From IMG/VR virus record IMGVR_UViG_3300045541_000131, positions 74,653-138,652 of that record: DNA of 64,000 nt. One strand, given 5' to 3'. Source of the DNA: a virus. Position 1 is the stretch's first letter. Each line of letters opens with the position of its first letter. The notes under the pieces were generated by a model that ran no database searches, was not told where the DNA came from, and saw nothing but the letters and a program-made list of their open reading frames with translations. Positions 1 through 64,000 of the stretch are shown one piece after another. A program made the position numbers and the translations under genes.

Positions 1-1
1 C

Positions 2-346
2 TTGATTGTCGGTCTACAAACTGATCCTACTATTGATCGTCCCGGCACAAAGAACAAACCTGTTCAAAGTGTCGTTGAGCGACAAATACAACTAGCTGCT
101 GTTCGGTATGTTGACGAAATAGTAGTTTATCAAACAGAACAAGATTTGCTAGACATTATTCTTACTCTGCCTATTGATGTAAGAATCTTGGGCGTCGAAT
201 ATCGTGACAAAGACTTCACTGGTAGATCGCAAGGACTTACTAGAAATATCGAACATATCTATAATCGCCGTGATCATAGTTTCAGTTCTAGTAATCTTCG
301 CAAGCGTGTCGTCGAAGCAGAATTAATGAAAGAATTAAAACAATGA
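2..346 (+). CDS. tagD: Glycerol-3-phosphate cytidylyltransferase-like (TagD family), 5'-truncated by window edge
   Basis: IVGLQTDP, KNKPVQS..ER, YVDEIV.Y, G.EY, and C-terminal SSS.LR motif of cytidylyltransferases; HxGH would lie upstream of the window. Confidence 0.8.
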   Translation: MIVGLQTDPTIDRPGTKNKPVQSVVERQIQLAAVRYVDEIVVYQTEQDLLDIILTLPIDVRILGVEYRDKDFTGRSQGLTRNIEHIYNRRDHSFSSSNLRKRVVEAELMKELKQ

Positions 347-1266
347 GAATTGGTGTTATTGGATATGGATACGTAGGTAAAGCAGTTGCGGCTGCACATG
401 ACAGAAACTTGATTATGGTCAATGACCCATATGCTTTAGAAGAATGGGAACAGTATACCATTGATCAAATTAAAGAACATACTGGCTGGGTGTATGTTTG
501 TGTCCCGACCCCGATGGCAGAAGATGGTAGTTGCGACACTAGTATTCTGCAAGGAGTATTGGATAGTTTAGCGGATTACGAAGGTATTGTTATTAGCAAA
601 TGTACCGCACCACCAGAATTTTACATTAATATTTCCAAAGAGTGCGGAAAATATAAAAAGTATAAATTCCGTTTAATTCATATGCCCGAGTTCTTAACCG
701 CGGCCAATGCTCTGCACGATTATATGCATCCTGAACTAATTGTCATTGGAGGTAATGCCCACGATACCAGTTATGTTTCTCAATTTGTTATCGCTACTGA
801 TATGACCTATAAAACCAAGGCTAAGGTTATTAGAACAGACATCGGTAGTGCGGCCGCTATGAAATATTATGCCAATAGTTGGTTAGCCACTAAGGTTGTG
901 TTTAATAATCAATTTGCCAAATGGTGTGAAAGCCAAGGTGTAAATTGGAATGATATGGCCGAAGTTTGCAAAGAAGATCAGAGATTAGGTAAAAGTCATT
1001 ATCGTGTTCCTGGCGAAAATGGTGATGTTGGCTATGGTGGCGCTTGTTTTCCTAAAGATGTTAGTGCTATTTTGACATCGGCTGGAAAAAAGAATGTTGA
1101 TATGAGTCTATTACAAAAGCAAGTTGATATTAATAATCAAATGCGAGAGCAACAGAGATTAGAACGGGAAGAGGCCGAACGACTTAAGAGTTCAATTCCA
1201 ACTCGCCGAAATCGAAACGAAATTCCTCGTGGGCCGATTGCTCGACAACCTCGCCGAAATCGTTGA
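343..1266 (+). CDS. ugd: UDP-glucose/GDP-mannose 6-dehydrogenase (short phage form)
   Basis: GYGYVG Rossmann motif, VCVPTP, PEFL, KY..N..LA.KV.F.N, catalytic GYGGACFPKD. Confidence 0.9.
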   Translation: MRIGVIGYGYVGKAVAAAHDRNLIMVNDPYALEEWEQYTIDQIKEHTGWVYVCVPTPMAEDGSCDTSILQGVLDSLADYEGIVISKCTAPPEFYINISKECGKYKKYKFRLIHMPEFLTAANALHDYMHPELIVIGGNAHDTSYVSQFVIATDMTYKTKAKVIRTDIGSAAAMKYYANSWLATKVVFNNQFAKWCESQGVNWNDMAEVCKEDQRLGKSHYRVPGENGDVGYGGACFPKDVSAILTSAGKKNVDMSLLQKQVDINNQMREQQRLEREEAERLKSSIPTRRNRNEIPRGPIARQPRRNR

Positions 1267-1291
1267 CTATGCCTAAATACTATTGTATAAT
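1263..1291 (+). promoter_or_regulatory. Sigma70-type promoter upstream of folE
   Basis: TTGACT(1263-1268)-17 bp-TATAAT(1286-1291); a TAAATA box (1274-1279) lies in the spacer. Confidence 0.7.
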
Positions 1292-1333
1292 CTAAATATA
1301 CGTGTGACCCACCACAATAACTCGGAGAATAAA

Positions 1334-2035
1334 TTGACAGATACAAGTAAAAACCTAAGCCAAATCCTTCGCGAACGAATGAAGGCCGACAACAAACGAT
1401 TCTGGGCCGGAGACAACATTAGTGACTACATTGCGCCCAGTGACAAAGAACACTTAATCAACGAAGCTACTAAAGCCTTTGAACAAGTATTGGACACTCT
1501 GCTAATTGACAGGGAAACTGATCCAAATAGTAAAGGTACAGCGCGGCGTCTTGCCAAGATGTACTTTAATGAGATAATGAGTGGTCGATATGAACCAAGG
1601 CCGGATGCGACAAGTTTTCCCAACGATTCGGTGGATCGTTACGAAGGCATGCTAGTTGTTCGTAGTGAACTTCGTAGTATGTGTAGCCATCATCACCAGC
1701 CGGTGTCGGGAGTTGCTTATATTGGTATCATTGCTGCCGAGAAGCTTATTGGCCTTAGCAAGTATACTCGTATTGCTCAATGGTGTGCTCGTCGCGGTAC
1801 ACTACAAGAAGAATTGGCTAATGACATTGCCAGAGAAATTGAAAAAGCTACTGGTGCCAAGAACCTGGGTGTTTATATTCAAGCCACACACGGATGCTGT
1901 GAAAATCGTGGCATTATGGCACATAGTAGTCTAACACAAACTACAGTACTGAAAGGTTCTTTTAAAGAAGATCCGGGTGCTAAAAAAGAATTCTTTGACA
2001 ATATTAAACTTCAGCAAGAGTTTGCTCCGAGGTAA
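1334..2035 (+). CDS. folE: GTP cyclohydrolase I
   Basis: SMCSHH, IGLSK..R, R..LQE.L, HGCC..RG, EFF motifs; start moved to TTG 1334 after GGAG (ORF track 1283). Confidence 0.93.
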   Translation: MTDTSKNLSQILRERMKADNKRFWAGDNISDYIAPSDKEHLINEATKAFEQVLDTLLIDRETDPNSKGTARRLAKMYFNEIMSGRYEPRPDATSFPNDSVDRYEGMLVVRSELRSMCSHHHQPVSGVAYIGIIAAEKLIGLSKYTRIAQWCARRGTLQEELANDIAREIEKATGAKNLGVYIQATHGCCENRGIMAHSSLTQTTVLKGSFKEDPGAKKEFFDNIKLQQEFAPR

Positions 2036-2037
2036 TT

Positions 2038-2223
2038 ATGAAAGATCCTATTGTGCAAGAATTGGTCGATGATCTTAAAAATTCTGTTGCTCGTGTCAAT
2101 GCATTGATGGCAGAACTACAAAATCACAGCGTTGAAGTGCGTATAGAATATAGAGACAGAAAAGGCGATGAACCACAGCGTATAAATTTGTGGCGTATTC
2201 AACAGCATAATGACTACCTCTAA
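2038..2223 (+). CDS. Hypothetical protein
   Basis: 61-aa ORF packed in operon. Confidence 0.55.
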   Translation: MKDPIVQELVDDLKNSVARVNALMAELQNHSVEVRIEYRDRKGDEPQRINLWRIQQHNDYL

Positions 2224-2575
2224 CAATATCGGAATCTATCATGTCACCGGTGGCGGCACAGGGATTAATTATCCTAATTCTGCTATTGCCAATGGGCAAT
2301 ATACAATCTCTGCCAGCAATAACCTAGGAATAGGACAAACACAACAAAGTGGAATAACTATAATGGCACCTGACGGCGAAGCGATTATAACCTTTCATAC
2401 AGATGGCAGGATAGAAACAAAAGGCGGTTCAATACAGGCTCGAGATCTAACCGCAGTAATTAAACTAATGAAGCGTATGATGACTGACATGGCCAATGAT
2501 GAAGAACTCGCCAAGAAGTTTCCTTACATCAAGGATGCTGCTCACGAGTGGGTTATGGATGAACTAAGGAAGTAA
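2210..2575 (+). CDS. Hypothetical protein
   Basis: 121-aa ORF overlapping its upstream neighbour. Confidence 0.6.
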   Translation: MTTSNNIGIYHVTGGGTGINYPNSAIANGQYTISASNNLGIGQTQQSGITIMAPDGEAIITFHTDGRIETKGGSIQARDLTAVIKLMKRMMTDMANDEELAKKFPYIKDAAHEWVMDELRK

Positions 2576-2576
2576 G

Positions 2577-2945
2577 ATGAATATAGAAAAGTATTTTAGT
2601 TTTTACGGATCAGCAACACGGTCTGAATATTGGGGAGTGCAAATAATTTCTTATATTGTATTCTTTGTCTTTGCAATGATGGCTGCTTTAATCAGCACTG
2701 CATTGGGACCTTCCGGCGTTATTGCAGTAGGTGTTTTTATCTTTTTATTGATTGTTCCACTAACTTGGATTGTAATGGCAACTACAGCAAGACGATGCAG
2801 GGACGCAGGCATTAATCCATGGTTTACTGCTGCAATTTTTATCCCGTACCTGGCTATTATTCCGTGGATAGTTTTTGGATGTTTATCAACTGTAAAAGGA
2901 GAACAAAATGGTAACAAAGAAGAAAGCAACACCAGTGTCAACTGA
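2577..2945 (+). CDS. DUF805-family membrane protein
   Basis: YFSF.G.ATRSEYW, three TM segments, ARRCRDAG.. motif. Confidence 0.85.
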   Translation: MNIEKYFSFYGSATRSEYWGVQIISYIVFFVFAMMAALISTALGPSGVIAVGVFIFLLIVPLTWIVMATTARRCRDAGINPWFTAAIFIPYLAIIPWIVFGCLSTVKGEQNGNKEESNTSVN

Positions 2946-3192
2946 CCCGGTGATTGTCAAAGGCAGTCATCTCACAGTGACAACGTGGGCCAATGGTCGC
3001 ACCGAACTTAAATGGGACGACGAAGCATTGCTGAAAGATGTGCAAAATGCTGTTCTAAAATACGAGTCAAATATTCCAGCAACTTCATCAAAGCCTGCTA
3101 AAAAGGTTGCGGCGAAGATGACTGTCGACAAAAAAGAACCAGCAAAGAAAACTGCTGCCAAAAAGACTACACCTAAGAAAACTAAAAAATGA
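2908..3192 (+). CDS. Hypothetical protein with Lys/Ala/Pro-rich histone-H1-like tail
   Basis: GGAG RBS; C-terminus KPAKKVAAK...KKTAAKKTTPKKTKK. Confidence 0.65.
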   Translation: MVTKKKATPVSTDPVIVKGSHLTVTTWANGRTELKWDDEALLKDVQNAVLKYESNIPATSSKPAKKVAAKMTVDKKEPAKKTAAKKTTPKKTKK

Positions 3193-3332
3193 TCTTCTTA
3201 ACTATTTTGATCTTTTTATTAGGATTTGCCTGCATGATTTTGGCTGCTGCCAAGGGTTGGATTAAACCTGGCTGTGCAGGCGACTGTTATCAGGGTCGCA
3301 GGGCTTGCAATTGTAGAGGACGCAATGACTAA
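3189..3332 (+). CDS. Small membrane peptide with Cys-rich tail (47 aa, absent from ORF track)
   Basis: Manual translation MIFLTILIFLLGFACMILAAAKGWIKPGCAGDCYQGRRACNCRGRND; ATGA overlap upstream, 8-nt overlap downstream. Confidence 0.6.
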   Translation: MIFLTILIFLLGFACMILAAAKGWIKPGCAGDCYQGRRACNCRGRND

Positions 3333-3915
3333 AGTTTATTATACTTGGCGACAGTTTGATCGTGATGTAGTCGAGCTAGCAAGACAAATTTGGGTCAGCG
3401 GCTGGCAACCAGACTATATTGTAGGTATTAGTCGAGGTGGATTGCCTTTGGCAGTGGCACTCAGCAACTATATGAACATTCCAATGAAACCCTTGCAGGT
3501 CAGCTTGCGAGATGGAGGCGAATGTGTCAGTGACTTAGGCATGGCCGAAGATGCTTATGGTTATCCGAAGCAAGAAGTCATTGTTAGTGATGAAACAGAT
3601 TTTGGTGCTGTTCTAGACGCTGCTAATGATTTACTTGAGCAGGGCCCTAACTACAAAAACATTCTCATTGTAGATGACATCAACGATAGCGGTGCCACAT
3701 TTAATTGGATTACAGAAGACTGGCCCTCAGGCTGTATGCCTAATGATCCGGATTGGGCAGATGTGTGGAACAACAATGTAAAGTTTGCTACACTATGGGA
3801 CAATCCGGCTAGTAAATTTAAATATTCTGTGGATTATACTATTCACATAAAAGATCCCGAACAAGATCCATGGATCGTATTCCCATGGGAACAACCATTT
3901 ACAGGTGAAGCATGA
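3325..3915 (+). CDS. Type I phosphoribosyltransferase (xanthine-guanine PRT-like)
   Basis: IVGISRGGL, PRPP-binding ILIVDDINDSGAT, C-terminal WIVFPWE; ATG 3325 after GAGG. Confidence 0.88.
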   Translation: MTKVYYTWRQFDRDVVELARQIWVSGWQPDYIVGISRGGLPLAVALSNYMNIPMKPLQVSLRDGGECVSDLGMAEDAYGYPKQEVIVSDETDFGAVLDAANDLLEQGPNYKNILIVDDINDSGATFNWITEDWPSGCMPNDPDWADVWNNNVKFATLWDNPASKFKYSVDYTIHIKDPEQDPWIVFPWEQPFTGEA

Positions 3916-4346
3916 AAAGAAAAGGCTCTAAGAAAAAATCCGAAATGACTATCAAATTTGATGTCGAACAGTTTATCATGGAAGATCATCCATGGCGTGA
4001 TCCCATTAAGGAAAATGATAACATGTTTGTTTTCCGCGACGGGTTTCCGGTAAGTGAAGTTGGTCACTTTTTATTTGTGCCAAAGACTAACGACATGGAT
4101 GATATATCAGCTTGCCTGGATGCGGCTGTAAAACAAGGTGCTGTGTTTGTAGATCAAGAAATATGTGATGCATTTAATGTTGGCATGAACTACGGCGAAG
4201 CTGCCGGGCAAACTGTCATGTGGCCGCATATTCATTTAATTCTTAGAAAGACAGGCGACTGTGAAAATCCTCGTGGCGGAGTAAGACATGTTATTCCGGG
4301 CAAAGGAGACTACACAAAATATGTCACGGATGCTAATTCAGATTAA
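3912..4346 (+). CDS. HIT-family nucleotide hydrolase
   Basis: D.FPVS..GH.LFVPK, FNVGMN.GEAAGQTV.WPHIHLI, NPRGGVR.VIP. Confidence 0.85.
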   Translation: MKRKGSKKKSEMTIKFDVEQFIMEDHPWRDPIKENDNMFVFRDGFPVSEVGHFLFVPKTNDMDDISACLDAAVKQGAVFVDQEICDAFNVGMNYGEAAGQTVMWPHIHLILRKTGDCENPRGGVRHVIPGKGDYTKYVTDANSD

Positions 4347-4551
4347 TTTTTGGCAAGCCAAACAATTAGAATATTGGCTTAAGGACAACTATCCCGAATG
4401 TACCGTTTCGGCAATTGACTATGATCGTCACGTGCCTCCTGAAGAATTAGATTGGTATAGAGTAGATGGCCCAATTGATGTTGACTTATCCTGCATGATT
4501 CAGTTAAAATACGGAAAAGCAAAAGAAGAAACTACAAATGGAAAAATTTAA
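4321..4551 (+). CDS. Hypothetical protein
   Basis: ORF filling the gap between HIT and queE; start uncertain (4288/4321/4330). Confidence 0.5.
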   Translation: MSRMLIQINFWQAKQLEYWLKDNYPECTVSAIDYDRHVPPEELDWYRVDGPIDVDLSCMIQLKYGKAKEETTNGKI

Positions 4552-5398
4552 AGTCAGTGAAATATTTTATTCGGCACAAGGCGAAGGAAGATTCGTCGGT
4601 GTGCCCAGTATCTTTTTTAGAACTTTTGGTTGTAACTTTAAGTGTGCAGGATTTGGTTTACCCGCAGGTGAAAAAACCACAGAGCCAGACGAAATAGGTC
4701 GACAAGTTCATCTATATAAGTCTTTCATGGATTTGCCTTTGGCTAAAACTGGTTGCGATAGTTATGCCAGCTGGCACCCTGCGTTTAAGCATTTAAGCCC
4801 TAACTACAGCGTTGATGAAGCCATTGATGCTATGCTGGCTTTGACGCCAAATCATCGTTGGGGACAAAGCAACGGCAATGATGTTCATTTGGTTATTACA
4901 GGCGGAGAGCCGTTACTTGGCTGGCAAATGCTGTATCCTGAACTGCTGGCTAATAAGCAAATGAAGGATCTTCGTAATCTAACTTTTGAAACTAACGGCA
5001 CTCAACATCTGCACAAGGAATTTAAATACTTCTTGATGGATAACTTCCATATTGCCAGAGAAGGTATTACCTTTAGCGTTAGCCCTAAACTTAGTGCCAG
5101 CGGCGAATCGTGGGAAGATGCAGTTAGACCTGAGGTTATTAAAGAGTATCAACAGGTAGGCTTTACTTACTTGAAGTTTGTAATTGATAAACAAGAAGAT
5201 TTCGACGAAGTTGATCGTGCTGTTCAAGAATACCGTCGAGTTGGCTTTACTGGACCTGTCTATGTTATGCCCGTTGGCGGTACTGATGCTGCCTATTTTA
5301 GCAATACTAAACACATCGCCGACGAAGCATTGGCTCGCGGCTATCGTTACAGTCCACGACTACATGTGGACATTTGGAGCAATGGTTGGGGAAAGTAA
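4538..5398 (+). CDS. queE: 7-carboxy-7-deazaguanine synthase (radical SAM)
   Basis: EIFYS.QGEG..VG.PSIF.RT.GCNFKC...GCDS, ITGGEPL, ETNGT, SVSPKL, RLHV.IW; folE nearby. Confidence 0.9.
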   Translation: MEKFKVSEIFYSAQGEGRFVGVPSIFFRTFGCNFKCAGFGLPAGEKTTEPDEIGRQVHLYKSFMDLPLAKTGCDSYASWHPAFKHLSPNYSVDEAIDAMLALTPNHRWGQSNGNDVHLVITGGEPLLGWQMLYPELLANKQMKDLRNLTFETNGTQHLHKEFKYFLMDNFHIAREGITFSVSPKLSASGESWEDAVRPEVIKEYQQVGFTYLKFVIDKQEDFDEVDRAVQEYRRVGFTGPVYVMPVGGTDAAYFSNTKHIADEALARGYRYSPRLHVDIWSNGWGK

Positions 5399-5625
5399 CA
5401 GAAACGAGAACTAGAACATTAGTTAAGACTGTTATCTATAGAATATGGGTAATAGTATCAACTTATGTGATGTTATTGCTTACTGGTCAGAGCATGACAC
5501 AGGCTCTGATTCCAACCATTATTATTAACTGTGTTTGGATGACGTCATATTATCTGTATGATCGACTATGGAGCCATATAGATTGGGGAAGAAATGAAAG
5601 CACAGACGCCAGCACAAGGAATTAG
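5374..5625 (+). CDS. DUF2061-like small membrane protein
   Basis: ET..RTLVKT..YR, two hydrophobic segments, YY.YDRLW.HI.WGR. Confidence 0.75.
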   Translation: MEQWLGKVTETRTRTLVKTVIYRIWVIVSTYVMLLLTGQSMTQALIPTIIINCVWMTSYYLYDRLWSHIDWGRNESTDASTRN

Positions 5626-5947
5626 TCTTACCGGAGACTACGGCGGAGCTAAAAACTTTAAAGTAGAATGCGACTGCGGCAGCGATGATCATGCTGCTCA
5701 TATGTGGATCGAGATACAACGTGATCAAGATGTCCCTGATGTAGAAGTTAGTTTTTATGTAACTACTTGGACTAAACAGTTCTGGGATGGATGGCCGGCT
5801 CGACTACGAGCCGTGTTTGATATCCTTGTTCAAGGTGTACACAAACAAGAACATCATATGTTGTTGAACAAGCAAAGTGCCGTAAACTTTGCTCATGCAA
5901 TTTTAGATACTGTAAAAGAAATGGAAAAGAAAAATGGCAATGCCTGA
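5594..5947 (+). CDS. Hypothetical protein (CxC..H putative metal site)
   Basis: 117-aa ORF with ECDCGSDDH. Confidence 0.6.
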   Translation: MKAQTPAQGISLTGDYGGAKNFKVECDCGSDDHAAHMWIEIQRDQDVPDVEVSFYVTTWTKQFWDGWPARLRAVFDILVQGVHKQEHHMLLNKQSAVNFAHAILDTVKEMEKKNGNA

Positions 5948-6122
5948 AAAAGTTATTATCCCTGCCGCAAAAGATCCCGGACGCGGACATTTTTATGTTA
6001 GCCTTTTTAAAAGCGCCATACGCATTGGTGCAGGTCTATATTTGATCTATGGCAATCTTTTTATGGCCGGTATTTTCCTTATTGCGGCCGAAGTCCTTGG
6101 CGTAGTTGAGGAATTGGTATGA
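5934..6122 (+). CDS. Small membrane protein
   Basis: HFYVSL.KS.IRI...AE.LG..EELV, two hydrophobic helices. Confidence 0.65.
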   Translation: MAMPEKVIIPAAKDPGRGHFYVSLFKSAIRIGAGLYLIYGNLFMAGIFLIAAEVLGVVEELV

Positions 6123-6451
6123 ACTTCTTTAAAAACCTTTTTGGTAAAAAAGAACAGCCAAGTAATCCAAAAGAAAGTAAAGAGCCGTGGGTTAACGTTG
6201 TTAACACTGACTTCGACGAAAGTAACCCTAGACAAGGTTTCATGGAGTTAGAGTGGAATGACGCTTTTATCCAATTCCTCAAAGAGCATGGTTACACGGG
6301 CAAAAACGACGAAGAAATAGTAGACAAGTGGTTTACTGAATTGTGCAAGAACATTGGTGCTCAATTGGACGAAGAATCCAAATTTGTAGCAGATGCAGAT
6401 GTTTTACCAAAACGTCGAAAGAAAGTTGACAAGAAATCCAATGAAAAGTAA
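6119..6451 (+). CDS. Hypothetical phage protein
   Basis: EPWVNV...GFMELEWN..F...L...GY.G..DEEIVD.WF; GAGG RBS. Confidence 0.7.
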   Translation: MNFFKNLFGKKEQPSNPKESKEPWVNVVNTDFDESNPRQGFMELEWNDAFIQFLKEHGYTGKNDEEIVDKWFTELCKNIGAQLDEESKFVADADVLPKRRKKVDKKSNEK

Positions 6452-6653
6452 ACTTAACTGGAACTTTCGCATAAATTGGGTAGGAAACGATCACATTCTA
6501 ATTGCTTACAAAAAACAAGACAATGATGAATGGGACGAGTTTTTACTTACTGTACGAGAATATACTGAATGGATGAGTTTATTGCAAGATTTTAATTCTG
6601 CATTTCACGATCGTATTGAACAACAACTTCTTAACTCTTATTTAAATGGCTAA
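6441..6653 (+). CDS. Hypothetical protein
   Basis: ATG 6441 overlaps upstream gene end. Confidence 0.55.
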   Translation: MKSKLNWNFRINWVGNDHILIAYKKQDNDEWDEFLLTVREYTEWMSLLQDFNSAFHDRIEQQLLNSYLNG

Positions 6654-7632
6654 AATGTATCTTCTAGTAGACGCCGCTAACATGTTCTTTCGTGCCCGTC
6701 ATGTGGTACGAGGAGAGGACGCTGAAACTAAAGTTGGTATGGCATACCATATTATGTTCAACAGCATTAACAAAGTATGGCGTGATTTTAAAGGTAGTCA
6801 CGTTGTGGTCTGTCTCGAAGGCCGCAGTTGGCGTAAGGATGTCTACGAAGGCTACAAGCGTAATCGAGCCGATGCTCGTGCTGCACTTAGTCCAAAGGAA
6901 GCAGAAGAAGATAAAATCTTCTGGCAAGCATTCGATGAACTCAAAGAATATCTCACTGCTAAAACAAATTGCACGGTACTTCGGCATGACCGTTGCGAGG
7001 CTGATGATTTTATTGCTCGTTGGATTCATAATCATCCCGACGATAATCATGTTATTGTAAGTAGCGACAGCGACTTTTATCAACTATTGGCTCCTAATGT
7101 CAGGCAATATAATGGCATTACTAAACAGCTAATCACTGTCGAAGGTGTCTTTGATGAAAAAGGCAAACGAGTCTTAGATAAGAAAACCAAGGAACCCTTG
7201 CCAGCACCTGATCCTCAGTGGCTGCTATTTGAAAAATGTATGCGCGGTGATACTACTGACAATATATTCAGTGCTTATCCCGGTGTGCGTGAAAAGGGCA
7301 GTAAGAACAAGGTTGGACTTCGCGAAGCATTTGCTGACAGGGATACCAAAGGATACAATTGGAACAACATGATGCTACAGCGTTGGGTTGACCACGAAGG
7401 TATTGAGCATCGTGTCAGAGACAAGTATCTGTTCAATAAACAATTAATTGACTTGACTGAACAGCCCGAAGATATTAAACTAGCACTAGACGAAACTATT
7501 GCCACTGCAACTGGCAAGACCCGTGTAAGTCAAGTCGGCTTACATTTTGTAAAGTTTTGTTCCAAATGGAATCTTGTTAATGTGGCAGACAAGATGACAG
7601 AGCATGGAGATTATCTGGGAGCGGCATACTAA
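6646..7632 (+). CDS. rnh: T4-like RNase H / 5'-3' exonuclease (FEN/PIN fold)
   Basis: LVDAAN, WRK..Y..YK.NR, EADD.I, SSDSDF.QL, GD..DNI. Confidence 0.9.
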   Translation: MAKMYLLVDAANMFFRARHVVRGEDAETKVGMAYHIMFNSINKVWRDFKGSHVVVCLEGRSWRKDVYEGYKRNRADARAALSPKEAEEDKIFWQAFDELKEYLTAKTNCTVLRHDRCEADDFIARWIHNHPDDNHVIVSSDSDFYQLLAPNVRQYNGITKQLITVEGVFDEKGKRVLDKKTKEPLPAPDPQWLLFEKCMRGDTTDNIFSAYPGVREKGSKNKVGLREAFADRDTKGYNWNNMMLQRWVDHEGIEHRVRDKYLFNKQLIDLTEQPEDIKLALDETIATATGKTRVSQVGLHFVKFCSKWNLVNVADKMTEHGDYLGAAY

Positions 7633-8099
7633 TGATTCTGGCAAAAAGCGTGATTAAAGACAAGTTTTGGATTCTTGAAGAAAATGCCAAGCGTGTTGGC
7701 ATGATGAACTTCAAGGACAATAGTTATACTATTAATCTTAGGCGTAAAGATTTTACGGTAAAAGACACTACCGAACTTAAAAAGATGGGAATCGAGTTTG
7801 TAAATCGCGATCTCAAACACGGCGGCCACTTGGAAGTCATGGGTTATCCCACGGATCAAGAAGAAGTCTTTAATGTCAAGGAAATCGACGGTTATCCCAC
7901 CTTTACCAAAAAAGCCGCTAGTAAAAGTACCCATGTGGCGGGATGGTACGGACTAAAGTTTAAGAATGGATGGGTTTGTAGCCTATGCCCAAGACTAACT
8001 ACAGTTAAAACCAACGTTCATGTTGGTCCATATAAAACTAAAATGGAACTTAAAGTAGTACTAGGACAGCAAAAAACCGAAGATTTTGAAGATGATTAA
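7632..8099 (+). CDS. Hypothetical phage protein
   Basis: TAATG-coupled to rnh; 155 aa. Confidence 0.7.
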   Translation: MILAKSVIKDKFWILEENAKRVGMMNFKDNSYTINLRRKDFTVKDTTELKKMGIEFVNRDLKHGGHLEVMGYPTDQEEVFNVKEIDGYPTFTKKAASKSTHVAGWYGLKFKNGWVCSLCPRLTTVKTNVHVGPYKTKMELKVVLGQQKTEDFEDD

Positions 8100-8110
8100 A
8101 TAATGCTTTA

Positions 8111-8148
8111 ATGCGTTTCTCTGATAAATACAAATAGGAGAAACGCAT
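8111..8148 (+). promoter_or_regulatory. Late promoter (TAAATA) inside an RBS-sequestering hairpin
   Basis: ATGCGTTTCTC(8111-8121) pairs with GAGAAACGCAT(8138-8148), covering SD and start; loop contains TAAATA (8125-8130). Confidence 0.75.
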
Positions 8149-8464
8149 GGCAAGACCTAAGCCTACTATACTTTTAACTCATGTAGACCCTAGCACTTAT
8201 AAAAGTGAAGAAATTCTAGAAGCTGAAGCCATCTATGCAGTTTTCTATAAAGGACGACCATTTAATCTACGCAGTCATTTGAACAGTTTACAGGATTATC
8301 CTGGTCCTAAATATAAAAAGGTCAGTTTTAGTAATCCAGGTCATGCATTCAATTTGATGGAAAAAATGAATAAACTATTCAAGTGTCAAGACTTTAGTGT
8401 TGTTGAGCTTACCGAAGGTGCTGTGGTTAATGAGTACGAGCTGGTCAAAAAATCAGAAAAGTAA
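8147..8464 (+). CDS. Hypothetical phage protein (MARPKP...PGPKYKKVSFSNPGHA)
   Basis: AGGAG RBS, late promoter, 105 aa. Confidence 0.75.
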   Translation: MARPKPTILLTHVDPSTYKSEEILEAEAIYAVFYKGRPFNLRSHLNSLQDYPGPKYKKVSFSNPGHAFNLMEKMNKLFKCQDFSVVELTEGAVVNEYELVKKSEK

Positions 8465-8771
8465 ACTGATCCTCCAAGAGATACAAAAGTCAGTGGATAT
8501 TCCGCTGACTTTTTTTATGATTTTCAAGAACGAAAAAGGCACCAGATTTACTGGTACTGGCTTTGAACTAGCTAAATCTATTTGGAAAACTTATACAGTC
8601 AATCTGCCAGATAATTATCGCATACTAAATAGAACGCTGCTTATGCTGGACGATAGAATGGACTGGCCTTACTATCTCAGCAAGCGAAAACTAGTGCTAT
8701 TCAGCGAGATAGATGCTTTCGAATTTACACTTTATCAAGGCGATATAAATCAATGGGCCCGCAAGGATTAA
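8430..8771 (+). CDS. Hypothetical phage protein
   Basis: G.RFT..GF.L...L..LD..M.WPYY; overlaps neighbours. Confidence 0.65.
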   Translation: MSTSWSKNQKSKLILQEIQKSVDIPLTFFMIFKNEKGTRFTGTGFELAKSIWKTYTVNLPDNYRILNRTLLMLDDRMDWPYYLSKRKLVLFSEIDAFEFTLYQGDINQWARKD

Positions 8772-9451
8772 AAGAACAACTGCTAGAACAAGGATTTGTT
8801 GTAGTAAAAAATACAATACCAAAGATCATCATTGATCATATTAACGAGCGTTGGTGGGAGCTAAGACCCGATCGTGGTCATGCTGTAGATAACAAATACT
8901 TTCCCAGAGGCAAAGTTCTTGAATGTCCGGAGTTTGCTTTGTGGTGGAGTCAACAGCTACACGATTGGATGGAAGTACAAGCAGTGGGAAGAATACTGCT
9001 AAATCATGTAGGACATTTATTTACAGATCCTGCGGTATATGTAGCAGACATCATTACTAACACACCTAAAAACAAATACATCAAGCCCCACATCGACAGC
9101 CCGTATCGTTTTGATCGTTGGCACGAAAGGTTTGATCTGCTTGGTGTTCAATGTATTATTCCTCTTTGCGAGTTTACACAAGCCAACGGAGGAACAGGAT
9201 TATTACCAGGTAGTCATAAAAAGAATTGGGTGGTACAAGATAGCTATCGCGGTGTTTATAATGAAGAATTTTTACAAGGTGTTGTGCAACCGCATATGAT
9301 GCCAGGAGATGCATTAATTTATTTTCCCCGTGTTCTTCACAGTACCATGCCCAATAATACTGAATACGATCGCAGGGCATTATTAGTACACATTACCAGC
9401 AAAGAAATGATTAACCAAATGAAATTGGTAGACAATATTTGGTTAGAATAA
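8753..9451 (+). CDS. Phytanoyl-CoA dioxygenase (PhyH)-family 2OG-Fe(II) oxygenase
   Basis: PHID (HxD), NGGT..LPGSH, PGDAL.....LHS...N...RRA. Confidence 0.88.
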   Translation: MGPQGLKEQLLEQGFVVVKNTIPKIIIDHINERWWELRPDRGHAVDNKYFPRGKVLECPEFALWWSQQLHDWMEVQAVGRILLNHVGHLFTDPAVYVADIITNTPKNKYIKPHIDSPYRFDRWHERFDLLGVQCIIPLCEFTQANGGTGLLPGSHKKNWVVQDSYRGVYNEEFLQGVVQPHMMPGDALIYFPRVLHSTMPNNTEYDRRALLVHITSKEMINQMKLVDNIWLE

Positions 9452-9487
9452 TCAAAAACCTGTCAACTGACTTGGTATCCTAGGCGT

Positions 9488-9517
9488 TAAATATATAAGC
9501 AAGTAAATTTACTTGCT
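9488..9517 (+). promoter_or_regulatory. TAAATA late box followed by a perfect 20-bp palindrome
   Basis: TAAATA 9488-9493; AGCAAGTAAATTTACTTGCT 9498-9517. Confidence 0.55.
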
Positions 9518-9541
9518 GAGATTTCGTCAAAGGAGATAAAC

Positions 9542-9787
9542 ATGAAATCACTTATCGCTATCGTTGCTGCTCTGGCCGTTGGTACTGCATTTGCTAATGC
9601 CCCTGCTAAAACTGAAGAAGTTAAGAAGCCTGCGGCTGCTACTACTCCAGCTCCTGCCACACCTAAGGAAATGCCTAAGGTAGAAAAGCCAAAGACCAAG
9701 GCTGAAAAGGAGGCTGAAAAGAAAGCTGCCACCAAAAGTGAGCCTGCTAAGGCAGAGCCCGCTAAAACCGAAGCTGCTAAGAAGTAA
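9542..9787 (+). CDS. Secreted/periplasmic low-complexity Ala/Lys/Pro/Glu protein
   Basis: AAGGAG RBS; signal peptide MKSLIAIVAALAVGTAFA; EPAK repeats. Confidence 0.8.
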   Translation: MKSLIAIVAALAVGTAFANAPAKTEEVKKPAAATTPAPATPKEMPKVEKPKTKAEKEAEKKAATKSEPAKAEPAKTEAAKK

Positions 9788-10010
9788 TCCGCATAGAGTT
9801 GCACTAGTTATCATTGATGGATTCGATCCATTAGAAATTGAAATAAACGATGACTTTATCTATGTTGGATATACACGCCGGCCAGATGAGTTAGATTTTA
9901 TTGCTGACAATGACGACGATGAACTCAGTGATTATGTAAAGCTAAGACTTTTTCTCGCAAGAGAAATGGCACTTAGAGCATACAAAAGGAAACAAGAGGA
10001 AGCCGCTTAA
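9738..10010 (+). CDS. Hypothetical acidic protein (start uncertain)
   Basis: DDDELSDYVK.RL.LAR..AL..Y; followed by terminator. Confidence 0.45.
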   Translation: MSLLRQSPLKPKLLRSNPHRVALVIIDGFDPLEIEINDDFIYVGYTRRPDELDFIADNDDDELSDYVKLRLFLAREMALRAYKRKQEEAA

Positions 10011-10024
10011 TGCGGCTTCTTTTT
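9999..10024 (+). terminator. Rho-independent terminator
   Basis: GAAGCCGC-TTAAT-GCGGCTTC then TTTTT. Confidence 0.7.
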
Positions 10025-10033
10025 GACAAAATT

Positions 10034-10210
10034 ATGATCCAGCATTACATCGTTCGCTATGATGATCACAAGGATCAATATTGCGTGTTAGAAGTTTTAG
10101 AGTGCGAATTAAAACTACATAGCATGTACAACACTCTTGCAGGAGCGAGATCCAATGCCGACAAACTCAATGAGCAATACCAAAAGTCTTTGGCAAGTCA
10201 ACATCACTGA
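10034..10210 (+). CDS. Hypothetical protein
   Basis: Short ORF; upstream ATG 10010 lies inside the terminator. Confidence 0.45.
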   Translation: MIQHYIVRYDDHKDQYCVLEVLECELKLHSMYNTLAGARSNADKLNEQYQKSLASQHH

Positions 10211-10340
10211 TATTAACGGTCAAGTGGTTGAAGAAATAACTTTTGAATTCCGTAAGGAAGCCGAGTTTTTTGCTCGACAATACAATCAGGATCCAGAACC
10301 AAACACCCAAGCTCAACTTCCTGTAGAAACCAAATATTGA
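10155..10340 (+). CDS. Hypothetical protein
   Basis: AGGAG RBS; stop lies within the next -35 box. Confidence 0.5.
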   Translation: MPTNSMSNTKSLWQVNITDINGQVVEEITFEFRKEAEFFARQYNQDPEPNTQAQLPVETKY

Positions 10341-10365
10341 CACAAATTGGTTTTGGTGCTACACT
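10337..10365 (+). promoter_or_regulatory. Early sigma70 promoter (TTGACA-CAAATT family)
   Basis: TTGACA-17-TACACT. Confidence 0.75.
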
Positions 10366-10386
10366 AGCAAAATCGTAAACAAGGAG

Positions 10387-10596
10387 ATGGCTATGAGCCG
10401 TATGCGTGATTTGGTTATTGACATCCAAGATGCCATTGAGCAAGGCAGCGAATCCTTTGTGGAAATTGCCGAGCGTTTTAATGTGACATTCGCTGATGTC
10501 AAGGCCATTTCTGACGCCCTTGACGACTACTATGATATGCTGGCTCGTAGCCATACCGCAGTAGATGTGGGCTGTGAGTTTGATCCCAAATATTGA
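10387..10596 (+). CDS. Hypothetical early protein
   Basis: AAGGAG RBS (start 10387 or 10393), own promoter. Confidence 0.7.
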   Translation: MAMSRMRDLVIDIQDAIEQGSESFVEIAERFNVTFADVKAISDALDDYYDMLARSHTAVDVGCEFDPKY

Positions 10597-10621
10597 CACT
10601 AAATTGGTTTGAGCTTACAAT
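10593..10621 (+). promoter_or_regulatory. Early sigma70 promoter
   Basis: TTGACA-17-TACAAT. Confidence 0.75.
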
Positions 10622-10651
10622 AGCATTATCGTGAACAAAACGGAGACCACA

Positions 10652-10933
10652 ATGGCTACCGAAATCTATAATCAGTTGACCGAGCAGGAAAAGCGCGAAG
10701 TTCGCATGTATGGCTGTACCGTTGAGCAGATGCGTGAAGCGGTTGAAGACAGCTTTACCTTTCGCTTCTCGGGTCCTGCTATGATGGCTGCTAGCCTTAT
10801 GAGCGACTGCCAGGAGATGCTGGCACACGACAACGGTGGCACCTACGACTTTATGGCAGTAGAAGATGTGCGTCAAACGCTGAATCGTGCTAAGTGGATT
10901 CTGTTCACTTATGTTATGGAAAAGCGAGCCTAA
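10652..10933 (+). CDS. Hypothetical early protein
   Basis: GGAG RBS before ATG 10652; S.MSD.QE...RQ.LN.AK. Confidence 0.7.
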   Translation: MATEIYNQLTEQEKREVRMYGCTVEQMREAVEDSFTFRFSGPAMMAASLMSDCQEMLAHDNGGTYDFMAVEDVRQTLNRAKWILFTYVMEKRA

Positions 10934-10943
10934 AGAGACTGTT

Positions 10944-11192
10944 ATGCCCAGCATGAGTTATTGCCTCTGTGAGAATACCAGTGCCGACATGCAGGAAATT
11001 TTAAGCCGCATGTTTGACAATGGCGTCAAATATGTCAAGGGTATGAATCGCTACGAGCGTGATGCCTACAACGAACTCTACGAGCAGTGCCGTGAGTTTA
11101 TGGCTCAATACGAAGAAATTGAAGACAAGCAAATGGAGTCAAGAGATACAGACTATCTGGATTCTGACACTCACTTAGAGCAAGTAGAATGA
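10944..11192 (+). CDS. Hypothetical early protein
   Basis: MPSMSYC..ENT..D... Confidence 0.65.
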   Translation: MPSMSYCLCENTSADMQEILSRMFDNGVKYVKGMNRYERDAYNELYEQCREFMAQYEEIEDKQMESRDTDYLDSDTHLEQVE

Positions 11193-11380
11193 ACGAACGA
11201 ATTCTAGAACTTATCCGTGATGTAGGATTCACTAACAGTGATCTAGGTGATGGCAGAGATCAAATGTTGATTGAATTCGCCGAGTTGATTGTGCGAGAAT
11301 GTGTAGGTATTGCTGATGAATACGATGGTGTTGGTTCTACTATTGTAAGCAGGATCAAACAACATTTCGGAGTTGAATGA
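11189..11380 (+). CDS. MNERI...FAELIVREC...FGVE family protein, copy 1
   Basis: Shares three blocks with the next two ORFs. Confidence 0.75.
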   Translation: MNERILELIRDVGFTNSDLGDGRDQMLIEFAELIVRECVGIADEYDGVGSTIVSRIKQHFGVE

Positions 11381-11715
11381 TGAACGAACGAATTAAAGAA
11401 CTTGTTTTCCAGGCTGGATTCATTGGAGAAAGCATGAATCCTATTATTGGGACTAGTCAAGCAACGGCATTGGAAAATTTCGCCGAATTAATTATTAAAA
11501 AGTGCGTCACGATTGGCAACTATGCTTACGACGGCGGTGAATATCCTGGGACAATGATCAAAGAATATTTCGGAGTTGAAAAACTACCTGCTTGTAAACA
11601 CGATTGGTATAGTGCCCGAAACCCAGTTATACAAAATGGCAGTATTTGCGTTATTTGTGGTGTTATCGATCCCAGAGAACCGGAGGAGTTAAATCGTGAA
11701 CGAACGAATTCGTGA
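11377..11715 (+). CDS. MNERI...FGVE family protein, copy 2, with C-terminal CxH...CxxC extension
   Basis: Same blocks, then reads on into CKHDW...CVICG. Confidence 0.7.
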   Translation: MMNERIKELVFQAGFIGESMNPIIGTSQATALENFAELIIKKCVTIGNYAYDGGEYPGTMIKEYFGVEKLPACKHDWYSARNPVIQNGSICVICGVIDPREPEELNRERTNS

Positions 11716-11914
11716 ACTTGAGAAACAGGCGACGGAAACAGTGAAATGTGGTCTAAACGGTACTTCCACTACTGAAAGTTTTAATCGTAAAAAGTTTGCC
11801 GAGTTGATTGTCAGGGAATGTGCTAGTATTGATTTTAGACACAAAGTTGGATTGTCATCCGATGATGATTTTGAAATCAGTAAGGTTATTAAACAACATT
11901 TCGGAGTCAAATGA
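11696..11914 (+). CDS. MNERI...FGVE family protein, copy 3
   Basis: GGAGGAG RBS, GTG start, same blocks. Confidence 0.75.
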   Translation: MNERIRELEKQATETVKCGLNGTSTTESFNRKKFAELIVRECASIDFRHKVGLSSDDDFEISKVIKQHFGVK

Positions 11915-12156
11915 TGATTAAGATTGACGGACTTACTCGCGAACAATGCGACATGTTGAACATTATTTGGGGTTTCAAGAGTCGGGAAGATTTTGAAGAA
12001 TGGCAATTAGGCTTGCCCTTTGACCAACTGATGGTCAGTGCCGCACTGGTTGAATTGATTGCCCTTGCTATTTTGGAAGAAGACATGGGCGATAAATATC
12101 GAGCCGAAGCCCAAGCGGTTATCCAAAAGATTCAATCAAAATTTGACACAAATTGA
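11911..12156 (+). CDS. Hypothetical early protein
   Basis: ATGA overlap; I.GLT.EQ.DML..IW. Confidence 0.65.
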   Translation: MMIKIDGLTREQCDMLNIIWGFKSREDFEEWQLGLPFDQLMVSAALVELIALAILEEDMGDKYRAEAQAVIQKIQSKFDTN

Positions 12157-12171
12157 ACAATCCACTATAAT
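12143..12171 (+). promoter_or_regulatory. Early sigma70 promoter (consensus)
   Basis: TTGACA-17-TATAAT. Confidence 0.85.
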
Positions 12172-12180
12172 ACAAGAATT

Positions 12181-12336
12181 ATGAAACGAGAAGTTATCAC
12201 TGTCCAAATCCCGCGCCAAAAGCGCCGTGCTGACTTCTTGTTCCATAACGGTGCTTATCGCCCGCAGACTGTCAAAAGCCGGAAAGTCTACAACCGTAAA
12301 CAAATGGCTAAACCGAATATTGACACAAATTGGTGA
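12181..12336 (+). CDS. Small basic protein, ArfA-like motif (51 aa, absent from ORF track)
   Basis: Manual translation MKREVITVQIPRQKRRADFLFHNGAYRPQTVKSRKVYNRKQMAKPNIDTNW; directly after a consensus promoter. Confidence 0.6.
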   Translation: MKREVITVQIPRQKRRADFLFHNGAYRPQTVKSRKVYNRKQMAKPNIDTNW

Positions 12337-12349
12337 TAGGTACTATAAT
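12320..12349 (+). promoter_or_regulatory. Early sigma70 promoter
   Basis: TTGACA-18-TATAAT. Confidence 0.75.
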
Positions 12350-12415
12350 AGAGGTATGATGAGCAATGGTGCTAATCATACATTTTTGACACACAGAGAG
12401 AAAGGTATTTTTATC

Positions 12416-12676
12416 ATGGCTACTTCTAAGACTTTTAAGGTTATCGGCATTTCTACCCTCAAGGGTAAGACTAAGGTTCGTTATGCGAACGACTTGGCGA
12501 CTCGTATCAAGAATCTGGTTAAGAACGGTCACACCGGTGTCGAGCTGTTCGAGCTGCCCGCTGCTATGACCAAGGAAGCAGGTCTCGCTTACGCTCGTGA
12601 GCAGAACCTGTTTGCTATCCCGGCAGACACTGATGTTTCTGCTGACGAAGTCGTTGCCGCCGCCCAAGGCGAGTAA
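12416..12676 (+). CDS. Hypothetical early protein
   Basis: AAAGGT RBS before ATG 12416; KVRYAND...R.K.L.K.GHT..EL.ELP..MTK; strong codon bias. Confidence 0.75.
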   Translation: MATSKTFKVIGISTLKGKTKVRYANDLATRIKNLVKNGHTGVELFELPAAMTKEAGLAYAREQNLFAIPADTDVSADEVVAAAQGE

Positions 12677-12687
12677 TCCTAACTAAG

Positions 12688-12716
12688 GCAGGGGCGCAAT
12701 GCCCCTGCTGTTGTTT
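12688..12716 (+). terminator. GC-rich stem-loop, possible terminator or processing site
   Basis: GCAGGGGC-GCAAT-GCCCCTGC then TGTTGTTT. Confidence 0.6.
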
Positions 12717-12721
12717 ATACT

Positions 12722-12862
12722 ATGGAAAACTTTCTTATCAGCGTTGAACGCGAAGCCGATGGCTCTTATGTGGCTATCTTCTCCGATGGCCAAAGTGTGC
12801 CGCTCGATGCTCAAACTTATCACGATGCTGTTCTTGAAGCAGATCATCTCGAGGTTGCGTAA
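12722..12862 (+). CDS. Hypothetical protein (46 aa, absent from ORF track)
   Basis: MENFLISVEREADGSYVAIFSDGQSVPLDAQTYHDAVLEADHLEVA; TAATG-coupled to next gene. Confidence 0.6.
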   Translation: MENFLISVEREADGSYVAIFSDGQSVPLDAQTYHDAVLEADHLEVA

Positions 12863-13161
12863 TGGGTAAAATCAATCAAGCCGGCAGGCACTACGAAGTT
12901 TTCGATCCCTTCAACAAGAAGCATCGACAAATCTTTCACGAAGCACTCAAGTACAAGACTTGGGGTCGCAGTCCTATTCGGTTCTGGTTGGACGAAACTA
13001 CTGACAACCTCATGGACCAGTGTACCAAGAAGATTGCCAAATACTATCTTCTTAAAGAATTCGGTAAGTTGGAAAACGACGAACCTTTTGAAGGCGTTCG
13101 TATTCGCCCCAATCCCGATTCCGGCGCTGTGAAGCGCAGTCAATCTATTGACAGTTTTTAA
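12862..13161 (+). CDS. Hypothetical phage protein
   Basis: FDP.NK.HR......L...TWG.SP.RF...YY..KEF. Confidence 0.7.
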   Translation: MGKINQAGRHYEVFDPFNKKHRQIFHEALKYKTWGRSPIRFWLDETTDNLMDQCTKKIAKYYLLKEFGKLENDEPFEGVRIRPNPDSGAVKRSQSIDSF

Positions 13162-13190
13162 TCGACACAAATTCCCGTTGGCACTATAAT
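13162..13190 (+). promoter_or_regulatory. Early sigma70 promoter
   Basis: TCGACA-CAAATT...-17-TATAAT. Confidence 0.7.
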
Positions 13191-13218
13191 ACGAGTATTG
13201 TTTAACAAGGAGCCCTAA

Positions 13219-14325
13219 ATGGCAAAGCAAGAGAAAATCGAAGGTCGCACCGTTAAGATCAGCGAAGCGAAGCGTTATATCCGCAAGGCCTTTGCAGCCA
13301 AGCGTCCCGTGTTCCTGTGGGGAGCACCTGGCATCGGCAAGTCAGATATTGCCGCTCAACTAGCAGAAGACATGGGCGGTGCCCTTGTTGATATTCGTCT
13401 TAACCTGTGGGAACCCACTGATATCAAGGGTATTCCGTTTTTTAACGCTAACTCCAGCAAGATGGAGTGGGCGCCACCCGCTGAACTGCCTACTGAAGAG
13501 TTTGCCAGTCAGTATCCTATCGTGGTTCTGTTCCTTGACGAACTGGCTAGTGCTCCGCCCGCTGTTCAAACTGCGGCTTATCAGCTGATTCTTAATCGCC
13601 GTGTTGGCACTTATAAGCTGCCTGACAATGTGGTTATGATGGCAGCAGGTAATCGAATGACCGACAAGGGTGTGACTTATCGCATGCCTACTCCGTTGGC
13701 TAATCGTTTCATGCACTTCGAACTTCGTGTGGACTTTGCTGACTGGAACCTGTGGGCTCTGCAGAATCGTGTGCATCCCGATGTGGTTGGTTACTTGAAC
13801 TGGGCTAAGAATGATCTCTACAATTTCGATCCTACTGTTCATGATCGTTCGTTCGCCACTCCGCGCTCGTGGAGTTTCGTGAGCGATGTTATTGACGACA
13901 CTATGACCGAGAACGAGCAGACCGATATGGTTGCCTCCTGCATTGGCGAAGGTCTTGCTATCAAGTTTATGGCACATCGCAAGATTGCCGCCGACTTGCC
14001 TAACCCCAGCGATGTGCTAGCAGGTAAGGTCAAGGACCTTAAGGTCAAGGAAGTCAGTGCTATGTACTCGCTGACTACTAGTCTCTGCTACGAGCTCAAG
14101 GACGGCTACGAGAATGCCAAAAAGAGCGGCAAGTTGGATACATGGCATAGCCAGTGCGAGAACTTTATCCAGTACATGATGGATAACTTCGAAGCCGAAA
14201 TGGTTATCATGGGAGCTCATACTGCACTCAAGAACTACAACCTGCCGTTTGATCACAAGAAGCTCAAGAACTTCCCCGAGTTCTTCAAGCGGTACGCTCA
14301 CTTGGTTGTTGATGTTAGTAACTAA
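13219..14325 (+). CDS. MoxR-like AAA+ ATPase
   Basis: Walker A GAPGIGKS, Walker B LFLDE, AAGNR sensor, LANRF Arg finger, TPRSW. Confidence 0.9.
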   Translation: MAKQEKIEGRTVKISEAKRYIRKAFAAKRPVFLWGAPGIGKSDIAAQLAEDMGGALVDIRLNLWEPTDIKGIPFFNANSSKMEWAPPAELPTEEFASQYPIVVLFLDELASAPPAVQTAAYQLILNRRVGTYKLPDNVVMMAAGNRMTDKGVTYRMPTPLANRFMHFELRVDFADWNLWALQNRVHPDVVGYLNWAKNDLYNFDPTVHDRSFATPRSWSFVSDVIDDTMTENEQTDMVASCIGEGLAIKFMAHRKIAADLPNPSDVLAGKVKDLKVKEVSAMYSLTTSLCYELKDGYENAKKSGKLDTWHSQCENFIQYMMDNFEAEMVIMGAHTALKNYNLPFDHKKLKNFPEFFKRYAHLVVDVSN

Positions 14326-14336
14326 GACTGTACATG

Positions 14337-14360
14337 AAAAGGGATCTAAGATCCCTTTTT
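14337..14360 (+). terminator. Rho-independent terminator
   Basis: AAAAGGGATC-TAA-GATCCCTTTT-T just after the ATPase stop. Confidence 0.75.
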
Positions 14361-14439
14361 CTACGACTACACTTACCTTAGTCTACGGAGAAATTGAATA
14401 TATCAGAAGTGTGTTCGGCACCGATGCTGTAACTAGATG

Positions 14440-14647
14440 GATGATTATTGAATATTTCGAACAGGCTCGCGAAACATGGCATAAAGGTTCTTATGGCCGT
14501 GTCGCAAGTCTAGAAGACTTAAAAAAGTGGTGTCATACACAAGGCATAGGCAGACTACATTATTATGTACCGCCTGGTAGTCTGGATGTCTATTTCAAAG
14601 AAGGCCCGCATGTTTTCCTATTCAATTTGAAGTTTGGAATTAATTGA
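14440..14647 (+). CDS. Hypothetical protein (start uncertain; track ORF 14249)
   Basis: KWC......YFK......F.LKF pattern of small phage proteins. Confidence 0.45.
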
Positions 14648-14672
14648 CACTTAATACCAAATGTCGTATAAT
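14644..14672 (+). promoter_or_regulatory. Early sigma70 promoter (consensus)
   Basis: TTGACA-17-TATAAT. Confidence 0.85.
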
Positions 14673-14698
14673 AAGTATATTACAAAGGAGTATTTGCA

Positions 14699-15895
14699 AT
14701 GAAACTAGATGTGCGTGATCGGCTTACTAAGGCCCGTGTTAAGATGCTACTCAAGCATCCGTTCTGGGGTAACTTGGCTACCCGCTTGAAGTTGGTAGAA
14801 GCCAGCGACTGGTGCTCTACTGCCGCTACCGACGGTCGCCACTTTTACTACTGCACTGATTTTATCAACAAGCTCGACGACGACGAGCTGGTGTTCTTGT
14901 TTGGTCACGAAGTAGGCCATTGCGTATTCAATCACATGACTCGTCGTGGCGAGCGTGATCCGCAAGTGTGGAACATGGCAGGTGACTATATTGTCAACGA
15001 CATGCTACTGCAAAACAATGTAGGCAAGAGAATCACTACTGTTCCTATTCTGCACGACATCAAGTACCGCGACATGGTCACCGAAGAAGTCTATGACGAG
15101 CTGATGAAGAACGCTGTCAAGATCCAAATGACCTTGGACATGCACATGGACGGCTCAGGCGAAGAAGGCGAAAAAAACGGCCTGGGCAGTGACGGCAAGT
15201 CTAAAAGCTCTAAGATCAAAATTGACGAAGAGACCGCTAAGAAGATTCGCGACGAACTCAAGGAGGCTGTACTGCAATCGGCACAGGCTGCTGGTGCTGG
15301 CAATACGCCCGCGGGCATCAAGCGACTGATCCAACAGTTTACCGCTCCCAAGATGCGTTGGCAAGACATCTTGCGTATTCAACTCGAGAGCAGTCTCAAG
15401 AATAACTATTCGTTCATGCGTCCCAGCCGCAAGGGTTGGCATACTGGTGCTGTTCTTCCTGGCATGTTGCCTGCTGAACACTTGGATGTTGCTATTGCGC
15501 TAGATGTGTCGGGCAGTATCAGCGAAGACATGATCCGCGACTTCCTCAGCGAAGTTAAGGGCATGATGGATATGTATACTACCTATGCCATTCATGTGTT
15601 CTGCTTTGATACTGCCGTTTACAATCCGGTTACCTTTACCGAAGACAGTGGCGATGACATTCACGACTACGAGCCCATGGGCGGCGGTGGCACTGACTTT
15701 GAGTGTGCCTTTAATTACATGAAGGAAGAAGGCATCGAGCCCAAGCAGTTCATCATGTTCACTGACGGCTACCCGTTCGGGTCATGGGGCGATGAAAAGT
15801 ATTGTGACACCGTGTTTGTTATTCACGGCAATGACCAAATTGAAGCACCGTTTGGCATCACTGCACACTACGAATACGAACCTAGTACAGTGTAA
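14699..15895 (+). CDS. DUF2201-type metallopeptidase-like domain + vWA domain protein (MoxR partner)
   Basis: TAATDG, HEVGH (HExxH), WN.A.DY.VN, MIDAS DVSGS, GGGGTDF, FTDG. Confidence 0.9.
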   Translation: MKLDVRDRLTKARVKMLLKHPFWGNLATRLKLVEASDWCSTAATDGRHFYYCTDFINKLDDDELVFLFGHEVGHCVFNHMTRRGERDPQVWNMAGDYIVNDMLLQNNVGKRITTVPILHDIKYRDMVTEEVYDELMKNAVKIQMTLDMHMDGSGEEGEKNGLGSDGKSKSSKIKIDEETAKKIRDELKEAVLQSAQAAGAGNTPAGIKRLIQQFTAPKMRWQDILRIQLESSLKNNYSFMRPSRKGWHTGAVLPGMLPAEHLDVAIALDVSGSISEDMIRDFLSEVKGMMDMYTTYAIHVFCFDTAVYNPVTFTEDSGDDIHDYEPMGGGGTDFECAFNYMKEEGIEPKQFIMFTDGYPFGSWGDEKYCDTVFVIHGNDQIEAPFGITAHYEYEPSTV

Positions 15896-16958
15896 ACTGA
15901 TCGCTGTTTATAATTTTTTGTAAAATGTCGGATTGTTGCAAAACATCCGACATTTTTTTTGTTGTAGTAGTGTGATCAATTCCGAAAACATTACAAATAT
16001 ATTTTATGTGGCTTTCAGCCTTATCTAACAAACTAATGATAGAAGAATTATCAGCAGTAGCGAAATAAGGATCGACTTTTATTAATTGATCTAAATTTTT
16101 GTTGATAATAAGATCGTGCATGTCAACATCAATAACTGTTGCTAGTTTATTTGCTATCAAAGGCTTAAAAATTCTTTGAGCTTTGTTATTAAATTCGAAT
16201 TCGATTTCTTTTTCTGACCATTGGAAGCTATTTTTTAGACGGCGGATAGCGTCTTTCGTATTAAAAAAATCTAATTTATTAAATACTGGTAGGGTTGTAT
16301 TTTTTATAGTATTTTGAAAATAACAATGCTTATAGAATACCAAAACTTCACCTAACCAAAATTTATCTACAGGGAAAAAACAATTAACTATTTTGCGATA
16401 GAAAAAAGGTTGAAAAAAAGTTCTTTCTGGAAATAAATTAGATATACTGCTGGGAGCAAATTCATGTAGTTCCGAGTCATGAAATTTAACGAACGGAAAG
16501 TCGCAGTCTTTAAAGGTGTTATTATTACGATGGTATAACTCCAATACCAATTCGTGTAATTTCGTATCATCCATTTCACCAAATATATTATCAGTTTTGC
16601 CATAAACCGAATTGGTTTTTTGAGATATAAATTTTGAATTCCATTTATCAATTGCATATTGGAATGTCACGTGAGCAAAAGCAAGATCTATTTCGATCAG
16701 ATCAGAATGATAATTGCTAAGGATTTGATATATCTTTTTATATTTTTCACGGCGATATTTTCTGTTTTGGCCAAAGATATTTCCTATACGATCTTCTACC
16801 GACCACTCAAAAGTACCATCATGAGCAAAATTCCTGACGGCCATTTCATTGTTGTAATCAAGATGCTTGTCTACCATTAGCCTTAAAAAGAAAGCACCCA
16901 TATGGCCAGGAATCCAAGAAACAGGAACTAAGTCCTTGAGATAATCAAATTTTTCCAT
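15882..16958 (-). CDS. Hypothetical AT-rich protein
   Basis: 358-aa ORF; N-terminal SWIPGHMGAF Gly loop; TAAATA 6 nt upstream of ATG. Confidence 0.7.
   Translation of the reverse strand: MEKFDYLKDLVPVSWIPGHMGAFFLRLMVDKHLDYNNEMAVRNFAHDGTFEWSVEDRIGNIFGQNRKYRREKYKKIYQILSNYHSDLIEIDLAFAHVTFQYAIDKWNSKFISQKTNSVYGKTDNIFGEMDDTKLHELVLELYHRNNNTFKDCDFPFVKFHDSELHEFAPSSISNLFPERTFFQPFFYRKIVNCFFPVDKFWLGEVLVFYKHCYFQNTIKNTTLPVFNKLDFFNTKDAIRRLKNSFQWSEKEIEFEFNNKAQRIFKPLIANKLATVIDVDMHDLIINKNLDQLIKVDPYFATADNSSIISLLDKAESHIKYICNVFGIDHTTTTKKMSDVLQQSDILQKIINSDQFTLY
15922..15960. terminator. Bidirectional terminator-like hairpin
   Basis: AAAATGTCGGAT...ATCCGACATTTT plus T-run at a convergent gene junction. Confidence 0.6.
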
Positions 16959-16974
16959 TATAGTTATTTATTCA

Positions 16975-17022
16975 TTGACTCTTGTAGCACTTCTGCTATA
17001 ATAAGACTTCATACTATAAATA
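16975..17022 (+). promoter_or_regulatory. Tandem sigma70 and T4-type late promoter
   Basis: TTGACT-16-TATAAT with extended TG, then exact TATAAATA at 17015-17022. Confidence 0.7.
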
Positions 17023-17054
17023 AACTTGGTATATAATTAAACAAAGGAGTTTAT

Positions 17055-17267
17055 ATGACCATTCAAGATCTAAGTGTACTATTAGCTGCTATTGATGTCG
17101 CTGTTAAGCGCGGCACGTTTAGCGTTTTGGAAGTCGGACAAGTTTCTGCTGTTGCTGAAAAGCTCAATAATTTCCTAATTGAAGCTAAGAATCAAGCCGA
17201 AGCTCAACAAGCCGAACAACAAACAGCTGAAGCTCAAGCTGCTGATTCTGAACAGGCTGCTGCTTAA
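17055..17267 (+). CDS. Small hypothetical phage protein
   Basis: AAGGAG RBS; DL......ID.A..RG.F...E...V.....KL..FL. Confidence 0.75.
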   Translation: MTIQDLSVLLAAIDVAVKRGTFSVLEVGQVSAVAEKLNNFLIEAKNQAEAQQAEQQTAEAQAADSEQAAA

Positions 17268-17279
17268 TCGGAGATTGCA

Positions 17280-17876
17280 ATGCCCCAATTTATTAAACAT
17301 GTTGGGCAAGTCGACGCAACCGGCAGGAAGTGTGTTGTGGTATTCAGAGAGGTACCGGGCGATACATCTTCCTGCTTGATTGTCGAAACCGAAAGCTTGC
17401 CACAGCAATATCATGATGATCTAATGACGGCTGTCGAATCGGAAAGTGCCCAAAGCGATCTCGACTTTTACAAGTATGCTAGTCGTAGTTCATTCCATGA
17501 TGGAAGAAATATGCTAGAAGCATTACATCTGAGTGGATGGCTTAAAAAGTCTAGTAGCGGTGACATTACCATGTTACCAACTCGTGATATTTCAATCAAA
17601 CTAAACGAGCTCAATTCTCAAATTAGTGACCTGGATAATACCGGAAGAACGACTAGCGGCGACATCAGTGGCCAAGCAGAAGTTGCTGAAACTAAAAGCC
17701 CAGGTGTATTAGATGATTCGCAACTTGCTAATCAAATGCGTAGTCAGGCAGCGTATTTTCAAAAAGAAGCTCAGCGTTTGCTAGCAGAAGCCGAAGCTCT
17801 TGATCCTGCTAAGGCAGTGACAGCAGTTAGCTCGCCCGATGTTAAGCCAAAAAGAAAATACACTAAAAAAAAGTAA
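17280..17876 (+). CDS. Hypothetical phage protein
   Basis: GGAG RBS; IKHVG...K.VV.FR...L...YHD; basic tail. Confidence 0.75.
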   Translation: MPQFIKHVGQVDATGRKCVVVFREVPGDTSSCLIVETESLPQQYHDDLMTAVESESAQSDLDFYKYASRSSFHDGRNMLEALHLSGWLKKSSSGDITMLPTRDISIKLNELNSQISDLDNTGRTTSGDISGQAEVAETKSPGVLDDSQLANQMRSQAAYFQKEAQRLLAEAEALDPAKAVTAVSSPDVKPKRKYTKKK

Positions 17877-17892
17877 TTAAGGAATCTGACAC

Positions 17893-18198
17893 ATGGCAAT
17901 TAGGAGAAAGGATCGAAGTTTTGAAGAGATCCTTAAAGATGTGGTCATGGAAGAAGTTCCTATAGAATACATTACCCACATTCAACTCAAACTGAATAAT
18001 GGCGAGATATTAGAATTTACTCAAGAAGACCTAGTCGGCATGAAAGACGCCAGCGAAGTCCTGCGTGCTCGAGGTTTAGAGCACTTAAGAGAAAATATTT
18101 TAGACATCGAAGTTTTTATCGACAGTGCTAAAATTAAGAACAAAGTTGTTCATTACGTTAAACATTTATTGCAAAGCCAATTCGGCGAGGGAAAATGA
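17893..18198 (+). CDS. Hypothetical phage protein
   Basis: AAGGA RBS; EE.L.DV...EVP.EY. Confidence 0.7.
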   Translation: MAIRRKDRSFEEILKDVVMEEVPIEYITHIQLKLNNGEILEFTQEDLVGMKDASEVLRARGLEHLRENILDIEVFIDSAKIKNKVVHYVKHLLQSQFGEGK

Positions 18199-19043
18199 CA
18201 CAGAGATCAGAAATTAATTTTGACGAAGATAAGAACTATGTTCCTGTATTGGATCATGGTTTCGTCGGTCTAGTTGACCATATGGGCAGTGATAGTGCTA
18301 TTGTGCAGGCTGCTCGTGTCAGTTATGGTGCTGGCACTAAACAAGTTCAAGACGATCGTAACCTTATTCGTTATTTGATGCGTCACGAACATACTACTCC
18401 CTTTGAAATGTGCGAAGTCAAATTCCACATCAAGCTGCCTATCTTTGTCATGCGTCAGCTAGTGCGCCATCGCACTGCCAGTATGAACGAATATAGTGCT
18501 CGTTATAGTGTTATGACTGACGAGTTTTATATTCCCGAGCTAGAACAGATTCAGCGTCAAAGTTCTACTAACAAACAAGGTCGCGAAGAAAGCGAATGGG
18601 GTTTTGAAGAACGACGCAATGTTCAGCATGCCTTTCAGCGTAGCTTCTTTAATGCTTATAAAGAGTACGCTAGTCTATTAGGCAAAGACAACGACGGGCT
18701 TACACGCGAGTTAGCCAGAAGTGTGCTGCCAGTGGGTGGTTATACTGAATTGTATTGGAAAGCCAACTTGAAGAATTTCTTACACATGGCTCGCTTGCGT
18801 ATGGATCCTCATGCCCAATGGGAGATTCAGGAATACGCTCGTGCCATGTACGACCTAGCCAAGCCTTTGTTTCCCGAAGCATGTCAGGCCTTTGAGGACT
18901 ATGCCGTTAACACAGCTAAGTTTAGTTCGGCTGAATTTGAACTACTGAAGACGCTAATTGATCCTACGAAATGGGACGAATCTAAGGTCTCTGGACTTAG
19001 CAAACGAGAGCTTACTGAATTTAAAGCAAAGTTAGGTCTGTAA
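18195..19043 (+). CDS. thyX: Flavin-dependent thymidylate synthase
   Basis: AARVSY, H.TPFE, RHRTASMNEYSARY ThyX motif, HAQWEI. Confidence 0.96.
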   Translation: MTQRSEINFDEDKNYVPVLDHGFVGLVDHMGSDSAIVQAARVSYGAGTKQVQDDRNLIRYLMRHEHTTPFEMCEVKFHIKLPIFVMRQLVRHRTASMNEYSARYSVMTDEFYIPELEQIQRQSSTNKQGREESEWGFEERRNVQHAFQRSFFNAYKEYASLLGKDNDGLTRELARSVLPVGGYTELYWKANLKNFLHMARLRMDPHAQWEIQEYARAMYDLAKPLFPEACQAFEDYAVNTAKFSSAEFELLKTLIDPTKWDESKVSGLSKRELTEFKAKLGL

Positions 19044-19586
19044 AGGATCTACACTTATTTCGTTGATGTGAACATCACCGGGCTGCTCAAGTATCCAACG
19101 GATATATTCAGCAGCCTTTCTTATTGGCATTGTTTTTCTATCTGGATGTTTGTGCTGAACATTGCTAAGTGAACCAAAGCTGATTAGCGTAACTCGAGGA
19201 TTGTTGGCCCACACGCCTGTCATGCCTAAACTGTTGGCATAATCTCTCAGAGCTTTCTTTTCTGCGTTGTATAACCAATCAGTGGCTTTGTTTACCCTAT
19301 CTGTAGTGCTGCCAATACAAATGATTAATGTACGCTTGTTTTCTGCTTTAAGTTTTTTATAAACTGCTTCAAGCAATAGCGTTTGATTAAATTTCCATAA
19401 TGCGCTACAAAGAATGACTATATCATAGTCTACTGTCATGGCGGCGAATTCTTGCTGTTTGTCACCTTTAGTTAGATCCATACCCATAGTCGATCTACTT
19501 ACAAAGGTTAGTTCGTAGTCAGCTAATTCTTGTTTTATTTCATGAGCTAACCCATATTCAGGATTGCCTGCTACAAGTATTTTCAT
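19032..19586 (-). CDS. Short-chain dehydrogenase/reductase-like NAD(P)-binding protein
   Basis: ILVAGN..YGL, IGS, YNAEK (YxxxK), INEISV. Confidence 0.75.
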   Translation of the reverse strand: MKILVAGNPEYGLAHEIKQELADYELTFVSRSTMGMDLTKGDKQQEFAAMTVDYDIVILCSALWKFNQTLLLEAVYKKLKAENKRTLIICIGSTTDRVNKATDWLYNAEKKALRDYANSLGMTGVWANNPRVTLISFGSLSNVQHKHPDRKTMPIRKAAEYIRWILEQPGDVHINEISVDPLQT

Positions 19587-20896
19587 TTGAACAGTTCCTC
19601 GTATTCATGGGCAATATCTAATATACTGTGGCCGCGAGCTTGATCTAGGTATTTGGTAAACTTAACGAACTCAGGGAGTTTGTCGCTGTAGTCTGCTCCT
19701 AGTGCGTACTTGGTTATGCTGTTTAAAATACTGGCAGCATTTTTAGCTATATCATCCTCGAAGTTATCTGCAAAGTAAGCTATTTCTCTAGCGTAGTATT
19801 CAACTAGTTGCTGTTTAAGCTCCGGGGTCAATATTCTAATGTTTACTCTCTTAGGGCCATGTGCTACGTGATGAGTTATGATAGGACGCTTCTTAGTTGA
19901 GTTAATCTTTTTAAATCCGCTTTCCAGTAGCTTCCAACGCATAAATGTAGGTATGTGCCAAACATTATATGCTGTTACTGTACAGGCCATCCATGGCAGT
20001 ATGTTGCTATTCTTTTGTGCGTACTCATCTAGTTTTTGTAGATTTTTATATGCTTGTGTCCACTTTAAAGGCCAACGTTGATATTCTACTACCGCACCCA
20101 TACCGTCCATGCTGGCACCAACTCTTACCTGCTTGAACTTTGTCCACATGTCTAGTACACGATTAGGCAAGTTACTCATGTTAGTATTGTATTCTAGAAT
20201 CATTTTGCCAGCTTGTCCCATGTCAATACATTTTTGCAAGAACTCATAATGACGTTCAATCATCATAGGTTCACCGCCGGCCATATAAACATGCTTTAGG
20301 TTAGGAATGTTAGCTTCAATCTGCTGCCAAAATGTTTCGCTACTGTGCCAGTCATAGTCTCGAGTAGTTAATCTTCCGTTTTCATTGCGTGTTAGTTTAA
20401 CTGTGCCATGTGTGTCTTTGTACTCGTTGCTGCCGTGATATTCAGTCCATTGTTCATACCAAGTGTGACTATCTGTTGGGCCGCACATACGGCAAGCAAG
20501 ATTACATAAGTTACCAAAACGTAGATCATAATATTCTAAGTTTGGCTCTTTAATTGTGCCATCTTCAGCAGTAACATATCTAGCATCGTCAATGCTGAAC
20601 TTCCAGTTATCTAGTTCATATTGCCTGCGACTGTTAAGGCCGGCAGCTTCTTCTTGCTGACAGCGACCACATTCCTGGCTCCATTCACCAACTAGCATAT
20701 TCTTACGAACTTCACGCATAAGCTCAGCATTTCGAGCTTCAGTCATGTTGTCCATGGCAGCATTGTATGGTGTGCCGTCTGGTTTGCGAACAACGCCTTG
20801 ATTTTCAGTTACATTAGCTTGACAGCATATACGGATATCGCCGTTGTTGCGTACTGCTTGAAATATCCATGGTATAGGACAAAAAGTAGTTGTCAT
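19583..20896 (-). CDS. Radical SAM protein with N-terminal Cys (twitch-like) domain
   Basis: FCPIPW..CC..CGRC; CNLACRMC; GGEP; YNTN; S.DG. Confidence 0.9.
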   Translation of the reverse strand: MTTTFCPIPWIFQAVRNNGDIRICCQANVTENQGVVRKPDGTPYNAAMDNMTEARNAELMREVRKNMLVGEWSQECGRCQQEEAAGLNSRRQYELDNWKFSIDDARYVTAEDGTIKEPNLEYYDLRFGNLCNLACRMCGPTDSHTWYEQWTEYHGSNEYKDTHGTVKLTRNENGRLTTRDYDWHSSETFWQQIEANIPNLKHVYMAGGEPMMIERHYEFLQKCIDMGQAGKMILEYNTNMSNLPNRVLDMWTKFKQVRVGASMDGMGAVVEYQRWPLKWTQAYKNLQKLDEYAQKNSNILPWMACTVTAYNVWHIPTFMRWKLLESGFKKINSTKKRPIITHHVAHGPKRVNIRILTPELKQQLVEYYAREIAYFADNFEDDIAKNAASILNSITKYALGADYSDKLPEFVKFTKYLDQARGHSILDIAHEYEELFK

Positions 20897-21696
20897 TAGA
20901 ATTTCATCCAATTTATATATTTTTCTATCGGGCCGGCTGGCACCACAAAATCATCATGATTAATAACCAGTTCTTCGTATTTTTTATTTTCGATTAGATT
21001 AGATATTTTTTCAAATAATATCAAGTTATTCTCGTCGGACAAGTGATTTTTTCGTTGATCTCTTAATACTCGGTGCTGTTGTACGTCAGCATATCCAAGA
21101 TGAAGTCCGTTGTCTGAATATTTACTTTTATAATCTAATTGTTCTAATTCCCAAAAACACAATTTAAGTAAACTATTGTTGTCCATCGACGATGCGTCAA
21201 TGAATATCAGATTTTTTTCTTTTTTAATTTTTTCAGCAAGAATTTTATTTGTATCTTCGATGTAATCAAAGTCTATCCAATTCTCATAACTAAATTTGAC
21301 ATTCTCGACGATTTGTAATTTTTTTAATAATTTAGAGTCATTGGGTTTGTTTTTTATCACCGCTTTTAATCGATTTTCTAATATTTCTATAGACGAGTGT
21401 CCAATGTACCACGAATGGTTAATGTTTCTTAATTCGTCGACATCCTTCAATAGTAAACTTAGTTTATCAGAATGAAATCTATTTGTAGATGGGCAGACAA
21501 AAATATTAACATCGTGGCTATGTTTATTGCGAAGGTAATCAATATAACACTTGTATGGCGATTTGCCTGGATTTGCGTAATTAATTACTTGGTATTTTGT
21601 TTTTAATAATTCTACCCAGCTAGGACCTAAATCAAGACTATCATGATTGACTTCAGCAAAACTATCCCCGTATATACCTACAGAGATATTACTCAT
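20896..21696 (-). CDS. SGNH/GDSL-like protein
   Basis: GIYGDSF, NYANPG.S, RKNHLS; start moved to 21696. Confidence 0.7.
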   Translation of the reverse strand: MSNISVGIYGDSFAEVNHDSLDLGPSWVELLKTKYQVINYANPGKSPYKCYIDYLRNKHSHDVNIFVCPSTNRFHSDKLSLLLKDVDELRNINHSWYIGHSSIEILENRLKAVIKNKPNDSKLLKKLQIVENVKFSYENWIDFDYIEDTNKILAEKIKKEKNLIFIDASSMDNNSLLKLCFWELEQLDYKSKYSDNGLHLGYADVQQHRVLRDQRKNHLSDENNLILFEKISNLIENKKYEELVINHDDFVVPAGPIEKYINWMKF

Positions 21697-22855
21697 AAGT
21701 TTTATCTCCGGGGAATAACGGTAACTTTGTGCCTGGGGCACGTTTTGGTATCTTGCTATCAGCACTACTTACACAGCTCTTACCCCCGCAAGGCATTGGC
21801 TTGTCATAGAGCTTAAAACCTGTTTCAATGTGACCCAAAGGAACTTCGACGCAACTATAACTACGCTTTACTGTTCCATCCGGTTCGCGAATAATAATAC
21901 TGCGATAACCACTGCTACACTCCCAACCCTGAAAGTTATTAAAGTTAAAAGCATTAAAACGTTCAGCTTGATCCATGAACCATGGCTTGCCGTCCTTGTC
22001 GATGAATTCAACTTGATAATGTGCCGGCACATCAACTTGCTGTTTACGTTGTGGGTCAGCTCGGTCAATCATGTAAGTTGGCTTAGGTCTCTCTATTAGG
22101 CCAGCCGCTCGAGCCTTTTGCTCAGTATAAGCTCTCTGTGGCATGCCGTTGTGTAGCTTGGCTAGCATGTCTTCAGTATAGCCTTCTACCACACGACTGG
22201 CAGTAGGATCGCTTTGTGGCTTTAGTGTAACATTAATACCACGCTCATGGAAGTAAAGTGCTAGGTCATAAATCTCATAGAATTGCTCAGGAACCATAAC
22301 CATGTTAATGGTTATTTGTGTGTCATACTCCTGGCACAATACTAGCTTGTCAGCAAATTCGGCAACCTTCTCCTGTGTGTTAACATGCTCTCTGTGGCAG
22401 CTGGCCGTAATACTAGCACGATGGAAATGACGAACTGCCGGCACATACTTTTGTTCAAACCACTTTAAAGGTCTGCTCATATTGCTGGTCATATGAACGC
22501 TGGTATAGTTTGTATTGGCTACATCTGCGTTTAGATGTTCTAGTATGTCAATATAAGCAGGATGAAATGTAGGTTCGCCTCCACTTAGACTAAAGTGGAA
22601 ACTGTTAAAGCCGCGCTCGCGGGCCTGTCGTTTTATCTCGTCTACAGTTTTAAGCATCAACGGTGTAGGACGATGATCTTTCGTATCGCTACGAGCATAT
22701 GGCCAACAATAGCTACAACGATAATTACAGTAGCGACCTAGTAGCCAACTAACTGTAAACATATCACGATATAACATTGTGCGTTGTCCTACGCGAACAA
22801 GATCCTTGTAGGGTATTTTGGTAAAATCGTAATCGCTGGTTTTTAAATCACTCAT
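21689..22855 (-). CDS. Radical SAM protein with C-terminal Cys cluster
   Basis: CNYRCSYC, SGGEPT, TSN, GWEC...SC...C...C. Confidence 0.9.
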   Translation of the reverse strand: MSDLKTSDYDFTKIPYKDLVRVGQRTMLYRDMFTVSWLLGRYCNYRCSYCWPYARSDTKDHRPTPLMLKTVDEIKRQARERGFNSFHFSLSGGEPTFHPAYIDILEHLNADVANTNYTSVHMTSNMSRPLKWFEQKYVPAVRHFHRASITASCHREHVNTQEKVAEFADKLVLCQEYDTQITINMVMVPEQFYEIYDLALYFHERGINVTLKPQSDPTASRVVEGYTEDMLAKLHNGMPQRAYTEQKARAAGLIERPKPTYMIDRADPQRKQQVDVPAHYQVEFIDKDGKPWFMDQAERFNAFNFNNFQGWECSSGYRSIIIREPDGTVKRSYSCVEVPLGHIETGFKLYDKPMPCGGKSCVSSADSKIPKRAPGTKLPLFPGDKTYE

Positions 22856-22872
22856 TTTATTAATAAAATTCT

Positions 22873-23580
22873 TTATAAATTTGTTATATAAAAAGTCTGA
22901 AATGGAGGCTGTACATATTCGTCTATGTCAATATTTACTTCTTCGCCAGACAACCATTTTAAAACATTTCTAAAGAAAATTGCATTGTTTTCAGCTGACA
23001 TGTGTGCATGTCTATAATCTGCCGTCTGGGCCCAATTTATGTCTAAGCTCCAGCCGTCTAACTCTTTGAAAGAAATATCCTTCATATATGATTTTCCTTT
23101 ATAAAAATTAGATGTCGCTGAGCAAGCAGGAATTAATACTGCGTCGGGTCTTTTATCTAAAATATCTTTAATCATAAGGTTATACACATATGAATCATAA
23201 TCATCATTTTGTATATATTGAAAATAATCCTTTACCGCAGTTAAAATTTTTAACTTTTGTAAATCGTTATCATTATACTTTTTAAGTTGACTCAGTTGGA
23301 ACAATTGTCTTTCAACTGACGGCAGGCCCGCTTGATGTCGTCTGAGATCTTTGATGTGGTGATCGGGCAAATATATTCTATTAACATCAGTGACTACAAA
23401 AATAATTTTATCAAAATCATGATGATTTTTTAAAAACTGATCCACTGAATAAAACAGACTAGATCCTTGCTCGGCAAAATTTTTGACATCATGTATCTCA
23501 GACAGCAAATCCATCCAACTTGCTGTGGGGTTCCTAGGATTATTTGCAGCAAAGCTATCGCCAAATATAGCTATTTTCAT
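22873..23580 (-). CDS. SGNH/GDSL-like protein
   Basis: IFGDSF, NFA..GSS, DYRHAHMS..NN. Confidence 0.7.
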   Translation of the reverse strand: MKIAIFGDSFAANNPRNPTASWMDLLSEIHDVKNFAEQGSSLFYSVDQFLKNHHDFDKIIFVVTDVNRIYLPDHHIKDLRRHQAGLPSVERQLFQLSQLKKYNDNDLQKLKILTAVKDYFQYIQNDDYDSYVYNLMIKDILDKRPDAVLIPACSATSNFYKGKSYMKDISFKELDGWSLDINWAQTADYRHAHMSAENNAIFFRNVLKWLSGEEVNIDIDEYVQPPFQTFYITNL

Positions 23581-23810
23581 TCTTCGCTTTCATAAACGAA
23601 CTTAATGTCCCGGCCCGGGCCAACTTCACTGGGCATGCCGCCGTATTCTTTTATATACCATTCTATGGCGGCTACATACCAACCTTGACTATTATGTCTA
23701 CTGGCAATATTAAACTTGTAAATATTATCATTGGTGGCAGGCATGGTGCTGATAACTCGAGCGGCCTCTAACTGTAGTCGACGTAAAGGTAAATCTTTTA
23801 TATCAGTCAT
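23577..23810 (-). CDS. Small hypothetical protein
   Basis: 77 aa, ATGA overlaps on both sides; SRHNSQGWY. Confidence 0.7.
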   Translation of the reverse strand: MTDIKDLPLRRLQLEAARVISTMPATNDNIYKFNIASRHNSQGWYVAAIEWYIKEYGGMPSEVGPGRDIKFVYESEE

Positions 23811-25006
23811 AGGTCTAAGTTGTCCAATAGTTTAACTAATTGATCTGTCTTTTTGTAAGACTGTTTCTTTAAAAGAAATTCTTCGGCTATTTGTTTGTAA
23901 TTGGGTTTGTACGAACTGCCAATCCTGCGGCGCATTTGCTGTAGGTAATCTTGAAAATTTTCTTTGTATACATAATTTATATCTGTTGCCCGCGCTATAG
24001 CCGCTTCAGCTAGGTCAATGTATTTGACATAAGATTCTGGCAAATATGCTATGTCCATTTCATCTGGCCAGCTGGTAAAATTGCCGTACCATGTAAATTC
24101 TTTTGTCGGTGCGTGTTGTCTAAACTGTTCATGTACCCAATCAATATATTGATGAAATGTTTTGAGACTAAACACGTTGGCTGTGGGACTCATTACTATA
24201 AGTTCTGTGTTGGCATGGCTAATATACTTGACAAAGTTTTCGCCGAACCGCTGCCAATTTAACCCGTGTCGAATAAGCTCTGCTGTTTCACCGTAACTTT
24301 CATTGCTGATTCCTATACCCCAAACTAGCTTGCTGGTATCTAACTTAGCGATAATTTTATCCATTAGAAATCGCTTGCTGTTGGCATTGGTGCAGATTTC
24401 CAAACGAATCTTCTTTGTTGTATTAGCAGCACAAGATTCAATGAAATCAACTAGTTCATAAAAACGTTCGCTGGCTGTAGGTTCACCGCCTAAGAAAATA
24501 AACACCAATTGTTCAGCAGTCAGGTCAGTTCTGCTGATATAGTTTTGAATCCAGGACTTAAACACTTCATAATCATTTTCTTTGGTTAAGTCTTGATAGG
24601 GTTCGTTTTGTTCCTGCGCTACTTTACTGCTGCTCCATGCACTACAGTAGATACAGCTCATGTCACAGGTTCTATCTGTTTTTATTTCAATGTAATTAAT
24701 GTGCCTATCGTCATTGAGAATTTCTCGATGATTTTCAATGTAAGAATCCTGCCAACGATTGGCCCAATCCCTATAGGCACTTTGACCTTTACTGTAGTCG
24801 TTCCAACAGCTAACACAGTCAGAATGTGCGATATTGGACAGACTTTGAAGCCTGCGACTTTGTATTTTATCGCTGTTGCTGATAAATTGTTCGGTTAATG
24901 TTTCCGGAAACGAATAGGTTTTAGCCTTACAGCAGTGCTTTAATGTTCTGGTTTCAAAGTCAATGTTAATATCTGTCCAGGATTTGGAGCAGTAAGTTTT
25001 TGTCAT
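23807..25006 (-). CDS. Radical SAM protein
   Basis: YCSKSW..HCC..CVSCW; CDMSCIYC; GGEP. Confidence 0.88.
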   Translation of the reverse strand: MTKTYCSKSWTDINIDFETRTLKHCCKAKTYSFPETLTEQFISNSDKIQSRRLQSLSNIAHSDCVSCWNDYSKGQSAYRDWANRWQDSYIENHREILNDDRHINYIEIKTDRTCDMSCIYCSAWSSSKVAQEQNEPYQDLTKENDYEVFKSWIQNYISRTDLTAEQLVFIFLGGEPTASERFYELVDFIESCAANTTKKIRLEICTNANSKRFLMDKIIAKLDTSKLVWGIGISNESYGETAELIRHGLNWQRFGENFVKYISHANTELIVMSPTANVFSLKTFHQYIDWVHEQFRQHAPTKEFTWYGNFTSWPDEMDIAYLPESYVKYIDLAEAAIARATDINYVYKENFQDYLQQMRRRIGSSYKPNYKQIAEEFLLKKQSYKKTDQLVKLLDNLDL

Positions 25007-25044
25007 GATAAATTTATTTTGACAAGAAAATGTCAATGCAGTTC

Positions 25045-25056
25045 ATAAATATTTAT
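25045..25056. promoter_or_regulatory. Palindromic bidirectional late promoter
   Basis: ATAAATATTTAT gives TAAATA on both strands between divergent genes. Confidence 0.6.
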
Positions 25057-25791
25057 ATGAGCGATATACTAAACGAATATGGTATCAGCAAAGAACCAAT
25101 CGAATCCTTTGCTAAAAGAAATGACTTCGCTGCCAACAAGCCTTACCCACAAAATTTAACTTCTGGCCAGGAAGTTAACAAAAGCCCGGACATTGCCTTC
25201 CTACCAATCGACTGGGAAACTGAACAAGATTGGCAGGGTATGCACGAAGAAGCTAAAAGGTTAAGCAAGCACTTTGTTCCCCATAGACATCATGAAAGTC
25301 ATCGTGGATGGAGCAGTTTGTGTATTCACGGCCTAAGCAGCATTCATACTGAAAGCAGTCATACTTATGGATTCACTGATGATACTGCGCCATGGCGTTG
25401 GACTGATGTAGCAGATTGGTGTCCGAAAATTACTGACTTCTTTAAGAATCAATTTGATTATAAGAAGTATTTTAGAATTAGAATAATGAAGTTAGCTCCG
25501 GGCGGTTATGTAATACCACACAAAGACAGTTTGAAACAGGAAGAAAATCATATAGGCCCTATTAATTTTGCACTGAACAATCCCGAAGGCTGTAAATTTT
25601 ACATGGACAACGTGGGATACTTACCATGGCAACAAGGTCGTGCAATTAAGTTAAATTTATACAACGTTCATGCGGTTTACAATGACAGCAACGAAGATAG
25701 ATATCATGTAATCATTCATGGTCATATGGGTCCAAGTTGGATGGATAGAATTTACAATAACTACAATACATGGAAAAAGGTTTATGCTTAA
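25057..25791 (+). CDS. Aspartyl/asparaginyl beta-hydroxylase-like 2OG-Fe(II) oxygenase
   Basis: GWSSLC.HG, RIRIM.L.PGG...PHKD, HAVYN.S.EDR.H.I.H. Confidence 0.82.
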   Translation: MSDILNEYGISKEPIESFAKRNDFAANKPYPQNLTSGQEVNKSPDIAFLPIDWETEQDWQGMHEEAKRLSKHFVPHRHHESHRGWSSLCIHGLSSIHTESSHTYGFTDDTAPWRWTDVADWCPKITDFFKNQFDYKKYFRIRIMKLAPGGYVIPHKDSLKQEENHIGPINFALNNPEGCKFYMDNVGYLPWQQGRAIKLNLYNVHAVYNDSNEDRYHVIIHGHMGPSWMDRIYNNYNTWKKVYA

Positions 25792-27271
25792 AACATTTGC
25801 AAATGCCCTAGTAAAAGACAAATCAAATATTGGAATAGATCCCATAGTAAGACAAAGTTTAATGACATTCTATCAACGTAACATGTACATTGATAGGATA
25901 AAGAACAATCCAGTTAGATCAATTGTTGAAAGTACAGAAGATGCTTGCATTCAATCGGCTGAACAGGAAAACTTTGACTATGTTATTTTAACCTGGGAAG
26001 GTAACATTTTTGATATTCACAACTATCACGAAAAATGTATCGATGCTGTCAATGACTTAGACGCAAAAACTAACGGCAACTGGTTAGTCTGCGGCCAGAT
26101 CATTGACCAATACGAGAATAGAGTCTTGTATAATGATACTAACAAGGATCAGTGGCGTAATAGCTTTTGGTTATTTCCTATTACTGCTATTGTGAACATT
26201 AAAAAATGGCGCGAGCTAGGTAAGCCTGCTTGGGGTAACGAAGGCGAGTTTAACGAACTGGTCAATGTCGTTGCTAGCGAAGAATGTATTCACGACAACT
26301 ACACTCCATTAGAAATTCGTGCAGGCGCAGGCACCAGCATGACCAAGACAAAAAAGTCTTGGAATATTGTTAATACATCTTTGCTCAATGGGTTGACCGT
26401 TTATAACTTGCCTGTCGAAGTTCGCAGTGTACAAAACTATCTTTATCCTGAAGTTAACGTTGATAGATATAATCAATTTTGGTTAAGTTTATATAACATG
26501 CCAAAACTAACAGACCAGTACAAGCGAGTTTTAAACTCTATTATTACCAGTAAATATCCCAAACGAATCAATGACAGCACTTGGCAGTTTTTTATTAGAA
26601 ATACCGAAGACTATGAACCAAGATATCCCGAGTTGGGCACAGTTGACTGGTCAACTGTTCAAACACTAATGATGCCTAGCAGCGGCTTTAAAGACTTTAT
26701 TGTCAGCATGGGCAAAAACGGGCCAAGAAAAACTTTTGAATACATACACTTTGATATTATTCCTCAATGTGTTGAAATCAAGCGGCAGATCATTGAACTA
26801 TGGGATGGCAAAAGAACGTCGTTTGAATCCGTAATGTCCACAATTGGTAAAAAGTATAGATCGAATCCACATGATGCTTTTCATATGCATTCCATGAAAA
26901 CATTCGAAGAAGCTTACAATCATATACTGCCATTTTTTAACAGTGAACAAGACCTGGAAGAACAGTGGCTAAAGTTTAAGGCCTGCACTCACAAATACAT
27001 CGAAGCAGACATGCTAACTGATCCCTATGATGCAATCAAACTAATCCAGCACAAAACCATTTATCTATGTCTCAGTGACATAGCCGGTTGGCGCAATAAT
27101 ATCATGAGCTATGGATATAAAAATCTACGCAACGATATCATCAATTGCGTGCAAAGCATCAGAAATAAAGGCATTGACGGATTTGTAGACTATAAAGACC
27201 CCGGTACTGACTTGCAAATGTGGCAAAGTTTTGATCGTGCCATTGAACATCTTGGAATAGATATCGTATGA
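25784..27271 (+). CDS. Two-domain hypothetical protein (GT-like N-terminus, SAM-binding-like C-terminus)
   Basis: HDNYTP..I; C-terminal PSSG...HFD..P..LWDG...LSDI.GW. Confidence 0.6.
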   Translation: MLKTFANALVKDKSNIGIDPIVRQSLMTFYQRNMYIDRIKNNPVRSIVESTEDACIQSAEQENFDYVILTWEGNIFDIHNYHEKCIDAVNDLDAKTNGNWLVCGQIIDQYENRVLYNDTNKDQWRNSFWLFPITAIVNIKKWRELGKPAWGNEGEFNELVNVVASEECIHDNYTPLEIRAGAGTSMTKTKKSWNIVNTSLLNGLTVYNLPVEVRSVQNYLYPEVNVDRYNQFWLSLYNMPKLTDQYKRVLNSIITSKYPKRINDSTWQFFIRNTEDYEPRYPELGTVDWSTVQTLMMPSSGFKDFIVSMGKNGPRKTFEYIHFDIIPQCVEIKRQIIELWDGKRTSFESVMSTIGKKYRSNPHDAFHMHSMKTFEEAYNHILPFFNSEQDLEEQWLKFKACTHKYIEADMLTDPYDAIKLIQHKTIYLCLSDIAGWRNNIMSYGYKNLRNDIINCVQSIRNKGIDGFVDYKDPGTDLQMWQSFDRAIEHLGIDIV

Positions 27272-29352
27272 AAACCTACAAATTAATAACAGATGAAATT
27301 GTTAATCATGAAAAAGGTATGATTAACAGCATATTCACTAGATTTATAGGTACTGCTGATAGCTTGTTTCCCTTGTTTATGAGAAGCTGTGGTTATCGAG
27401 CAGACATTCCTGACGCGGATTACGAGTTCGTTATATTTGATAAAAATCCCAAACACTTAAAAATGTTCCAAGAAATGCTAAAGTGGGACGGCGTATTCGA
27501 TCCGTCTGTTTTTGCATTTAAGTCTGGTCCTGAGCCCAACTTTGCCAGCTTCTTCGATCATGTTAATCAGTCAGCAGCTATAGCTGATGTCACTGTAGAG
27601 AAATTTTTCTACATTAAAAATAGAACCATTGGCAAGATAGCGCGACACGGGTTTGTTGACTTTAAAAAATGTTGGGATAAATTTAGGCAGTCAAAATTTA
27701 CTTTTATACACATTGATGTAATCAAAGAAAATCAAGAATTTCTTGAAATACTTTACAAGTTATCGCTTGACATCAAAGGTCAATTTGTTAGGCTAAATTT
27801 CAACCCAGAAAATTCTGCAGATTACTCGGAATCAATTGACAATATTTTACATTCTCTTTGGCTAAGATCTTTTAAGTCTTATTCTAGCATTGTTGAAATA
27901 GCCGACAGCAACAACAAAATACACGAAGATTATGCCGGTAAGATATATGCAAAACGTCATTCTAAATTTTGCATACTTCCTTGGATGCATGTACAGTACA
28001 AGCCCAGCGGTCAAGCAAAGCTTTGCTGTCGATATGATACCGTTAAAGAAAGCAACGACTGGCAAGAAGCATTTGATAAAAATCAAGAATCGGAATTAAA
28101 TAACTTGTCTGAATTGTATCAAGAACGATCTAAACTGCATTTGATTCAAAACAACACCATCGAAGATAGTTTTTACAGTAACTATTGGAACAAAGCCAGA
28201 TCATTGACATTAGAAAACAAACCTATATCCGGTTGTCACAAATGCTACTTGGAAGAAGATCACAATGCCGACGAAGTTGCTATATCTATGCGATTGGGAT
28301 CTAGTATACTTTATAACGATGGTTATCTGCATAAACGACCGGGCTACGAAAAACCTAAAATAGAATTTTTAGAAGTTGGATTTGGAAACTATTGTAACTT
28401 GGCTTGTTTAACATGTAACAGCACCTTGAGTACAACATGGCACGACGACGAAGTAAAGTTAAATGCTATTGCAGATAAACCTTTACAACGACTGATATTT
28501 CCTAAACTAGATAATCTTAAATTTGAGCCCAATGCAGAAACACTAAAAACATTAAGGCTAATTAAATTTACCGGCGGTGAGCCGATGATCAATCCCGAGT
28601 TTATAAAGTTCATTGACTTGATCTGTGAGCAGGGCACTCCTGAAAATATCAGTTTAGAAATATACACAAACTGTAGTTACATACCCAGTCAAAAGCTTTT
28701 GACCAACTTGACCAGATTTAAAGATGTACAATTAAATCTCAGCATTGATGCTTATGGCATCAGCAACGATTATATTAGATATGGTAGTTCTTGGGAATCC
28801 AATAATAAACAAACCGTTGTTAACTCAATGAACTATTGGCTAGAGCATGGAAAGAATAACAGCAACTTTCACATTATAATGTCAACTACACTGAGCTTGC
28901 TTAATGTATTTCAAATACCTAAGCTAATGACTTGGTGGTTTGACACTTATAGAGATTCAGGTAATAAGGTTGTTATTCGCTTAGGGCCCAAGCCACGCGG
29001 AGAATACGACGGCTTCTTTAAACTACAAATGGCATTTGATCCCAATTACATCAGTGTAGATTGTTTGCCAGCCAGCTACTATAAAGAACTAATAGAATGG
29101 TGCGATAACTACGAAAAAGAATTCATGAGCCAGTACACTGAATACGAAGCATTACCAGAATGTTTGCGTGCCAGTGTTGTCAAACTAAAGAAAACTTTAA
29201 GTAGATGCCGTGGCAATGTTAAAAATTCGCAGTTGTTCCTAGACTATCTCAGCAAAATGGATAGTATTAGAGGTAATAGTGCAGAAGCAACTATTCCCGA
29301 ACCATTAAATAAAGTTAAACAATACTTGCAAGCTCAGGATAAACAGACTTAA
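27268..29352 (+). CDS. Fusion protein: unknown N-terminal domain + radical SAM
   Basis: FCILPW.H..CC..GCHKC; CNLACLTC; TGGEP; YTN; SID. Confidence 0.88.
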   Translation: MKTYKLITDEIVNHEKGMINSIFTRFIGTADSLFPLFMRSCGYRADIPDADYEFVIFDKNPKHLKMFQEMLKWDGVFDPSVFAFKSGPEPNFASFFDHVNQSAAIADVTVEKFFYIKNRTIGKIARHGFVDFKKCWDKFRQSKFTFIHIDVIKENQEFLEILYKLSLDIKGQFVRLNFNPENSADYSESIDNILHSLWLRSFKSYSSIVEIADSNNKIHEDYAGKIYAKRHSKFCILPWMHVQYKPSGQAKLCCRYDTVKESNDWQEAFDKNQESELNNLSELYQERSKLHLIQNNTIEDSFYSNYWNKARSLTLENKPISGCHKCYLEEDHNADEVAISMRLGSSILYNDGYLHKRPGYEKPKIEFLEVGFGNYCNLACLTCNSTLSTTWHDDEVKLNAIADKPLQRLIFPKLDNLKFEPNAETLKTLRLIKFTGGEPMINPEFIKFIDLICEQGTPENISLEIYTNCSYIPSQKLLTNLTRFKDVQLNLSIDAYGISNDYIRYGSSWESNNKQTVVNSMNYWLEHGKNNSNFHIIMSTTLSLLNVFQIPKLMTWWFDTYRDSGNKVVIRLGPKPRGEYDGFFKLQMAFDPNYISVDCLPASYYKELIEWCDNYEKEFMSQYTEYEALPECLRASVVKLKKTLSRCRGNVKNSQLFLDYLSKMDSIRGNSAEATIPEPLNKVKQYLQAQDKQT

Positions 29353-30577
29353 AATCTGTGTTGTTATGCTGATCCATAAAACGAATGTACTCGGCGGTTT
29401 CTGTTAATTCGTTGCTGTAGTCTTCGGCATTCATATAGTTAACAGCATAATCGCCGTAACGAATAATACGGCGTTTTTGTTGTTCGACTAACTTAGCAGT
29501 TTTCCACTTTTCATGCGTCCACAGTTCTGCATCTGTGTCCAGCGTAGCTTTGAAGGCTGTCCACTCGTCGGTGATTTTTTGTTTGATGGCCAGGGGCAAT
29601 ACTTTAGGATTAATAGCCCGGGGATACTGTACAATACTCGTGTGAAACAATCCGCCAGCAGCATTAACAAACTTAACAATGTCTACAAGTCTGCTGATAT
29701 TGTAAATGCTAACCGTAGTTGTTAGGCTCATTTCAATATTAGTCAAAGCATGTAACTTTTGAACATTGGCGATGATCTTATTGATGTCGCCGTTGGTTCT
29801 AAAATAACCAAATGTTTTATCATCGCCGTCGATGCTGACACGCAAAATAATCTTCTTAAACTTAGGCCAATGGTCCAAAACATTATAAAAGCCAATACCC
29901 AGCGCCACAAGATTACTGTTATAACTTAGTGTAATATTATGAGCATAATCTTGCATGGCGTCAATCATTTCCCAGTGGCGTTTTTGTTGCAAAGGTTCTC
30001 CCCCAGCTATTAATACTTCACGCAAATAAGGAATGGCAGATTTAAATTCTTCAAAGCTGCGCTCAGGCAAACTGATATGTTTCTTTTCTAGTCTACCCGC
30101 TCCCCATTTAGTAAAGAACGCTTTTACTTCGGCGTCCTTAAATGCCAAATTCTCCCATTGACTGCTGTAAGTAGGACTGCAATGTCTACATCGTAAGTTA
30201 CAAGTATTATCAAATCTAATTTCAATGCTGCGTGGGCGATAAGGCATCGAATAGTCATGAGCAACATCGGCTAATATTTCATCAAAGTTCATTTGATACT
30301 GGTTGCCGCCGTAAGTTTCGTTACAAGTTTGTCTTGTACTAGCAACTCCACTGTCTTCAAAGTCCCAGCAACTGCGACAACCCTGCGGCCGTTCACCATT
30401 TAATAATGCACGGCGCAGTTCACGAGTTTGTTCACTGTTCCAAATTTCACCGAGACTTTGACTGCGATAGTCGCCGATACGATCAGGATAACGCCAGCAT
30501 GCACCTACTTTACCTTCATGCTTGATGTTTTGATGTATAAATGGCATTATACAAAATGTTTTGCTGTTATTTTGCAT
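29315..30577 (-). CDS. Radical SAM protein with N-terminal Cys domain
   Basis: FCIMPF.H..GCRSC; CNLRCRHC; AGGEP. Confidence 0.9.
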   Translation of the reverse strand: MQNNSKTFCIMPFIHQNIKHEGKVGACWRYPDRIGDYRSQSLGEIWNSEQTRELRRALLNGERPQGCRSCWDFEDSGVASTRQTCNETYGGNQYQMNFDEILADVAHDYSMPYRPRSIEIRFDNTCNLRCRHCSPTYSSQWENLAFKDAEVKAFFTKWGAGRLEKKHISLPERSFEEFKSAIPYLREVLIAGGEPLQQKRHWEMIDAMQDYAHNITLSYNSNLVALGIGFYNVLDHWPKFKKIILRVSIDGDDKTFGYFRTNGDINKIIANVQKLHALTNIEMSLTTTVSIYNISRLVDIVKFVNAAGGLFHTSIVQYPRAINPKVLPLAIKQKITDEWTAFKATLDTDAELWTHEKWKTAKLVEQQKRRIIRYGDYAVNYMNAEDYSNELTETAEYIRFMDQHNNTDFKSVYPELASIV

Positions 30578-31640
30578 ATTTTAAAACATTGTCTTTGACT
30601 AGATCTCTATGATAATATAATGTAGTGTTTTCTACATTGCCGCAAGTCTGTAAACAAGTTATTAAATTTCCTTGTTCAACTGTCTTGCTCCACTGATTGC
30701 TTATTTTATTAAATTTATCAAGTATGTCCATGATATCGTGCTGCGCTAGATCAAATTCTTGTTTATTATAAAGAGTATTAAATTGATAACTACCCGGGCT
30801 ATCATGCGTATATGTGCCAAGGTAGCAGCAGGGAAATACTGATCCGTCTGCTGACAAAAATATTTCTCTTCTCTGTAAACTTTTACAATTAACTTGATTA
30901 TTGTTTAATGAAGAGAATCTATTTAGATCAAATTTAAAAAACGACACAGGAACATGTTCTTCTTTACCAATATTGGAATGTCTATAAATGTGGTTGTCAG
31001 GCGGTTCTAAAATATCTATTTGTTCCCCATCCTTCATTATTTTCCAATCTTTTTTAGACTTAAATTTTTGAGTAACTTTAACTCTAAACTCTACTCCCAT
31101 GTCATGAGCTATTCGACTGGCCAGATCAATTTCATGTTCATTGTGTTTGAATACAATAAAGTTCCATGTAGCTTTGCCGCCAGCTTTGACATAAGCTTCT
31201 AAATTAGCTAAGACTTTGTTGTAATTTACTCCAATGCGATATCTTCCTAGTGTTTCTTGGCTGGCACCATCTAATGAAAAGTTAATCAATACTTTGGGAT
31301 GTGCCAATTTAGCCCACCAGTCTGGATCTCTATAGCCGCCATTAGTATCAATGCCTATGCCGGAATACATATGACAATGTTGTGCCAGATGCTGAATAAA
31401 TTCAGGTAAATTCTTGTTCAAGCAAGGATCGCCATAAACACCGCTAAAGTAAATGTAGTTAAGCTTTTTAGTTAGCTCTTTGGTGAATAGTTTATAAAAA
31501 ATTTCGGGCTTGAGATCTTGTTCTATTAGACCCGGTTGAACAAAGCCATCACTGGTATATCTGCTGCACATTGGACAGCGACTATTACATCTGCTGCTGG
31601 CCTCAACATGAACAATTCGAATATCGTCTAGGTTTATCAT
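30567..31640 (-). CDS. Radical SAM protein with C-terminal SPASM/twitch-like domain
   Basis: CNSRCPMC; G.YGDP; TNGG; PCC; C..TC. Confidence 0.9.
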   Translation of the reverse strand: MINLDDIRIVHVEASSRCNSRCPMCSRYTSDGFVQPGLIEQDLKPEIFYKLFTKELTKKLNYIYFSGVYGDPCLNKNLPEFIQHLAQHCHMYSGIGIDTNGGYRDPDWWAKLAHPKVLINFSLDGASQETLGRYRIGVNYNKVLANLEAYVKAGGKATWNFIVFKHNEHEIDLASRIAHDMGVEFRVKVTQKFKSKKDWKIMKDGEQIDILEPPDNHIYRHSNIGKEEHVPVSFFKFDLNRFSSLNNNQVNCKSLQRREIFLSADGSVFPCCYLGTYTHDSPGSYQFNTLYNKQEFDLAQHDIMDILDKFNKISNQWSKTVEQGNLITCLQTCGNVENTTLYYHRDLVKDNVLKYAK

Positions 31641-32467
31641 TTTTTAACTGTAGTCATCATTGACAACCCACATTTTAGTGTAACATTATTTTTCTTAAAG
31701 TTAATGCCACTGTGTGCTTGACAACGGTCAAATACGATCAGGCCGCCACGTTTCCAGTTATGTACTGCTTCTAGTTCAAAGCCTTCTAGCCATTTTTTCG
31801 GAAAATGTCCAAAGTATTTGTTATAGTCATCATCGCTAACTGTTTGCTTGTTCCAGTCTATATCAGTGCGAACATTGCCTTGTCGATCATAGCATTCTAG
31901 CTTTTCGTAGTCGCGTACTGTATAGAACACATTAGTGTCATACTTTGGGTCACCTTTGGCAAAGTTAGTGCCATACATAATAAAACGATTTTTAAATATA
32001 GCTGTACCGCAATCAGGCTCTTCGGTGTCTTTGTTAGTATGACAGACCCATAGTGGTATTAGAAATTGTTTTCCTGGCACATGATTAGTTGTAGTCAATG
32101 AATGTGGATTTCCAGTGTCAATGTGAAGATTGTAAGGAGTACTAGTTATTAAAAAGTTACCGGCCCATAGTTCATCATTTTCTAACTCGGGAATTACAGT
32201 TTTAAGCTTGTCAAAGAACTTATCTTGTATTAGTCTGTTATCAACATTAAAATGCAGCGTTCCATTCTTTTTAACTCGTCTGGTATAGTGTTGTCTATAC
32301 ATTAAATCTTCTAGCCAAGTTAATTCTTCGTCACTAAAAAAGTTGTCAACTGAATAGCTGCTGTCGCTCCAGGTCTTTTTCCAGCTATCATGTTCGCTGG
32401 GATCAACAAGAATATTTTCTTTAACTTCGGGATCTCCCAATACACGCTCTAAATTTCTATACTCCAT
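31637..32467 (-). CDS. 2OG-Fe(II) oxygenase-like protein
   Basis: LHID (HxD), W..G...VFDR...HSG, distal Lys. Confidence 0.7.
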   Translation of the reverse strand: MEYRNLERVLGDPEVKENILVDPSEHDSWKKTWSDSSYSVDNFFSDEELTWLEDLMYRQHYTRRVKKNGTLHFNVDNRLIQDKFFDKLKTVIPELENDELWAGNFLITSTPYNLHIDTGNPHSLTTTNHVPGKQFLIPLWVCHTNKDTEEPDCGTAIFKNRFIMYGTNFAKGDPKYDTNVFYTVRDYEKLECYDRQGNVRTDIDWNKQTVSDDDYNKYFGHFPKKWLEGFELEAVHNWKRGGLIVFDRCQAHSGINFKKNNVTLKCGLSMMTTVKK

Positions 32468-33203
32468 TGCAGTATCCTTTCATATGTTTATATATGCCTT
32501 CTGCAATATATTGATTGCCATCATGATCAAAATGATTGCAATCTATTATTAAATTTACATCTTTGCCAACTTTATATCCTTGTTGTTTCGTATGTCCAAC
32601 TATTGCTCTGTCATTGAAAGTTATATAAGGTATTGATTCGTTGGCAATTTGTTTTTTGTAATGGTTTACGGGACCCAACATGATTGGAAAATAATGCTCA
32701 ACATTATAACTCGTTAACAACCTATGTAAACAAAATATATCGCGATTTATTTCAGCTGCATCATATTGATCAACCGAAAAAATTCCATAATAAGTTCTTA
32801 GGAAATCATCTAATACTGGATCGGTCGTTTTGTCAACTAAAAAACTTCCTAACATATTAATATGATATCCATTTCTTTCTTTGTCAAAGAATATATCCTG
32901 CGGAATAAATGTTTTTTTAGCTGAAGGAAATTCAGTTCTGGACGTTTCTGTTAGCGCAACTATTACTAGATAGTTGTCTATATTATCGGCGTTATCAATT
33001 AAAAAATCAGTGATAACTCTTAATGATCTTTTATTGGATGCTCCGCCAATGGCTAAATTAATTGACTTTTTAAAGCCAACTGTTTTTTCGAGTTTTTTAA
33101 CCCAACTTCTTTCATGGCATGTTTCTCGAGCGTTGTCGTTTAAAAATGTACCGTAGGTATGACTACAGCCCACAGCAACTAAAATTTTATCACTGTATGC
33201 CAT
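32457..33203 (-). CDS. SGNH-like protein (DUF6071-like)
   Basis: GCSHT.G, NLA.GGASN.R..R, DCNHF...G. Confidence 0.72.
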   Translation of the reverse strand: MAYSDKILVAVGCSHTYGTFLNDNARETCHERSWVKKLEKTVGFKKSINLAIGGASNKRSLRVITDFLIDNADNIDNYLVIVALTETSRTEFPSAKKTFIPQDIFFDKERNGYHINMLGSFLVDKTTDPVLDDFLRTYYGIFSVDQYDAAEINRDIFCLHRLLTSYNVEHYFPIMLGPVNHYKKQIANESIPYITFNDRAIVGHTKQQGYKVGKDVNLIIDCNHFDHDGNQYIAEGIYKHMKGYCNGV

Positions 33204-34377
33204 TGAATATATCCTTGAACTCAGGGAATACAGAATAAATGTCGCAATTTTGTTTTTTTCCTAACTCCTCGACATATTTTTTAGTTTCGGGCAATAGATG
33301 ACTATCGTCATCGTCCAAATACTTGAGCAATACTTTTACTTCAGGATATTCTTTATACTCAGTCTCGTAAAGTTCTCTTATATAATTTTTATATGTTAAA
33401 GGCAGCACTGACGGCTTTAACAAATTATGTCGCAATATTTCGCCGCCAAAGTTATGAGTCTGACGTCCTAATAAATTATTTTCGCGAAGATACTTATAGA
33501 CTTTTGGAATATGTATCATGTTCCAAAATGCCACCGTTGGAGTAATAGTCACATGCACATTTGGCAACTGTCTAACTTTTTTTAAGTTTTCAACTACTTT
33601 TGCCCAGTCGCTGCCGGATCTAATAAATTCAAATTGTTCCCATCCAGCATCAATACTGGCATTTAATCCAACCTTCTTAAAATTTTTCCAATAGTCAAAT
33701 ATATTGTACTTTTTCGTTTCTAATATTGTTAAGTTACTGTTATAGGCTAATCTAATATCAAATTTTCGATGCTTAATGCAAATATCTAATATATCATAGT
33801 GTTCTTTCATTATCAAAGGCTCGCCGCCGGCAAAATAAAATTCCACTACATCGTTAATGCTGGCTTCAAACCTAGCTAAAATTTGACTTATGTTTTCGTC
33901 CCCCAGAGTTAACAGAATACGATCCAAACGGCCCGAATCATATAACTTTGCTGCTATTCGACTGCTAGCGTCTGGGCTGCAATATTGACATTTAAGATTA
34001 CATAAATTAGAAAATCTTATGTCATAAGTATAAATTTTTTCGTTGTTTATTAAATCTTCAGGTGTGTCAAATTGTTTAAGTATATGTCTAATTAGATCAA
34101 TATGCTGCTGACGATAGTGATTGTTCACAGGATCTTCGCATGACCGGCATGAATGGGGCAATTTATCAGAGTCAATAAATTGTCGCCTAAAGTCTGTTAG
34201 TTTATCATTCTTTTTGCTTATAAGATCATCAAACGACTGAGAAGATATATCGCCATAGGAATATTCCATATTATTACAGCAGACTTTGGTAGATCCGGCT
34301 TGACCTAAATAAGTATGAAAAAAAGGTCTGGTACAAAAACCTGGCGACTTTATTAACTTGTCTGACCAATGTGTCAT
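33190..34377 (-). CDS. Radical SAM protein with N-terminal Cys domain
   Basis: FCTRPF..CC..CRSC; CNLKCQYC; AGGEP. Confidence 0.9.
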   Translation of the reverse strand: MTHWSDKLIKSPGFCTRPFFHTYLGQAGSTKVCCNNMEYSYGDISSQSFDDLISKKNDKLTDFRRQFIDSDKLPHSCRSCEDPVNNHYRQQHIDLIRHILKQFDTPEDLINNEKIYTYDIRFSNLCNLKCQYCSPDASSRIAAKLYDSGRLDRILLTLGDENISQILARFEASINDVVEFYFAGGEPLIMKEHYDILDICIKHRKFDIRLAYNSNLTILETKKYNIFDYWKNFKKVGLNASIDAGWEQFEFIRSGSDWAKVVENLKKVRQLPNVHVTITPTVAFWNMIHIPKVYKYLRENNLLGRQTHNFGGEILRHNLLKPSVLPLTYKNYIRELYETEYKEYPEVKVLLKYLDDDDSHLLPETKKYVEELGKKQNCDIYSVFPEFKDIFNGIQ

Positions 34378-35771
34378 TTAAAAATGTCTTTCATTTCAGG
34401 AAATGTCTCATAGAAGTTGGTGCCGCGTTGAGCGTCTAACAATTCTAAGTATTCTTTCATTTCAGGCAGTCTACGGCTCCAGTCTTCGCTTTTAGCAAAA
34501 CGTACCATGCCGCGAAGTCTGCTGATACCATAGTCAGCATTTAGCCACTGCTCTTCGGTGACCTTGCCCGCATGCCATGTAGGCACACCTTTTTGCCAAT
34601 TCTGTTTCCACCATGGGATAAACTCTTCGTACTTGGCTTCGATTTCATCTTTAAACCAAGAAGGAAGAATCTTAACATTTAGGTGCGGTGGATGATAAAC
34701 AAAATGATAGTTAACGCCGCCTGCACCAAAAGGCCACATGTTAATTTTCTTAAATCCAAACTCTAGTTTCCAGCGCAGGAATTCAGGTATATAATAAATG
34801 TTTAAAGCTTGCACAGCACAGGCAATGGTGATTTCAACATTATCTGTGGTTTCGTTATCTAGCTGATGGAAAGCTTCAACAGTTCTTGCCCACTTGCTGG
34901 GATAACGAATATATTCATTACGCTCGCCCACTGCATCTACACTATAATGAAAACGCACTAGTTTAAAATGGCTCCATAATTCAAACAAATCTTCTCGCCA
35001 CTCTACGCCATTACTGTTATAACGTATTTCCATGTCTTTGGCATAGCCCTGACGAATACATTCTTCCAATATATCATAGTGTTCTTCAATAATTAAAGGT
35101 TCTCCGCCAGCAAAGTAAAGTTGCTTCATGTGTGGCACTTGTTCCCAAAGTTGTTCCCAGAATTTAGGATTGTTCTTATGCCAATTATAGCTAGCGCCGT
35201 TTTCTTGTCCTTTATTTCCCCACTGCATTGTATCTTTAAGCGTTTCGTTTTGAACCTTAGGATACATTTTTTGCCACTCGGGAATCCACAAGCTGCTATC
35301 ATGCGGACTGCACATTACACAAGCTAGATTACATTTAGTGCCAAAACGCATGTCAATGTAGCTGATTTTAGGAGGTATGCTGCCATCTTCTGCTGTGTCG
35401 CGCACTAACTGATCAACATCAACTCGTTTACTCCAGTATTCAGTTTCCCATTGACGCTTGCTACGATGTCCTTCGCGTTCTTCCTTATAGCATTTAATAC
35501 AGCTAGGAGGCTCCTGTCCTGCTAACATCTGCAAGCGGTTATTTTTCATGTAGTCATTATTCCAGCTACTTAAAAAATCTGTGTGGTTTAGATTAGCAGG
35601 TTTACCGTCGGCATTCTTAAGAACACCTACTTCTCCGCCGTAAACTTTATCGTTAGTTGGTCCAACACTGCTGGCGTTAGCAGTACAGCATACACGCATA
35701 TGGCCATTGGGTCTAGTGCTTAAATGTATCCATGGCAAGATACAAAAAGTTTTGCTGGGTAAATTTGACAT
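34374..35771 (-). CDS. Radical SAM protein with N-terminal Cys domain
   Basis: FCILPW.H..CC..CIKC; CNLACVMC; AGGEP. Confidence 0.9.
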   Translation of the reverse strand: MSNLPSKTFCILPWIHLSTRPNGHMRVCCTANASSVGPTNDKVYGGEVGVLKNADGKPANLNHTDFLSSWNNDYMKNNRLQMLAGQEPPSCIKCYKEEREGHRSKRQWETEYWSKRVDVDQLVRDTAEDGSIPPKISYIDMRFGTKCNLACVMCSPHDSSLWIPEWQKMYPKVQNETLKDTMQWGNKGQENGASYNWHKNNPKFWEQLWEQVPHMKQLYFAGGEPLIIEEHYDILEECIRQGYAKDMEIRYNSNGVEWREDLFELWSHFKLVRFHYSVDAVGERNEYIRYPSKWARTVEAFHQLDNETTDNVEITIACAVQALNIYYIPEFLRWKLEFGFKKINMWPFGAGGVNYHFVYHPPHLNVKILPSWFKDEIEAKYEEFIPWWKQNWQKGVPTWHAGKVTEEQWLNADYGISRLRGMVRFAKSEDWSRRLPEMKEYLELLDAQRGTNFYETFPEMKDIFK

Positions 35772-35776
35772 ATTAG

Positions 35777-35782
35777 TATTTA
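35777..35782 (-). promoter_or_regulatory. Late promoter, leaderless geometry
   Basis: TAAATA-5 nt-ATG(35771). Confidence 0.6.
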
Positions 35783-35788
35783 CTAAAA

Positions 35789-36523
35789 CTAATCTGCTGT
35801 TTGAATTAGCGGAAGTAAACGTTCTTTTATTTTATGATGGGCACTTTGGTTATAATGACCGCCTATTGATCTATCATTATTCAATGATAGATCCCGTAAA
35901 CAAATAATCGAGTCGGAGGAATTGATATTGTCCTTTAAAAATTTAACATGTTTGGGGATCGAATCTTTTCGAAAATTCAACTCCTGGTATAATTCAATTA
36001 CATAAAACAGTATTTTTTTAGATTTTACATATTCAATCAACATCAAAATATCCATCAGATCTTCAACAGCCCATTGATACGGTTTAAAGGCCATTATTTT
36101 ACTTCGTACATATTGGGTATATTGAAAATTATCAGCATTAATATTAGCTAATTGAATACTTCCCGCGGTGTTGTCATTAATTATTAATTCTCTCATGGAA
36201 GGGGGAATTTGAAAAAATATTTGATCAACGTGTGTTCCAGAATTTATCATTTGCATGGTTAAAAAAACACATTCTCTCAAACTAGCACCGAGTTTGCCGT
36301 GATTATAAGTTTTTATACTGTCGCTGCTTAATAATGCTGGATATGACAATGCCTTACAAGCGTCGGTATACTTTTCCCTTAAAGAAGAATCAGACATATA
36401 TGGCTTGCGTCTTTTGTAATAATCCATGAAATCTAAACAATTTGATATCCAGGGAAAAAACTCATCATCAGCTAGTTCGTCACCAGCAGTTAAACTACAA
36501 CCAAAAAAATGTACATGCTTCAT
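35789..36523 (-). CDS. SGNH-like protein
   Basis: FFGCSLT.G.EL, N.G..GAS, GGHY...AH. Confidence 0.72.
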   Translation of the reverse strand: MKHVHFFGCSLTAGDELADDEFFPWISNCLDFMDYYKRRKPYMSDSSLREKYTDACKALSYPALLSSDSIKTYNHGKLGASLRECVFLTMQMINSGTHVDQIFFQIPPSMRELIINDNTAGSIQLANINADNFQYTQYVRSKIMAFKPYQWAVEDLMDILMLIEYVKSKKILFYVIELYQELNFRKDSIPKHVKFLKDNINSSDSIICLRDLSLNNDRSIGGHYNQSAHHKIKERLLPLIQTAD

Positions 36524-37584
36524 AATGTTTTAAAATTTCCGATTGGCGTCTTTTGTAATTTTTTGACACTACATACTTCAGTGCAGCGAAATATTCTGCT
36601 GGATTTTTCAACAGAATGGGTGTCACTTTTCCAGCTGGCGGTCAAATCATTGCCATAAAATTCATGCGATAGCACTTGTTCTACAGAATGTAAGTTCAAA
36701 TCATTCCAATCACTGCTAGCATACGCATCAAATAATCGCTGTTTCATCAAATCATATTTACCTTGGTCTGCTGTAATAAAACCATTGTGCAAGAAACAGC
36801 AGGGCCACAATCTAGCATCATAACCGATAAAAAACATTTTTCTTGTTTGTGTGTCACAAGAAATACCATCATTGACATAAGTGCTCAATGACTGATTTAA
36901 TTCTTCAATTGATGTTTTTTTCTTATAAGGCTCAGGTGCATCAACGCTTTTTTTCTTTTTTATCATATCGATACCAATGGCGCTGACATGACTACGATCA
37001 TGACGACTCATGAATTCAGCGAAGCCCATTTGTCGACTTAATTCTTTTGCTTGCTCAACCTGATGGCTGTTCCAGGGAAAAGTTAAAAACTGCCAGCTGG
37101 CATAACCTCCTGCTTGAATAAAGGCCTGGGCATTAGACATTATTTTAGACCATGTTGTATTTTGTCTATATATGTGATTAGTATCTTCTAGTCCATCGAT
37201 GCTGAATCTTACTACATGTTTATGAAACTTTTTAAGAATATTAGCCATTCGAGTCCAATATTCTTTGTTTCTTAAACTGGCATTAGTATGAATTAATATG
37301 CGATAATCTTTTACAGTAGCAGCATAATCTAGGAATTCTAAGAATTCTGGATGCATTAATGGATCGTCTATAGTGCCACAAAATTCTAATTCTGTTGCCG
37401 AAGCAAAACTCGGCGCAGTAAGAATTTTTTTGAATACATCAAAACTTATGTATTGTTTGCTGGGAATAATATCTTTGGCATTAGAAAAAGTCACAGTGTC
37501 TGTGCGAACACAGCCCAAACACAATGCATTGCACATTGAGCTGAGTTCAAATTGCAATCTAATGGGATCATTTAGATAATTCAT
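36520..37584 (-). CDS. Radical SAM protein with C-terminal SPASM/twitch-like domain
   Basis: CNALCLGC; CGTIDDP; HTN; SIDGL; WPCC. Confidence 0.88.
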   Translation of the reverse strand: MNYLNDPIRLQFELSSMCNALCLGCVRTDTVTFSNAKDIIPSKQYISFDVFKKILTAPSFASATELEFCGTIDDPLMHPEFLEFLDYAATVKDYRILIHTNASLRNKEYWTRMANILKKFHKHVVRFSIDGLEDTNHIYRQNTTWSKIMSNAQAFIQAGGYASWQFLTFPWNSHQVEQAKELSRQMGFAEFMSRHDRSHVSAIGIDMIKKKKSVDAPEPYKKKTSIEELNQSLSTYVNDGISCDTQTRKMFFIGYDARLWPCCFLHNGFITADQGKYDLMKQRLFDAYASSDWNDLNLHSVEQVLSHEFYGNDLTASWKSDTHSVEKSSRIFRCTEVCSVKKLQKTPIGNFKTL

Positions 37585-38518
37585 TATGTTTAGGTATCAG
37601 CACATCAGCAGTACACATGCACCATTCTGTGTGACAAATTGAGGGCTCGGTGGACAATGTTTCAAAATTTGATATGTCTGCAATTTTTTTAGCTTGTCTG
37701 CAAGTAGATTGCAGTATTTGTCCATAGCTGGTAATGGAAATATGATCAATGCCCATATTACAATTCCATCCAACAAAACTATTTTGTCTATTGTTTACAC
37801 ATTCCACTTCATCAAACACACGAGTATTTTCGTTGTCGCGAATTAAATTCTGACCATAGCGATTATGCTGCTTGGGGATAAAGATATTATCTTTGTAAAT
37901 TGTATTGCTGTTTTCTGCCAACCATTTTAATTGTTCTTCTGTATATTCGTAGCTAACATCAAATTTATCTACGTGGTCTCGTTTGAAAACTCTGCTAGGT
38001 GCAATGGTCACACGCGGCATGTTTTTAAATTTGTAATAAGCATTCAAAGCTTTGTCCCACAACGGTGGATACATTAATGTAAACACGCCAACATTTGTTT
38101 GTGTGCCAATATATTCTACTTTTTCAAATATTTCTTCATCTACAACTGTTTCGGGATGATAGCTTATGGTTACTTTATATGCTTTCTTTGCGTACTCTTG
38201 CCACCAATCTAAACTGCGAGTTCCATTGGTATTAACATAAGCACACCAATCATGGGCGTGGCAAAAGTCTAGTATGGGTTCCAGACTGGGACTAATTGTA
38301 GGTTCGCCGCCGTTGATAAAAATATGCACACTGCGGCCTTTTACTTGTTGATAAAGCTTATGTAAGAAATTGTCAATTATTTTTTGATCATCTTCCCTAC
38401 TGTAAATAAAATTTTGGCCGCGATGAAACATTGGCGGACAATAGCTGCAATGATAAGTGCATAAGCTGTTTAGTGTCCAGTCAACGACAAATCTATTTGT
38501 ATCATTGAATATTTTCAT
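37568..38518 (-). CDS. Radical SAM protein with C-terminal Cys cluster
   Basis: CTYHCSYC; NGGEPT; TNG; GWNC...C...C...CMC. Confidence 0.9.
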   Translation of the reverse strand: MKIFNDTNRFVVDWTLNSLCTYHCSYCPPMFHRGQNFIYSREDDQKIIDNFLHKLYQQVKGRSVHIFINGGEPTISPSLEPILDFCHAHDWCAYVNTNGTRSLDWWQEYAKKAYKVTISYHPETVVDEEIFEKVEYIGTQTNVGVFTLMYPPLWDKALNAYYKFKNMPRVTIAPSRVFKRDHVDKFDVSYEYTEEQLKWLAENSNTIYKDNIFIPKQHNRYGQNLIRDNENTRVFDEVECVNNRQNSFVGWNCNMGIDHISITSYGQILQSTCRQAKKIADISNFETLSTEPSICHTEWCMCTADVLIPKHNELSK

Positions 38519-39756
38519 TTTATATCAACTAACCAAGGGAAAGTTTGCTTCCAGTCAGTTCCGCGACGGCTGTCCATTGTAGTTAAAAACTTTTTCAAAT
38601 ATAATATGTTGTTGTATGGCTGACTACGACTATTTTCAATTTCACTGAAAATTCCTTTAGTGTATTCTTGAGCTACAGGATCATATTTGTACATAATTTT
38701 ATTAAGCTCAATCAACTCGTCAAAATATTTTGTATACGTTCCGCTTGGCATAATATGTGGATCTAAATATTTTGGATCAATACATTTGTTATAATTAACT
38801 GAAATTAAACGCTGTTTTTGCCAATGGATAACTTTTCTAACAAGATCAGCAATATAAGGAATACTCAATGCACTAACTGTCCAGTTCATGCCAGGATGCA
38901 CTTCGGGGCATTCGTAAACAAGGTAGTTCATGTTTTCTTCAAACGTTGCCAAGTCTAGACCGTATCTTACATATTCGCTGGCAGGCCCCCAACAATCAAT
39001 ACTGGCTATAATTTGTACACGCTCTACTGTGCCGGCTAATTTACGAATCTTTTCCATGTTGCGTCTAAACAACTCAGGCTTAATTTGCATATTGCTGTAT
39101 ATTTCAACGTCAACATTGGGATTGGGATGAGCAATCATCCAATCAATACAATCAAAGCATTCTGTTTGAATGAATGGTTCGCCGCCTAATATATCAAAGG
39201 CCTTTAAACTACTGTAGTTTTCTTCCATCCACTTGTAGAATTTTTCTAACCTTTGCTTGTAAGTGGCGTCTAATTCCCAGGGATCAAAGTCATAGGTCTT
39301 GCCCTGGCTGTATTTCCATTCTTCTTTGACCCAGGCGCTGCTGAGATTGGGGCCGCAGTACAAACATTTTAAGTTACATTTGTTATTAAAGTGTACACTA
39401 AGCTGAGTAGGTTTTACTCTGGTCAAGGAAGGATTTTGATACAGTTCAACGGGCACATATTTTTTATTATCAGGTCGGCTTAGAAAGTTAACTCTGTCGC
39501 TCATGCCACCAGCTAGTTCTTGGTCCCTGCAATGTTCACAGCCGCGGCCGTCACTGGGCCATTCGCCGCGCAGCATTTTTTCTCTGTGCAAAACTACAGG
39601 TGCAGTATTGTGAAAATCATAGTCATCGGGGATATCAGCATTTTGATTTCTATGACAACTGCTGCTTTTATTTTCCCAAAGATATAAGCTGACTTGACTC
39701 CATTTTTGGAGACAAACTGTTTTGCCCTGAGGCGGGAACCATTTTCCAATTTCCAT
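38515..39756 (-). CDS. Radical SAM protein
   Basis: CLQKW..SSCH..GCEHC; CNLKCLYC; GGEP. Confidence 0.9.
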   Translation of the reverse strand: MEIGKWFPPQGKTVCLQKWSQVSLYLWENKSSSCHRNQNADIPDDYDFHNTAPVVLHREKMLRGEWPSDGRGCEHCRDQELAGGMSDRVNFLSRPDNKKYVPVELYQNPSLTRVKPTQLSVHFNNKCNLKCLYCGPNLSSAWVKEEWKYSQGKTYDFDPWELDATYKQRLEKFYKWMEENYSSLKAFDILGGEPFIQTECFDCIDWMIAHPNPNVDVEIYSNMQIKPELFRRNMEKIRKLAGTVERVQIIASIDCWGPASEYVRYGLDLATFEENMNYLVYECPEVHPGMNWTVSALSIPYIADLVRKVIHWQKQRLISVNYNKCIDPKYLDPHIMPSGTYTKYFDELIELNKIMYKYDPVAQEYTKGIFSEIENSRSQPYNNILYLKKFLTTMDSRRGTDWKQTFPWLVDIK

Positions 39757-39777
39757 AGTATGTTTTATAGTGTCGAA

Positions 39778-39783
39778 TATTTA
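39778..39783 (-). promoter_or_regulatory. Late promoter TAAATA
   Basis: TAAATA in the 29-bp gap upstream of ATG 39756. Confidence 0.5.
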
Positions 39784-39785
39784 TT

Positions 39786-40958
39786 CTAACATTTGTCAAA
39801 CCAATTAATGTATTCTGGAAATACAGTTCTCCAATTTCTTTTTTTAATTAGATCCAGCTGTGTAATGGCGTGTCGGAACTTTTCGGCATTGTTAACATCA
39901 TTGAGTAAAATGCCCTGTAGATTTTTATGAAAATTTCCTTCAAACTTGTGATCTATGTTGGCTTGGCGAATATAGTTGTCCAGAGAAATTAATTCTGAAT
40001 TAAATCTCTGATCTAATATCTCGGGTCTGAAAAATTGTTGATGAGTGTAATTGTATAAAAAATTTACATTGTAATTACCAAAGTATTTGATAAAATCCAC
40101 AATCTTTACGATTGTAAACGCATTAAATGTCATCCTGATATTAGTTTTATCAGCCATGCTGTGATGTATTTTAAAGTTTTCAACAAATGTTATCCAGTTT
40201 AATCCATCACGAACATATTCGGCACGCTCTTCTAAATTTTCTATACTAAGGATAACAGTGATTTTTATTCTATCCTTAAGGCCAGACTCTTTTATGTTGT
40301 TGTAGAACTTTAGGATATTGGAACTTTTTGTGTTACCGTTTGTAGATATTCCAATGCTAATTGTATTTTCTACGTTCTTGTCCAAGAAGGCTCGGGCAAG
40401 TGTTATTACATCATCTTCAAAATTTTCAACTATAAACGGCTCGCCACCTGTAATACCAAAATCAATTGCTCTAATATTTTCAGGCAGGTCTTTAATAAAG
40501 TCTGCTATATGTTGAATAGTAATTGACGAATAGTTTTTTCTGGGTATAATACTGTAAACAGCAACCGAATCACTGTGCAGCCACTGACCTAAACTAACAA
40601 TACTTGTGCTATAGTCAGGGCTACAGTAAAAGCAGGTTTGATTACAAAGGTTGGATAATTGTAAATTTATAGTAACTAAATTTTCGTTAGCACCTAAGTT
40701 TTTATGCTGACGCCAGCTGACTGAATTTTTATTTTCTTGTCGCCAACAATCGTTGCATCTACTAGTTTGCACCCCACTAGCAAGATCCTGGCGGGCTTTA
40801 ACAGTTTCCCTGTTATTATCAAAGTATTTGTGCTGTAATCGTTGAACTTCTGATTCTTCAACTATTATCGGAATGAACTTACAGCAATGACTAAATTTGT
40901 TTTGATTAAAATTAATGTCGTATGAATTGTTTAATTCCGAGCAATATATCGAAGTCAT
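39786..40958 (-). CDS. Radical SAM protein (paralogue of 40962..42143)
   Basis: FSHCC..RCNDCW; CNQTCFYC; TGGEPF. Confidence 0.88.
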   Translation of the reverse strand: MTSIYCSELNNSYDINFNQNKFSHCCKFIPIIVEESEVQRLQHKYFDNNRETVKARQDLASGVQTSRCNDCWRQENKNSVSWRQHKNLGANENLVTINLQLSNLCNQTCFYCSPDYSTSIVSLGQWLHSDSVAVYSIIPRKNYSSITIQHIADFIKDLPENIRAIDFGITGGEPFIVENFEDDVITLARAFLDKNVENTISIGISTNGNTKSSNILKFYNNIKESGLKDRIKITVILSIENLEERAEYVRDGLNWITFVENFKIHHSMADKTNIRMTFNAFTIVKIVDFIKYFGNYNVNFLYNYTHQQFFRPEILDQRFNSELISLDNYIRQANIDHKFEGNFHKNLQGILLNDVNNAEKFRHAITQLDLIKKRNWRTVFPEYINWFDKC

Positions 40959-40961
40959 GAT

Positions 40962-42143
40962 TTATTCAATGGCATCAAACCATTCTATGTATTCAGGAAA
41001 TACTGTTCGCCAGTTTTTATTTTTAATTGTATCAATATTAGTTATCGCTCGTTTAAACAACCTTGCATTATCTTTGTCGTCTTTAATCATGTCAGGTAAG
41101 AATTTGTAAAATTGTTTTTCAAATCTATGGCCAACATCTTCTGCTGTAATATATTGATTTAACCTTTCTAATTCATAATTAAATCTTTTGTCTAATACTT
41201 CCATTCTGAGAAAATTCTGAAACGGGTAATTGTAATTAAACTTAACATTACTATAGCCCATGAAATATTTAAAAAATTCAGTAATTTTTACTACCGAAAA
41301 GGGATTCATAGTTAGTCGTATACTCGATGCATCAGCCATACTGTGATGAATTTTAAAGTTTTCTTCGAAATTGGACCAAATCAATCCATCCCTTACATAT
41401 TCTGCTCGCTCTTCAATATTTTCTAGACTAGAAACAATACCAAATGTAATTCTATGTTTTAAATTTAATTGATTAAATTTATCGTAAAAATCCATAACCT
41501 TTCCGGGTTTTGTATTAGTATTAGTTGATATTACTATGGATACTTGTCTGGCATCATTGGTAAACAAGAAGACTTTGGCCAACTCGACCATATTATCTTC
41601 AAAATCTTCTAATAGAAAAGGCTCTCCACCGGAGATGCTGAGATTTAATTGTTCGACTGATTGATCTAAATTTTTTACAAAGTCAATAACAGTTTGAAAA
41701 CTTATCGATGCTGGAGTATAATTACTTTTAGTAGTGTTTCGAACTTCTGCGGTGCTAGTATGTATCCATGATCCGTATTTGGCTATTGTGCTACTAGACT
41801 CGGGTAAACAATAAAAACAAGATTGATTACACAATGAACTTAATTGAATATTGAGATAAAGTTCATTATCTTTAATTCTGTTACTTTTAATCAAGCGCCA
41901 ACTTGGAAGATTTTTCCCTTCGTTATCCCAACAATCCTGACATCTAGGCGTTTGTATTCCATTAGCTAAGTCACTGCGGGCCCGTAAAGTTTCAGAATTT
42001 TCGTTGAAATAGCGATATCCTAAATTATTTAATTCTGAAGGACTTACTGATATTCCCTTAAATCTACAGCAATGACTAAATTGTCCGTTATGTAAACTAA
42101 TATCATAATTTCTATACAATAAATCACAACTAATAGAATCCAT
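40962..42143 (-). CDS. Radical SAM protein (paralogue of 39786..40958)
   Basis: FSHCC..RCQDCW; CNQSCFYC; SGGEPF. Confidence 0.88.
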   Translation of the reverse strand: MDSISCDLLYRNYDISLHNGQFSHCCRFKGISVSPSELNNLGYRYFNENSETLRARSDLANGIQTPRCQDCWDNEGKNLPSWRLIKSNRIKDNELYLNIQLSSLCNQSCFYCLPESSSTIAKYGSWIHTSTAEVRNTTKSNYTPASISFQTVIDFVKNLDQSVEQLNLSISGGEPFLLEDFEDNMVELAKVFLFTNDARQVSIVISTNTNTKPGKVMDFYDKFNQLNLKHRITFGIVSSLENIEERAEYVRDGLIWSNFEENFKIHHSMADASSIRLTMNPFSVVKITEFFKYFMGYSNVKFNYNYPFQNFLRMEVLDKRFNYELERLNQYITAEDVGHRFEKQFYKFLPDMIKDDKDNARLFKRAITNIDTIKNKNWRTVFPEYIEWFDAIE

Positions 42144-43318
42144 TATGAAAATTGCTCCTTGAAGGCATCGTATTTAGTTCCGCAAATTTTGGCACACATT
42201 GCGGCTTTGCCTTCGGCACAACTAGACTTGTTCCAACTGTCGGGAATTACACGCTGAAAGTAGTCGCCGTTGATAATTTGTTCAAGGCTATGATTTTTAG
42301 CATTTAAATTATCTAAACCAACTTCGTCGATAAACTTCCAAACCTGAGCACTTTTTTCTTTATAATACCAAACATACATTTGACCTGCTAGCCAACAACA
42401 AGGTTGCACTACGCCCTCGGCAGTAATGTACAAGTTCTTTTCTTTGGCCACTTTACAGTCAATTACTGCCTCGTCCCAAATGTGTTCTACTGGTTTCTTC
42501 TTAGCGGGATCAATGCTAAAGCTTTGCAGACCCTGTAAGTCAACTAGTTTGTCTACTGTAACTACGTTGTCTACTGTAATAGCCTGTGCGTTGGCAGGAT
42601 TAGCAGCAGCCTTAAGTTGATCTAGTACAGCATTACGATACTTGGGATTCGTCGGTGCTTGCAGTAAGGTAGTTAGGCCTTTGCGATTTTGTGCTTGATG
42701 CACGTCTTTCGTTTGAGCTTTTGTATTGCTGAAAAATCTTGCGGACTTTTTAAACTGAAACTTTTCAAAGCCCATATCTTTACTTAACTGTTCGGCAGCT
42801 TCAACTTGATGTTCATTATGAGCAAATACAATAAAGTCCCACCGAGCTCTGCCTCCTGCTGCAATAAAGGCTCGAACATTGTCCATGATCTTAGACCATA
42901 CAGTGCCCTGACGATACAAGTGATTAGTATCTTCTAGGCCATCTAAGCCAAACACTACATAACCCTTACGCCCAATTACTTGTGCTAGTTCTGTCCACCA
43001 TTCGGGCTTCTTCATTGAACCATTGGTATGCATACTTAAGAACAAGTCTGGATTTTGTTGCCTAAAGTAAGCAAATGCTTCTAGTGTATCTTTTGCTACA
43101 GCAGGATCGCCGTAGTTGCCACACATGTAAATGCGTTTTAGCTGCTTGACGAAATCTACTGGAAATATACGTTCAACATCGCTGATACTAAGTTCACGAT
43201 TATTAAGATGAGGATTAATGTCTCCACCATTTAAGTTCCTTGCACACATAGGACAAGAAGCATTACATGCTTCTGTCATTTCTAAATGAACGACTTCGAT
43301 GTCGTTGTAATTATACAC
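42143..43318 (-). CDS. Radical SAM protein with C-terminal SPASM/twitch-like domain
   Basis: CNASCPMC; CGNYGDP; HTNG; PCC; CAKIC. Confidence 0.9.
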   Translation of the reverse strand: MYNYNDIEVVHLEMTEACNASCPMCARNLNGGDINPHLNNRELSISDVERIFPVDFVKQLKRIYMCGNYGDPAVAKDTLEAFAYFRQQNPDLFLSMHTNGSMKKPEWWTELAQVIGRKGYVVFGLDGLEDTNHLYRQGTVWSKIMDNVRAFIAAGGRARWDFIVFAHNEHQVEAAEQLSKDMGFEKFQFKKSARFFSNTKAQTKDVHQAQNRKGLTTLLQAPTNPKYRNAVLDQLKAAANPANAQAITVDNVVTVDKLVDLQGLQSFSIDPAKKKPVEHIWDEAVIDCKVAKEKNLYITAEGVVQPCCWLAGQMYVWYYKEKSAQVWKFIDEVGLDNLNAKNHSLEQIINGDYFQRVIPDSWNKSSCAEGKAAMCAKICGTKYDAFKEQFS

Positions 43319-43988
43319 CTAACCACTCCATAAATTTAGTTTCTAACCATTTAAAGTCGTTAACTAAGTTAATATTATTGCCTGGTTGAGCAGCATATAA
43401 TTCGCCGGCCCTTGCGCCGTGAATAGAAAAATATCCGTGTTTAGATTCTAGGCCAGCATTGAGCCACATATTAAGTCTATCTAAACTTTCTTGATCGTTA
43501 TTGTTTTTGTTAATGCCGGCACTGAGTTTAACTGCTTCTCTAAATGCTGTGCGCCATGTTGCATAAGGATTATAATTAAATCTATGCTCGCTGGCTAGAA
43601 CATTTACTTTAATATAACTATCTGCTAATGTAGTAGTCATGTCTGGCCGATCTAATCGTTCAGCACTAAAACAATCTTTACTAAACAATTTGATGCCGCC
43701 ATGGCCATATACTAGACCATTCACAGGATTCTTAGCGCGAAATACTGCTACACTCTTGGGCTTTAGGTCAATGATTTTGTCAAAGTTAAAGCTATCCACT
43801 ATCCAGGAGTCGCCATCTACCACATAGAAACGATCTACTGGGCAATTTTCGGCTAGATATTTGTGACTTTCAAAAATGTTACCGGGTGCAGACACAGGCA
43901 TAGCATGCGGTACTTTGGACTTTAATTGTTCAAAATTTTGATATTTGTCAGTTTCGTCGGTGTATAAAAAGTAAACAGGTATTGTCAT
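43311..43988 (-). CDS. Glycosyltransferase-like (GT-A, DxD) protein
   Basis: FL.TDE, H..LA, FYVVDGD, NPVNGL.YG.GG.KL, WR.AFRE..KL; start moved to 43988. Confidence 0.65.
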   Translation of the reverse strand: MTIPVYFLYTDETDKYQNFEQLKSKVPHAMPVSAPGNIFESHKYLAENCPVDRFYVVDGDSWIVDSFNFDKIIDLKPKSVAVFRAKNPVNGLVYGHGGIKLFSKDCFSAERLDRPDMTTTLADSYIKVNVLASEHRFNYNPYATWRTAFREAVKLSAGINKNNNDQESLDRLNMWLNAGLESKHGYFSIHGARAGELYAAQPGNNINLVNDFKWLETKFMEWLGV

Positions 43989-43989
43989 A

Positions 43990-44997
43990 TTAATATCTAG
44001 GTAGTGTAAATCCAAATAAAGGCAATGCACTATGATTTAGCATTGCAGGCCAACCAAAGTTTTTAGGAGGATTAATGTTAACATGTTTGAACCAACGACT
44101 TTGATCAGCATCTAGTTCAACTAAAGGTAAGTTGAGTTCTTTAACTAATGCTTCCATAACTCTGTGACTGTCTTCATCGGGATCTGTAGTTAGCTCTTCG
44201 ATGTCAGCCCAATAGTTCTTAAACCAGTCATAGTCGCTGATTAGACTGTGATCAAAGTTTTCAATGTATAAGTTATAGGCACCCAGTCTTGCACCGTAAA
44301 TCGCCCAAGCACCATTTTCAACATCGCGACCTACTGTCATCCAGATGAGCCAACGAGCAAAGTTACCAGGATACATCTTGTGATTAAAGTCTTCTACTTT
44401 AACTTTATGTCCTTGATCTAGACCCATCTTAACACCTTCGCGGAATCCTGCTCTAAATGCTTGGAATGCACTGGCATTGTTCATGACAGTGCCGTAGGTG
44501 TTGTTCATTTGCTTGTAATTGTCAAAGTCCCAGCAGAAGTCTACATTGTTGTCGTTGTCGTCTTTGGTGGCTGCTTCGTGTGTACGCATACTCATGACAT
44601 AAGGAGCATACCAAAGCTTAACTCCGCCGTTGCCATAGACTAGGCCGTTGACAATATTACGACTGCTCCAGCTGAATGTTGACTTACTTTCACTTTCAGG
44701 CACTTCGATAGTCTGACGCCATATGCTAGGATCAACAAAGCAGTCGCCATCCACTGTAAAAAATCTATTGTTTTCTGCAAAACGAGCACAGGCTTTGTGA
44801 GCGGCATCTAATCCTTTGACCCCATGAACTCTGTGTACTAAGTTTTTATTAGGATGAGTGGCTTGCAGTCTTTCAAAATTAGCGTCAGCATTAGGTTCGT
44901 CGTAACTTAAGAATACTACAGGTATATCCCTAAGACGAAGATTAGTGTTAGTTAAATTATTAATATTACTGGTGTTTATAGAATTCATTAAACTCAT
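43990..44997 (-). CDS. Glycosyltransferase-like (GT-A, DxD) protein
   Basis: FLSYDEPNA, GVKG.DAAHK, TVDGD, NGL.YGNGG.K.W, FRAGFREG.K. Confidence 0.68.
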   Translation of the reverse strand: MSLMNSINTSNINNLTNTNLRLRDIPVVFLSYDEPNADANFERLQATHPNKNLVHRVHGVKGLDAAHKACARFAENNRFFTVDGDCFVDPSIWRQTIEVPESESKSTFSWSSRNIVNGLVYGNGGVKLWYAPYVMSMRTHEAATKDDNDNNVDFCWDFDNYKQMNNTYGTVMNNASAFQAFRAGFREGVKMGLDQGHKVKVEDFNHKMYPGNFARWLIWMTVGRDVENGAWAIYGARLGAYNLYIENFDHSLISDYDWFKNYWADIEELTTDPDEDSHRVMEALVKELNLPLVELDADQSRWFKHVNINPPKNFGWPAMLNHSALPLFGFTLPRY

Positions 44998-46978
44998 GTG
45001 ACATCCAATCGTAGTCGTTGATTAATTTTAATTTGTCTAGATCGTCAAAATACTTTTCGCCGTAATTGCGACCAGCAACTGCACCGCCTAATGCATAGCT
45101 ACCGTATGGGCGATCTGCACCTACTGTGGTCCATATTTCTAGTCTATTTTCAGCATCTTCTTGTTCCTTAGCGTTAGTGATGCCTTGTTTTACTTTGGCA
45201 CTTAACTTGGCACATTCTCTGAATGCACTGCGCCAAGTGCTAAACGGACCAGTGTTAAATGTATTGACATTACTAACTTTGTTCATATAAATCAGTTTGC
45301 CTAGTCCGGTAGTTAAGTCAACTTTCCATGTAGTAGCTTCTAATAACAACTTACGAGGGAATAGTTTAACGCCACCCCATCCGTACTCTAAGTCATTGAT
45401 AGGGTTGATGCTGGTCCACAAATGCACACAGTCCATATTGAACACATTGGGACGATAGTCAAACTTCCAATTATCAATAAGCTCTGCATCGCCGTCGACT
45501 ACATAGAACATGTCTGTAGTAGCCAACTCGGCAGCGGCCTTGTGCGCTTCAAAAATGCCTTTGACATTTTTAACTCGTTTAGCACTGGGACAAACTTCAA
45601 GCACACGCTGCCAATTGGCTTCGGCATTAGGCTCATTGTAGCTGATAAACACCACATCATGATTATCTAGAGCAACACCAATATAGCCCATGGTTTTAAC
45701 ACCGGCGGGCTGTTTTCTTGGTGTTATCTTAGCAGCCCAAATCTTTTCCACATCTGTGTGCAGCTCGTCTGGCAGCATCCAAACATGCTCGTAGTTCAAA
45801 TCATAGTAAGGTATTTCGTCTGTGATATAGTAGTTAAGCTTCGGAATATCTTTGTTATAGATAATCTTAGGCGACACATAGCCCATATCCTTGACACCCT
45901 GACTGTTGTTAGGCTTTAAGCGCATAGCCCAAACATGATCTAGGCCAGCACTAAACTTGGGATTGAGATACCATACCATTTCATAGTTGTAGTCAAAATC
46001 GTAGTAAGGTAAGTCAAAGTCAAAGTCAAATTCTATTTCTGGTACATCAGGATTATATTCAATCATGGGTCTTACAAAGCCCATGTCTTTGGTGCCAATG
46101 GGATTGTAAGGGGATAATCTTGCTACCCATACCTTATCGTTAGTAGGATTAAATTTATGGTCCAAATACCATACATGCTCGTAGACAAAATCCTGATAGG
46201 GCAATGACAAGTTAATGTTAAAGCCGACATGAGGAACTTCGTGATTAAATTCAATTACAGGGCCTGCTGTGCCCATTTCCTTGTAACCTGTAGCAGTGTC
46301 AGGAATAAATTTTGCTAGCCAAATTTTATTTTCTTCGTAGTCGTATTGTGAACTTGAATCATGATTGTATCGCTCGTCTAGATTCCATACTAGTTCATAA
46401 TTAAAGTCATGATGATAGTAAGGAATGTCGAACTTAAAATCATAATCAATCTTAGGTAAATCAGGATTGTAAACTAACGCAGGCTTAATATCGCCCATGT
46501 CAATAAATTCTGTTACATCAACATCAGCTGCTCGAACTCGGGCTAGCCAAATCTTGTCCGCAGTATCAACAAACTTTGGATCTACATACCAAACATGTTC
46601 GCTGTGCAAATCTTCAATCTTAATTTTATAATTGTTTATTTTTTCTCTTAGAGCTTGATTCAGGAATTTGACATCTTCGTTAAATTCAACTGTCTTTTCT
46701 ATATCTAATTCACAATGAACTAACTGCCAGCCGTGTGATTCTTTCCATGAGCTCTTAAATTTTTTCACCAGCCATAAGTTATCAATAGCCCAAACTACAC
46801 ATCCGTCGCTGTCAATTTCTGTTGGGTCAATATAGTTTAAAATCCATGGATCATACTTAGGATTAACAACGACAAACTCGTCATTACCTGACCCGAGTGC
46901 GTGAAGTCTTCGGTCAAAGTTATCGGGATCCTGTTCCCAAGTTATATTTTCTACTATGCTTTTATCTATCTTAATCAT
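44966..46978 (-). CDS. Glycosyltransferase-like protein with five N-terminal ~65-aa repeats
   Basis: C-terminal FISYNEPNA...VVDGD...WRSAFREC.KL; repeats precede it. Confidence 0.68.
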   Translation of the reverse strand: MIKIDKSIVENITWEQDPDNFDRRLHALGSGNDEFVVVNPKYDPWILNYIDPTEIDSDGCVVWAIDNLWLVKKFKSSWKESHGWQLVHCELDIEKTVEFNEDVKFLNQALREKINNYKIKIEDLHSEHVWYVDPKFVDTADKIWLARVRAADVDVTEFIDMGDIKPALVYNPDLPKIDYDFKFDIPYYHHDFNYELVWNLDERYNHDSSSQYDYEENKIWLAKFIPDTATGYKEMGTAGPVIEFNHEVPHVGFNINLSLPYQDFVYEHVWYLDHKFNPTNDKVWVARLSPYNPIGTKDMGFVRPMIEYNPDVPEIEFDFDFDLPYYDFDYNYEMVWYLNPKFSAGLDHVWAMRLKPNNSQGVKDMGYVSPKIIYNKDIPKLNYYITDEIPYYDLNYEHVWMLPDELHTDVEKIWAAKITPRKQPAGVKTMGYIGVALDNHDVVFISYNEPNAEANWQRVLEVCPSAKRVKNVKGIFEAHKAAAELATTDMFYVVDGDAELIDNWKFDYRPNVFNMDCVHLWTSINPINDLEYGWGGVKLFPRKLLLEATTWKVDLTTGLGKLIYMNKVSNVNTFNTGPFSTWRSAFRECAKLSAKVKQGITNAKEQEDAENRLEIWTTVGADRPYGSYALGGAVAGRNYGEKYFDDLDKLKLINDYDWMSHEFNEFYKHQ
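45680..46700 (-). repeat. Five tandem ~65-aa protein repeats (approximate bounds)
   Basis: Unit (Y/F)N...P......PY....YE.VW.L....K(I/V)W......G.K.MG. Confidence 0.75.
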
Positions 46979-48447
46979 GTTAATACTTGAACATTATATT
47001 TGGTGTAAAAATCCCGAGCATCGTTAAGATTATTAACCATTGGCATGCCTTTAATGTTAAGACTTGTATTCAGTAGCATAGGGCATCCAGTTAAACTATA
47101 CCAATCTTCTAGTAATTTTCTGAAACCCGGACTATCATTTTTGCCGACAGTTTGAACTCGACTAGTGCCGTCAGCATGTATTATAGCAGGAAACAGTTTG
47201 GGCTGTCTACATTTTGCCACAAACTGCATATAAGGGCTGGCATTAATATTTTTGGGCATATCAAAATATTCATGTACATGCTCTTCCAGTATAGCAGGCG
47301 CAAATGGTCTAAACTTTTGTCTGCGCTTAATGGCGTTGACAGTATCTTTAATCTCGGGGCCGCGTGGATCTGCCAATAGACTACGATGCCCTAATGCTCT
47401 TGGTCCAAACTCTGCTCGACCAGACGCTATGCCAACAATTTTTTCTTTTTGCAAAACTTCAATGGTTCTGTCAACAGGATAATTGCTGCCTAAATCGTAA
47501 CCTAAATATGGGCCAGGCCAAGCAACATGTTCGCCAAAGTAAGCACAGACAGCACCGATGCTACTGCCAGCATCACCGGGATTAGGCATGATCCAAACAT
47601 TATCCCAGTCTCCAGTTATTTCACTGTTGGCTACACAGTTAAGAGCACAGCCTCCCATGACGATTAAATTCTTGCTGGACAATCTTGCTTGGACCCATGT
47701 GCTAATACCTTGTAGCAGTTCTGTGTATATTTGCTGTGTGGCTGCGGCAATGTCGTAGATATCTTGCTGCCGCAGCAAATCTAAGCGCCAGTCTGGGCAA
47801 CCTTTGTGTAAATTGCGTTTGAATTTAATATTAGGACCAGCTATCTTCTTAAAGAAGTCTTCATATATTGCTGCCTTAAGTCTATTAGGATCACCGTAAG
47901 CGGCCATGCCCATTAGAATATATTCTTCTTCGTTGGGCTTTAGGCCACAGCGTTGTGTCATAGCACTAAACCAAAGTCCTACGCTGTGGGGATAACTTTG
48001 ACTGTAATACTTTGTTAAGTTATTGCCTCGGCCTTGCCAAACTGTTAGCGTTTCAAATTCACCAATACTGTCGATACAAACTACCGTAGCATCTGAAAAT
48101 CCACTAGTGTAATAGCCGGCAGCAGCGTGGCTTTCGTGATGTCGTTGTATTTTTAGCGGAGCATATAAACTGTATTGATGTAAATATGACTTAATGTCGT
48201 TTTCTTTTTTCAGCCAACCTTGGCCAGCAGTAAATTGCCGTAGAGTTTTAAGAAATGGACTTTCATACCAAACGATCAAATCCGGGCGACCGAATTGTTC
48301 GGCGTCCCTTATAAGGCCTTGGCACAAATGGCCGTCATTCTTGATGCCGCTGTAACGTTCGCTATGTGCTGCAAATTTTAATTCTTTATCATGCCAAACG
48401 CTAACGGCAGCATCATGACTGTTGGCACTTATTCCCCAAATGTTCAT
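46975..48447 (-). CDS. O-carbamoyltransferase (NodU/CmcH/TobZ family)
   Basis: HDAA, ER....KND, HH.SHAA, MG.A.YG, GG.ALNC..N, PGDAG, EFGPRALG.RS, RPFAP, H.DGTSR.Q, NTSLN. Confidence 0.95.
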   Translation of the reverse strand: MNIWGISANSHDAAVSVWHDKELKFAAHSERYSGIKNDGHLCQGLIRDAEQFGRPDLIVWYESPFLKTLRQFTAGQGWLKKENDIKSYLHQYSLYAPLKIQRHHESHAAAGYYTSGFSDATVVCIDSIGEFETLTVWQGRGNNLTKYYSQSYPHSVGLWFSAMTQRCGLKPNEEEYILMGMAAYGDPNRLKAAIYEDFFKKIAGPNIKFKRNLHKGCPDWRLDLLRQQDIYDIAAATQQIYTELLQGISTWVQARLSSKNLIVMGGCALNCVANSEITGDWDNVWIMPNPGDAGSSIGAVCAYFGEHVAWPGPYLGYDLGSNYPVDRTIEVLQKEKIVGIASGRAEFGPRALGHRSLLADPRGPEIKDTVNAIKRRQKFRPFAPAILEEHVHEYFDMPKNINASPYMQFVAKCRQPKLFPAIIHADGTSRVQTVGKNDSPGFRKLLEDWYSLTGCPMLLNTSLNIKGMPMVNNLNDARDFYTKYNVQVLT

Positions 48448-49535
48448 CTGTAAATAAAAGGATCCCGTTTTCTTAATTCAGCTAGTCGTTCTTGCAGTCT
48501 GCGTTGAAAGTCGGCTTCTTCTTCATCAAACTCACTGTCAAAGTTTCTATATAACTTCAGAATGTTGTTGATGCGAGATTTTAATTCTGAGTTGAATTGT
48601 GTTGCATCAATGGCGGCAATAATATCTATGTATTCTTTGCTGGCAAAGCAATAATGGCCGCTGACACTAACTGCAACATCGCGATCAGTAACACCATCTT
48701 CAACCCAGCGATACCAGTATCCTTGGGAATAGACTAAATCGGCAAACTTTTCCCAAAGGTCTTTTGGAGCAAATTCCTTCAATAAATCTGTTTGAATTTT
48801 TCCCAGCTGCGGAGCAATATTCAAACTGTCAATGCCTGCTTGTACTCTTAAATTGATATCGTTTTCAGTAAAGTAATCAGCGTTGTGTTCTTTAAATAAA
48901 AATCCAGCGTTATTGATCTGTAACTTTGCTTGACGATTATGTCCAATGTCAAATACTCCGCGTTGATGTGACTTGGTTAAGCTGCCGGTTTGTGTTACAA
49001 AAAATTTAACATTTTTACTGTATTTGGCCAAAAATTCCAGCTGACTGTCAATTCTGCCCAAGCTGCTGTTTAAATCAATACCTGTGTTATCTTCACTGCC
49101 AAACTCAAGCATGATGTCAGGATTAAGGCCCAGTGTAAAATCAATAAGGTCAGTGGCCACAGCCAAAGGATCATCTTTTACTCTACTAACATCGATATGA
49201 ATTAAGTCAAAGCCGTTTTCAATGTCTTCTTGAATTGTTTTTTTACAACGAACAACTGCTTCGTTTAAAGTTAAGTTTCTGTCAGCATCACTAAAATATG
49301 GACCACAATGATCGCGACACAACAATAAATTATCACCGCGATATGATCGCAACTGTTCAGCTAGTTCTTTAGTCGTGCATACATAACCAGAATCAAAATC
49401 TACTTGATTTCTGCTGGCAATAATCATTAGTGGATAATATTTTTCTTTAGTGTAATCGGCTAGGATTGTAATAATCTCGCGACTCATTGGACCAAAGCCC
49501 AATTTAAATTTTTTAATATTGTCTGTGGAACTCAT
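48444..49535 (-). CDS. GatZ/KbaZ-like (tagatose-6-phosphate epimerase/aldolase-like) TIM-barrel protein
   Basis: GPMS, IASRNQVD...GY, RDHCGP, GFDLIHID, EFGSE, KEHNADY, NIAP.LG. Confidence 0.75.
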   Translation of the reverse strand: MSSTDNIKKFKLGFGPMSREIITILADYTKEKYYPLMIIASRNQVDFDSGYVCTTKELAEQLRSYRGDNLLLCRDHCGPYFSDADRNLTLNEAVVRCKKTIQEDIENGFDLIHIDVSRVKDDPLAVATDLIDFTLGLNPDIMLEFGSEDNTGIDLNSSLGRIDSQLEFLAKYSKNVKFFVTQTGSLTKSHQRGVFDIGHNRQAKLQINNAGFLFKEHNADYFTENDINLRVQAGIDSLNIAPQLGKIQTDLLKEFAPKDLWEKFADLVYSQGYWYRWVEDGVTDRDVAVSVSGHYCFASKEYIDIIAAIDATQFNSELKSRINNILKLYRNFDSEFDEEEADFQRRLQERLAELRKRDPFIYR

Positions 49536-50235
49536 CGAATAATTCTCCTGGTGCCGTAATGCCAGTATAAATCTTAAACTGTGACAAAAATTGTTGCTTG
49601 TAAAATTCTATTCCAGACAAGTATTTAATGCCCGCTGTCTTACATTGTTCGGCTAAAGTATTATCTTTAATGGCCAAATCAATGACCAATTTTACACCTT
49701 GGGGCAAAAGTTCGTAAGGACTGTCAGTGCTGGCTGTTCCAAGTGCAGTAGCATTGATAATAACGTCCGTTGGCAAATCTTTATTTGCCCAGGTTCCTAA
49801 TTTTCTAGCTGCGATGTTAATTTTGCCATAATTTTCTTCTTCTAGAAATTTTATAAACATACTGGCCATTGCACCCGAACCTAATATAGTAATACGGTCA
49901 ACATCATGAATTTGTTTGCAGGCCCATTCAACACCAGCTAAATCAGCATTATGGCCTATTAGTTTTTTATCGTCGACAACGACAGTGTTACAACTTTGAT
50001 ATATGTCGACATATCCTGTTCTGTTATCTAACATGCCAAGTATTTCTTTTTTATAAGGCATACTGATACTAATGCCCGAAACACCTTCCTCAAGGGCATA
50101 AACAATACTTTGTCCTAAATTCTCAGTGCCGCGAGATTCATATACTGCATCAATGTTGTAGTGTTCAAAAAATTTATTGTAAAAATACTGACCGGTTTTA
50201 CCGGGATACTGACTTAGACTTATAAATTTTTTCAT
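49513..50235 (-). CDS. Shikimate dehydrogenase-like oxidoreductase
   Basis: G.SISMPYK, NT........HN.D..G, LGSGAMA, INAT.LG, Q...QF..YTG. Confidence 0.82.
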   Translation of the reverse strand: MKKFISLSQYPGKTGQYFYNKFFEHYNIDAVYESRGTENLGQSIVYALEEGVSGISISMPYKKEILGMLDNRTGYVDIYQSCNTVVVDDKKLIGHNADLAGVEWACKQIHDVDRITILGSGAMASMFIKFLEEENYGKINIAARKLGTWANKDLPTDVIINATALGTASTDSPYELLPQGVKLVIDLAIKDNTLAEQCKTAGIKYLSGIEFYKQQFLSQFKIYTGITAPGELFDEFHRQY

Positions 50236-50564
50236 TGCTTATATGCTTCTATTTTAACAATCTTACCTTCACTATTAAAGGTAACAATATCTACTACCTT
50301 CAATGCGTTACCGTCAACTTCAACAAGAATTTTTGACATAGATGTTGTGCCATAAACTGCGATTAGACTGGGAGTTACTTGTATATTTCCTACAGAGTCA
50401 AATAGTTTTTGATTAAATTCTAAAACTAAGCTGCGACCAGTATAATTTACATCCCAGTCAATAAGTTGGATATTTTCGTCGAACATTCTTTTTAGTTCGG
50501 CAGAATCTTTGTTGCTAAACGCACGAAAATAATCCCTGGTTAAGTTTTCAACTATAGTTTGCAT
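50232..50564 (-). CDS. SnoaL/NTF2-like protein
   Basis: YF.AFSNKD...L..MF...I.L.DW...VVD...F...GKI..I.AY. Confidence 0.8.
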   Translation of the reverse strand: MQTIVENLTRDYFRAFSNKDSAELKRMFDENIQLIDWDVNYTGRSLVLEFNQKLFDSVGNIQVTPSLIAVYGTTSMSKILVEVDGNALKVVDIVTFNSEGKIVKIEAYKQ

Positions 50565-52089
50565 TTTCTAATTCCTGAAAAAGTTTAATACCTAAATACC
50601 ATAAAAACAAATCAAAAGGTGCTGTATGTAACGGGCTCATGTTCCAAAATATAATTGGAACTAATGTTTGCACTTTTTTATAGTCTAATCCTTGTTCAGT
50701 GACAAACTCTTTTAATTGTTTTTGATAAACATCCGAATGATTGATACTAGGCACACCGATAGTTACAGAATCACCGTTAATCTCAAAAGTAAAATTGTGT
50801 TTTTTAATATCAGAATAATTAATTATAAATCCGCCTAGAATTTTACCAAGATCATAGTAAATGTCTCCGTATTCAACTACCCTGGCAAACTCATGTCTCC
50901 AATCAATGGCTTTGAATGATAGGTTGTCGTCAATGATAACATTGTCAAATTGCAAGTCACCGTGTATAAATCCAGCAGCATAACTTGTTGATAACCAGTC
51001 CCAGTCAATTTTATCTAAATAATATTTGTAGTCATTGACTTTTAATCCATTAACATATTCAACGGTTGAAAGTCCAGGATATTTTTCCAAGAATTTATTA
51101 ATTCGATTTAAAGTTTTTGTCTTGTAAAAATCATTGCAAGCCTCTTGCAAATCCATATCAACGGGTTGCCAGAGATTTGTTTTTAACCAATCAAGAAATT
51201 TTGGAAATATAGAAGGATCGTCAAAATTATATAAAGTCTGTCCTGGATGGAAATCATAGGCCATATAATTGCCCACATACTGGCAATTTGCAGGAAAAAC
51301 ATCAAGGTTGGCTTGAAATTTTTCATATTTCTTTTTAGATGTCGAAGCATCTAGCCACCACTTAACTACACGATTATTGCAAATATAAGTTACTTCGTCC
51401 GTTTTACTAAAATCAAACTTTTGACTTTTACTCAATGCTGTGGTATATTGATCCGCACTGCCAAAGTCGAGCCACGTATCTAATGTAGCAATGTCGCTAC
51501 CTCGACGAATGATTGGTATAAACTCTGTGCCGTTATGTGCAGTCAAATCATCAAAAAATCGTTGCCAATTATGAATATACATGAGGCCAGTCCATGCAGC
51601 CCAATTACTAGATTGACGTTGTTTAAAAGTAATATCCTCTATTGTATTGTCCTCGGCGATTTTAAACATTGTATAAAGAGCAGATATATCTTCGGGAACA
51701 TGCTTTACAAAATAACAGTCGCGATCCTGCACTTTATCTAAAACAGCTTGATCAAAATATGTATCACAAGTCACATACCAAAATGGTTTATTAACGGCAG
51801 ATTTACACTGTAATACACTATAACCAGTGCCGGATTTAGGACTTGTCCAATCATCAATCTCAATAAATTCTATATGTCTATCACTATAGGCGATTTGACA
51901 AAAGTCTTTAACTTGTTGCGCTAGATATCCTACTGGTATAATGAAATGAGTATCTTTGGGAAACTGCTCGATTATATGACTCAGCACCGGTTTATTAAGA
52001 TAAGGCAACAAAGCCTTATTAAGGTTTTTAGTATAGTTTCCCATTCTACTGCCTAAACCAGCAGTAGGGATAATTACAGTATTATTCAT
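50548..52089 (-). CDS. Bifunctional NTP-transferase (LicC/GlmU-like) + APH/choline-kinase-like phosphotransferase
   Basis: IPTAGLGSRM...NKALL; C-terminal HGDLQFDN, IDWR, GD.YYDL.K. Confidence 0.85.
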   Translation of the reverse strand: MNNTVIIPTAGLGSRMGNYTKNLNKALLPYLNKPVLSHIIEQFPKDTHFIIPVGYLAQQVKDFCQIAYSDRHIEFIEIDDWTSPKSGTGYSVLQCKSAVNKPFWYVTCDTYFDQAVLDKVQDRDCYFVKHVPEDISALYTMFKIAEDNTIEDITFKQRQSSNWAAWTGLMYIHNWQRFFDDLTAHNGTEFIPIIRRGSDIATLDTWLDFGSADQYTTALSKSQKFDFSKTDEVTYICNNRVVKWWLDASTSKKKYEKFQANLDVFPANCQYVGNYMAYDFHPGQTLYNFDDPSIFPKFLDWLKTNLWQPVDMDLQEACNDFYKTKTLNRINKFLEKYPGLSTVEYVNGLKVNDYKYYLDKIDWDWLSTSYAAGFIHGDLQFDNVIIDDNLSFKAIDWRHEFARVVEYGDIYYDLGKILGGFIINYSDIKKHNFTFEINGDSVTIGVPSINHSDVYQKQLKEFVTEQGLDYKKVQTLVPIIFWNMSPLHTAPFDLFLWYLGIKLFQELENANYS

Positions 52090-52522
52090 GCTCATGCGCG
52101 ATTTTGCCATGCTTACGACCCTTGTCGTCTTGTAATCTAATAACATCGTCTAGTTCAATAGTGCTGGCTTCGATAAAAGTCAAGTCCGTAGTAGCTACTA
52201 CACGATGCACGTATCCAGGTTTAACGTCAAAAGCTACACCTTCAAACAAATCAATAACATCAAATGTGTGTTCATATTTTAGAACTTCTTCATCGGTCAT
52301 GCCTTTTTCAAGAAATCCATCAATATCAATGATTTCTTTACTGCGATAAAGCTTGCCTGTGCCACTTAATACATACGTGGTTTCCATTTTTTCTCTATGC
52401 ACTTGCAAACTAGTTCTGTTGCCGGCTTTAAATAAAATCTTCTTAAGAGCATAAGGGGTTCTAACTCCGTCGGCAATCCAAAGCTCGTGCCCCCAATGTT
52501 TATTAACAAGTTTTAAATCCAT
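52082..52522 (-). CDS. Cupin (mannose-6-phosphate isomerase type II C-terminal-like)
   Basis: K.WG.E, RTSLQ.H..K.ET, PG.VHR, EAST.ELDDV.RL.DD.GR. Confidence 0.82.
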   Translation of the reverse strand: MDLKLVNKHWGHELWIADGVRTPYALKKILFKAGNRTSLQVHREKMETTYVLSGTGKLYRSKEIIDIDGFLEKGMTDEEVLKYEHTFDVIDLFEGVAFDVKPGYVHRVVATTDLTFIEASTIELDDVIRLQDDKGRKHGKIAHEHE

Positions 52523-53328
52523 TTATTTTCCTTGAGTTTATCTAATACTATCTCAAACGCCTTTACATGTCCCAAATGACTGGTATGCCAGCTGGGCAAA
52601 TCATCGGGGTAATCTAAGCTTAGTTGACCCCAATCAACATTAGCTAAGTTTTCCTCATTGATAAATTTTTTGTAATATGCGGGCTCATGAGTTAATATTA
52701 GATGCTTAACGTTCGCTCTTTTTAATAACTCATGTGCTAGTGTTAACACTCCAATACTATATATCCTATTAATTCGTGGTTCATGCACTATAGTGGCAAA
52801 GTCATATAATGCCTTTATCTTTTTTTTGGGTTCCGTGTCAAATCGCTTATAATATGCAGACTCTACGCCAGTTGACCCAAATTTTTCCCAATAGTCAATG
52901 ACCCCTACATAATTTTCAGTATACATGGCGCCAGTATAGTCGGGATCATTGGCCATTGGATTATTTAATACTATCGGAGTTCCATTAACAATATATCCGT
53001 TATCAAAGTAAGGAGGATATTGATGATAATTTACATCAGTGTTTTCTAGTTCCCCGTGAGGAAAATCATAATCTAAAGGAAACCACTCAACTCTATCATA
53101 GCTAGTATTAGATACAATGACTAGATCGTTGGTATTTGCTAATCTTTCAGCAGCATATTTTGCCTGCAGATATATGCTAAAATTTGTGCTAGAACCTTTA
53201 GCTAAATTGATTAAATCACAACCAAGATGATTTCGTAATAGACTTCCATACGGCTCCGTTTCTAAGTTATGGCAACCGATGCCAATGCTAAAGCTGTCGC
53301 CGCAAACTATTACTCTTTTAAATTCCAT
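52513..53328 (-). CDS. SGNH-like protein
   Basis: CGDSFS.G, NLA.GS.TN..I..Q, R.E, WHTS..GH. Confidence 0.72.
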   Translation of the reverse strand: MEFKRVIVCGDSFSIGIGCHNLETEPYGSLLRNHLGCDLINLAKGSSTNFSIYLQAKYAAERLANTNDLVIVSNTSYDRVEWFPLDYDFPHGELENTDVNYHQYPPYFDNGYIVNGTPIVLNNPMANDPDYTGAMYTENYVGVIDYWEKFGSTGVESAYYKRFDTEPKKKIKALYDFATIVHEPRINRIYSIGVLTLAHELLKRANVKHLILTHEPAYYKKFINEENLANVDWGQLSLDYPDDLPSWHTSHLGHVKAFEIVLDKLKENKWI

Positions 53329-54110
53329 TTTTTAATCCACCATTCATGTTGTTTTTTCTGAAGTTCTACAAAAGCATACTGTTCTTTTAATCGACCATTT
53401 TCAAACATATCTCTTGTATTATCGCGCAATGCAGCAAATGAAAATAATTCGCCTAATCGGCCGTTAACTTGAATGTTATTTTCAGTCACAAATCTTGCCA
53501 TTATGGAATGTATATCGTAGTTACGATATAAAGTATCTTCATAATGATACAGAAGAAAATCGTATATCTGAATAAATTTTTCCATGGTAGACATATTAGC
53601 CATTAACATAACATCTCCCATGGTCGGATAACCACGCCAGTCGCTAGTGCCGGGAACTATAGGTGCTAATGCGTAAAGAGTGTTGTCTTGTGGAATTAAA
53701 TTTTCATATTCTTCCCACGGAGCATGAGCATGAACATATATGTCCGGTCTTAGGATAAGAACTTTGCTATAGTTATTGACTTTATGATAAAGCTTTATTT
53801 GTTGGAATACCGATTTCCAACGCCAAGTCATATTAAGCATAGCATGTCTTGCAATGCCATGATATTTTTTAATTTGATCGGTTGAAAATTTTCTACTGGT
53901 ATCTGTGTCTAAAGTAACTGATACAAATTTAATTCCACAATTCTTTACTTCATGATCAATGATTTCGCTGGCAGTTCCTATTGTGTCAAAAGACTGCGGT
54001 GCAACGATTTCATTATCCACGTGCAAAAAATAATCACCCTTAAACTGCCAACTTGAAGCAGCATTGGTCATTTCACGAAGCACACCAGAAACTATTACAG
54101 CACTAGTCAT
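53310..54110 (-). CDS. SGxxR/RxD family protein (putative glycosyltransferase-like)
   Basis: VSGVLR, LRPD, GDVM. Confidence 0.55.
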   Translation of the reverse strand: MTSAVIVSGVLREMTNAASSWQFKGDYFLHVDNEIVAPQSFDTIGTASEIIDHEVKNCGIKFVSVTLDTDTSRKFSTDQIKKYHGIARHAMLNMTWRWKSVFQQIKLYHKVNNYSKVLILRPDIYVHAHAPWEEYENLIPQDNTLYALAPIVPGTSDWRGYPTMGDVMLMANMSTMEKFIQIYDFLLYHYEDTLYRNYDIHSIMARFVTENNIQVNGRLGELFSFAALRDNTRDMFENGRLKEQYAFVELQKKQHEWWIKKWNLKE

Positions 54111-54727
54111 CGTGTTATAAACTCATACATTTTATCTGCGGCTGCTCTGTGCCCTGCTGGATTGAAATGCCAATCTCCGTGCGGAGGATTAAAGTCAGGA
54201 TCTATCCAATATTCTTTATGTTGATCTAACCAGTCTTTCCAGTTTTGATATCCATCCACTGTAATTAAATTTTTAACTTCATTGACATTGGGTGTGTGAT
54301 CAACTATCCAAGTATACACTCGATGAAATCCAAAATGCTGTAATGTTGCAATTTTTCTGCGCCACCGGCCTTCGTTATGATTAAAGATATAGTTCCACGA
54401 TTGCATTTTATGTGCCAATTCCGTTTGACTATCTCGCTGAACTAATTCTTCTATAGTTACTCTGGCAAAGAAACTAGGGTTGATAACAATATAATCGTCT
54501 TTGTGCCATTTTAAAATATCTTCATCAATTCTGTCATTTATATAGTTCCACCCTATGCCGCTAAGGCTTTTTGTTTTACATTCTACACCTAAGCGTCTAG
54601 CTAAATGTGTGCCCCAAAAGTCATAGTCATGAAAATTTCTGCTACCATCATTATGAAAATCTGCTCCGCCTGGCATTATACCAAAAGGCTCACTAAAGCT
54701 ACAACCATAAACCCATAGTGTTGTCAT
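54107..54727 (-). CDS. SGNH-like protein
   Basis: YGCSFS, SG.GW, DWHFN..GH...A. Confidence 0.72.
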   Translation of the reverse strand: MTTLWVYGCSFSEPFGIMPGGADFHNDGSRNFHDYDFWGTHLARRLGVECKTKSLSGIGWNYINDRIDEDILKWHKDDYIVINPSFFARVTIEELVQRDSQTELAHKMQSWNYIFNHNEGRWRRKIATLQHFGFHRVYTWIVDHTPNVNEVKNLITVDGYQNWKDWLDQHKEYWIDPDFNPPHGDWHFNPAGHRAAADKMYEFITR

Positions 54728-55575
54728 AATTTAGATTTTATTACCTCAGTTAAATAATCTCCCCACGCAGCATGGCCGTCAGAAAGAGGATGCAAATACT
54801 TACCTAACTTAAAATTGTTATCAGCTATAAAGCCATACATATTGTCGTTGTAGTGCAGAACATTGGGATGACTTGTATGCCATTCTAACTCCCTTGGAAA
54901 CTCAGCAAGAATATCACATTGTGTTTGATCCTGGCCTGCTGCCCACCATGGTGGTAATGCGTTGAAAAACAAATATGGAACTTGTAGGTTTTCTAACAAG
55001 TTACTGAGCAAGTATGTGCATTGAAAATAATCAAACACACCCGAATAATCATTATAGACATAGGCTGTGTGAAATTTTTGAAAATCATCCAGACGAGCTA
55101 AATCTTCTTCTGTGGTAAAAATTCTTCTATCATAAGTTGTGCTGAATTGTTGTGTGGGATTGAATACTTGCCAGGCAGCACCGCCGGGTCGTTCAATATA
55201 CAATTCGTTGCGAGCACTAACTGTCCATCCGATAACTACAAAAGTTTTTCTTAATTGTTCTATATCTGTTTCCCTGAGATACTTTATAGTTGTTCTAAGT
55301 ATGCGACGATTGGATGCCGCGCCTAATGCATGATTTATTAAATTAGGGACGCTGAGATTTTTTTGTAATTTTCCTGCCCAATTGAATAGATTATAATAAT
55401 CATCAAATCGACCAACAACATAACCTCGGTTGTCGATAATATTCCAATTAAAAGGATCATCGGGATTTTCAATGGCCATGCCTAACCCGTGAATATAGTT
55501 AAAATATTCCGGAGACTGTTCTAGTTCATTGCCTGCTGTCCAACTACAACCATTGACATATAATGTATCTATCAT
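54724..55575 (-). CDS. SGNH-like protein (DUF6071-like)
   Basis: YVNGCSWT.G.EL, N.A.GA.SN.RI.RTT, IGWT...R.E, HP...GH..W. Confidence 0.75.
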   Translation of the reverse strand: MIDTLYVNGCSWTAGNELEQSPEYFNYIHGLGMAIENPDDPFNWNIIDNRGYVVGRFDDYYNLFNWAGKLQKNLSVPNLINHALGAASNRRILRTTIKYLRETDIEQLRKTFVVIGWTVSARNELYIERPGGAAWQVFNPTQQFSTTYDRRIFTTEEDLARLDDFQKFHTAYVYNDYSGVFDYFQCTYLLSNLLENLQVPYLFFNALPPWWAAGQDQTQCDILAEFPRELEWHTSHPNVLHYNDNMYGFIADNNFKLGKYLHPLSDGHAAWGDYLTEVIKSKL

Positions 55576-56516
55576 ATGATTTTATTTTCTCTCATATAAC
55601 GAACTAATTCATAAGCCCATGCTTCGTGACTTTCGGGGCCAGGGTGCCATCCGCAAAATACATCTTTAACTCCACTGTCAGGGCTTTCGATATAACTCTT
55701 AAACGTATTTTGCGGTTTATCTTTTTTGTAAAACCTAACGGGATCAACAGTATCCCATAAGGCGGTATAATCTATCATTCTAACATCTCTGGCTGTAGGA
55801 TTATTTGTTTGTTGATATTGATAACCATGCAGTTTTGATTTTAGGTTTTCTAGTTCTTTTCGTATATCCAGATCATACCATTGCCGAACATTGGCTGCAG
55901 GGGTTTGATAAAAACTATTAAAACACATCCATTTAATATTGTATGCTTGACAAAAATTTTGTAACTGCACTACATTAAAAATAAATCGAGGAATATATTC
56001 TTCGGGATGCCATAGATAGGGAACATATAGTTCCCAGAACTTTTCCTGCTGCACAGAGTCAAAATGTCTAACTTGTGGCCATAGTCTGAAGTTCATGCTG
56101 ATCTTTTCATCTTTATACCAAAAGCTATTACGTTCAGGACTGCTCCATCCTACAATTACTAACAAATTATCAGTAGGGCGATTCTTAGCAATATATTCAT
56201 TGGTGATAAATTCAATTGTTCTACGTAGTATACTGCCATTGTCGTCGGCTGGCCAACTTAGATTAATGACGTTGGCATTTAGAAGTTTGGACAAATGCGT
56301 AGAAAATATTTTGGGACGGCGATAAGCGTCGTTGGCTTCTTCAAAATCATATACGCCTGGATGTACGCCTTCTGCATGTTTCTTAGTTATTTCAGGGTCA
56401 ACTATTTCACTGCCAAACACCCAGCTATCGCCGTCGCAAATAATTTCCAACGGCGATGATTTTTTACTAGATTCGATTGTAACAGAATCTAATAGGCTCT
56501 TAGATATACCATTCAA
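55572..56516 (-). CDS. SGNH-like protein (DUF6071-like)
   Basis: DGDSW.FG.E, N..I.RRT, VGWSSPER, HP..ESH..WA. Confidence 0.75.
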   Translation of the reverse strand: MNGISKSLLDSVTIESSKKSSPLEIICDGDSWVFGSEIVDPEITKKHAEGVHPGVYDFEEANDAYRRPKIFSTHLSKLLNANVINLSWPADDNGSILRRTIEFITNEYIAKNRPTDNLLVIVGWSSPERNSFWYKDEKISMNFRLWPQVRHFDSVQQEKFWELYVPYLWHPEEYIPRFIFNVVQLQNFCQAYNIKWMCFNSFYQTPAANVRQWYDLDIRKELENLKSKLHGYQYQQTNNPTARDVRMIDYTALWDTVDPVRFYKKDKPQNTFKSYIESPDSGVKDVFCGWHPGPESHEAWAYELVRYMRENKII

Positions 56517-57348
56517 AATATTTTTTCCTTATTTCCATGTAATCATCTAGGCCATCTAGGCCAGCGTCAACTGCTGTGCTTCTAACTACTGCATATTCAA
56601 ATCCTCGAGAACCGTCGGGGTGTATACTAAGATTTGTTAGATGTTCATAAAGCATACAGCCGGGGCCATACCACATTGTGGGATCAGTATTTACCGATGA
56701 TTCATTTTTTGCTAATGCATCAGGATTATGAAGTATTTTATAAGTGTCGTAAATATCTCCTACAAGATCCATAGTCTTGCTGTCGCCATAAAACATAACA
56801 TCATCAAAATTATTGTAATTAAACTCGCTAGGAAACTTTGATATCGGCGTCACCGTGTAACAAACTCCAGGCCATAGTTTAGACAAAGGAAATTTCATTA
56901 CATTAGGATACACAGTATCTAATCTTGCCTTTACAACCATATCATATTCAAATTGATTGTTTAGTTCATGTTCTCGCTTGAGGATTAAACTTCTTGCAAA
57001 ACTATAGAACATAGGATCCCAAGCACGAGGTAATTTGTCTCTATTAAACTTTTCGATTTCGTGTGCCACTGGGTTAAATGCTGCAACTAGATCAGCATTG
57101 TCATTATGCTCGACTTCTTCAAATTCATGATGATGGGTTCTAGGTTTACGCCAAGTGTTAATATTCCAAGTATGCATAAAGTAATCAACTTGTATATATT
57201 GGCTAGTATTAGGGTGGCGTATTCCTTTAAAATCAAAAAACTGTTTAATATTTTTTTCAGCAGTTCGCCAATGGCGCGGTTGGCCACTAAAGCAAACTGC
57301 TATTCGATAAGGATCTTTAGGTTCTGGTATATCACTAAATGACGTCAT
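56500..57348 (-). CDS. SGQPR/RxD family protein (putative glycosyltransferase-like)
   Basis: IAVCFSGQPR, DYF.HTW, YD.VV..R.D, DD..FYG. Confidence 0.62.
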   Translation of the reverse strand: MTSFSDIPEPKDPYRIAVCFSGQPRHWRTAEKNIKQFFDFKGIRHPNTSQYIQVDYFMHTWNINTWRKPRTHHHEFEEVEHNDNADLVAAFNPVAHEIEKFNRDKLPRAWDPMFYSFARSLILKREHELNNQFEYDMVVKARLDTVYPNVMKFPLSKLWPGVCYTVTPISKFPSEFNYNNFDDVMFYGDSKTMDLVGDIYDTYKILHNPDALAKNESSVNTDPTMWYGPGCMLYEHLTNLSIHPDGSRGFEYAVVRSTAVDAGLDGLDDYMEIRKKYFEWYI

Positions 57349-58198
57349 TTGATTGTAACTCCCCGTCTAGTCCGGCTTTTACTCTTTGTTCGAGATAATC
57401 ATCTTGTCTACATAGTTTAGGATCGAATGTCAATGGATACACACTCATCCTTAACATTTTGGCATAAAAATACAAAACATTTTCGGTTTTAATTTGACTA
57501 CCATTAAAACTTCTAGTTCCAATGATTGGAATCCATCGATAAAAATCACAAGTTCTATCAAATGTTACACTGTCAGCATACCAAAATGCATCACCTAATC
57601 TATGATATGGAAATTGATCATGATCTTTTGCTATGTGGCAAGCATAAAATGTATTATATCTTGGTCGCCTTGCATCAGTATTTTCGTGGCTGAAAAACCA
57701 GTTAGTTTGATGATCGTTTAGTTGTAAGTCGTAACGAATTCTAATGCACATATCATAACGAAAATCGTTATCAAACTCATATTTCTTCTTTAATGCTGCT
57801 GATCGCATAACAGCATAAAACTGACTGCCAGCGAATTCAATGCTGGCTGAGCCATGTTCATTAATATTTTTTAGTGCGTTAAAATATAGATCGAGATTTT
57901 TTTGTTTGCTAATGGCTTGATTCTCAAAAAGAAAACTCTTAGGTTTATAAGCTTGTATTATTTCTGCCTTTTCTTCTTCAGACAGCATTTCAGCTGTAAC
58001 TCGAAGAAAGTCGGGTTTATTTTCTTCGCCAGGTTTAGCTAATAATGCGTGTGGCAGCGTGTTAAAATCCCATGCATGGCAAAACACATCAACTTCAGCA
58101 CCAAAGTGAGATTTTAATCGGTCAATGAATTTTATATGACCTTCTTGACATTTGCGCCAGGTGCGTGGCTGGCCGCTGTAACATAGTGCTATTTTCAT
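57335..58198 (-). CDS. SGQPR/RxD family protein (putative glycosyltransferase-like)
   Basis: IALCYSGQPR, DVF.HAW, YD...R.RYD, GD.FWY, E..L. Confidence 0.62.
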   Translation of the reverse strand: MKIALCYSGQPRTWRKCQEGHIKFIDRLKSHFGAEVDVFCHAWDFNTLPHALLAKPGEENKPDFLRVTAEMLSEEEKAEIIQAYKPKSFLFENQAISKQKNLDLYFNALKNINEHGSASIEFAGSQFYAVMRSAALKKKYEFDNDFRYDMCIRIRYDLQLNDHQTNWFFSHENTDARRPRYNTFYACHIAKDHDQFPYHRLGDAFWYADSVTFDRTCDFYRWIPIIGTRSFNGSQIKTENVLYFYAKMLRMSVYPLTFDPKLCRQDDYLEQRVKAGLDGELQSNDVI

Positions 58199-59034
58199 GG
58201 TAACCTCAATACATTGTCAATGTCCATGGGACTTACTTTTAAAGTTTCATGGTGATGATCTCTATATATCATCATAGTATTATCCTTCCAAGTCTTTACA
58301 GGAATTTTGTTTTCAATACAATACATCATATGATGAGTTTGCCAATCACTGTTATTACCGTCAACACTGGCGCGAACTTCTGCAAAATGGCATACTTGGT
58401 CCATGAGTTCGGAAGTACCGTACCAAGCTATATCTTCAACACCATCTGGTAGTCTATTATAATGATCGCAAACATAAAGGTATTGATCTTTAGTGCTCAT
58501 GAATGCTTTTTCATATTCCCATGAGTGTTCTTTTCTAAAAATTTGATCAAATCGCATTCTTATAACACGCCAATACTTTTGATTAAATTTTTCTTCTGTC
58601 TTCTTTTTTAGATTATTACATTCCCATAAACTTTGAAACATAGGAATGCTAGCCCAACAAGTGCCATATTTTTGTTTTATATATACTTTATATTCTTCTT
58701 GATATTTTTCGCAATCATCAACTCGATATAAAATGGGTTTATAAATGTCTAGTACTTGCTGTAGTTTTTCGTCGCCGACTGGTTTTAAAATATTAGCTAT
58801 AGACTTAGGTCTACCATTTAAATCATGCAGGCCCAATGATTCGGTGGTCCAAGTGTGTATATAAAAGTCAACTTCCGCCGGAATAAATCTAAAAAAGTTC
58901 ATTATAACAGGCGCAACTTCAACAGCAGTTCTAAGTTGCCCGCTCAAACAAACTGCGGTCTTATGATTTGCTAGCACATGATGATTCGTAGCATAACTAC
59001 CTATTTTATATATGCTGGTAAAGTGTTCAGTCAT
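58195..59034 (-). CDS. SGQLR/RxD family protein (putative glycosyltransferase-like)
   Basis: AVCLSGQLR, DFYIHTW, IR.RFD, D..WYG. Confidence 0.62.
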   Translation of the reverse strand: MTEHFTSIYKIGSYATNHHVLANHKTAVCLSGQLRTAVEVAPVIMNFFRFIPAEVDFYIHTWTTESLGLHDLNGRPKSIANILKPVGDEKLQQVLDIYKPILYRVDDCEKYQEEYKVYIKQKYGTCWASIPMFQSLWECNNLKKKTEEKFNQKYWRVIRMRFDQIFRKEHSWEYEKAFMSTKDQYLYVCDHYNRLPDGVEDIAWYGTSELMDQVCHFAEVRASVDGNNSDWQTHHMMYCIENKIPVKTWKDNTMMIYRDHHHETLKVSPMDIDNVLRLP

Positions 59035-60436
59035 TTTTCCACTGCCAATAATATTTTTCAAACTCTGGAAATGTTGCTAAAAAGTTTGTGCCTCTTCTGC
59101 GATCGTGCTCATCAACAAATGCCACAAAGTCTTTTTGATAAAGTCTGTCATTAGGTTGTGCTGTTTTATTGGCAACTAAGTCATAGAGTCTGCGGAACTT
59201 TTCTGCTTCTGTTTTTACAAAGCCTCTATTATTAGTGCCAGCCCATTCCTTATTTTCCAAGTGTCTATACATAAAAGTAACTTGATCGAAAATATATTCT
59301 TTGGCCCAGGTTTGTGGCAACACATACAGTATACTTTGATGTGCTGGATAACGCAGATAAGGCACATCTAGCACTAGAGGACATTGAAGACCATTAGGGC
59401 CGCCAAACTCTGACTTAACGTCAAAGACATCCTGCTGAAACTTTATGTAGTTAGGTATGCTAAGAACATTATAAGTTGACATAATTGTCATGGTACAATT
59501 TGGCACTTCGCGAAGTATGCGACGAAGGTTAGTCAGCCATAAGTTATAATCTAAGCCATCTCTGATATATTCGGCCTGTACTCCGTAGGTGTCACAACTG
59601 GTAAAGACCTTAAACTTTTTGACTTTCTTTTCGCCGCAGATAATTTTAATTTTTTCTATAAAGCGTTCAAATATTTGCGGCGGTACACAAAGGTTAGTGT
59701 TGACACTGAGATCAATCTCGGGATTAGGATTTTCGATAATGTAGTCTAGAACTTTAAAAGTATCCTTGCTTAACAGCGGCTCTCCACCAGTAATTCTAAA
59801 ATGTTTTAGTTCAGGATAAACACTGGGCCACCATTCCCAAAATGCTTCAACATAAGGATTAACTTGACTGTGTGGTATAGGCATCTGGCCCGACTGCTTC
59901 ATCCAAGTAATATCATTAAAGCGGCCGCTGGTTGGATAAGCTCCATATTTTTCGGCTTCCTCCATCCACATGCTACTGATCTGCGGGCTGCAATAGCTAC
60001 ACTTAAAATTGCAGACATTACTGAAACTTACTTCTAAGTAACTGGGATTTATATTTTGATCCCATGGTGCGTTTTTAACTTGATCAAAATAGGGTTGTGC
60101 CCAAGCATCATAGCTTTTATAGATACGGTCACTGATAGCAGCCGAACTACTATCCTCTACGTTCCAGCAGTAGTCACACTCGGCAGGTCTGGTACCTTCC
60201 AGCATCTGCTTACGCTGTTCTTTTTTGAACTTAGTATTATGTAATGCACTGGCATCAACTTTGATTTCCTCTAAGGGAATTTTATGTGTCACTGGGTGAT
60301 GACAGCTATGAGTTTGTCCAAGTTGTAAGTGTAATGTAACTTGTTTCCATTTGGCCAAGCAAAAACTTGGACTTACTGAGTTGATTTTATCTTTGTATGC
60401 GTTTATGTCTTTATTGCTGTCCAATTTGAGCCTCAA
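59027..60436 (-). CDS. Radical SAM protein with N-terminal Cys/His domain
   Basis: FCLAKW..HSCHH..ECDYCW; CNFKCSYC; TGGEP; NTN; start possibly TTG 60424. Confidence 0.9.
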   Translation of the reverse strand: MRLKLDSNKDINAYKDKINSVSPSFCLAKWKQVTLHLQLGQTHSCHHPVTHKIPLEEIKVDASALHNTKFKKEQRKQMLEGTRPAECDYCWNVEDSSSAAISDRIYKSYDAWAQPYFDQVKNAPWDQNINPSYLEVSFSNVCNFKCSYCSPQISSMWMEEAEKYGAYPTSGRFNDITWMKQSGQMPIPHSQVNPYVEAFWEWWPSVYPELKHFRITGGEPLLSKDTFKVLDYIIENPNPEIDLSVNTNLCVPPQIFERFIEKIKIICGEKKVKKFKVFTSCDTYGVQAEYIRDGLDYNLWLTNLRRILREVPNCTMTIMSTYNVLSIPNYIKFQQDVFDVKSEFGGPNGLQCPLVLDVPYLRYPAHQSILYVLPQTWAKEYIFDQVTFMYRHLENKEWAGTNNRGFVKTEAEKFRRLYDLVANKTAQPNDRLYQKDFVAFVDEHDRRRGTNFLATFPEFEKYYWQWKND

Positions 60437-60452
60437 TTAACTGGGATGTTAA

Positions 60453-60458
60453 TATTTA
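60453..60458 (-). promoter_or_regulatory. Late promoter TAAATA overlapping the upstream stop codon
   Basis: TAAATA formed with the TAA of 60456..61028; GAGG RBS downstream. Confidence 0.5.
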
Positions 60459-61028
60459 GCTCAAGGACTTAATAAATTCACGTGCAGATATTTTAGGAAA
60501 TTTTTTGTGTTTATTCCAATATTCCCATTGTTTTGGTTTTGACAGTGACGGCTTTTCCGTATCCCAAGTACCTTGTATTAGCCATTCACTGACTTGAGTT
60601 ACGTTTGGTTTTTTTGCAACCGAATGCGATTTATTAATGTTTTCATCTATATTGATGTGTCCGCCAGATTTTATTTGTATAAATTTTACATCAGCTGATA
60701 TTGGTTGGCCGTCCCAATCAATTATACTTTCTAAGTTGGAACACCATCGTAAATCCAAACGCAGTGCATATTTTCGAAAAGCAATTTCATACATGTTATG
60801 CATTAAATTTTCAAGATCAACGATGTTATGAATTTCTCCGGTGAGATAGAGATCTAGGTCTTCTGCGTTGTCTAAATCATATGCTGTGCTGCCGCCAACC
60901 CATAACGTATAGTTAAATTGTTCCGGCAGATCGACAACTTCTGCTAGATAGTTTTTAACATTTTCGATATTAAATGGCTGTAGAGGAACATTGTCAACGA
61001 CAACCTTGCCTATCCATCTTCGTATCAT
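60456..61028 (-). CDS. Pol-beta-superfamily nucleotidyltransferase-like protein
   Basis: WVGGS.......DLDL motif and third acidic residue in LRLD. Confidence 0.65.
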   Translation of the reverse strand: MIRRWIGKVVVDNVPLQPFNIENVKNYLAEVVDLPEQFNYTLWVGGSTAYDLDNAEDLDLYLTGEIHNIVDLENLMHNMYEIAFRKYALRLDLRWCSNLESIIDWDGQPISADVKFIQIKSGGHINIDENINKSHSVAKKPNVTQVSEWLIQGTWDTEKPSLSKPKQWEYWNKHKKFPKISAREFIKSLS

Positions 61029-61041
61029 TTACACTAATAAG

Positions 61042-62448
61042 TTATGGTAATTCTGTTTCGCCACCGCCGCCGCCGCCAGGTGGCAGGCCGCCGCTAGTTG
61101 GTGCAGGTGTTGGGCCAGCTGTTGGCGCCGGAGTTGGCGAACTAGCTGCTATTGATAACGTAAATGCTTTAGTGCCAGAGTTTGCGCCGCTGCCTGCCGA
61201 TGAGCGAATAGTAAAGGACGCTGTTTCGACGGTTGTAGGAGTGCCACTAATGTCGCCGCCTGCACTCAATGATAGGCCAGCTGGCAATGCTCCGGAAATA
61301 ATTTCATAGAACCAAGGACCAACACCGCCCACTGAAGACAGACTTGCAGCGTATGATGTGCCAACTGTTCCAGCTGGCAACGGACTAGATGTAGTAATTA
61401 CTACTGTAGGAACAGTCGGTGCAGGTGTAGGTGCTGGGGTTGGACTTCCAGGTGTAGGTGCTGGGGTCGGACTAGGAACTGGGCTAGGACTAGGCGATGC
61501 TCCAGAATTATTGAAAGATTGTACGGCCGATGTATACGTTGGTCCTGTAATTGCAAAACTAACAGAACTACCACTGGCCGCTGGAATGTTTGAAGCTTTA
61601 TTATTTGACGCCGATAATGTATGAGTTCCTGTACTTGCAGTTGATACAGACTGACTAATAGTAAATGTAATAATAATCTTTACTGCTTGAGCAGAATCTG
61701 ATATCATTGAATCAGAACTATTAGTAATTTTTCCCGTAACGCTTATAGATTTTGCGCCAGATGTTATGCTAGCCAATGCTTGATCGCCAAATGTTAAATC
61801 TTCAAAGCCTTTGCCTTGAACAGTGGCACTACCCGAAGAAGTAAAATCTCCTAATTTAAGGCTCATTGTGCCCATGGAAGTGTAGACTGTTTGCCATTCA
61901 TTGTCTACTGTGCCGCCACCGGTCTTTGATAATGTAAAATCAATAGAACCGGCACTGTTAAAATAGTAACGAGCTTTTTTATAACTATCAAATGCAATTG
62001 TACTTTGAAAAACTAAACTGCTAGTAAAGCCTGAACTATGACTAACTGGCGTCAATGAAGTTGTTGTAATTTGACCGACAGGTGCAGTATTTTTAATAGC
62101 TTCGATGTTAGCCAATGTTGTTTCGATGGTATTTCTTAATACAGCAGTTACTCTGTCACCAGCAGAAATACGAGTTAATGCCGATGATAAACCAACATGA
62201 GTGGCTCCTAATTTTACACGGTCAATAAGTGCATTCCAATCCGCAGCGGTAATTTTATCACTTGTTACCAAGTCGCCGTTAGTTAAGTCTGTTACGGCAA
62301 CGGGTTCCTGACCCCATCCGTATGCTCGATTTGCAGCACTAGATGAAGTAATTGTTGATGGAAAATTATCGCAAAAAACTTTATTAACTGCAATAGCCAA
62401 TGCGTTATAATCTGCCGCAGTTATTTTTGCGCCGCTACTAACAGTCAT
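61042..62448 (-). CDS. Virion structural/tail-fibre-like protein with putative Ig domain and Pro/Thr/Ser linkers
   Basis: Repeated KITAAD(Y/W)NAL, RY.FN..G.I; LP.GTVG..Y...GALP.GLSL...G.ISGTPT (He_PIG-like); PTPAPT tracts. Confidence 0.78.
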   Translation of the reverse strand: MTVSSGAKITAADYNALAIAVNKVFCDNFPSTITSSSAANRAYGWGQEPVAVTDLTNGDLVTSDKITAADWNALIDRVKLGATHVGLSSALTRISAGDRVTAVLRNTIETTLANIEAIKNTAPVGQITTTSLTPVSHSSGFTSSLVFQSTIAFDSYKKARYYFNSAGSIDFTLSKTGGGTVDNEWQTVYTSMGTMSLKLGDFTSSGSATVQGKGFEDLTFGDQALASITSGAKSISVTGKITNSSDSMISDSAQAVKIIITFTISQSVSTASTGTHTLSASNNKASNIPAASGSSVSFAITGPTYTSAVQSFNNSGASPSPSPVPSPTPAPTPGSPTPAPTPAPTVPTVVITTSSPLPAGTVGTSYAASLSSVGGVGPWFYEIISGALPAGLSLSAGGDISGTPTTVETASFTIRSSAGSGANSGTKAFTLSIAASSPTPAPTAGPTPAPTSGGLPPGGGGGGETELP

Positions 62449-62449
62449 A

Positions 62450-63355
62450 TCACTTCATGCCTACTGCTACTTCGACGTATCCTACATCGCTTTCGTTTTT
62501 GTCTGTAATTGCTCGGCCGATAATAGCGAACGGATCGTACTGATCAGCAGCCATACCTACACCAGGAATATCGCTGGCAACAATTCTTTGTCCTTGACGA
62601 ATTGAGCCTTTTACTAAGCAAGGTACACGACCTTTCAATGCAACCGGATATGCTAACTCGGACATTTTTTCTTTGGCATTTAGCAAAAAACCAGGTGCTG
62701 TACTTATTACACCAAAGACTTGGTCATCAAACGCACGAGTTGTTTTAGTAATTTCTCGATTGCCGCCTAGAATCACTAAGTTGCCTGGTTCTAGTTCAAT
62801 GTCACTGCGATAAATTTCTGCCATGTCAGCGAACTCAGCTTCAATGGCACGACCGCGTAGCTTATAATCATCGTAAGGAGTAGATCCAGAACGATTTAAG
62901 TTAATACCAGGTGCAATGCTAGGAAATGCAGTTGCTAAACCTGTGTCATTGTGTGGAGTGTACACATCGGTGCTGATAATTGCTACACAAATCTGTACAG
63001 GAGTTGCAGCATTGTTTACAACATTAAACTTAATGGCGTTATGAAAGTTTCCTAATGTATCTTTAATTCTAGCTACTTCAACACCAGTTTTGCCGCCGAT
63101 TCCAATCCAGCTAGAGCTACCGCGAACATTTAGAACTTGATCTTCGCTATTCCACCAAAGTTGTCCTTCGATTGGATTGGTAGGAGCAGTAGTATTGCTG
63201 AAATTTTCCAATAAAGATACTAGGTTCTCGGCCATAATTTCGCCGTAACCGGAATAATTTTTACCTATTAGTTTAATAGGACTTGTTGTATCTACTGTTC
63301 TATCAGCAACGATTGCTAGTCGAGTGCCGTTAGTTTTTGTAACATCGTATGCCAT
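62450..63355 (-). CDS. Baseplate/tail-associated structural protein with autoproteolytic-chaperone-like C-terminus
   Basis: L.GKNY.GYGE...EN...LLENF....P.NP.EGQLW; ADMAE.Y...GVIST.P...PVAL.GRVPC.V.G....G. Confidence 0.78.
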   Translation of the reverse strand: MAYDVTKTNGTRLAIVADRTVDTTSPIKLIGKNYSGYGEIMAENLVSLLENFSNTTAPTNPIEGQLWWNSEDQVLNVRGSSSWIGIGGKTGVEVARIKDTLGNFHNAIKFNVVNNAATPVQICVAIISTDVYTPHNDTGLATAFPSIAPGINLNRSGSTPYDDYKLRGRAIEAEFADMAEIYRSDIELEPGNLVILGGNREITKTTRAFDDQVFGVISTAPGFLLNAKEKMSELAYPVALKGRVPCLVKGSIRQGQRIVASDIPGVGMAADQYDPFAIIGRAITDKNESDVGYVEVAVGMK

Positions 63356-63379
63356 TTTTTGAAATTCCTTTTGTTTAAC

Positions 63380-63385
63380 TATTTA
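63380..63385 (-). promoter_or_regulatory. Late promoter TAAATA
   Basis: TAAATA upstream of AAGGA RBS and ATG 63355. Confidence 0.6.
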
Positions 63386-63392
63386 GCGTAAT

Positions 63393-63953
63393 TTACAGCC
63401 TTATTCGTAGCGTATATATTATCTGAATCGATCTAGTCGACGACTTGTATATATTCTCGCTGACATAATGAGTTACTAAGTAACCAGAATTTACCCCGTC
63501 TTCTCCGCGATTCTTTAATCCGATTTCGTTAAATGTTATTTCTCCGCTGGAATTTTCGGGATCGTTTTCTTCCAGTGTGCAAGTAATAATAACATCAGAG
63601 TAAGGAAGTCCGTCTAGATGTTCGACGGTTACAAAATTACGTGTCGGAGATGCATTGTTTATTTCATCATTTGCGTCAACAACTTTAAAATAAAGAGGAT
63701 TATAAAGCTCTGCAACAGTTCCCAAGACCAAATTTTCCTCAACATCCTTTAAAGTTGTGCCATCAACAATTCCGCCATTACCAAAATGCATTTCATAGAT
63801 ATATTTTCCATTATTTCCGGCCAGCATATTGGCAATGGCAATGCTCATTGTTTCAGGATTTATAGCATTTTCCCCCTGATGAATAACTTGGCCCGTGGCT
63901 ATATCAATGATCTTGATATAGCCTTGGATTTGAATATTAGCAAATGATTTCAT
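63393..63953 (-). CDS. Probable baseplate structural protein
   Basis: G.IKI.D...G......NAI..E, FGNGG, F.E.GL, L.TH, K...R.IQI.YTLR; structural gene context. Confidence 0.7.
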   Translation of the reverse strand: MKSFANIQIQGYIKIIDIATGQVIHQGENAINPETMSIAIANMLAGNNGKYIYEMHFGNGGIVDGTTLKDVEENLVLGTVAELYNPLYFKVVDANDEINNASPTRNFVTVEHLDGLPYSDVIITCTLEENDPENSSGEITFNEIGLKNRGEDGVNSGYLVTHYVSENIYKSSTRSIQIIYTLRIRL

Positions 63954-63958
63954 TTTAA

Positions 63959-63964
63959 TATTTA
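63959..63964 (-). promoter_or_regulatory. Late promoter, leaderless geometry
   Basis: TAAATA-5 nt-ATG(63953). Confidence 0.6.
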
Positions 63965-64000
63965 TTCTCTAAAATTTATCCATCAGTTGGACTTGGTGGT

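Follow-up and report, generated by a model that had tools for sequence, protein, structure and literature searches.

The window analyzed here, a 64,000-nucleotide stretch of an IMG/VR virus record, encodes 15 radical SAM (rSAM) enzymes, and ten of these carry a predicted twitch-type auxiliary-cluster module ahead of the SAM-cleaving core. In the solved enzymes covered in PMC6231123, twitch and SPASM domains are C-terminal, as the preliminary description of this DNA had also noted. The 15 genes lie between 19583 and 60436 within one compact cluster of a large, uncultured tailed phage; the cluster comprises ∼44 genes, most of them on the minus strand, with only one intergenic gap longer than 40 bp (226 bp). 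All rSAM ORFs are on the minus strand except 27268, which is on the plus strand (Table 1; numbers denote the low coordinate of each ORF). The source sample is of a freshwater type, and CheckV places the record at 33% completeness at 138.7 kb; the genome is therefore probably much larger than those of pelagimyophages.

Domain layouts of the rSAM enzymes

The preliminary description had placed the 15 ORFs in four architectures (groups A to D) based on their motifs. We recovered all 15, each with exactly one CX3CX2C motif, and PF04055 matched 14 of them (Pfam, E ≤ 0.001), with nine reaching the gathering score of 29.5 bits and five falling below it. The remaining ORF, 38515, had no Pfam match at this threshold yet aligned well to NF033640, the NCBIfam model of N_Twi_rSAM (twitch domain-containing radical SAM protein; 398-position profile, cutoff of 170 bits). 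The FC..P(W/F), C..(K/S)W, SCH/HCC, and CxxC motifs attributed to groups A and B are readable in the translations, but the division between these two groups is not one of architecture. NF033640 aligns full-length to all ten A and B proteins, which share its N-terminal four-cysteine module, CX3CX2C, and GGEP over essentially the whole profile. Seven exceed the cutoff, while 23807, 39786, and 40962 fall below it, and 27268 differs in having an extra N-terminal extension of 231 amino acids without a Pfam match. In a phylogenetic tree, group A falls on one side of a branch with an SH-aLRT value of 88, and group B likewise with a value of 97. This places A and B as subclades within one family with a common domain order, and the 15 enzymes therefore have three domain layouts rather than four: ten N_Twi proteins, three of group D, and two of group C.

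The permuted arrangement proposed earlier is real but had been catalogued before, NCBI curating this architecture as NF033640. A literature search on NF033640, N-terminal twitch, or N-terminal SPASM found no paper, and chemistry is described for no member of the family in the literature searched, consistent with the earlier suggestion of undescribed chemistry. The accompanying idea of an expanded array fared less well. Pairwise identities among the rSAM paralogues are mostly 20 to 33%, with one pair at 49% (39786/40962), and for each paralogue a separate orthologue exists in large phages related to this one; the paralogues are old, and the expansion was neither local nor recent.

The two group C proteins share invariant W.L...C.Y.CSYC, GW.C, and IPK motifs, as previously described, and 36 of 37 relatives retain cysteines C313, C356, and C361 of 21689. 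The C-terminal Cys region of group C differs from the twitch-like module of group D. In group D, the reported G..(G/D)DP in the GGEP position (G....DP across the three) and the C-terminal P-C-C were borne out, and a Cx3C is also invariant; the C-terminal cysteines are kept in 131 to 134 of 142 sequences. Sequence comparison (below) indicates that this group D module is homologous to that of the N_Twi proteins, in its usual C-terminal position.

Table 1. Features of the rSAM gene cluster, in window coordinates
Feature	Coordinates	Strand	Evidence
rSAM N_Twi, group A	19583..20911	-	NF033640 371.9 bits, profile 2-398; Cys 11/29/81/84 before CX3CX2C at 136
SGNH/GDSL-like paralogue	20896..21765	-	Iterated profile started from 22873, E 1.3e-48
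rSAM group C, core first, C-terminal Cys region	21689..22855	-	PF04055 51.7 bits; CX3CX2C at 43
SGNH/GDSL-like paralogue	22873..23580	-	Iterated profiles
rSAM N_Twi, group B	23807..25036	-	NF033640 169.6 bits, profile 2-383; Cys 16/35/74/77 before motif at 124
Asp/Arg beta-hydroxylase-like 2OG oxygenase, inverted module	25030..25791	+	Pfam Asp_Arg_Hydrox 1.3e-10
rSAM N_Twi, group A, with 231-aa N-terminal extension	27268..29352	+	NF033640 243.5 bits, residues 232-678
rSAM N_Twi, group A	29315..30577	-	NF033640 323.4 bits; Pfam SPASM 9-71 ahead of Radical_SAM 124-303
rSAM group D, core first, C-terminal twitch-like Cys domain	30567..31640	-	PF04055 54.4 bits; GVYGDP for GGEP; C252, C271/272, C329, C333
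SGNH/GDSL-like paralogue	32457..33203	-	Pfam Lipase_GDSL 2.4e-6
rSAM N_Twi, group A	33190..34377	-	NF033640 280.9 bits; Pfam SPASM residues 15-81
rSAM N_Twi, group A, most conserved core member	34374..35771	-	NF033640 435 bits; AF2 pLDDT 92.6
SGNH/GDSL-like paralogue	35789..36523	-	Iterated profiles
rSAM group D	36520..37584	-	GTIDDP; C243, C262/263, C334, C338
rSAM group C	37568..38518	-	PF04055 29.5 bits; best NCBIfam match STM4011 family, 48 bits; aligned with 21689
rSAM N_Twi, group B	38515..39756	-	NF033640 243.6 bits
rSAM N_Twi, group B	39786..40958	-	NF033640 139.8 bits, profile 12-397; 49% identical to 40962
rSAM N_Twi, group B	40962..42143	-	NF033640 149.1 bits, profile 5-397
rSAM group D, conserved core gene	42143..43318	-	Radical_SAM 13-169, then Pfam SPASM 288-367
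GT-A-like glycosyltransferase modules, three paralogues	43311..44030, 43990..44997, C-terminal third of 44966..46978	-	Mutual BLASTP E 1e-19 to 1e-36
NodU/TobZ-type carbamoyltransferase	46975..48447	-	Pfam Carbam_trans_C 2e-54, Carbam_trans_N 2.2e-39; phrog_1601 3e-105
Precursor-supply block: GatZ/KbaZ-like, shikimate-dehydrogenase-like, SnoaL-like, nucleotidyltransferase + APH-like kinase fusion, cupin	48444..52522	-	Pfam/NCBIfam
SGNH/GDSL-like paralogue	52513..53328	-	Iterated profile from 32457, E 1.6e-17
Three SGNH/DUF6071-like paralogues	54107..54727, 54724..55575, 55572..56516	-	Pfam DUF6071 5.5e-14, 8.4e-14 (two of them); iterated profiles join all three
Three paralogues of an uncharacterized family (phrog_13607)	56500..59061	-	PHROG matches; mutual profile matches
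rSAM N_Twi, group B	59027..60436	-	NF033640 346.2 bits
Tail-fiber-like protein, upstream end of minus-strand gene string	62450..63355	-	C-terminal part: phrog_6427, phrog_22593, phrog_19602 (tail fiber protein)

The N-terminal module

An alignment of the ten N_Twi proteins shows four invariant cysteines upstream of the SAM motif (C10, C28, C91, and C94 in 34374), together with GGEP and the three SAM-motif cysteines, in agreement with the earlier assignment of an N-terminal auxiliary Cys module to these paralogues. The window and 84 related loci yielded 293 distinct N_Twi-type ORFs, of which 292, 289, 293, and 293 keep the first to fourth of these residues, so the pattern is not a product of chance. 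We modeled 34374 with AF2 (pTM, 0.91), and the order of elements in the model is C10, a hairpin (residues 16-19/24-26), C28, helices, and C91/C94 opening a helix. Twitch domains are described in PMC6231123 as Cys, β-hairpin, Cys, helix, and two Cys, and the order in the model matches that of the solved twitch (BtrN, MoaA, and SkfB) and SPASM (anSME and CteB) enzymes. In this confident model, the N-terminal module has the twitch layout. In N_Twi proteins, the SAM-cleaving core comes next, and the C-terminal region after it is helical.

Profile comparisons also link the module to C-terminal auxiliary domains. Pfam SPASM was found upstream of the SAM motif in 29315 and 33190, and hhalign aligned the N-terminal module with the C-terminal domain of group D at 89% probability (E, 2.3e-6). 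Full-length N_Twi and D profiles gave two noncolinear alignments, one from core to core (99%; E, 3e-18) and one from N-terminus to C-terminus (E, 1.2e-3, with only 19% probability). These comparisons support homology between the N-terminal module and C-terminal twitch/SPASM-type domains. With four conserved cysteines, N_Twi proteins resemble BtrN, whose cluster is fully ligated, and the module is predicted to bind an auxiliary [4Fe-4S] cluster in which cysteines supply all the ligands. Structurally, the core of 34374 is nearest to anSME (Z, 12.1), BlsE (Z, 11.8), CteB, DesII, and viperins, and the nearest solved folds also include the peptide or protein modifiers SkfB, SuiB, and EpeE besides sugar enzymes. 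This likeness is modest (Z of about 12 and 12 to 17% identity) and is confined to the core (model residues about 135 to 430), the only part that sequential structure aligners could match. In contrast to solved twitch/SPASM enzymes, the N_Twi module precedes the core.

Gene neighborhood and distribution

The neighbors of the rSAM genes in the cluster are all predicted to be soluble, and about a dozen cluster ORFs have no family assignment. Several Pfam/NCBIfam matches in the precursor-supply block are below curated cutoffs. Eight SGNH-like paralogues are present, with 32457 connecting the seven others in iterated searches, six directly and 20896 via 22873. The inverted module that holds 27268 comprises three genes. 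For the 43311 family of putative glycosyltransferases, D72-x-D74 is invariant in 49 sequences, and the top Foldseek matches of an AF2 model (pLDDT, 87.1) were the PBCV-1 capsid glycosyltransferase 2p6w, SunS, RmlT, and WrtF; the TM-scores are low (0.3 to 0.43), and these matches together with the DxD motif are the basis of the GT-A-like assignment. The same contig carries a SUF Fe-S assembly operon encoding SufB, a SufC-like ATPase, a SufD-like protein, cysteine desulfurase, SufE, and an FeS_assembly_P protein.

The N_Twi, C, and D classes recur together in 84 related loci, with D in 83 and C in 64 of them. Individual genes found across these loci include 34374 (84/84, with 203 matching stretches in viral contigs), 42143 (80/84), the GT-like gene 44966 (72/84), and the core gene 21689 (44/84). 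The gene content of the cluster is hypervariable between close relatives. N_Twi-family genes also occur in Bdellovibrionota, and all three classes are found on one CPR bacterial chromosome (1.27-Mb contig; 7 N_Twi, 2 D, and 1 C genes), where they adjoin GT1, an rSAM-GT2 fusion, a TagF-like transferase, nucleotidyltransferases, and Sua5- and TsaD-like genes. Published work on T4-like marine phages already mentions multi-rSAM cassettes (PMC7029224, PMC5332604); a T4-like genome of environmental origin combines 12 rSAM genes with Fe-S assembly genes (PMC5332604). The present phage has in common with these phages the T4-like set of replication genes, a curli CsgG gene, phage-encoded Fe-S assembly genes, and, near tail fiber genes, rSAM cassettes that vary between relatives. 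It differs in its freshwater-type source and probable genome size, and the passages of these two papers that deal with the rSAM genes mention them without architecture classes, an N-terminal twitch, or a function.

Proposed function and alternatives

The sugar-related genes of the window (GT-A-like fold with DxD, carbamoyltransferase, nucleotidyltransferase-kinase fusion, GatZ-like, cupin, and eight SGNH-like) and those beside the rSAM genes on the CPR chromosome lead us to favor, with about even confidence, a role for the cluster in radical tailoring of a sugar or glycan. BtrN and anSME, structurally studied twitch and SPASM dehydrogenases, are thought to use their auxiliary cluster as an electron outlet. 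We hypothesize that each rSAM paralogue would target a different position or intermediate of a sugar-type substrate, from which a 5′-deoxyadenosyl radical made by the enzyme would abstract hydrogen, similarly with the auxiliary cluster as the electron outlet, so that together they may catalyze successive steps such as oxidation, epimerization, dehydration, or decarboxylation. The kinase-nucleotidyltransferase block would supply and activate the precursor, which would be carbamoylated and (de)acylated, the latter by the SGNH-like enzymes, and the GT-A-like enzymes would transfer the product to an acceptor that is soluble and may be a virion protein. Roughly 28 to 30 Fe-S clusters would be supplied by the phage SUF operon.

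The virus-encoded PBCV-1 A64R-type system is the closest parallel to such a transfer step: 2p6w ranked first when the 43311-family model was searched with Foldseek (E, 1.4e-4; probability, 1.00), a DxD motif is shared, and both are soluble machineries without membrane proteins, although the TM-score is only 0.34 to 0.38 at 15% identity and a chlorovirus is a eukaryotic virus. To our knowledge, no rSAM enzymes take part in this cytoplasmic protein glycosylation.

Against a sugar substrate, the closest solved structures include the peptide modifiers anSME, CteB, and SkfB. These folds, with SuiB and EpeE, would fit rSAM enzymes that epimerize, cross-link, or hydroxylate a protein or peptide such as the adjoining tail fibers, the sugar genes being separate, and both the tail-fiber-like gene next to the cluster and the Asp/Arg beta-hydroxylase homologue agree with such a target. 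We nonetheless think it unlikely, given that Pfam and NCBIfam matches of the 44 ORFs include neither a RiPP-recognition element nor a precursor-type family, that the 226-bp gap is the only sizable one, and that the CPR chromosome has the same rSAM classes amid glycosyltransferases, one rSAM being fused to GT2.

A glycan target could instead be the host surface polysaccharide (O-antigen or capsule), remodeled during infection to block superinfection, as proposed for glycosyltransferases of pelagimyophage host-recognition clusters (PMC7029224). The same paper places rSAM cassettes with glycosyltransferases in a hypervariable host-recognition cluster and proposes O-chain modification, and the window has sugar-activating and transferase genes. 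However, a test of 47 ORFs (all 44 of the cluster and 3 upstream in the window) gave no candidate membrane segment, the window showed no match to a flippase, polymerase, or polyprenyl-phosphate transferase family, and top GT-A-like matches glycosylate proteins (2p6w, capsid; SunS, peptide), so that we consider this, too, improbable.

Synthesis of a free small molecule, for example a carbamoylated aminocyclitol- or pseudo-sugar-type metabolite, would account for the shikimate-dehydrogenase-like, GatZ-like, SnoaL-like, kinase-nucleotidyltransferase, and TobZ/NodU-type carbamoyltransferase genes and would parallel the aminoglycoside pathway to which BtrN belongs (PMC6231123). This appears quite unlikely, as the cluster has no exporter or resistance-type gene, its content is hypervariable between close relatives, and three GT-A-like paralogues with tail-fiber-like neighbors fit a macromolecular acceptor better. 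Hypermodification of nucleotides or phage DNA is very unlikely: the 18 kb upstream include thyX, folE, and a QueE-like gene, all the enzymes are predicted to be soluble, and the cores weakly match viperin, MoaA, and QueE families, but these scores are far below family cutoffs, homologous CPR clusters lie amid glycan rather than DNA-metabolism genes, and we know of no DNA-modification module resembling a variable cassette beside tail-fiber-like genes.

An N-terminal-twitch family that had been catalogued but never studied is thus represented by ten genes in one phage cluster.

The N-terminal cysteine module of ten radical SAM paralogues

Each of the 15 radical SAM (rSAM) ORFs in the window, referred to here by their low coordinates, contains exactly one CX3CX2C SAM-cluster motif. 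PF04055 (Radical_SAM) matches 14 of them at E<=0.001, nine reaching the gathering score, and the one ORF without a match, 38515, scores 243.6 bits against the NCBIfam model NF033640. The SAM-binding motif reads GGEP in 12 of the 15; the group D proteins (30567, 36520, and 42143) have G....DP instead. The preliminary description had singled out ten paralogues with a cysteine module N-terminal to the SAM motif, namely group A (19583, 27268, 29315, 33190, and 34374) and group B (23807, 38515, 39786, 40962, and 59027). These ten have in common a C-x17/18-C(C)-x38-62-CxxC pattern ahead of CX3CX2C, GGEP, and a few further residues, with pairwise identities to the alignment reference of 18 to 35%. 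The four cysteines are invariant in 10/10 and stand 45 to 60 residues or more upstream of CX3CX2C in all ten, the module itself ending about 40 to 55 residues before that motif. The motifs quoted for group C (21689 and 37568) and for group D are likewise invariant inside each group. From 84 related loci we then took 1,400 ORFs, each 150 aa or longer, and scored them with three profiles built from the window groups; 642 matched (364 of the N-terminal-Cys type, 184 of the D type, and 94 of the C type). With duplicates and weak matches removed, 293 sequences of the N-terminal-Cys type were left, and the four cysteines are kept in 292, 289, 293, and 293 of them. The D-type C-terminal cysteines are kept in 131 to 134 of 142 sequences, and three C-type C-terminal cysteines in 36 of 37. 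Motif invariance and cysteine conservation across relatives together indicate that the original observation is real and far beyond chance.

Exactly this layout is already modeled by NF033640 (N_Twi_rSAM, "twitch domain-containing radical SAM protein"), to which all ten A/B proteins align over essentially its whole length. Its curated whole-protein cutoff of 170 bits is passed by seven of the ten (243.5 to 435 bits); 23807 falls 0.4 short at 169.6 bits (profile positions 2-383), and 39786 (139.8 bits, positions 12-397) and 40962 (149.1 bits, positions 5-397) also lie below it. Groups C and D match the model in the core only, at 25 to 57 bits, and are not members; they are separate families related to N_Twi proteins through the core alone. 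We built a tree from the ten window proteins and 50 relatives chosen at random, with the group D proteins as an outgroup. One branch sets A apart (SH-aLRT 88) and another sets B apart (SH-aLRT 97), and further subclades from other phages lie outside both. A and B are thus two subfamilies within a single family that has one domain order, and the four architectures proposed at first reduce to three layouts. A targeted literature search found no paper on NF033640 or on N-terminal twitch/SPASM radical SAM proteins, and the names of close homologues are only generic (e.g., "MoaA/NifB/PqqE/SkfB family radical SAM enzyme"); the architecture is catalogued but unstudied and of a functionally dark kind.

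Several comparisons relate the module to twitch domains. The Pfam SPASM model matches 2 of the 10 N-terminal modules (residues 9-71 of 29315 and 15-81 of 33190, both upstream of the Radical_SAM match) and one of the three group D C-terminal domains (residues 288-367 of 42143, downstream of it). The module does not contain the seven-Cys motif of PF13186, CX9-15GX4C-gap-CX2CX5CX3C-gap-C, which serves two auxiliary clusters, and has only four conserved cysteines, or five counting the CC doublet; the SPASM matches and the small number of cysteines fit a truncated (twitch) form. In a profile-profile comparison, the N-terminal 125 residues aligned with the last 117 of group D at 89% probability (E 2.3e-6), pairing the hairpin, the P-C-C doublet, and the final cysteine pair. 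Full-length profiles aligned the two cores with each other (N_Twi 135-345 against D 6-189; 99%, E 3.3e-18) and, separately, the N_Twi N-terminus with the D C-terminus (residues 9-96 against 287-381; E 1.2e-3, at a probability of only 19%), and two such noncolinear alignments are the signature of a domain-order swap. The permuted auxiliary module of the preliminary description therefore stands as to its front placement and its homology to the group D C-terminal domain, with the qualification that NF033640 had already catalogued the layout. The same approach (hhalign) found no similarity of the group C C-terminal region to the N_Twi module or to the group D C-terminal domain (probabilities of 5% and 2%), and the group C profile had no hits among PDB sequences. 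Eight representatives of 790 to 873 aa (P0126, P0135, P0143, P0146, P0147, P0183, P0241, and P0242) are matched by the N_Twi query in two to three stretches and are apparently tandem double N_Twi proteins, which could bear on the origin of the domain order.

Structure prediction had been proposed as a check, and the AlphaFold2 model of 34374, built on 66 diverse sequences, is confident (pLDDT 92.6, pTM 0.91). In this predicted model the elements follow the twitch order: C10, a beta-hairpin (16-19/24-26), C28, helices, and C91/C94 at a helix start. In the SPASM/twitch fold as Grell et al. describe it, a helix comes after a hairpin; one ligand precedes the hairpin, another comes behind it, and two lie beyond the helix, and in BtrN all four cysteines serve as ligands (PMC6231123). 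The four N-terminal cysteines of 34374 are predicted to converge on one site, which would hold a putative auxiliary Fe-S cluster of the kind that twitch domains bind close to the active site. The twitch domains of BtrN, MoaA, and SkfB have the same order of hairpin, helix, and cysteines as the model, but they sit C-terminal to the core, as does the Cys domain of group D, whereas the N_Twi module precedes the core in 10/10. The core of the model matches rSAM cores at Z 10 to 12, the best matches being anSME (Z 12.1), BlsE (11.8), CteB, DesII, viperins, SkfB, and MoaA at 12 to 17% identity, and no solved structure is close to 34374. The aligned part is confined to the core (model residues about 135-430), and sequential structure aligners cannot show a permuted module; the absence of BtrN among the 50 matches listed says nothing on relatedness.

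Age and distribution of the family

The rSAM paralogues are old. Their mutual identity is mostly 20 to 33%, with one pair at 49%, and in the tree a closer orthologue from other phages stands beside 19583, 27268, 34374, 23807, 38515, and the 39786/40962 pair, while 29315, 33190, and 59027 occupy long branches, and none of the 50 relatives in the tree is a close orthologue of these three. The orthologue of 34374 is very common: 4,669 proteins match at E<=0.001, the top 120 of them all with at least 71% identity, and viral contigs contain 203 matching stretches. A tblastn search with 34374 against 50,697 phage records returned only 4 records, at 22 to 25% identity. A single-sequence search of 1.84 billion cluster representatives (50% identity) gave 8,858 matches at E<=0.001 and 1,157 at E<=1e-30, tandem double-length forms among them. 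One 342-kb, 92%-complete relative has 14 ORFs above the NF033640 cutoff. Of the 84 related loci, 83 have a D-type gene and 64 a C-type gene; the 42143, 44966, and 21689 types recur in 80, 72, and 44 loci, respectively, with variable gene content in between.

The family is not purely viral. Members above the NF033640 cutoff occur in 31 of 151 sampled genomes of the phylum to which a Bacteriovoracaceae MAG hit belongs (Bdellovibrionota), some on multimegabase contigs, and in 0 of 14 model organisms. A 1.27-Mb CPR ("Parcubacteria") contig carries seven N_Twi, two D, and one C gene in a row, flanked by phosphoglycerate kinase, enolase, MurJ, and BacA, and this array is chromosomal. The same CPR cluster encodes a GT1, an rSAM-GT2 fusion, a TagF-like transferase, nucleotidyltransferases, and Sua5/YrdC-like and TsaD-like proteins. 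Those last two are separate genes, whereas the carbamoyltransferase of the phage is fused; the Sua5/YrdC and TsaD families correspond to the two halves of TobZ-type carbamoyltransferases.

Genomic setting of the cluster

The window is the final 64 kb of a 138,652-base IMG/VR record with a CheckV completeness of 33%. Outside the window the record has phage-type genes for a family B DNA polymerase (phrog_262, E 5.6e-194), a gp44-type clamp loader, PhoH, and UvdE, along with a collagen-repeat tail-fibre-like protein and a curli CsgG homologue; the source is thus a large tailed phage whose replication genes are T4-like. The runs that best match the sequence come from a study whose runs carry freshwater or lake metagenome labels, and no RNA run was among the matches listed. 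A megablast search of window positions 1-20000 against 50,697 phage records gave no match, and a tRNA scan found none.

From 19032 to about 63953 the genes lie end to end, nearly all on the minus strand. The three-gene module inverted within this run keeps its orientation in related phages; as called, it shares 7 bases at one end and 38 at the other with the adjoining minus-strand ORFs. The T4-type late promoter word TATAAATA is not enriched in the window (2 matches versus 7.4 expected); one of the two lies immediately upstream of the start of the rSAM gene 23807. Over 44001-64000, neither a sigma-70-like scan (73 sites versus 70.9 expected) nor a terminator scan (17 versus 12.4) gave a signal.

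Coordinates of features in and around the rSAM cluster (L0xx and G000:C1 are locus handles; other coordinates refer to the window)
Feature	Coordinates	Strand	Content
Inverted three-gene module	25030-29352	+	Asp/Arg hydroxylase-like protein, 517-aa unknown protein, N_Twi rSAM with 231-aa extension
TATAAATA word upstream of 23807	25050-25057	-
Tail-fibre-like gene	62450-63355
SUF-type Fe-S string	G000:C1:14375-19573 (L085), outside the window		SufB, unknown 263-aa ORF, SufC-like ABC ATPase, SufD-like fragment, class V aminotransferase (cysteine desulfurase type), SufE, FeS_assembly_P
Unusual auxiliary genes on the phage record	G000:C1:1451-3520 and 9920-11550 (L085); L087:3570-5009; L086:6576-8774		CHASE2-adenylate/guanylate cyclase, curli-repeat and CsgG proteins, TctA tricarboxylate transporter subunit, ClpB-like double AAA ATPase
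CPR rSAM-GT2 fusion and separate Sua5/YrdC-like and TsaD-like genes	L090:255-1871, L004:3285-3917, L090:1865-3118		CX3CX2C at residue 16 of the fusion
Short ORF upstream of dehydrogenase	2-346		114 aa
NDP-sugar dehydrogenase ORF	343-1266		Match begins at profile position 75
FolE to QueE-like genes	1283-5398		FolE (GTP cyclohydrolase I), phosphoribosyltransferase, HIT protein, QueE-like protein
ATPase and VWA-like pair	13219-15895		AAA ATPase (phrog_1297), then DUF2201 metallopeptidase/VWA-like protein (phrog_1314, PHROG label HNH endonuclease)
ORF without family match	31637-32467		276 aa

The 114-aa ORF at the window start lies just upstream of the dehydrogenase ORF in a different frame, and the two may represent a split or frameshifted NDP-sugar dehydrogenase gene or a miscalled start. 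The genes that follow may be pieces of a 7-deazaguanine pathway; matches to the QueE-like protein are split between residues 3-37 and 118-248, and it is without CX3CX2C. The AAA ATPase and VWA-like pair is conserved in phages. Within the cluster, the 276-aa ORF is kept in 23 of the 84 related loci, and an H-x-D ... H pattern seen by eye could mark a 2OG/Fe(II) oxygenase.

Candidates for transferases are three GT-like paralogues: 43311, 43990, and the last third of 44966. Their D72-x-D74 motif is invariant in 49 sequences. None matches a Pfam GT family. Their structural model (pLDDT 87.1) has top Foldseek matches that are all GT-A glycosyltransferases, with TM scores of only 0.3 to 0.43, and the list is headed, at low TM, by a PBCV-1 capsid-glycosylating enzyme and the peptide S-glycosyltransferase SunS; in the ESM Atlas, 44966 retrieves only unnamed viral clusters and a weak lead (0.86) to Glycos_transf_2. 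Upstream of the GT-like genes are a TobZ/NodU-type carbamoyltransferase and a precursor block, which comprises GatZ/KbaZ-like, shikimate-dehydrogenase-like, and SnoaL-like proteins, a cupin, and a fusion of a nucleotidyltransferase with an APH-type kinase domain. Eight cluster ORFs belong to one SGNH/GDSL/DUF6071-like superfamily and three or four to the unknown family phrog_13607. The phage's own SUF string fits a heavy demand for Fe-S clusters.

A candidate sugar-tailoring pathway and its implications

Taken together, we infer that the neighbors favor a cytoplasmic pathway in which a sugar-type unit would be built, activated, radically tailored, and then moved to a soluble acceptor. A virion protein is a candidate for this acceptor, on the grounds of the tail-fibre-like gene of the window, the protein-glycosylating enzymes among the top structural matches, and the placement of rSAM genes in pelagimyophages, for which the available part of the source reports rSAM cassettes within the host-recognition cluster that differ between two close phages (PMC7029224). 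A second study describes a T4-like genome of 183 kb in which 12 rSAM genes occur together with genes for Fe-S assembly (PMC5332604), and in the accessible portions of both papers the many rSAM genes of T4-like marine phages are mentioned without analysis (PMC7029224, PMC5332604). A literature search on phage radical SAM enzymes together with glycans or tail fibers found nothing relevant.

Other products keep some probability. Direct modification of a protein or peptide is one; Pfam and NCBIfam models detected no RiPP recognition element or precursor-type family in the 44 cluster ORFs, where a divergent element or a distant precursor is possible. Remodeling of a host-surface polysaccharide is another, to be set beside a search that found no flippase, polymerase, or lipid-carrier transferase families; a separate scan of 47 ORFs (44 in the cluster and 3 upstream) found no hydrophobic stretch capable of forming a membrane helix. 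Some probability likewise stays with a free small molecule and with hypermodification of nucleotides or DNA.

We also put forward, as a doubtful but possible extension of the sugar-tailoring pathway, that the N-terminal-twitch family is a large branch of radical sugar chemistry, deployed as interchangeable cassettes in phages, CPR, and predatory bacteria. Each paralogue would make one radical edit, giving hypervariable glycans that would be joined in the cytoplasm to proteins of the virion or surface and would form a diversifying layer of recognition or evasion. The front twitch would go back to an ancestor resembling group D, still present in the same operon, in which the domain order was swapped.

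The family is very large and wholly uncharacterised, and its front-placed module breaks the rule that twitch and SPASM domains follow the core. The operon sets ten diverged N_Twi members and both other layouts beside candidate substrate-supply and transferase genes, and with the phage's own Fe-S assembly system this gene set makes a compact starting set for new radical reactions. The cluster remains attractive for enzymology: its N-terminal-twitch enzymes share one operon with C-terminal-twitch cousins and with plausible genes for substrate supply. It could reveal what large aquatic phages decorate by means of these enzymes and, if the product is a virion glycan, would bear on host range and on the arms races between phages and their hosts in lakes and oceans.
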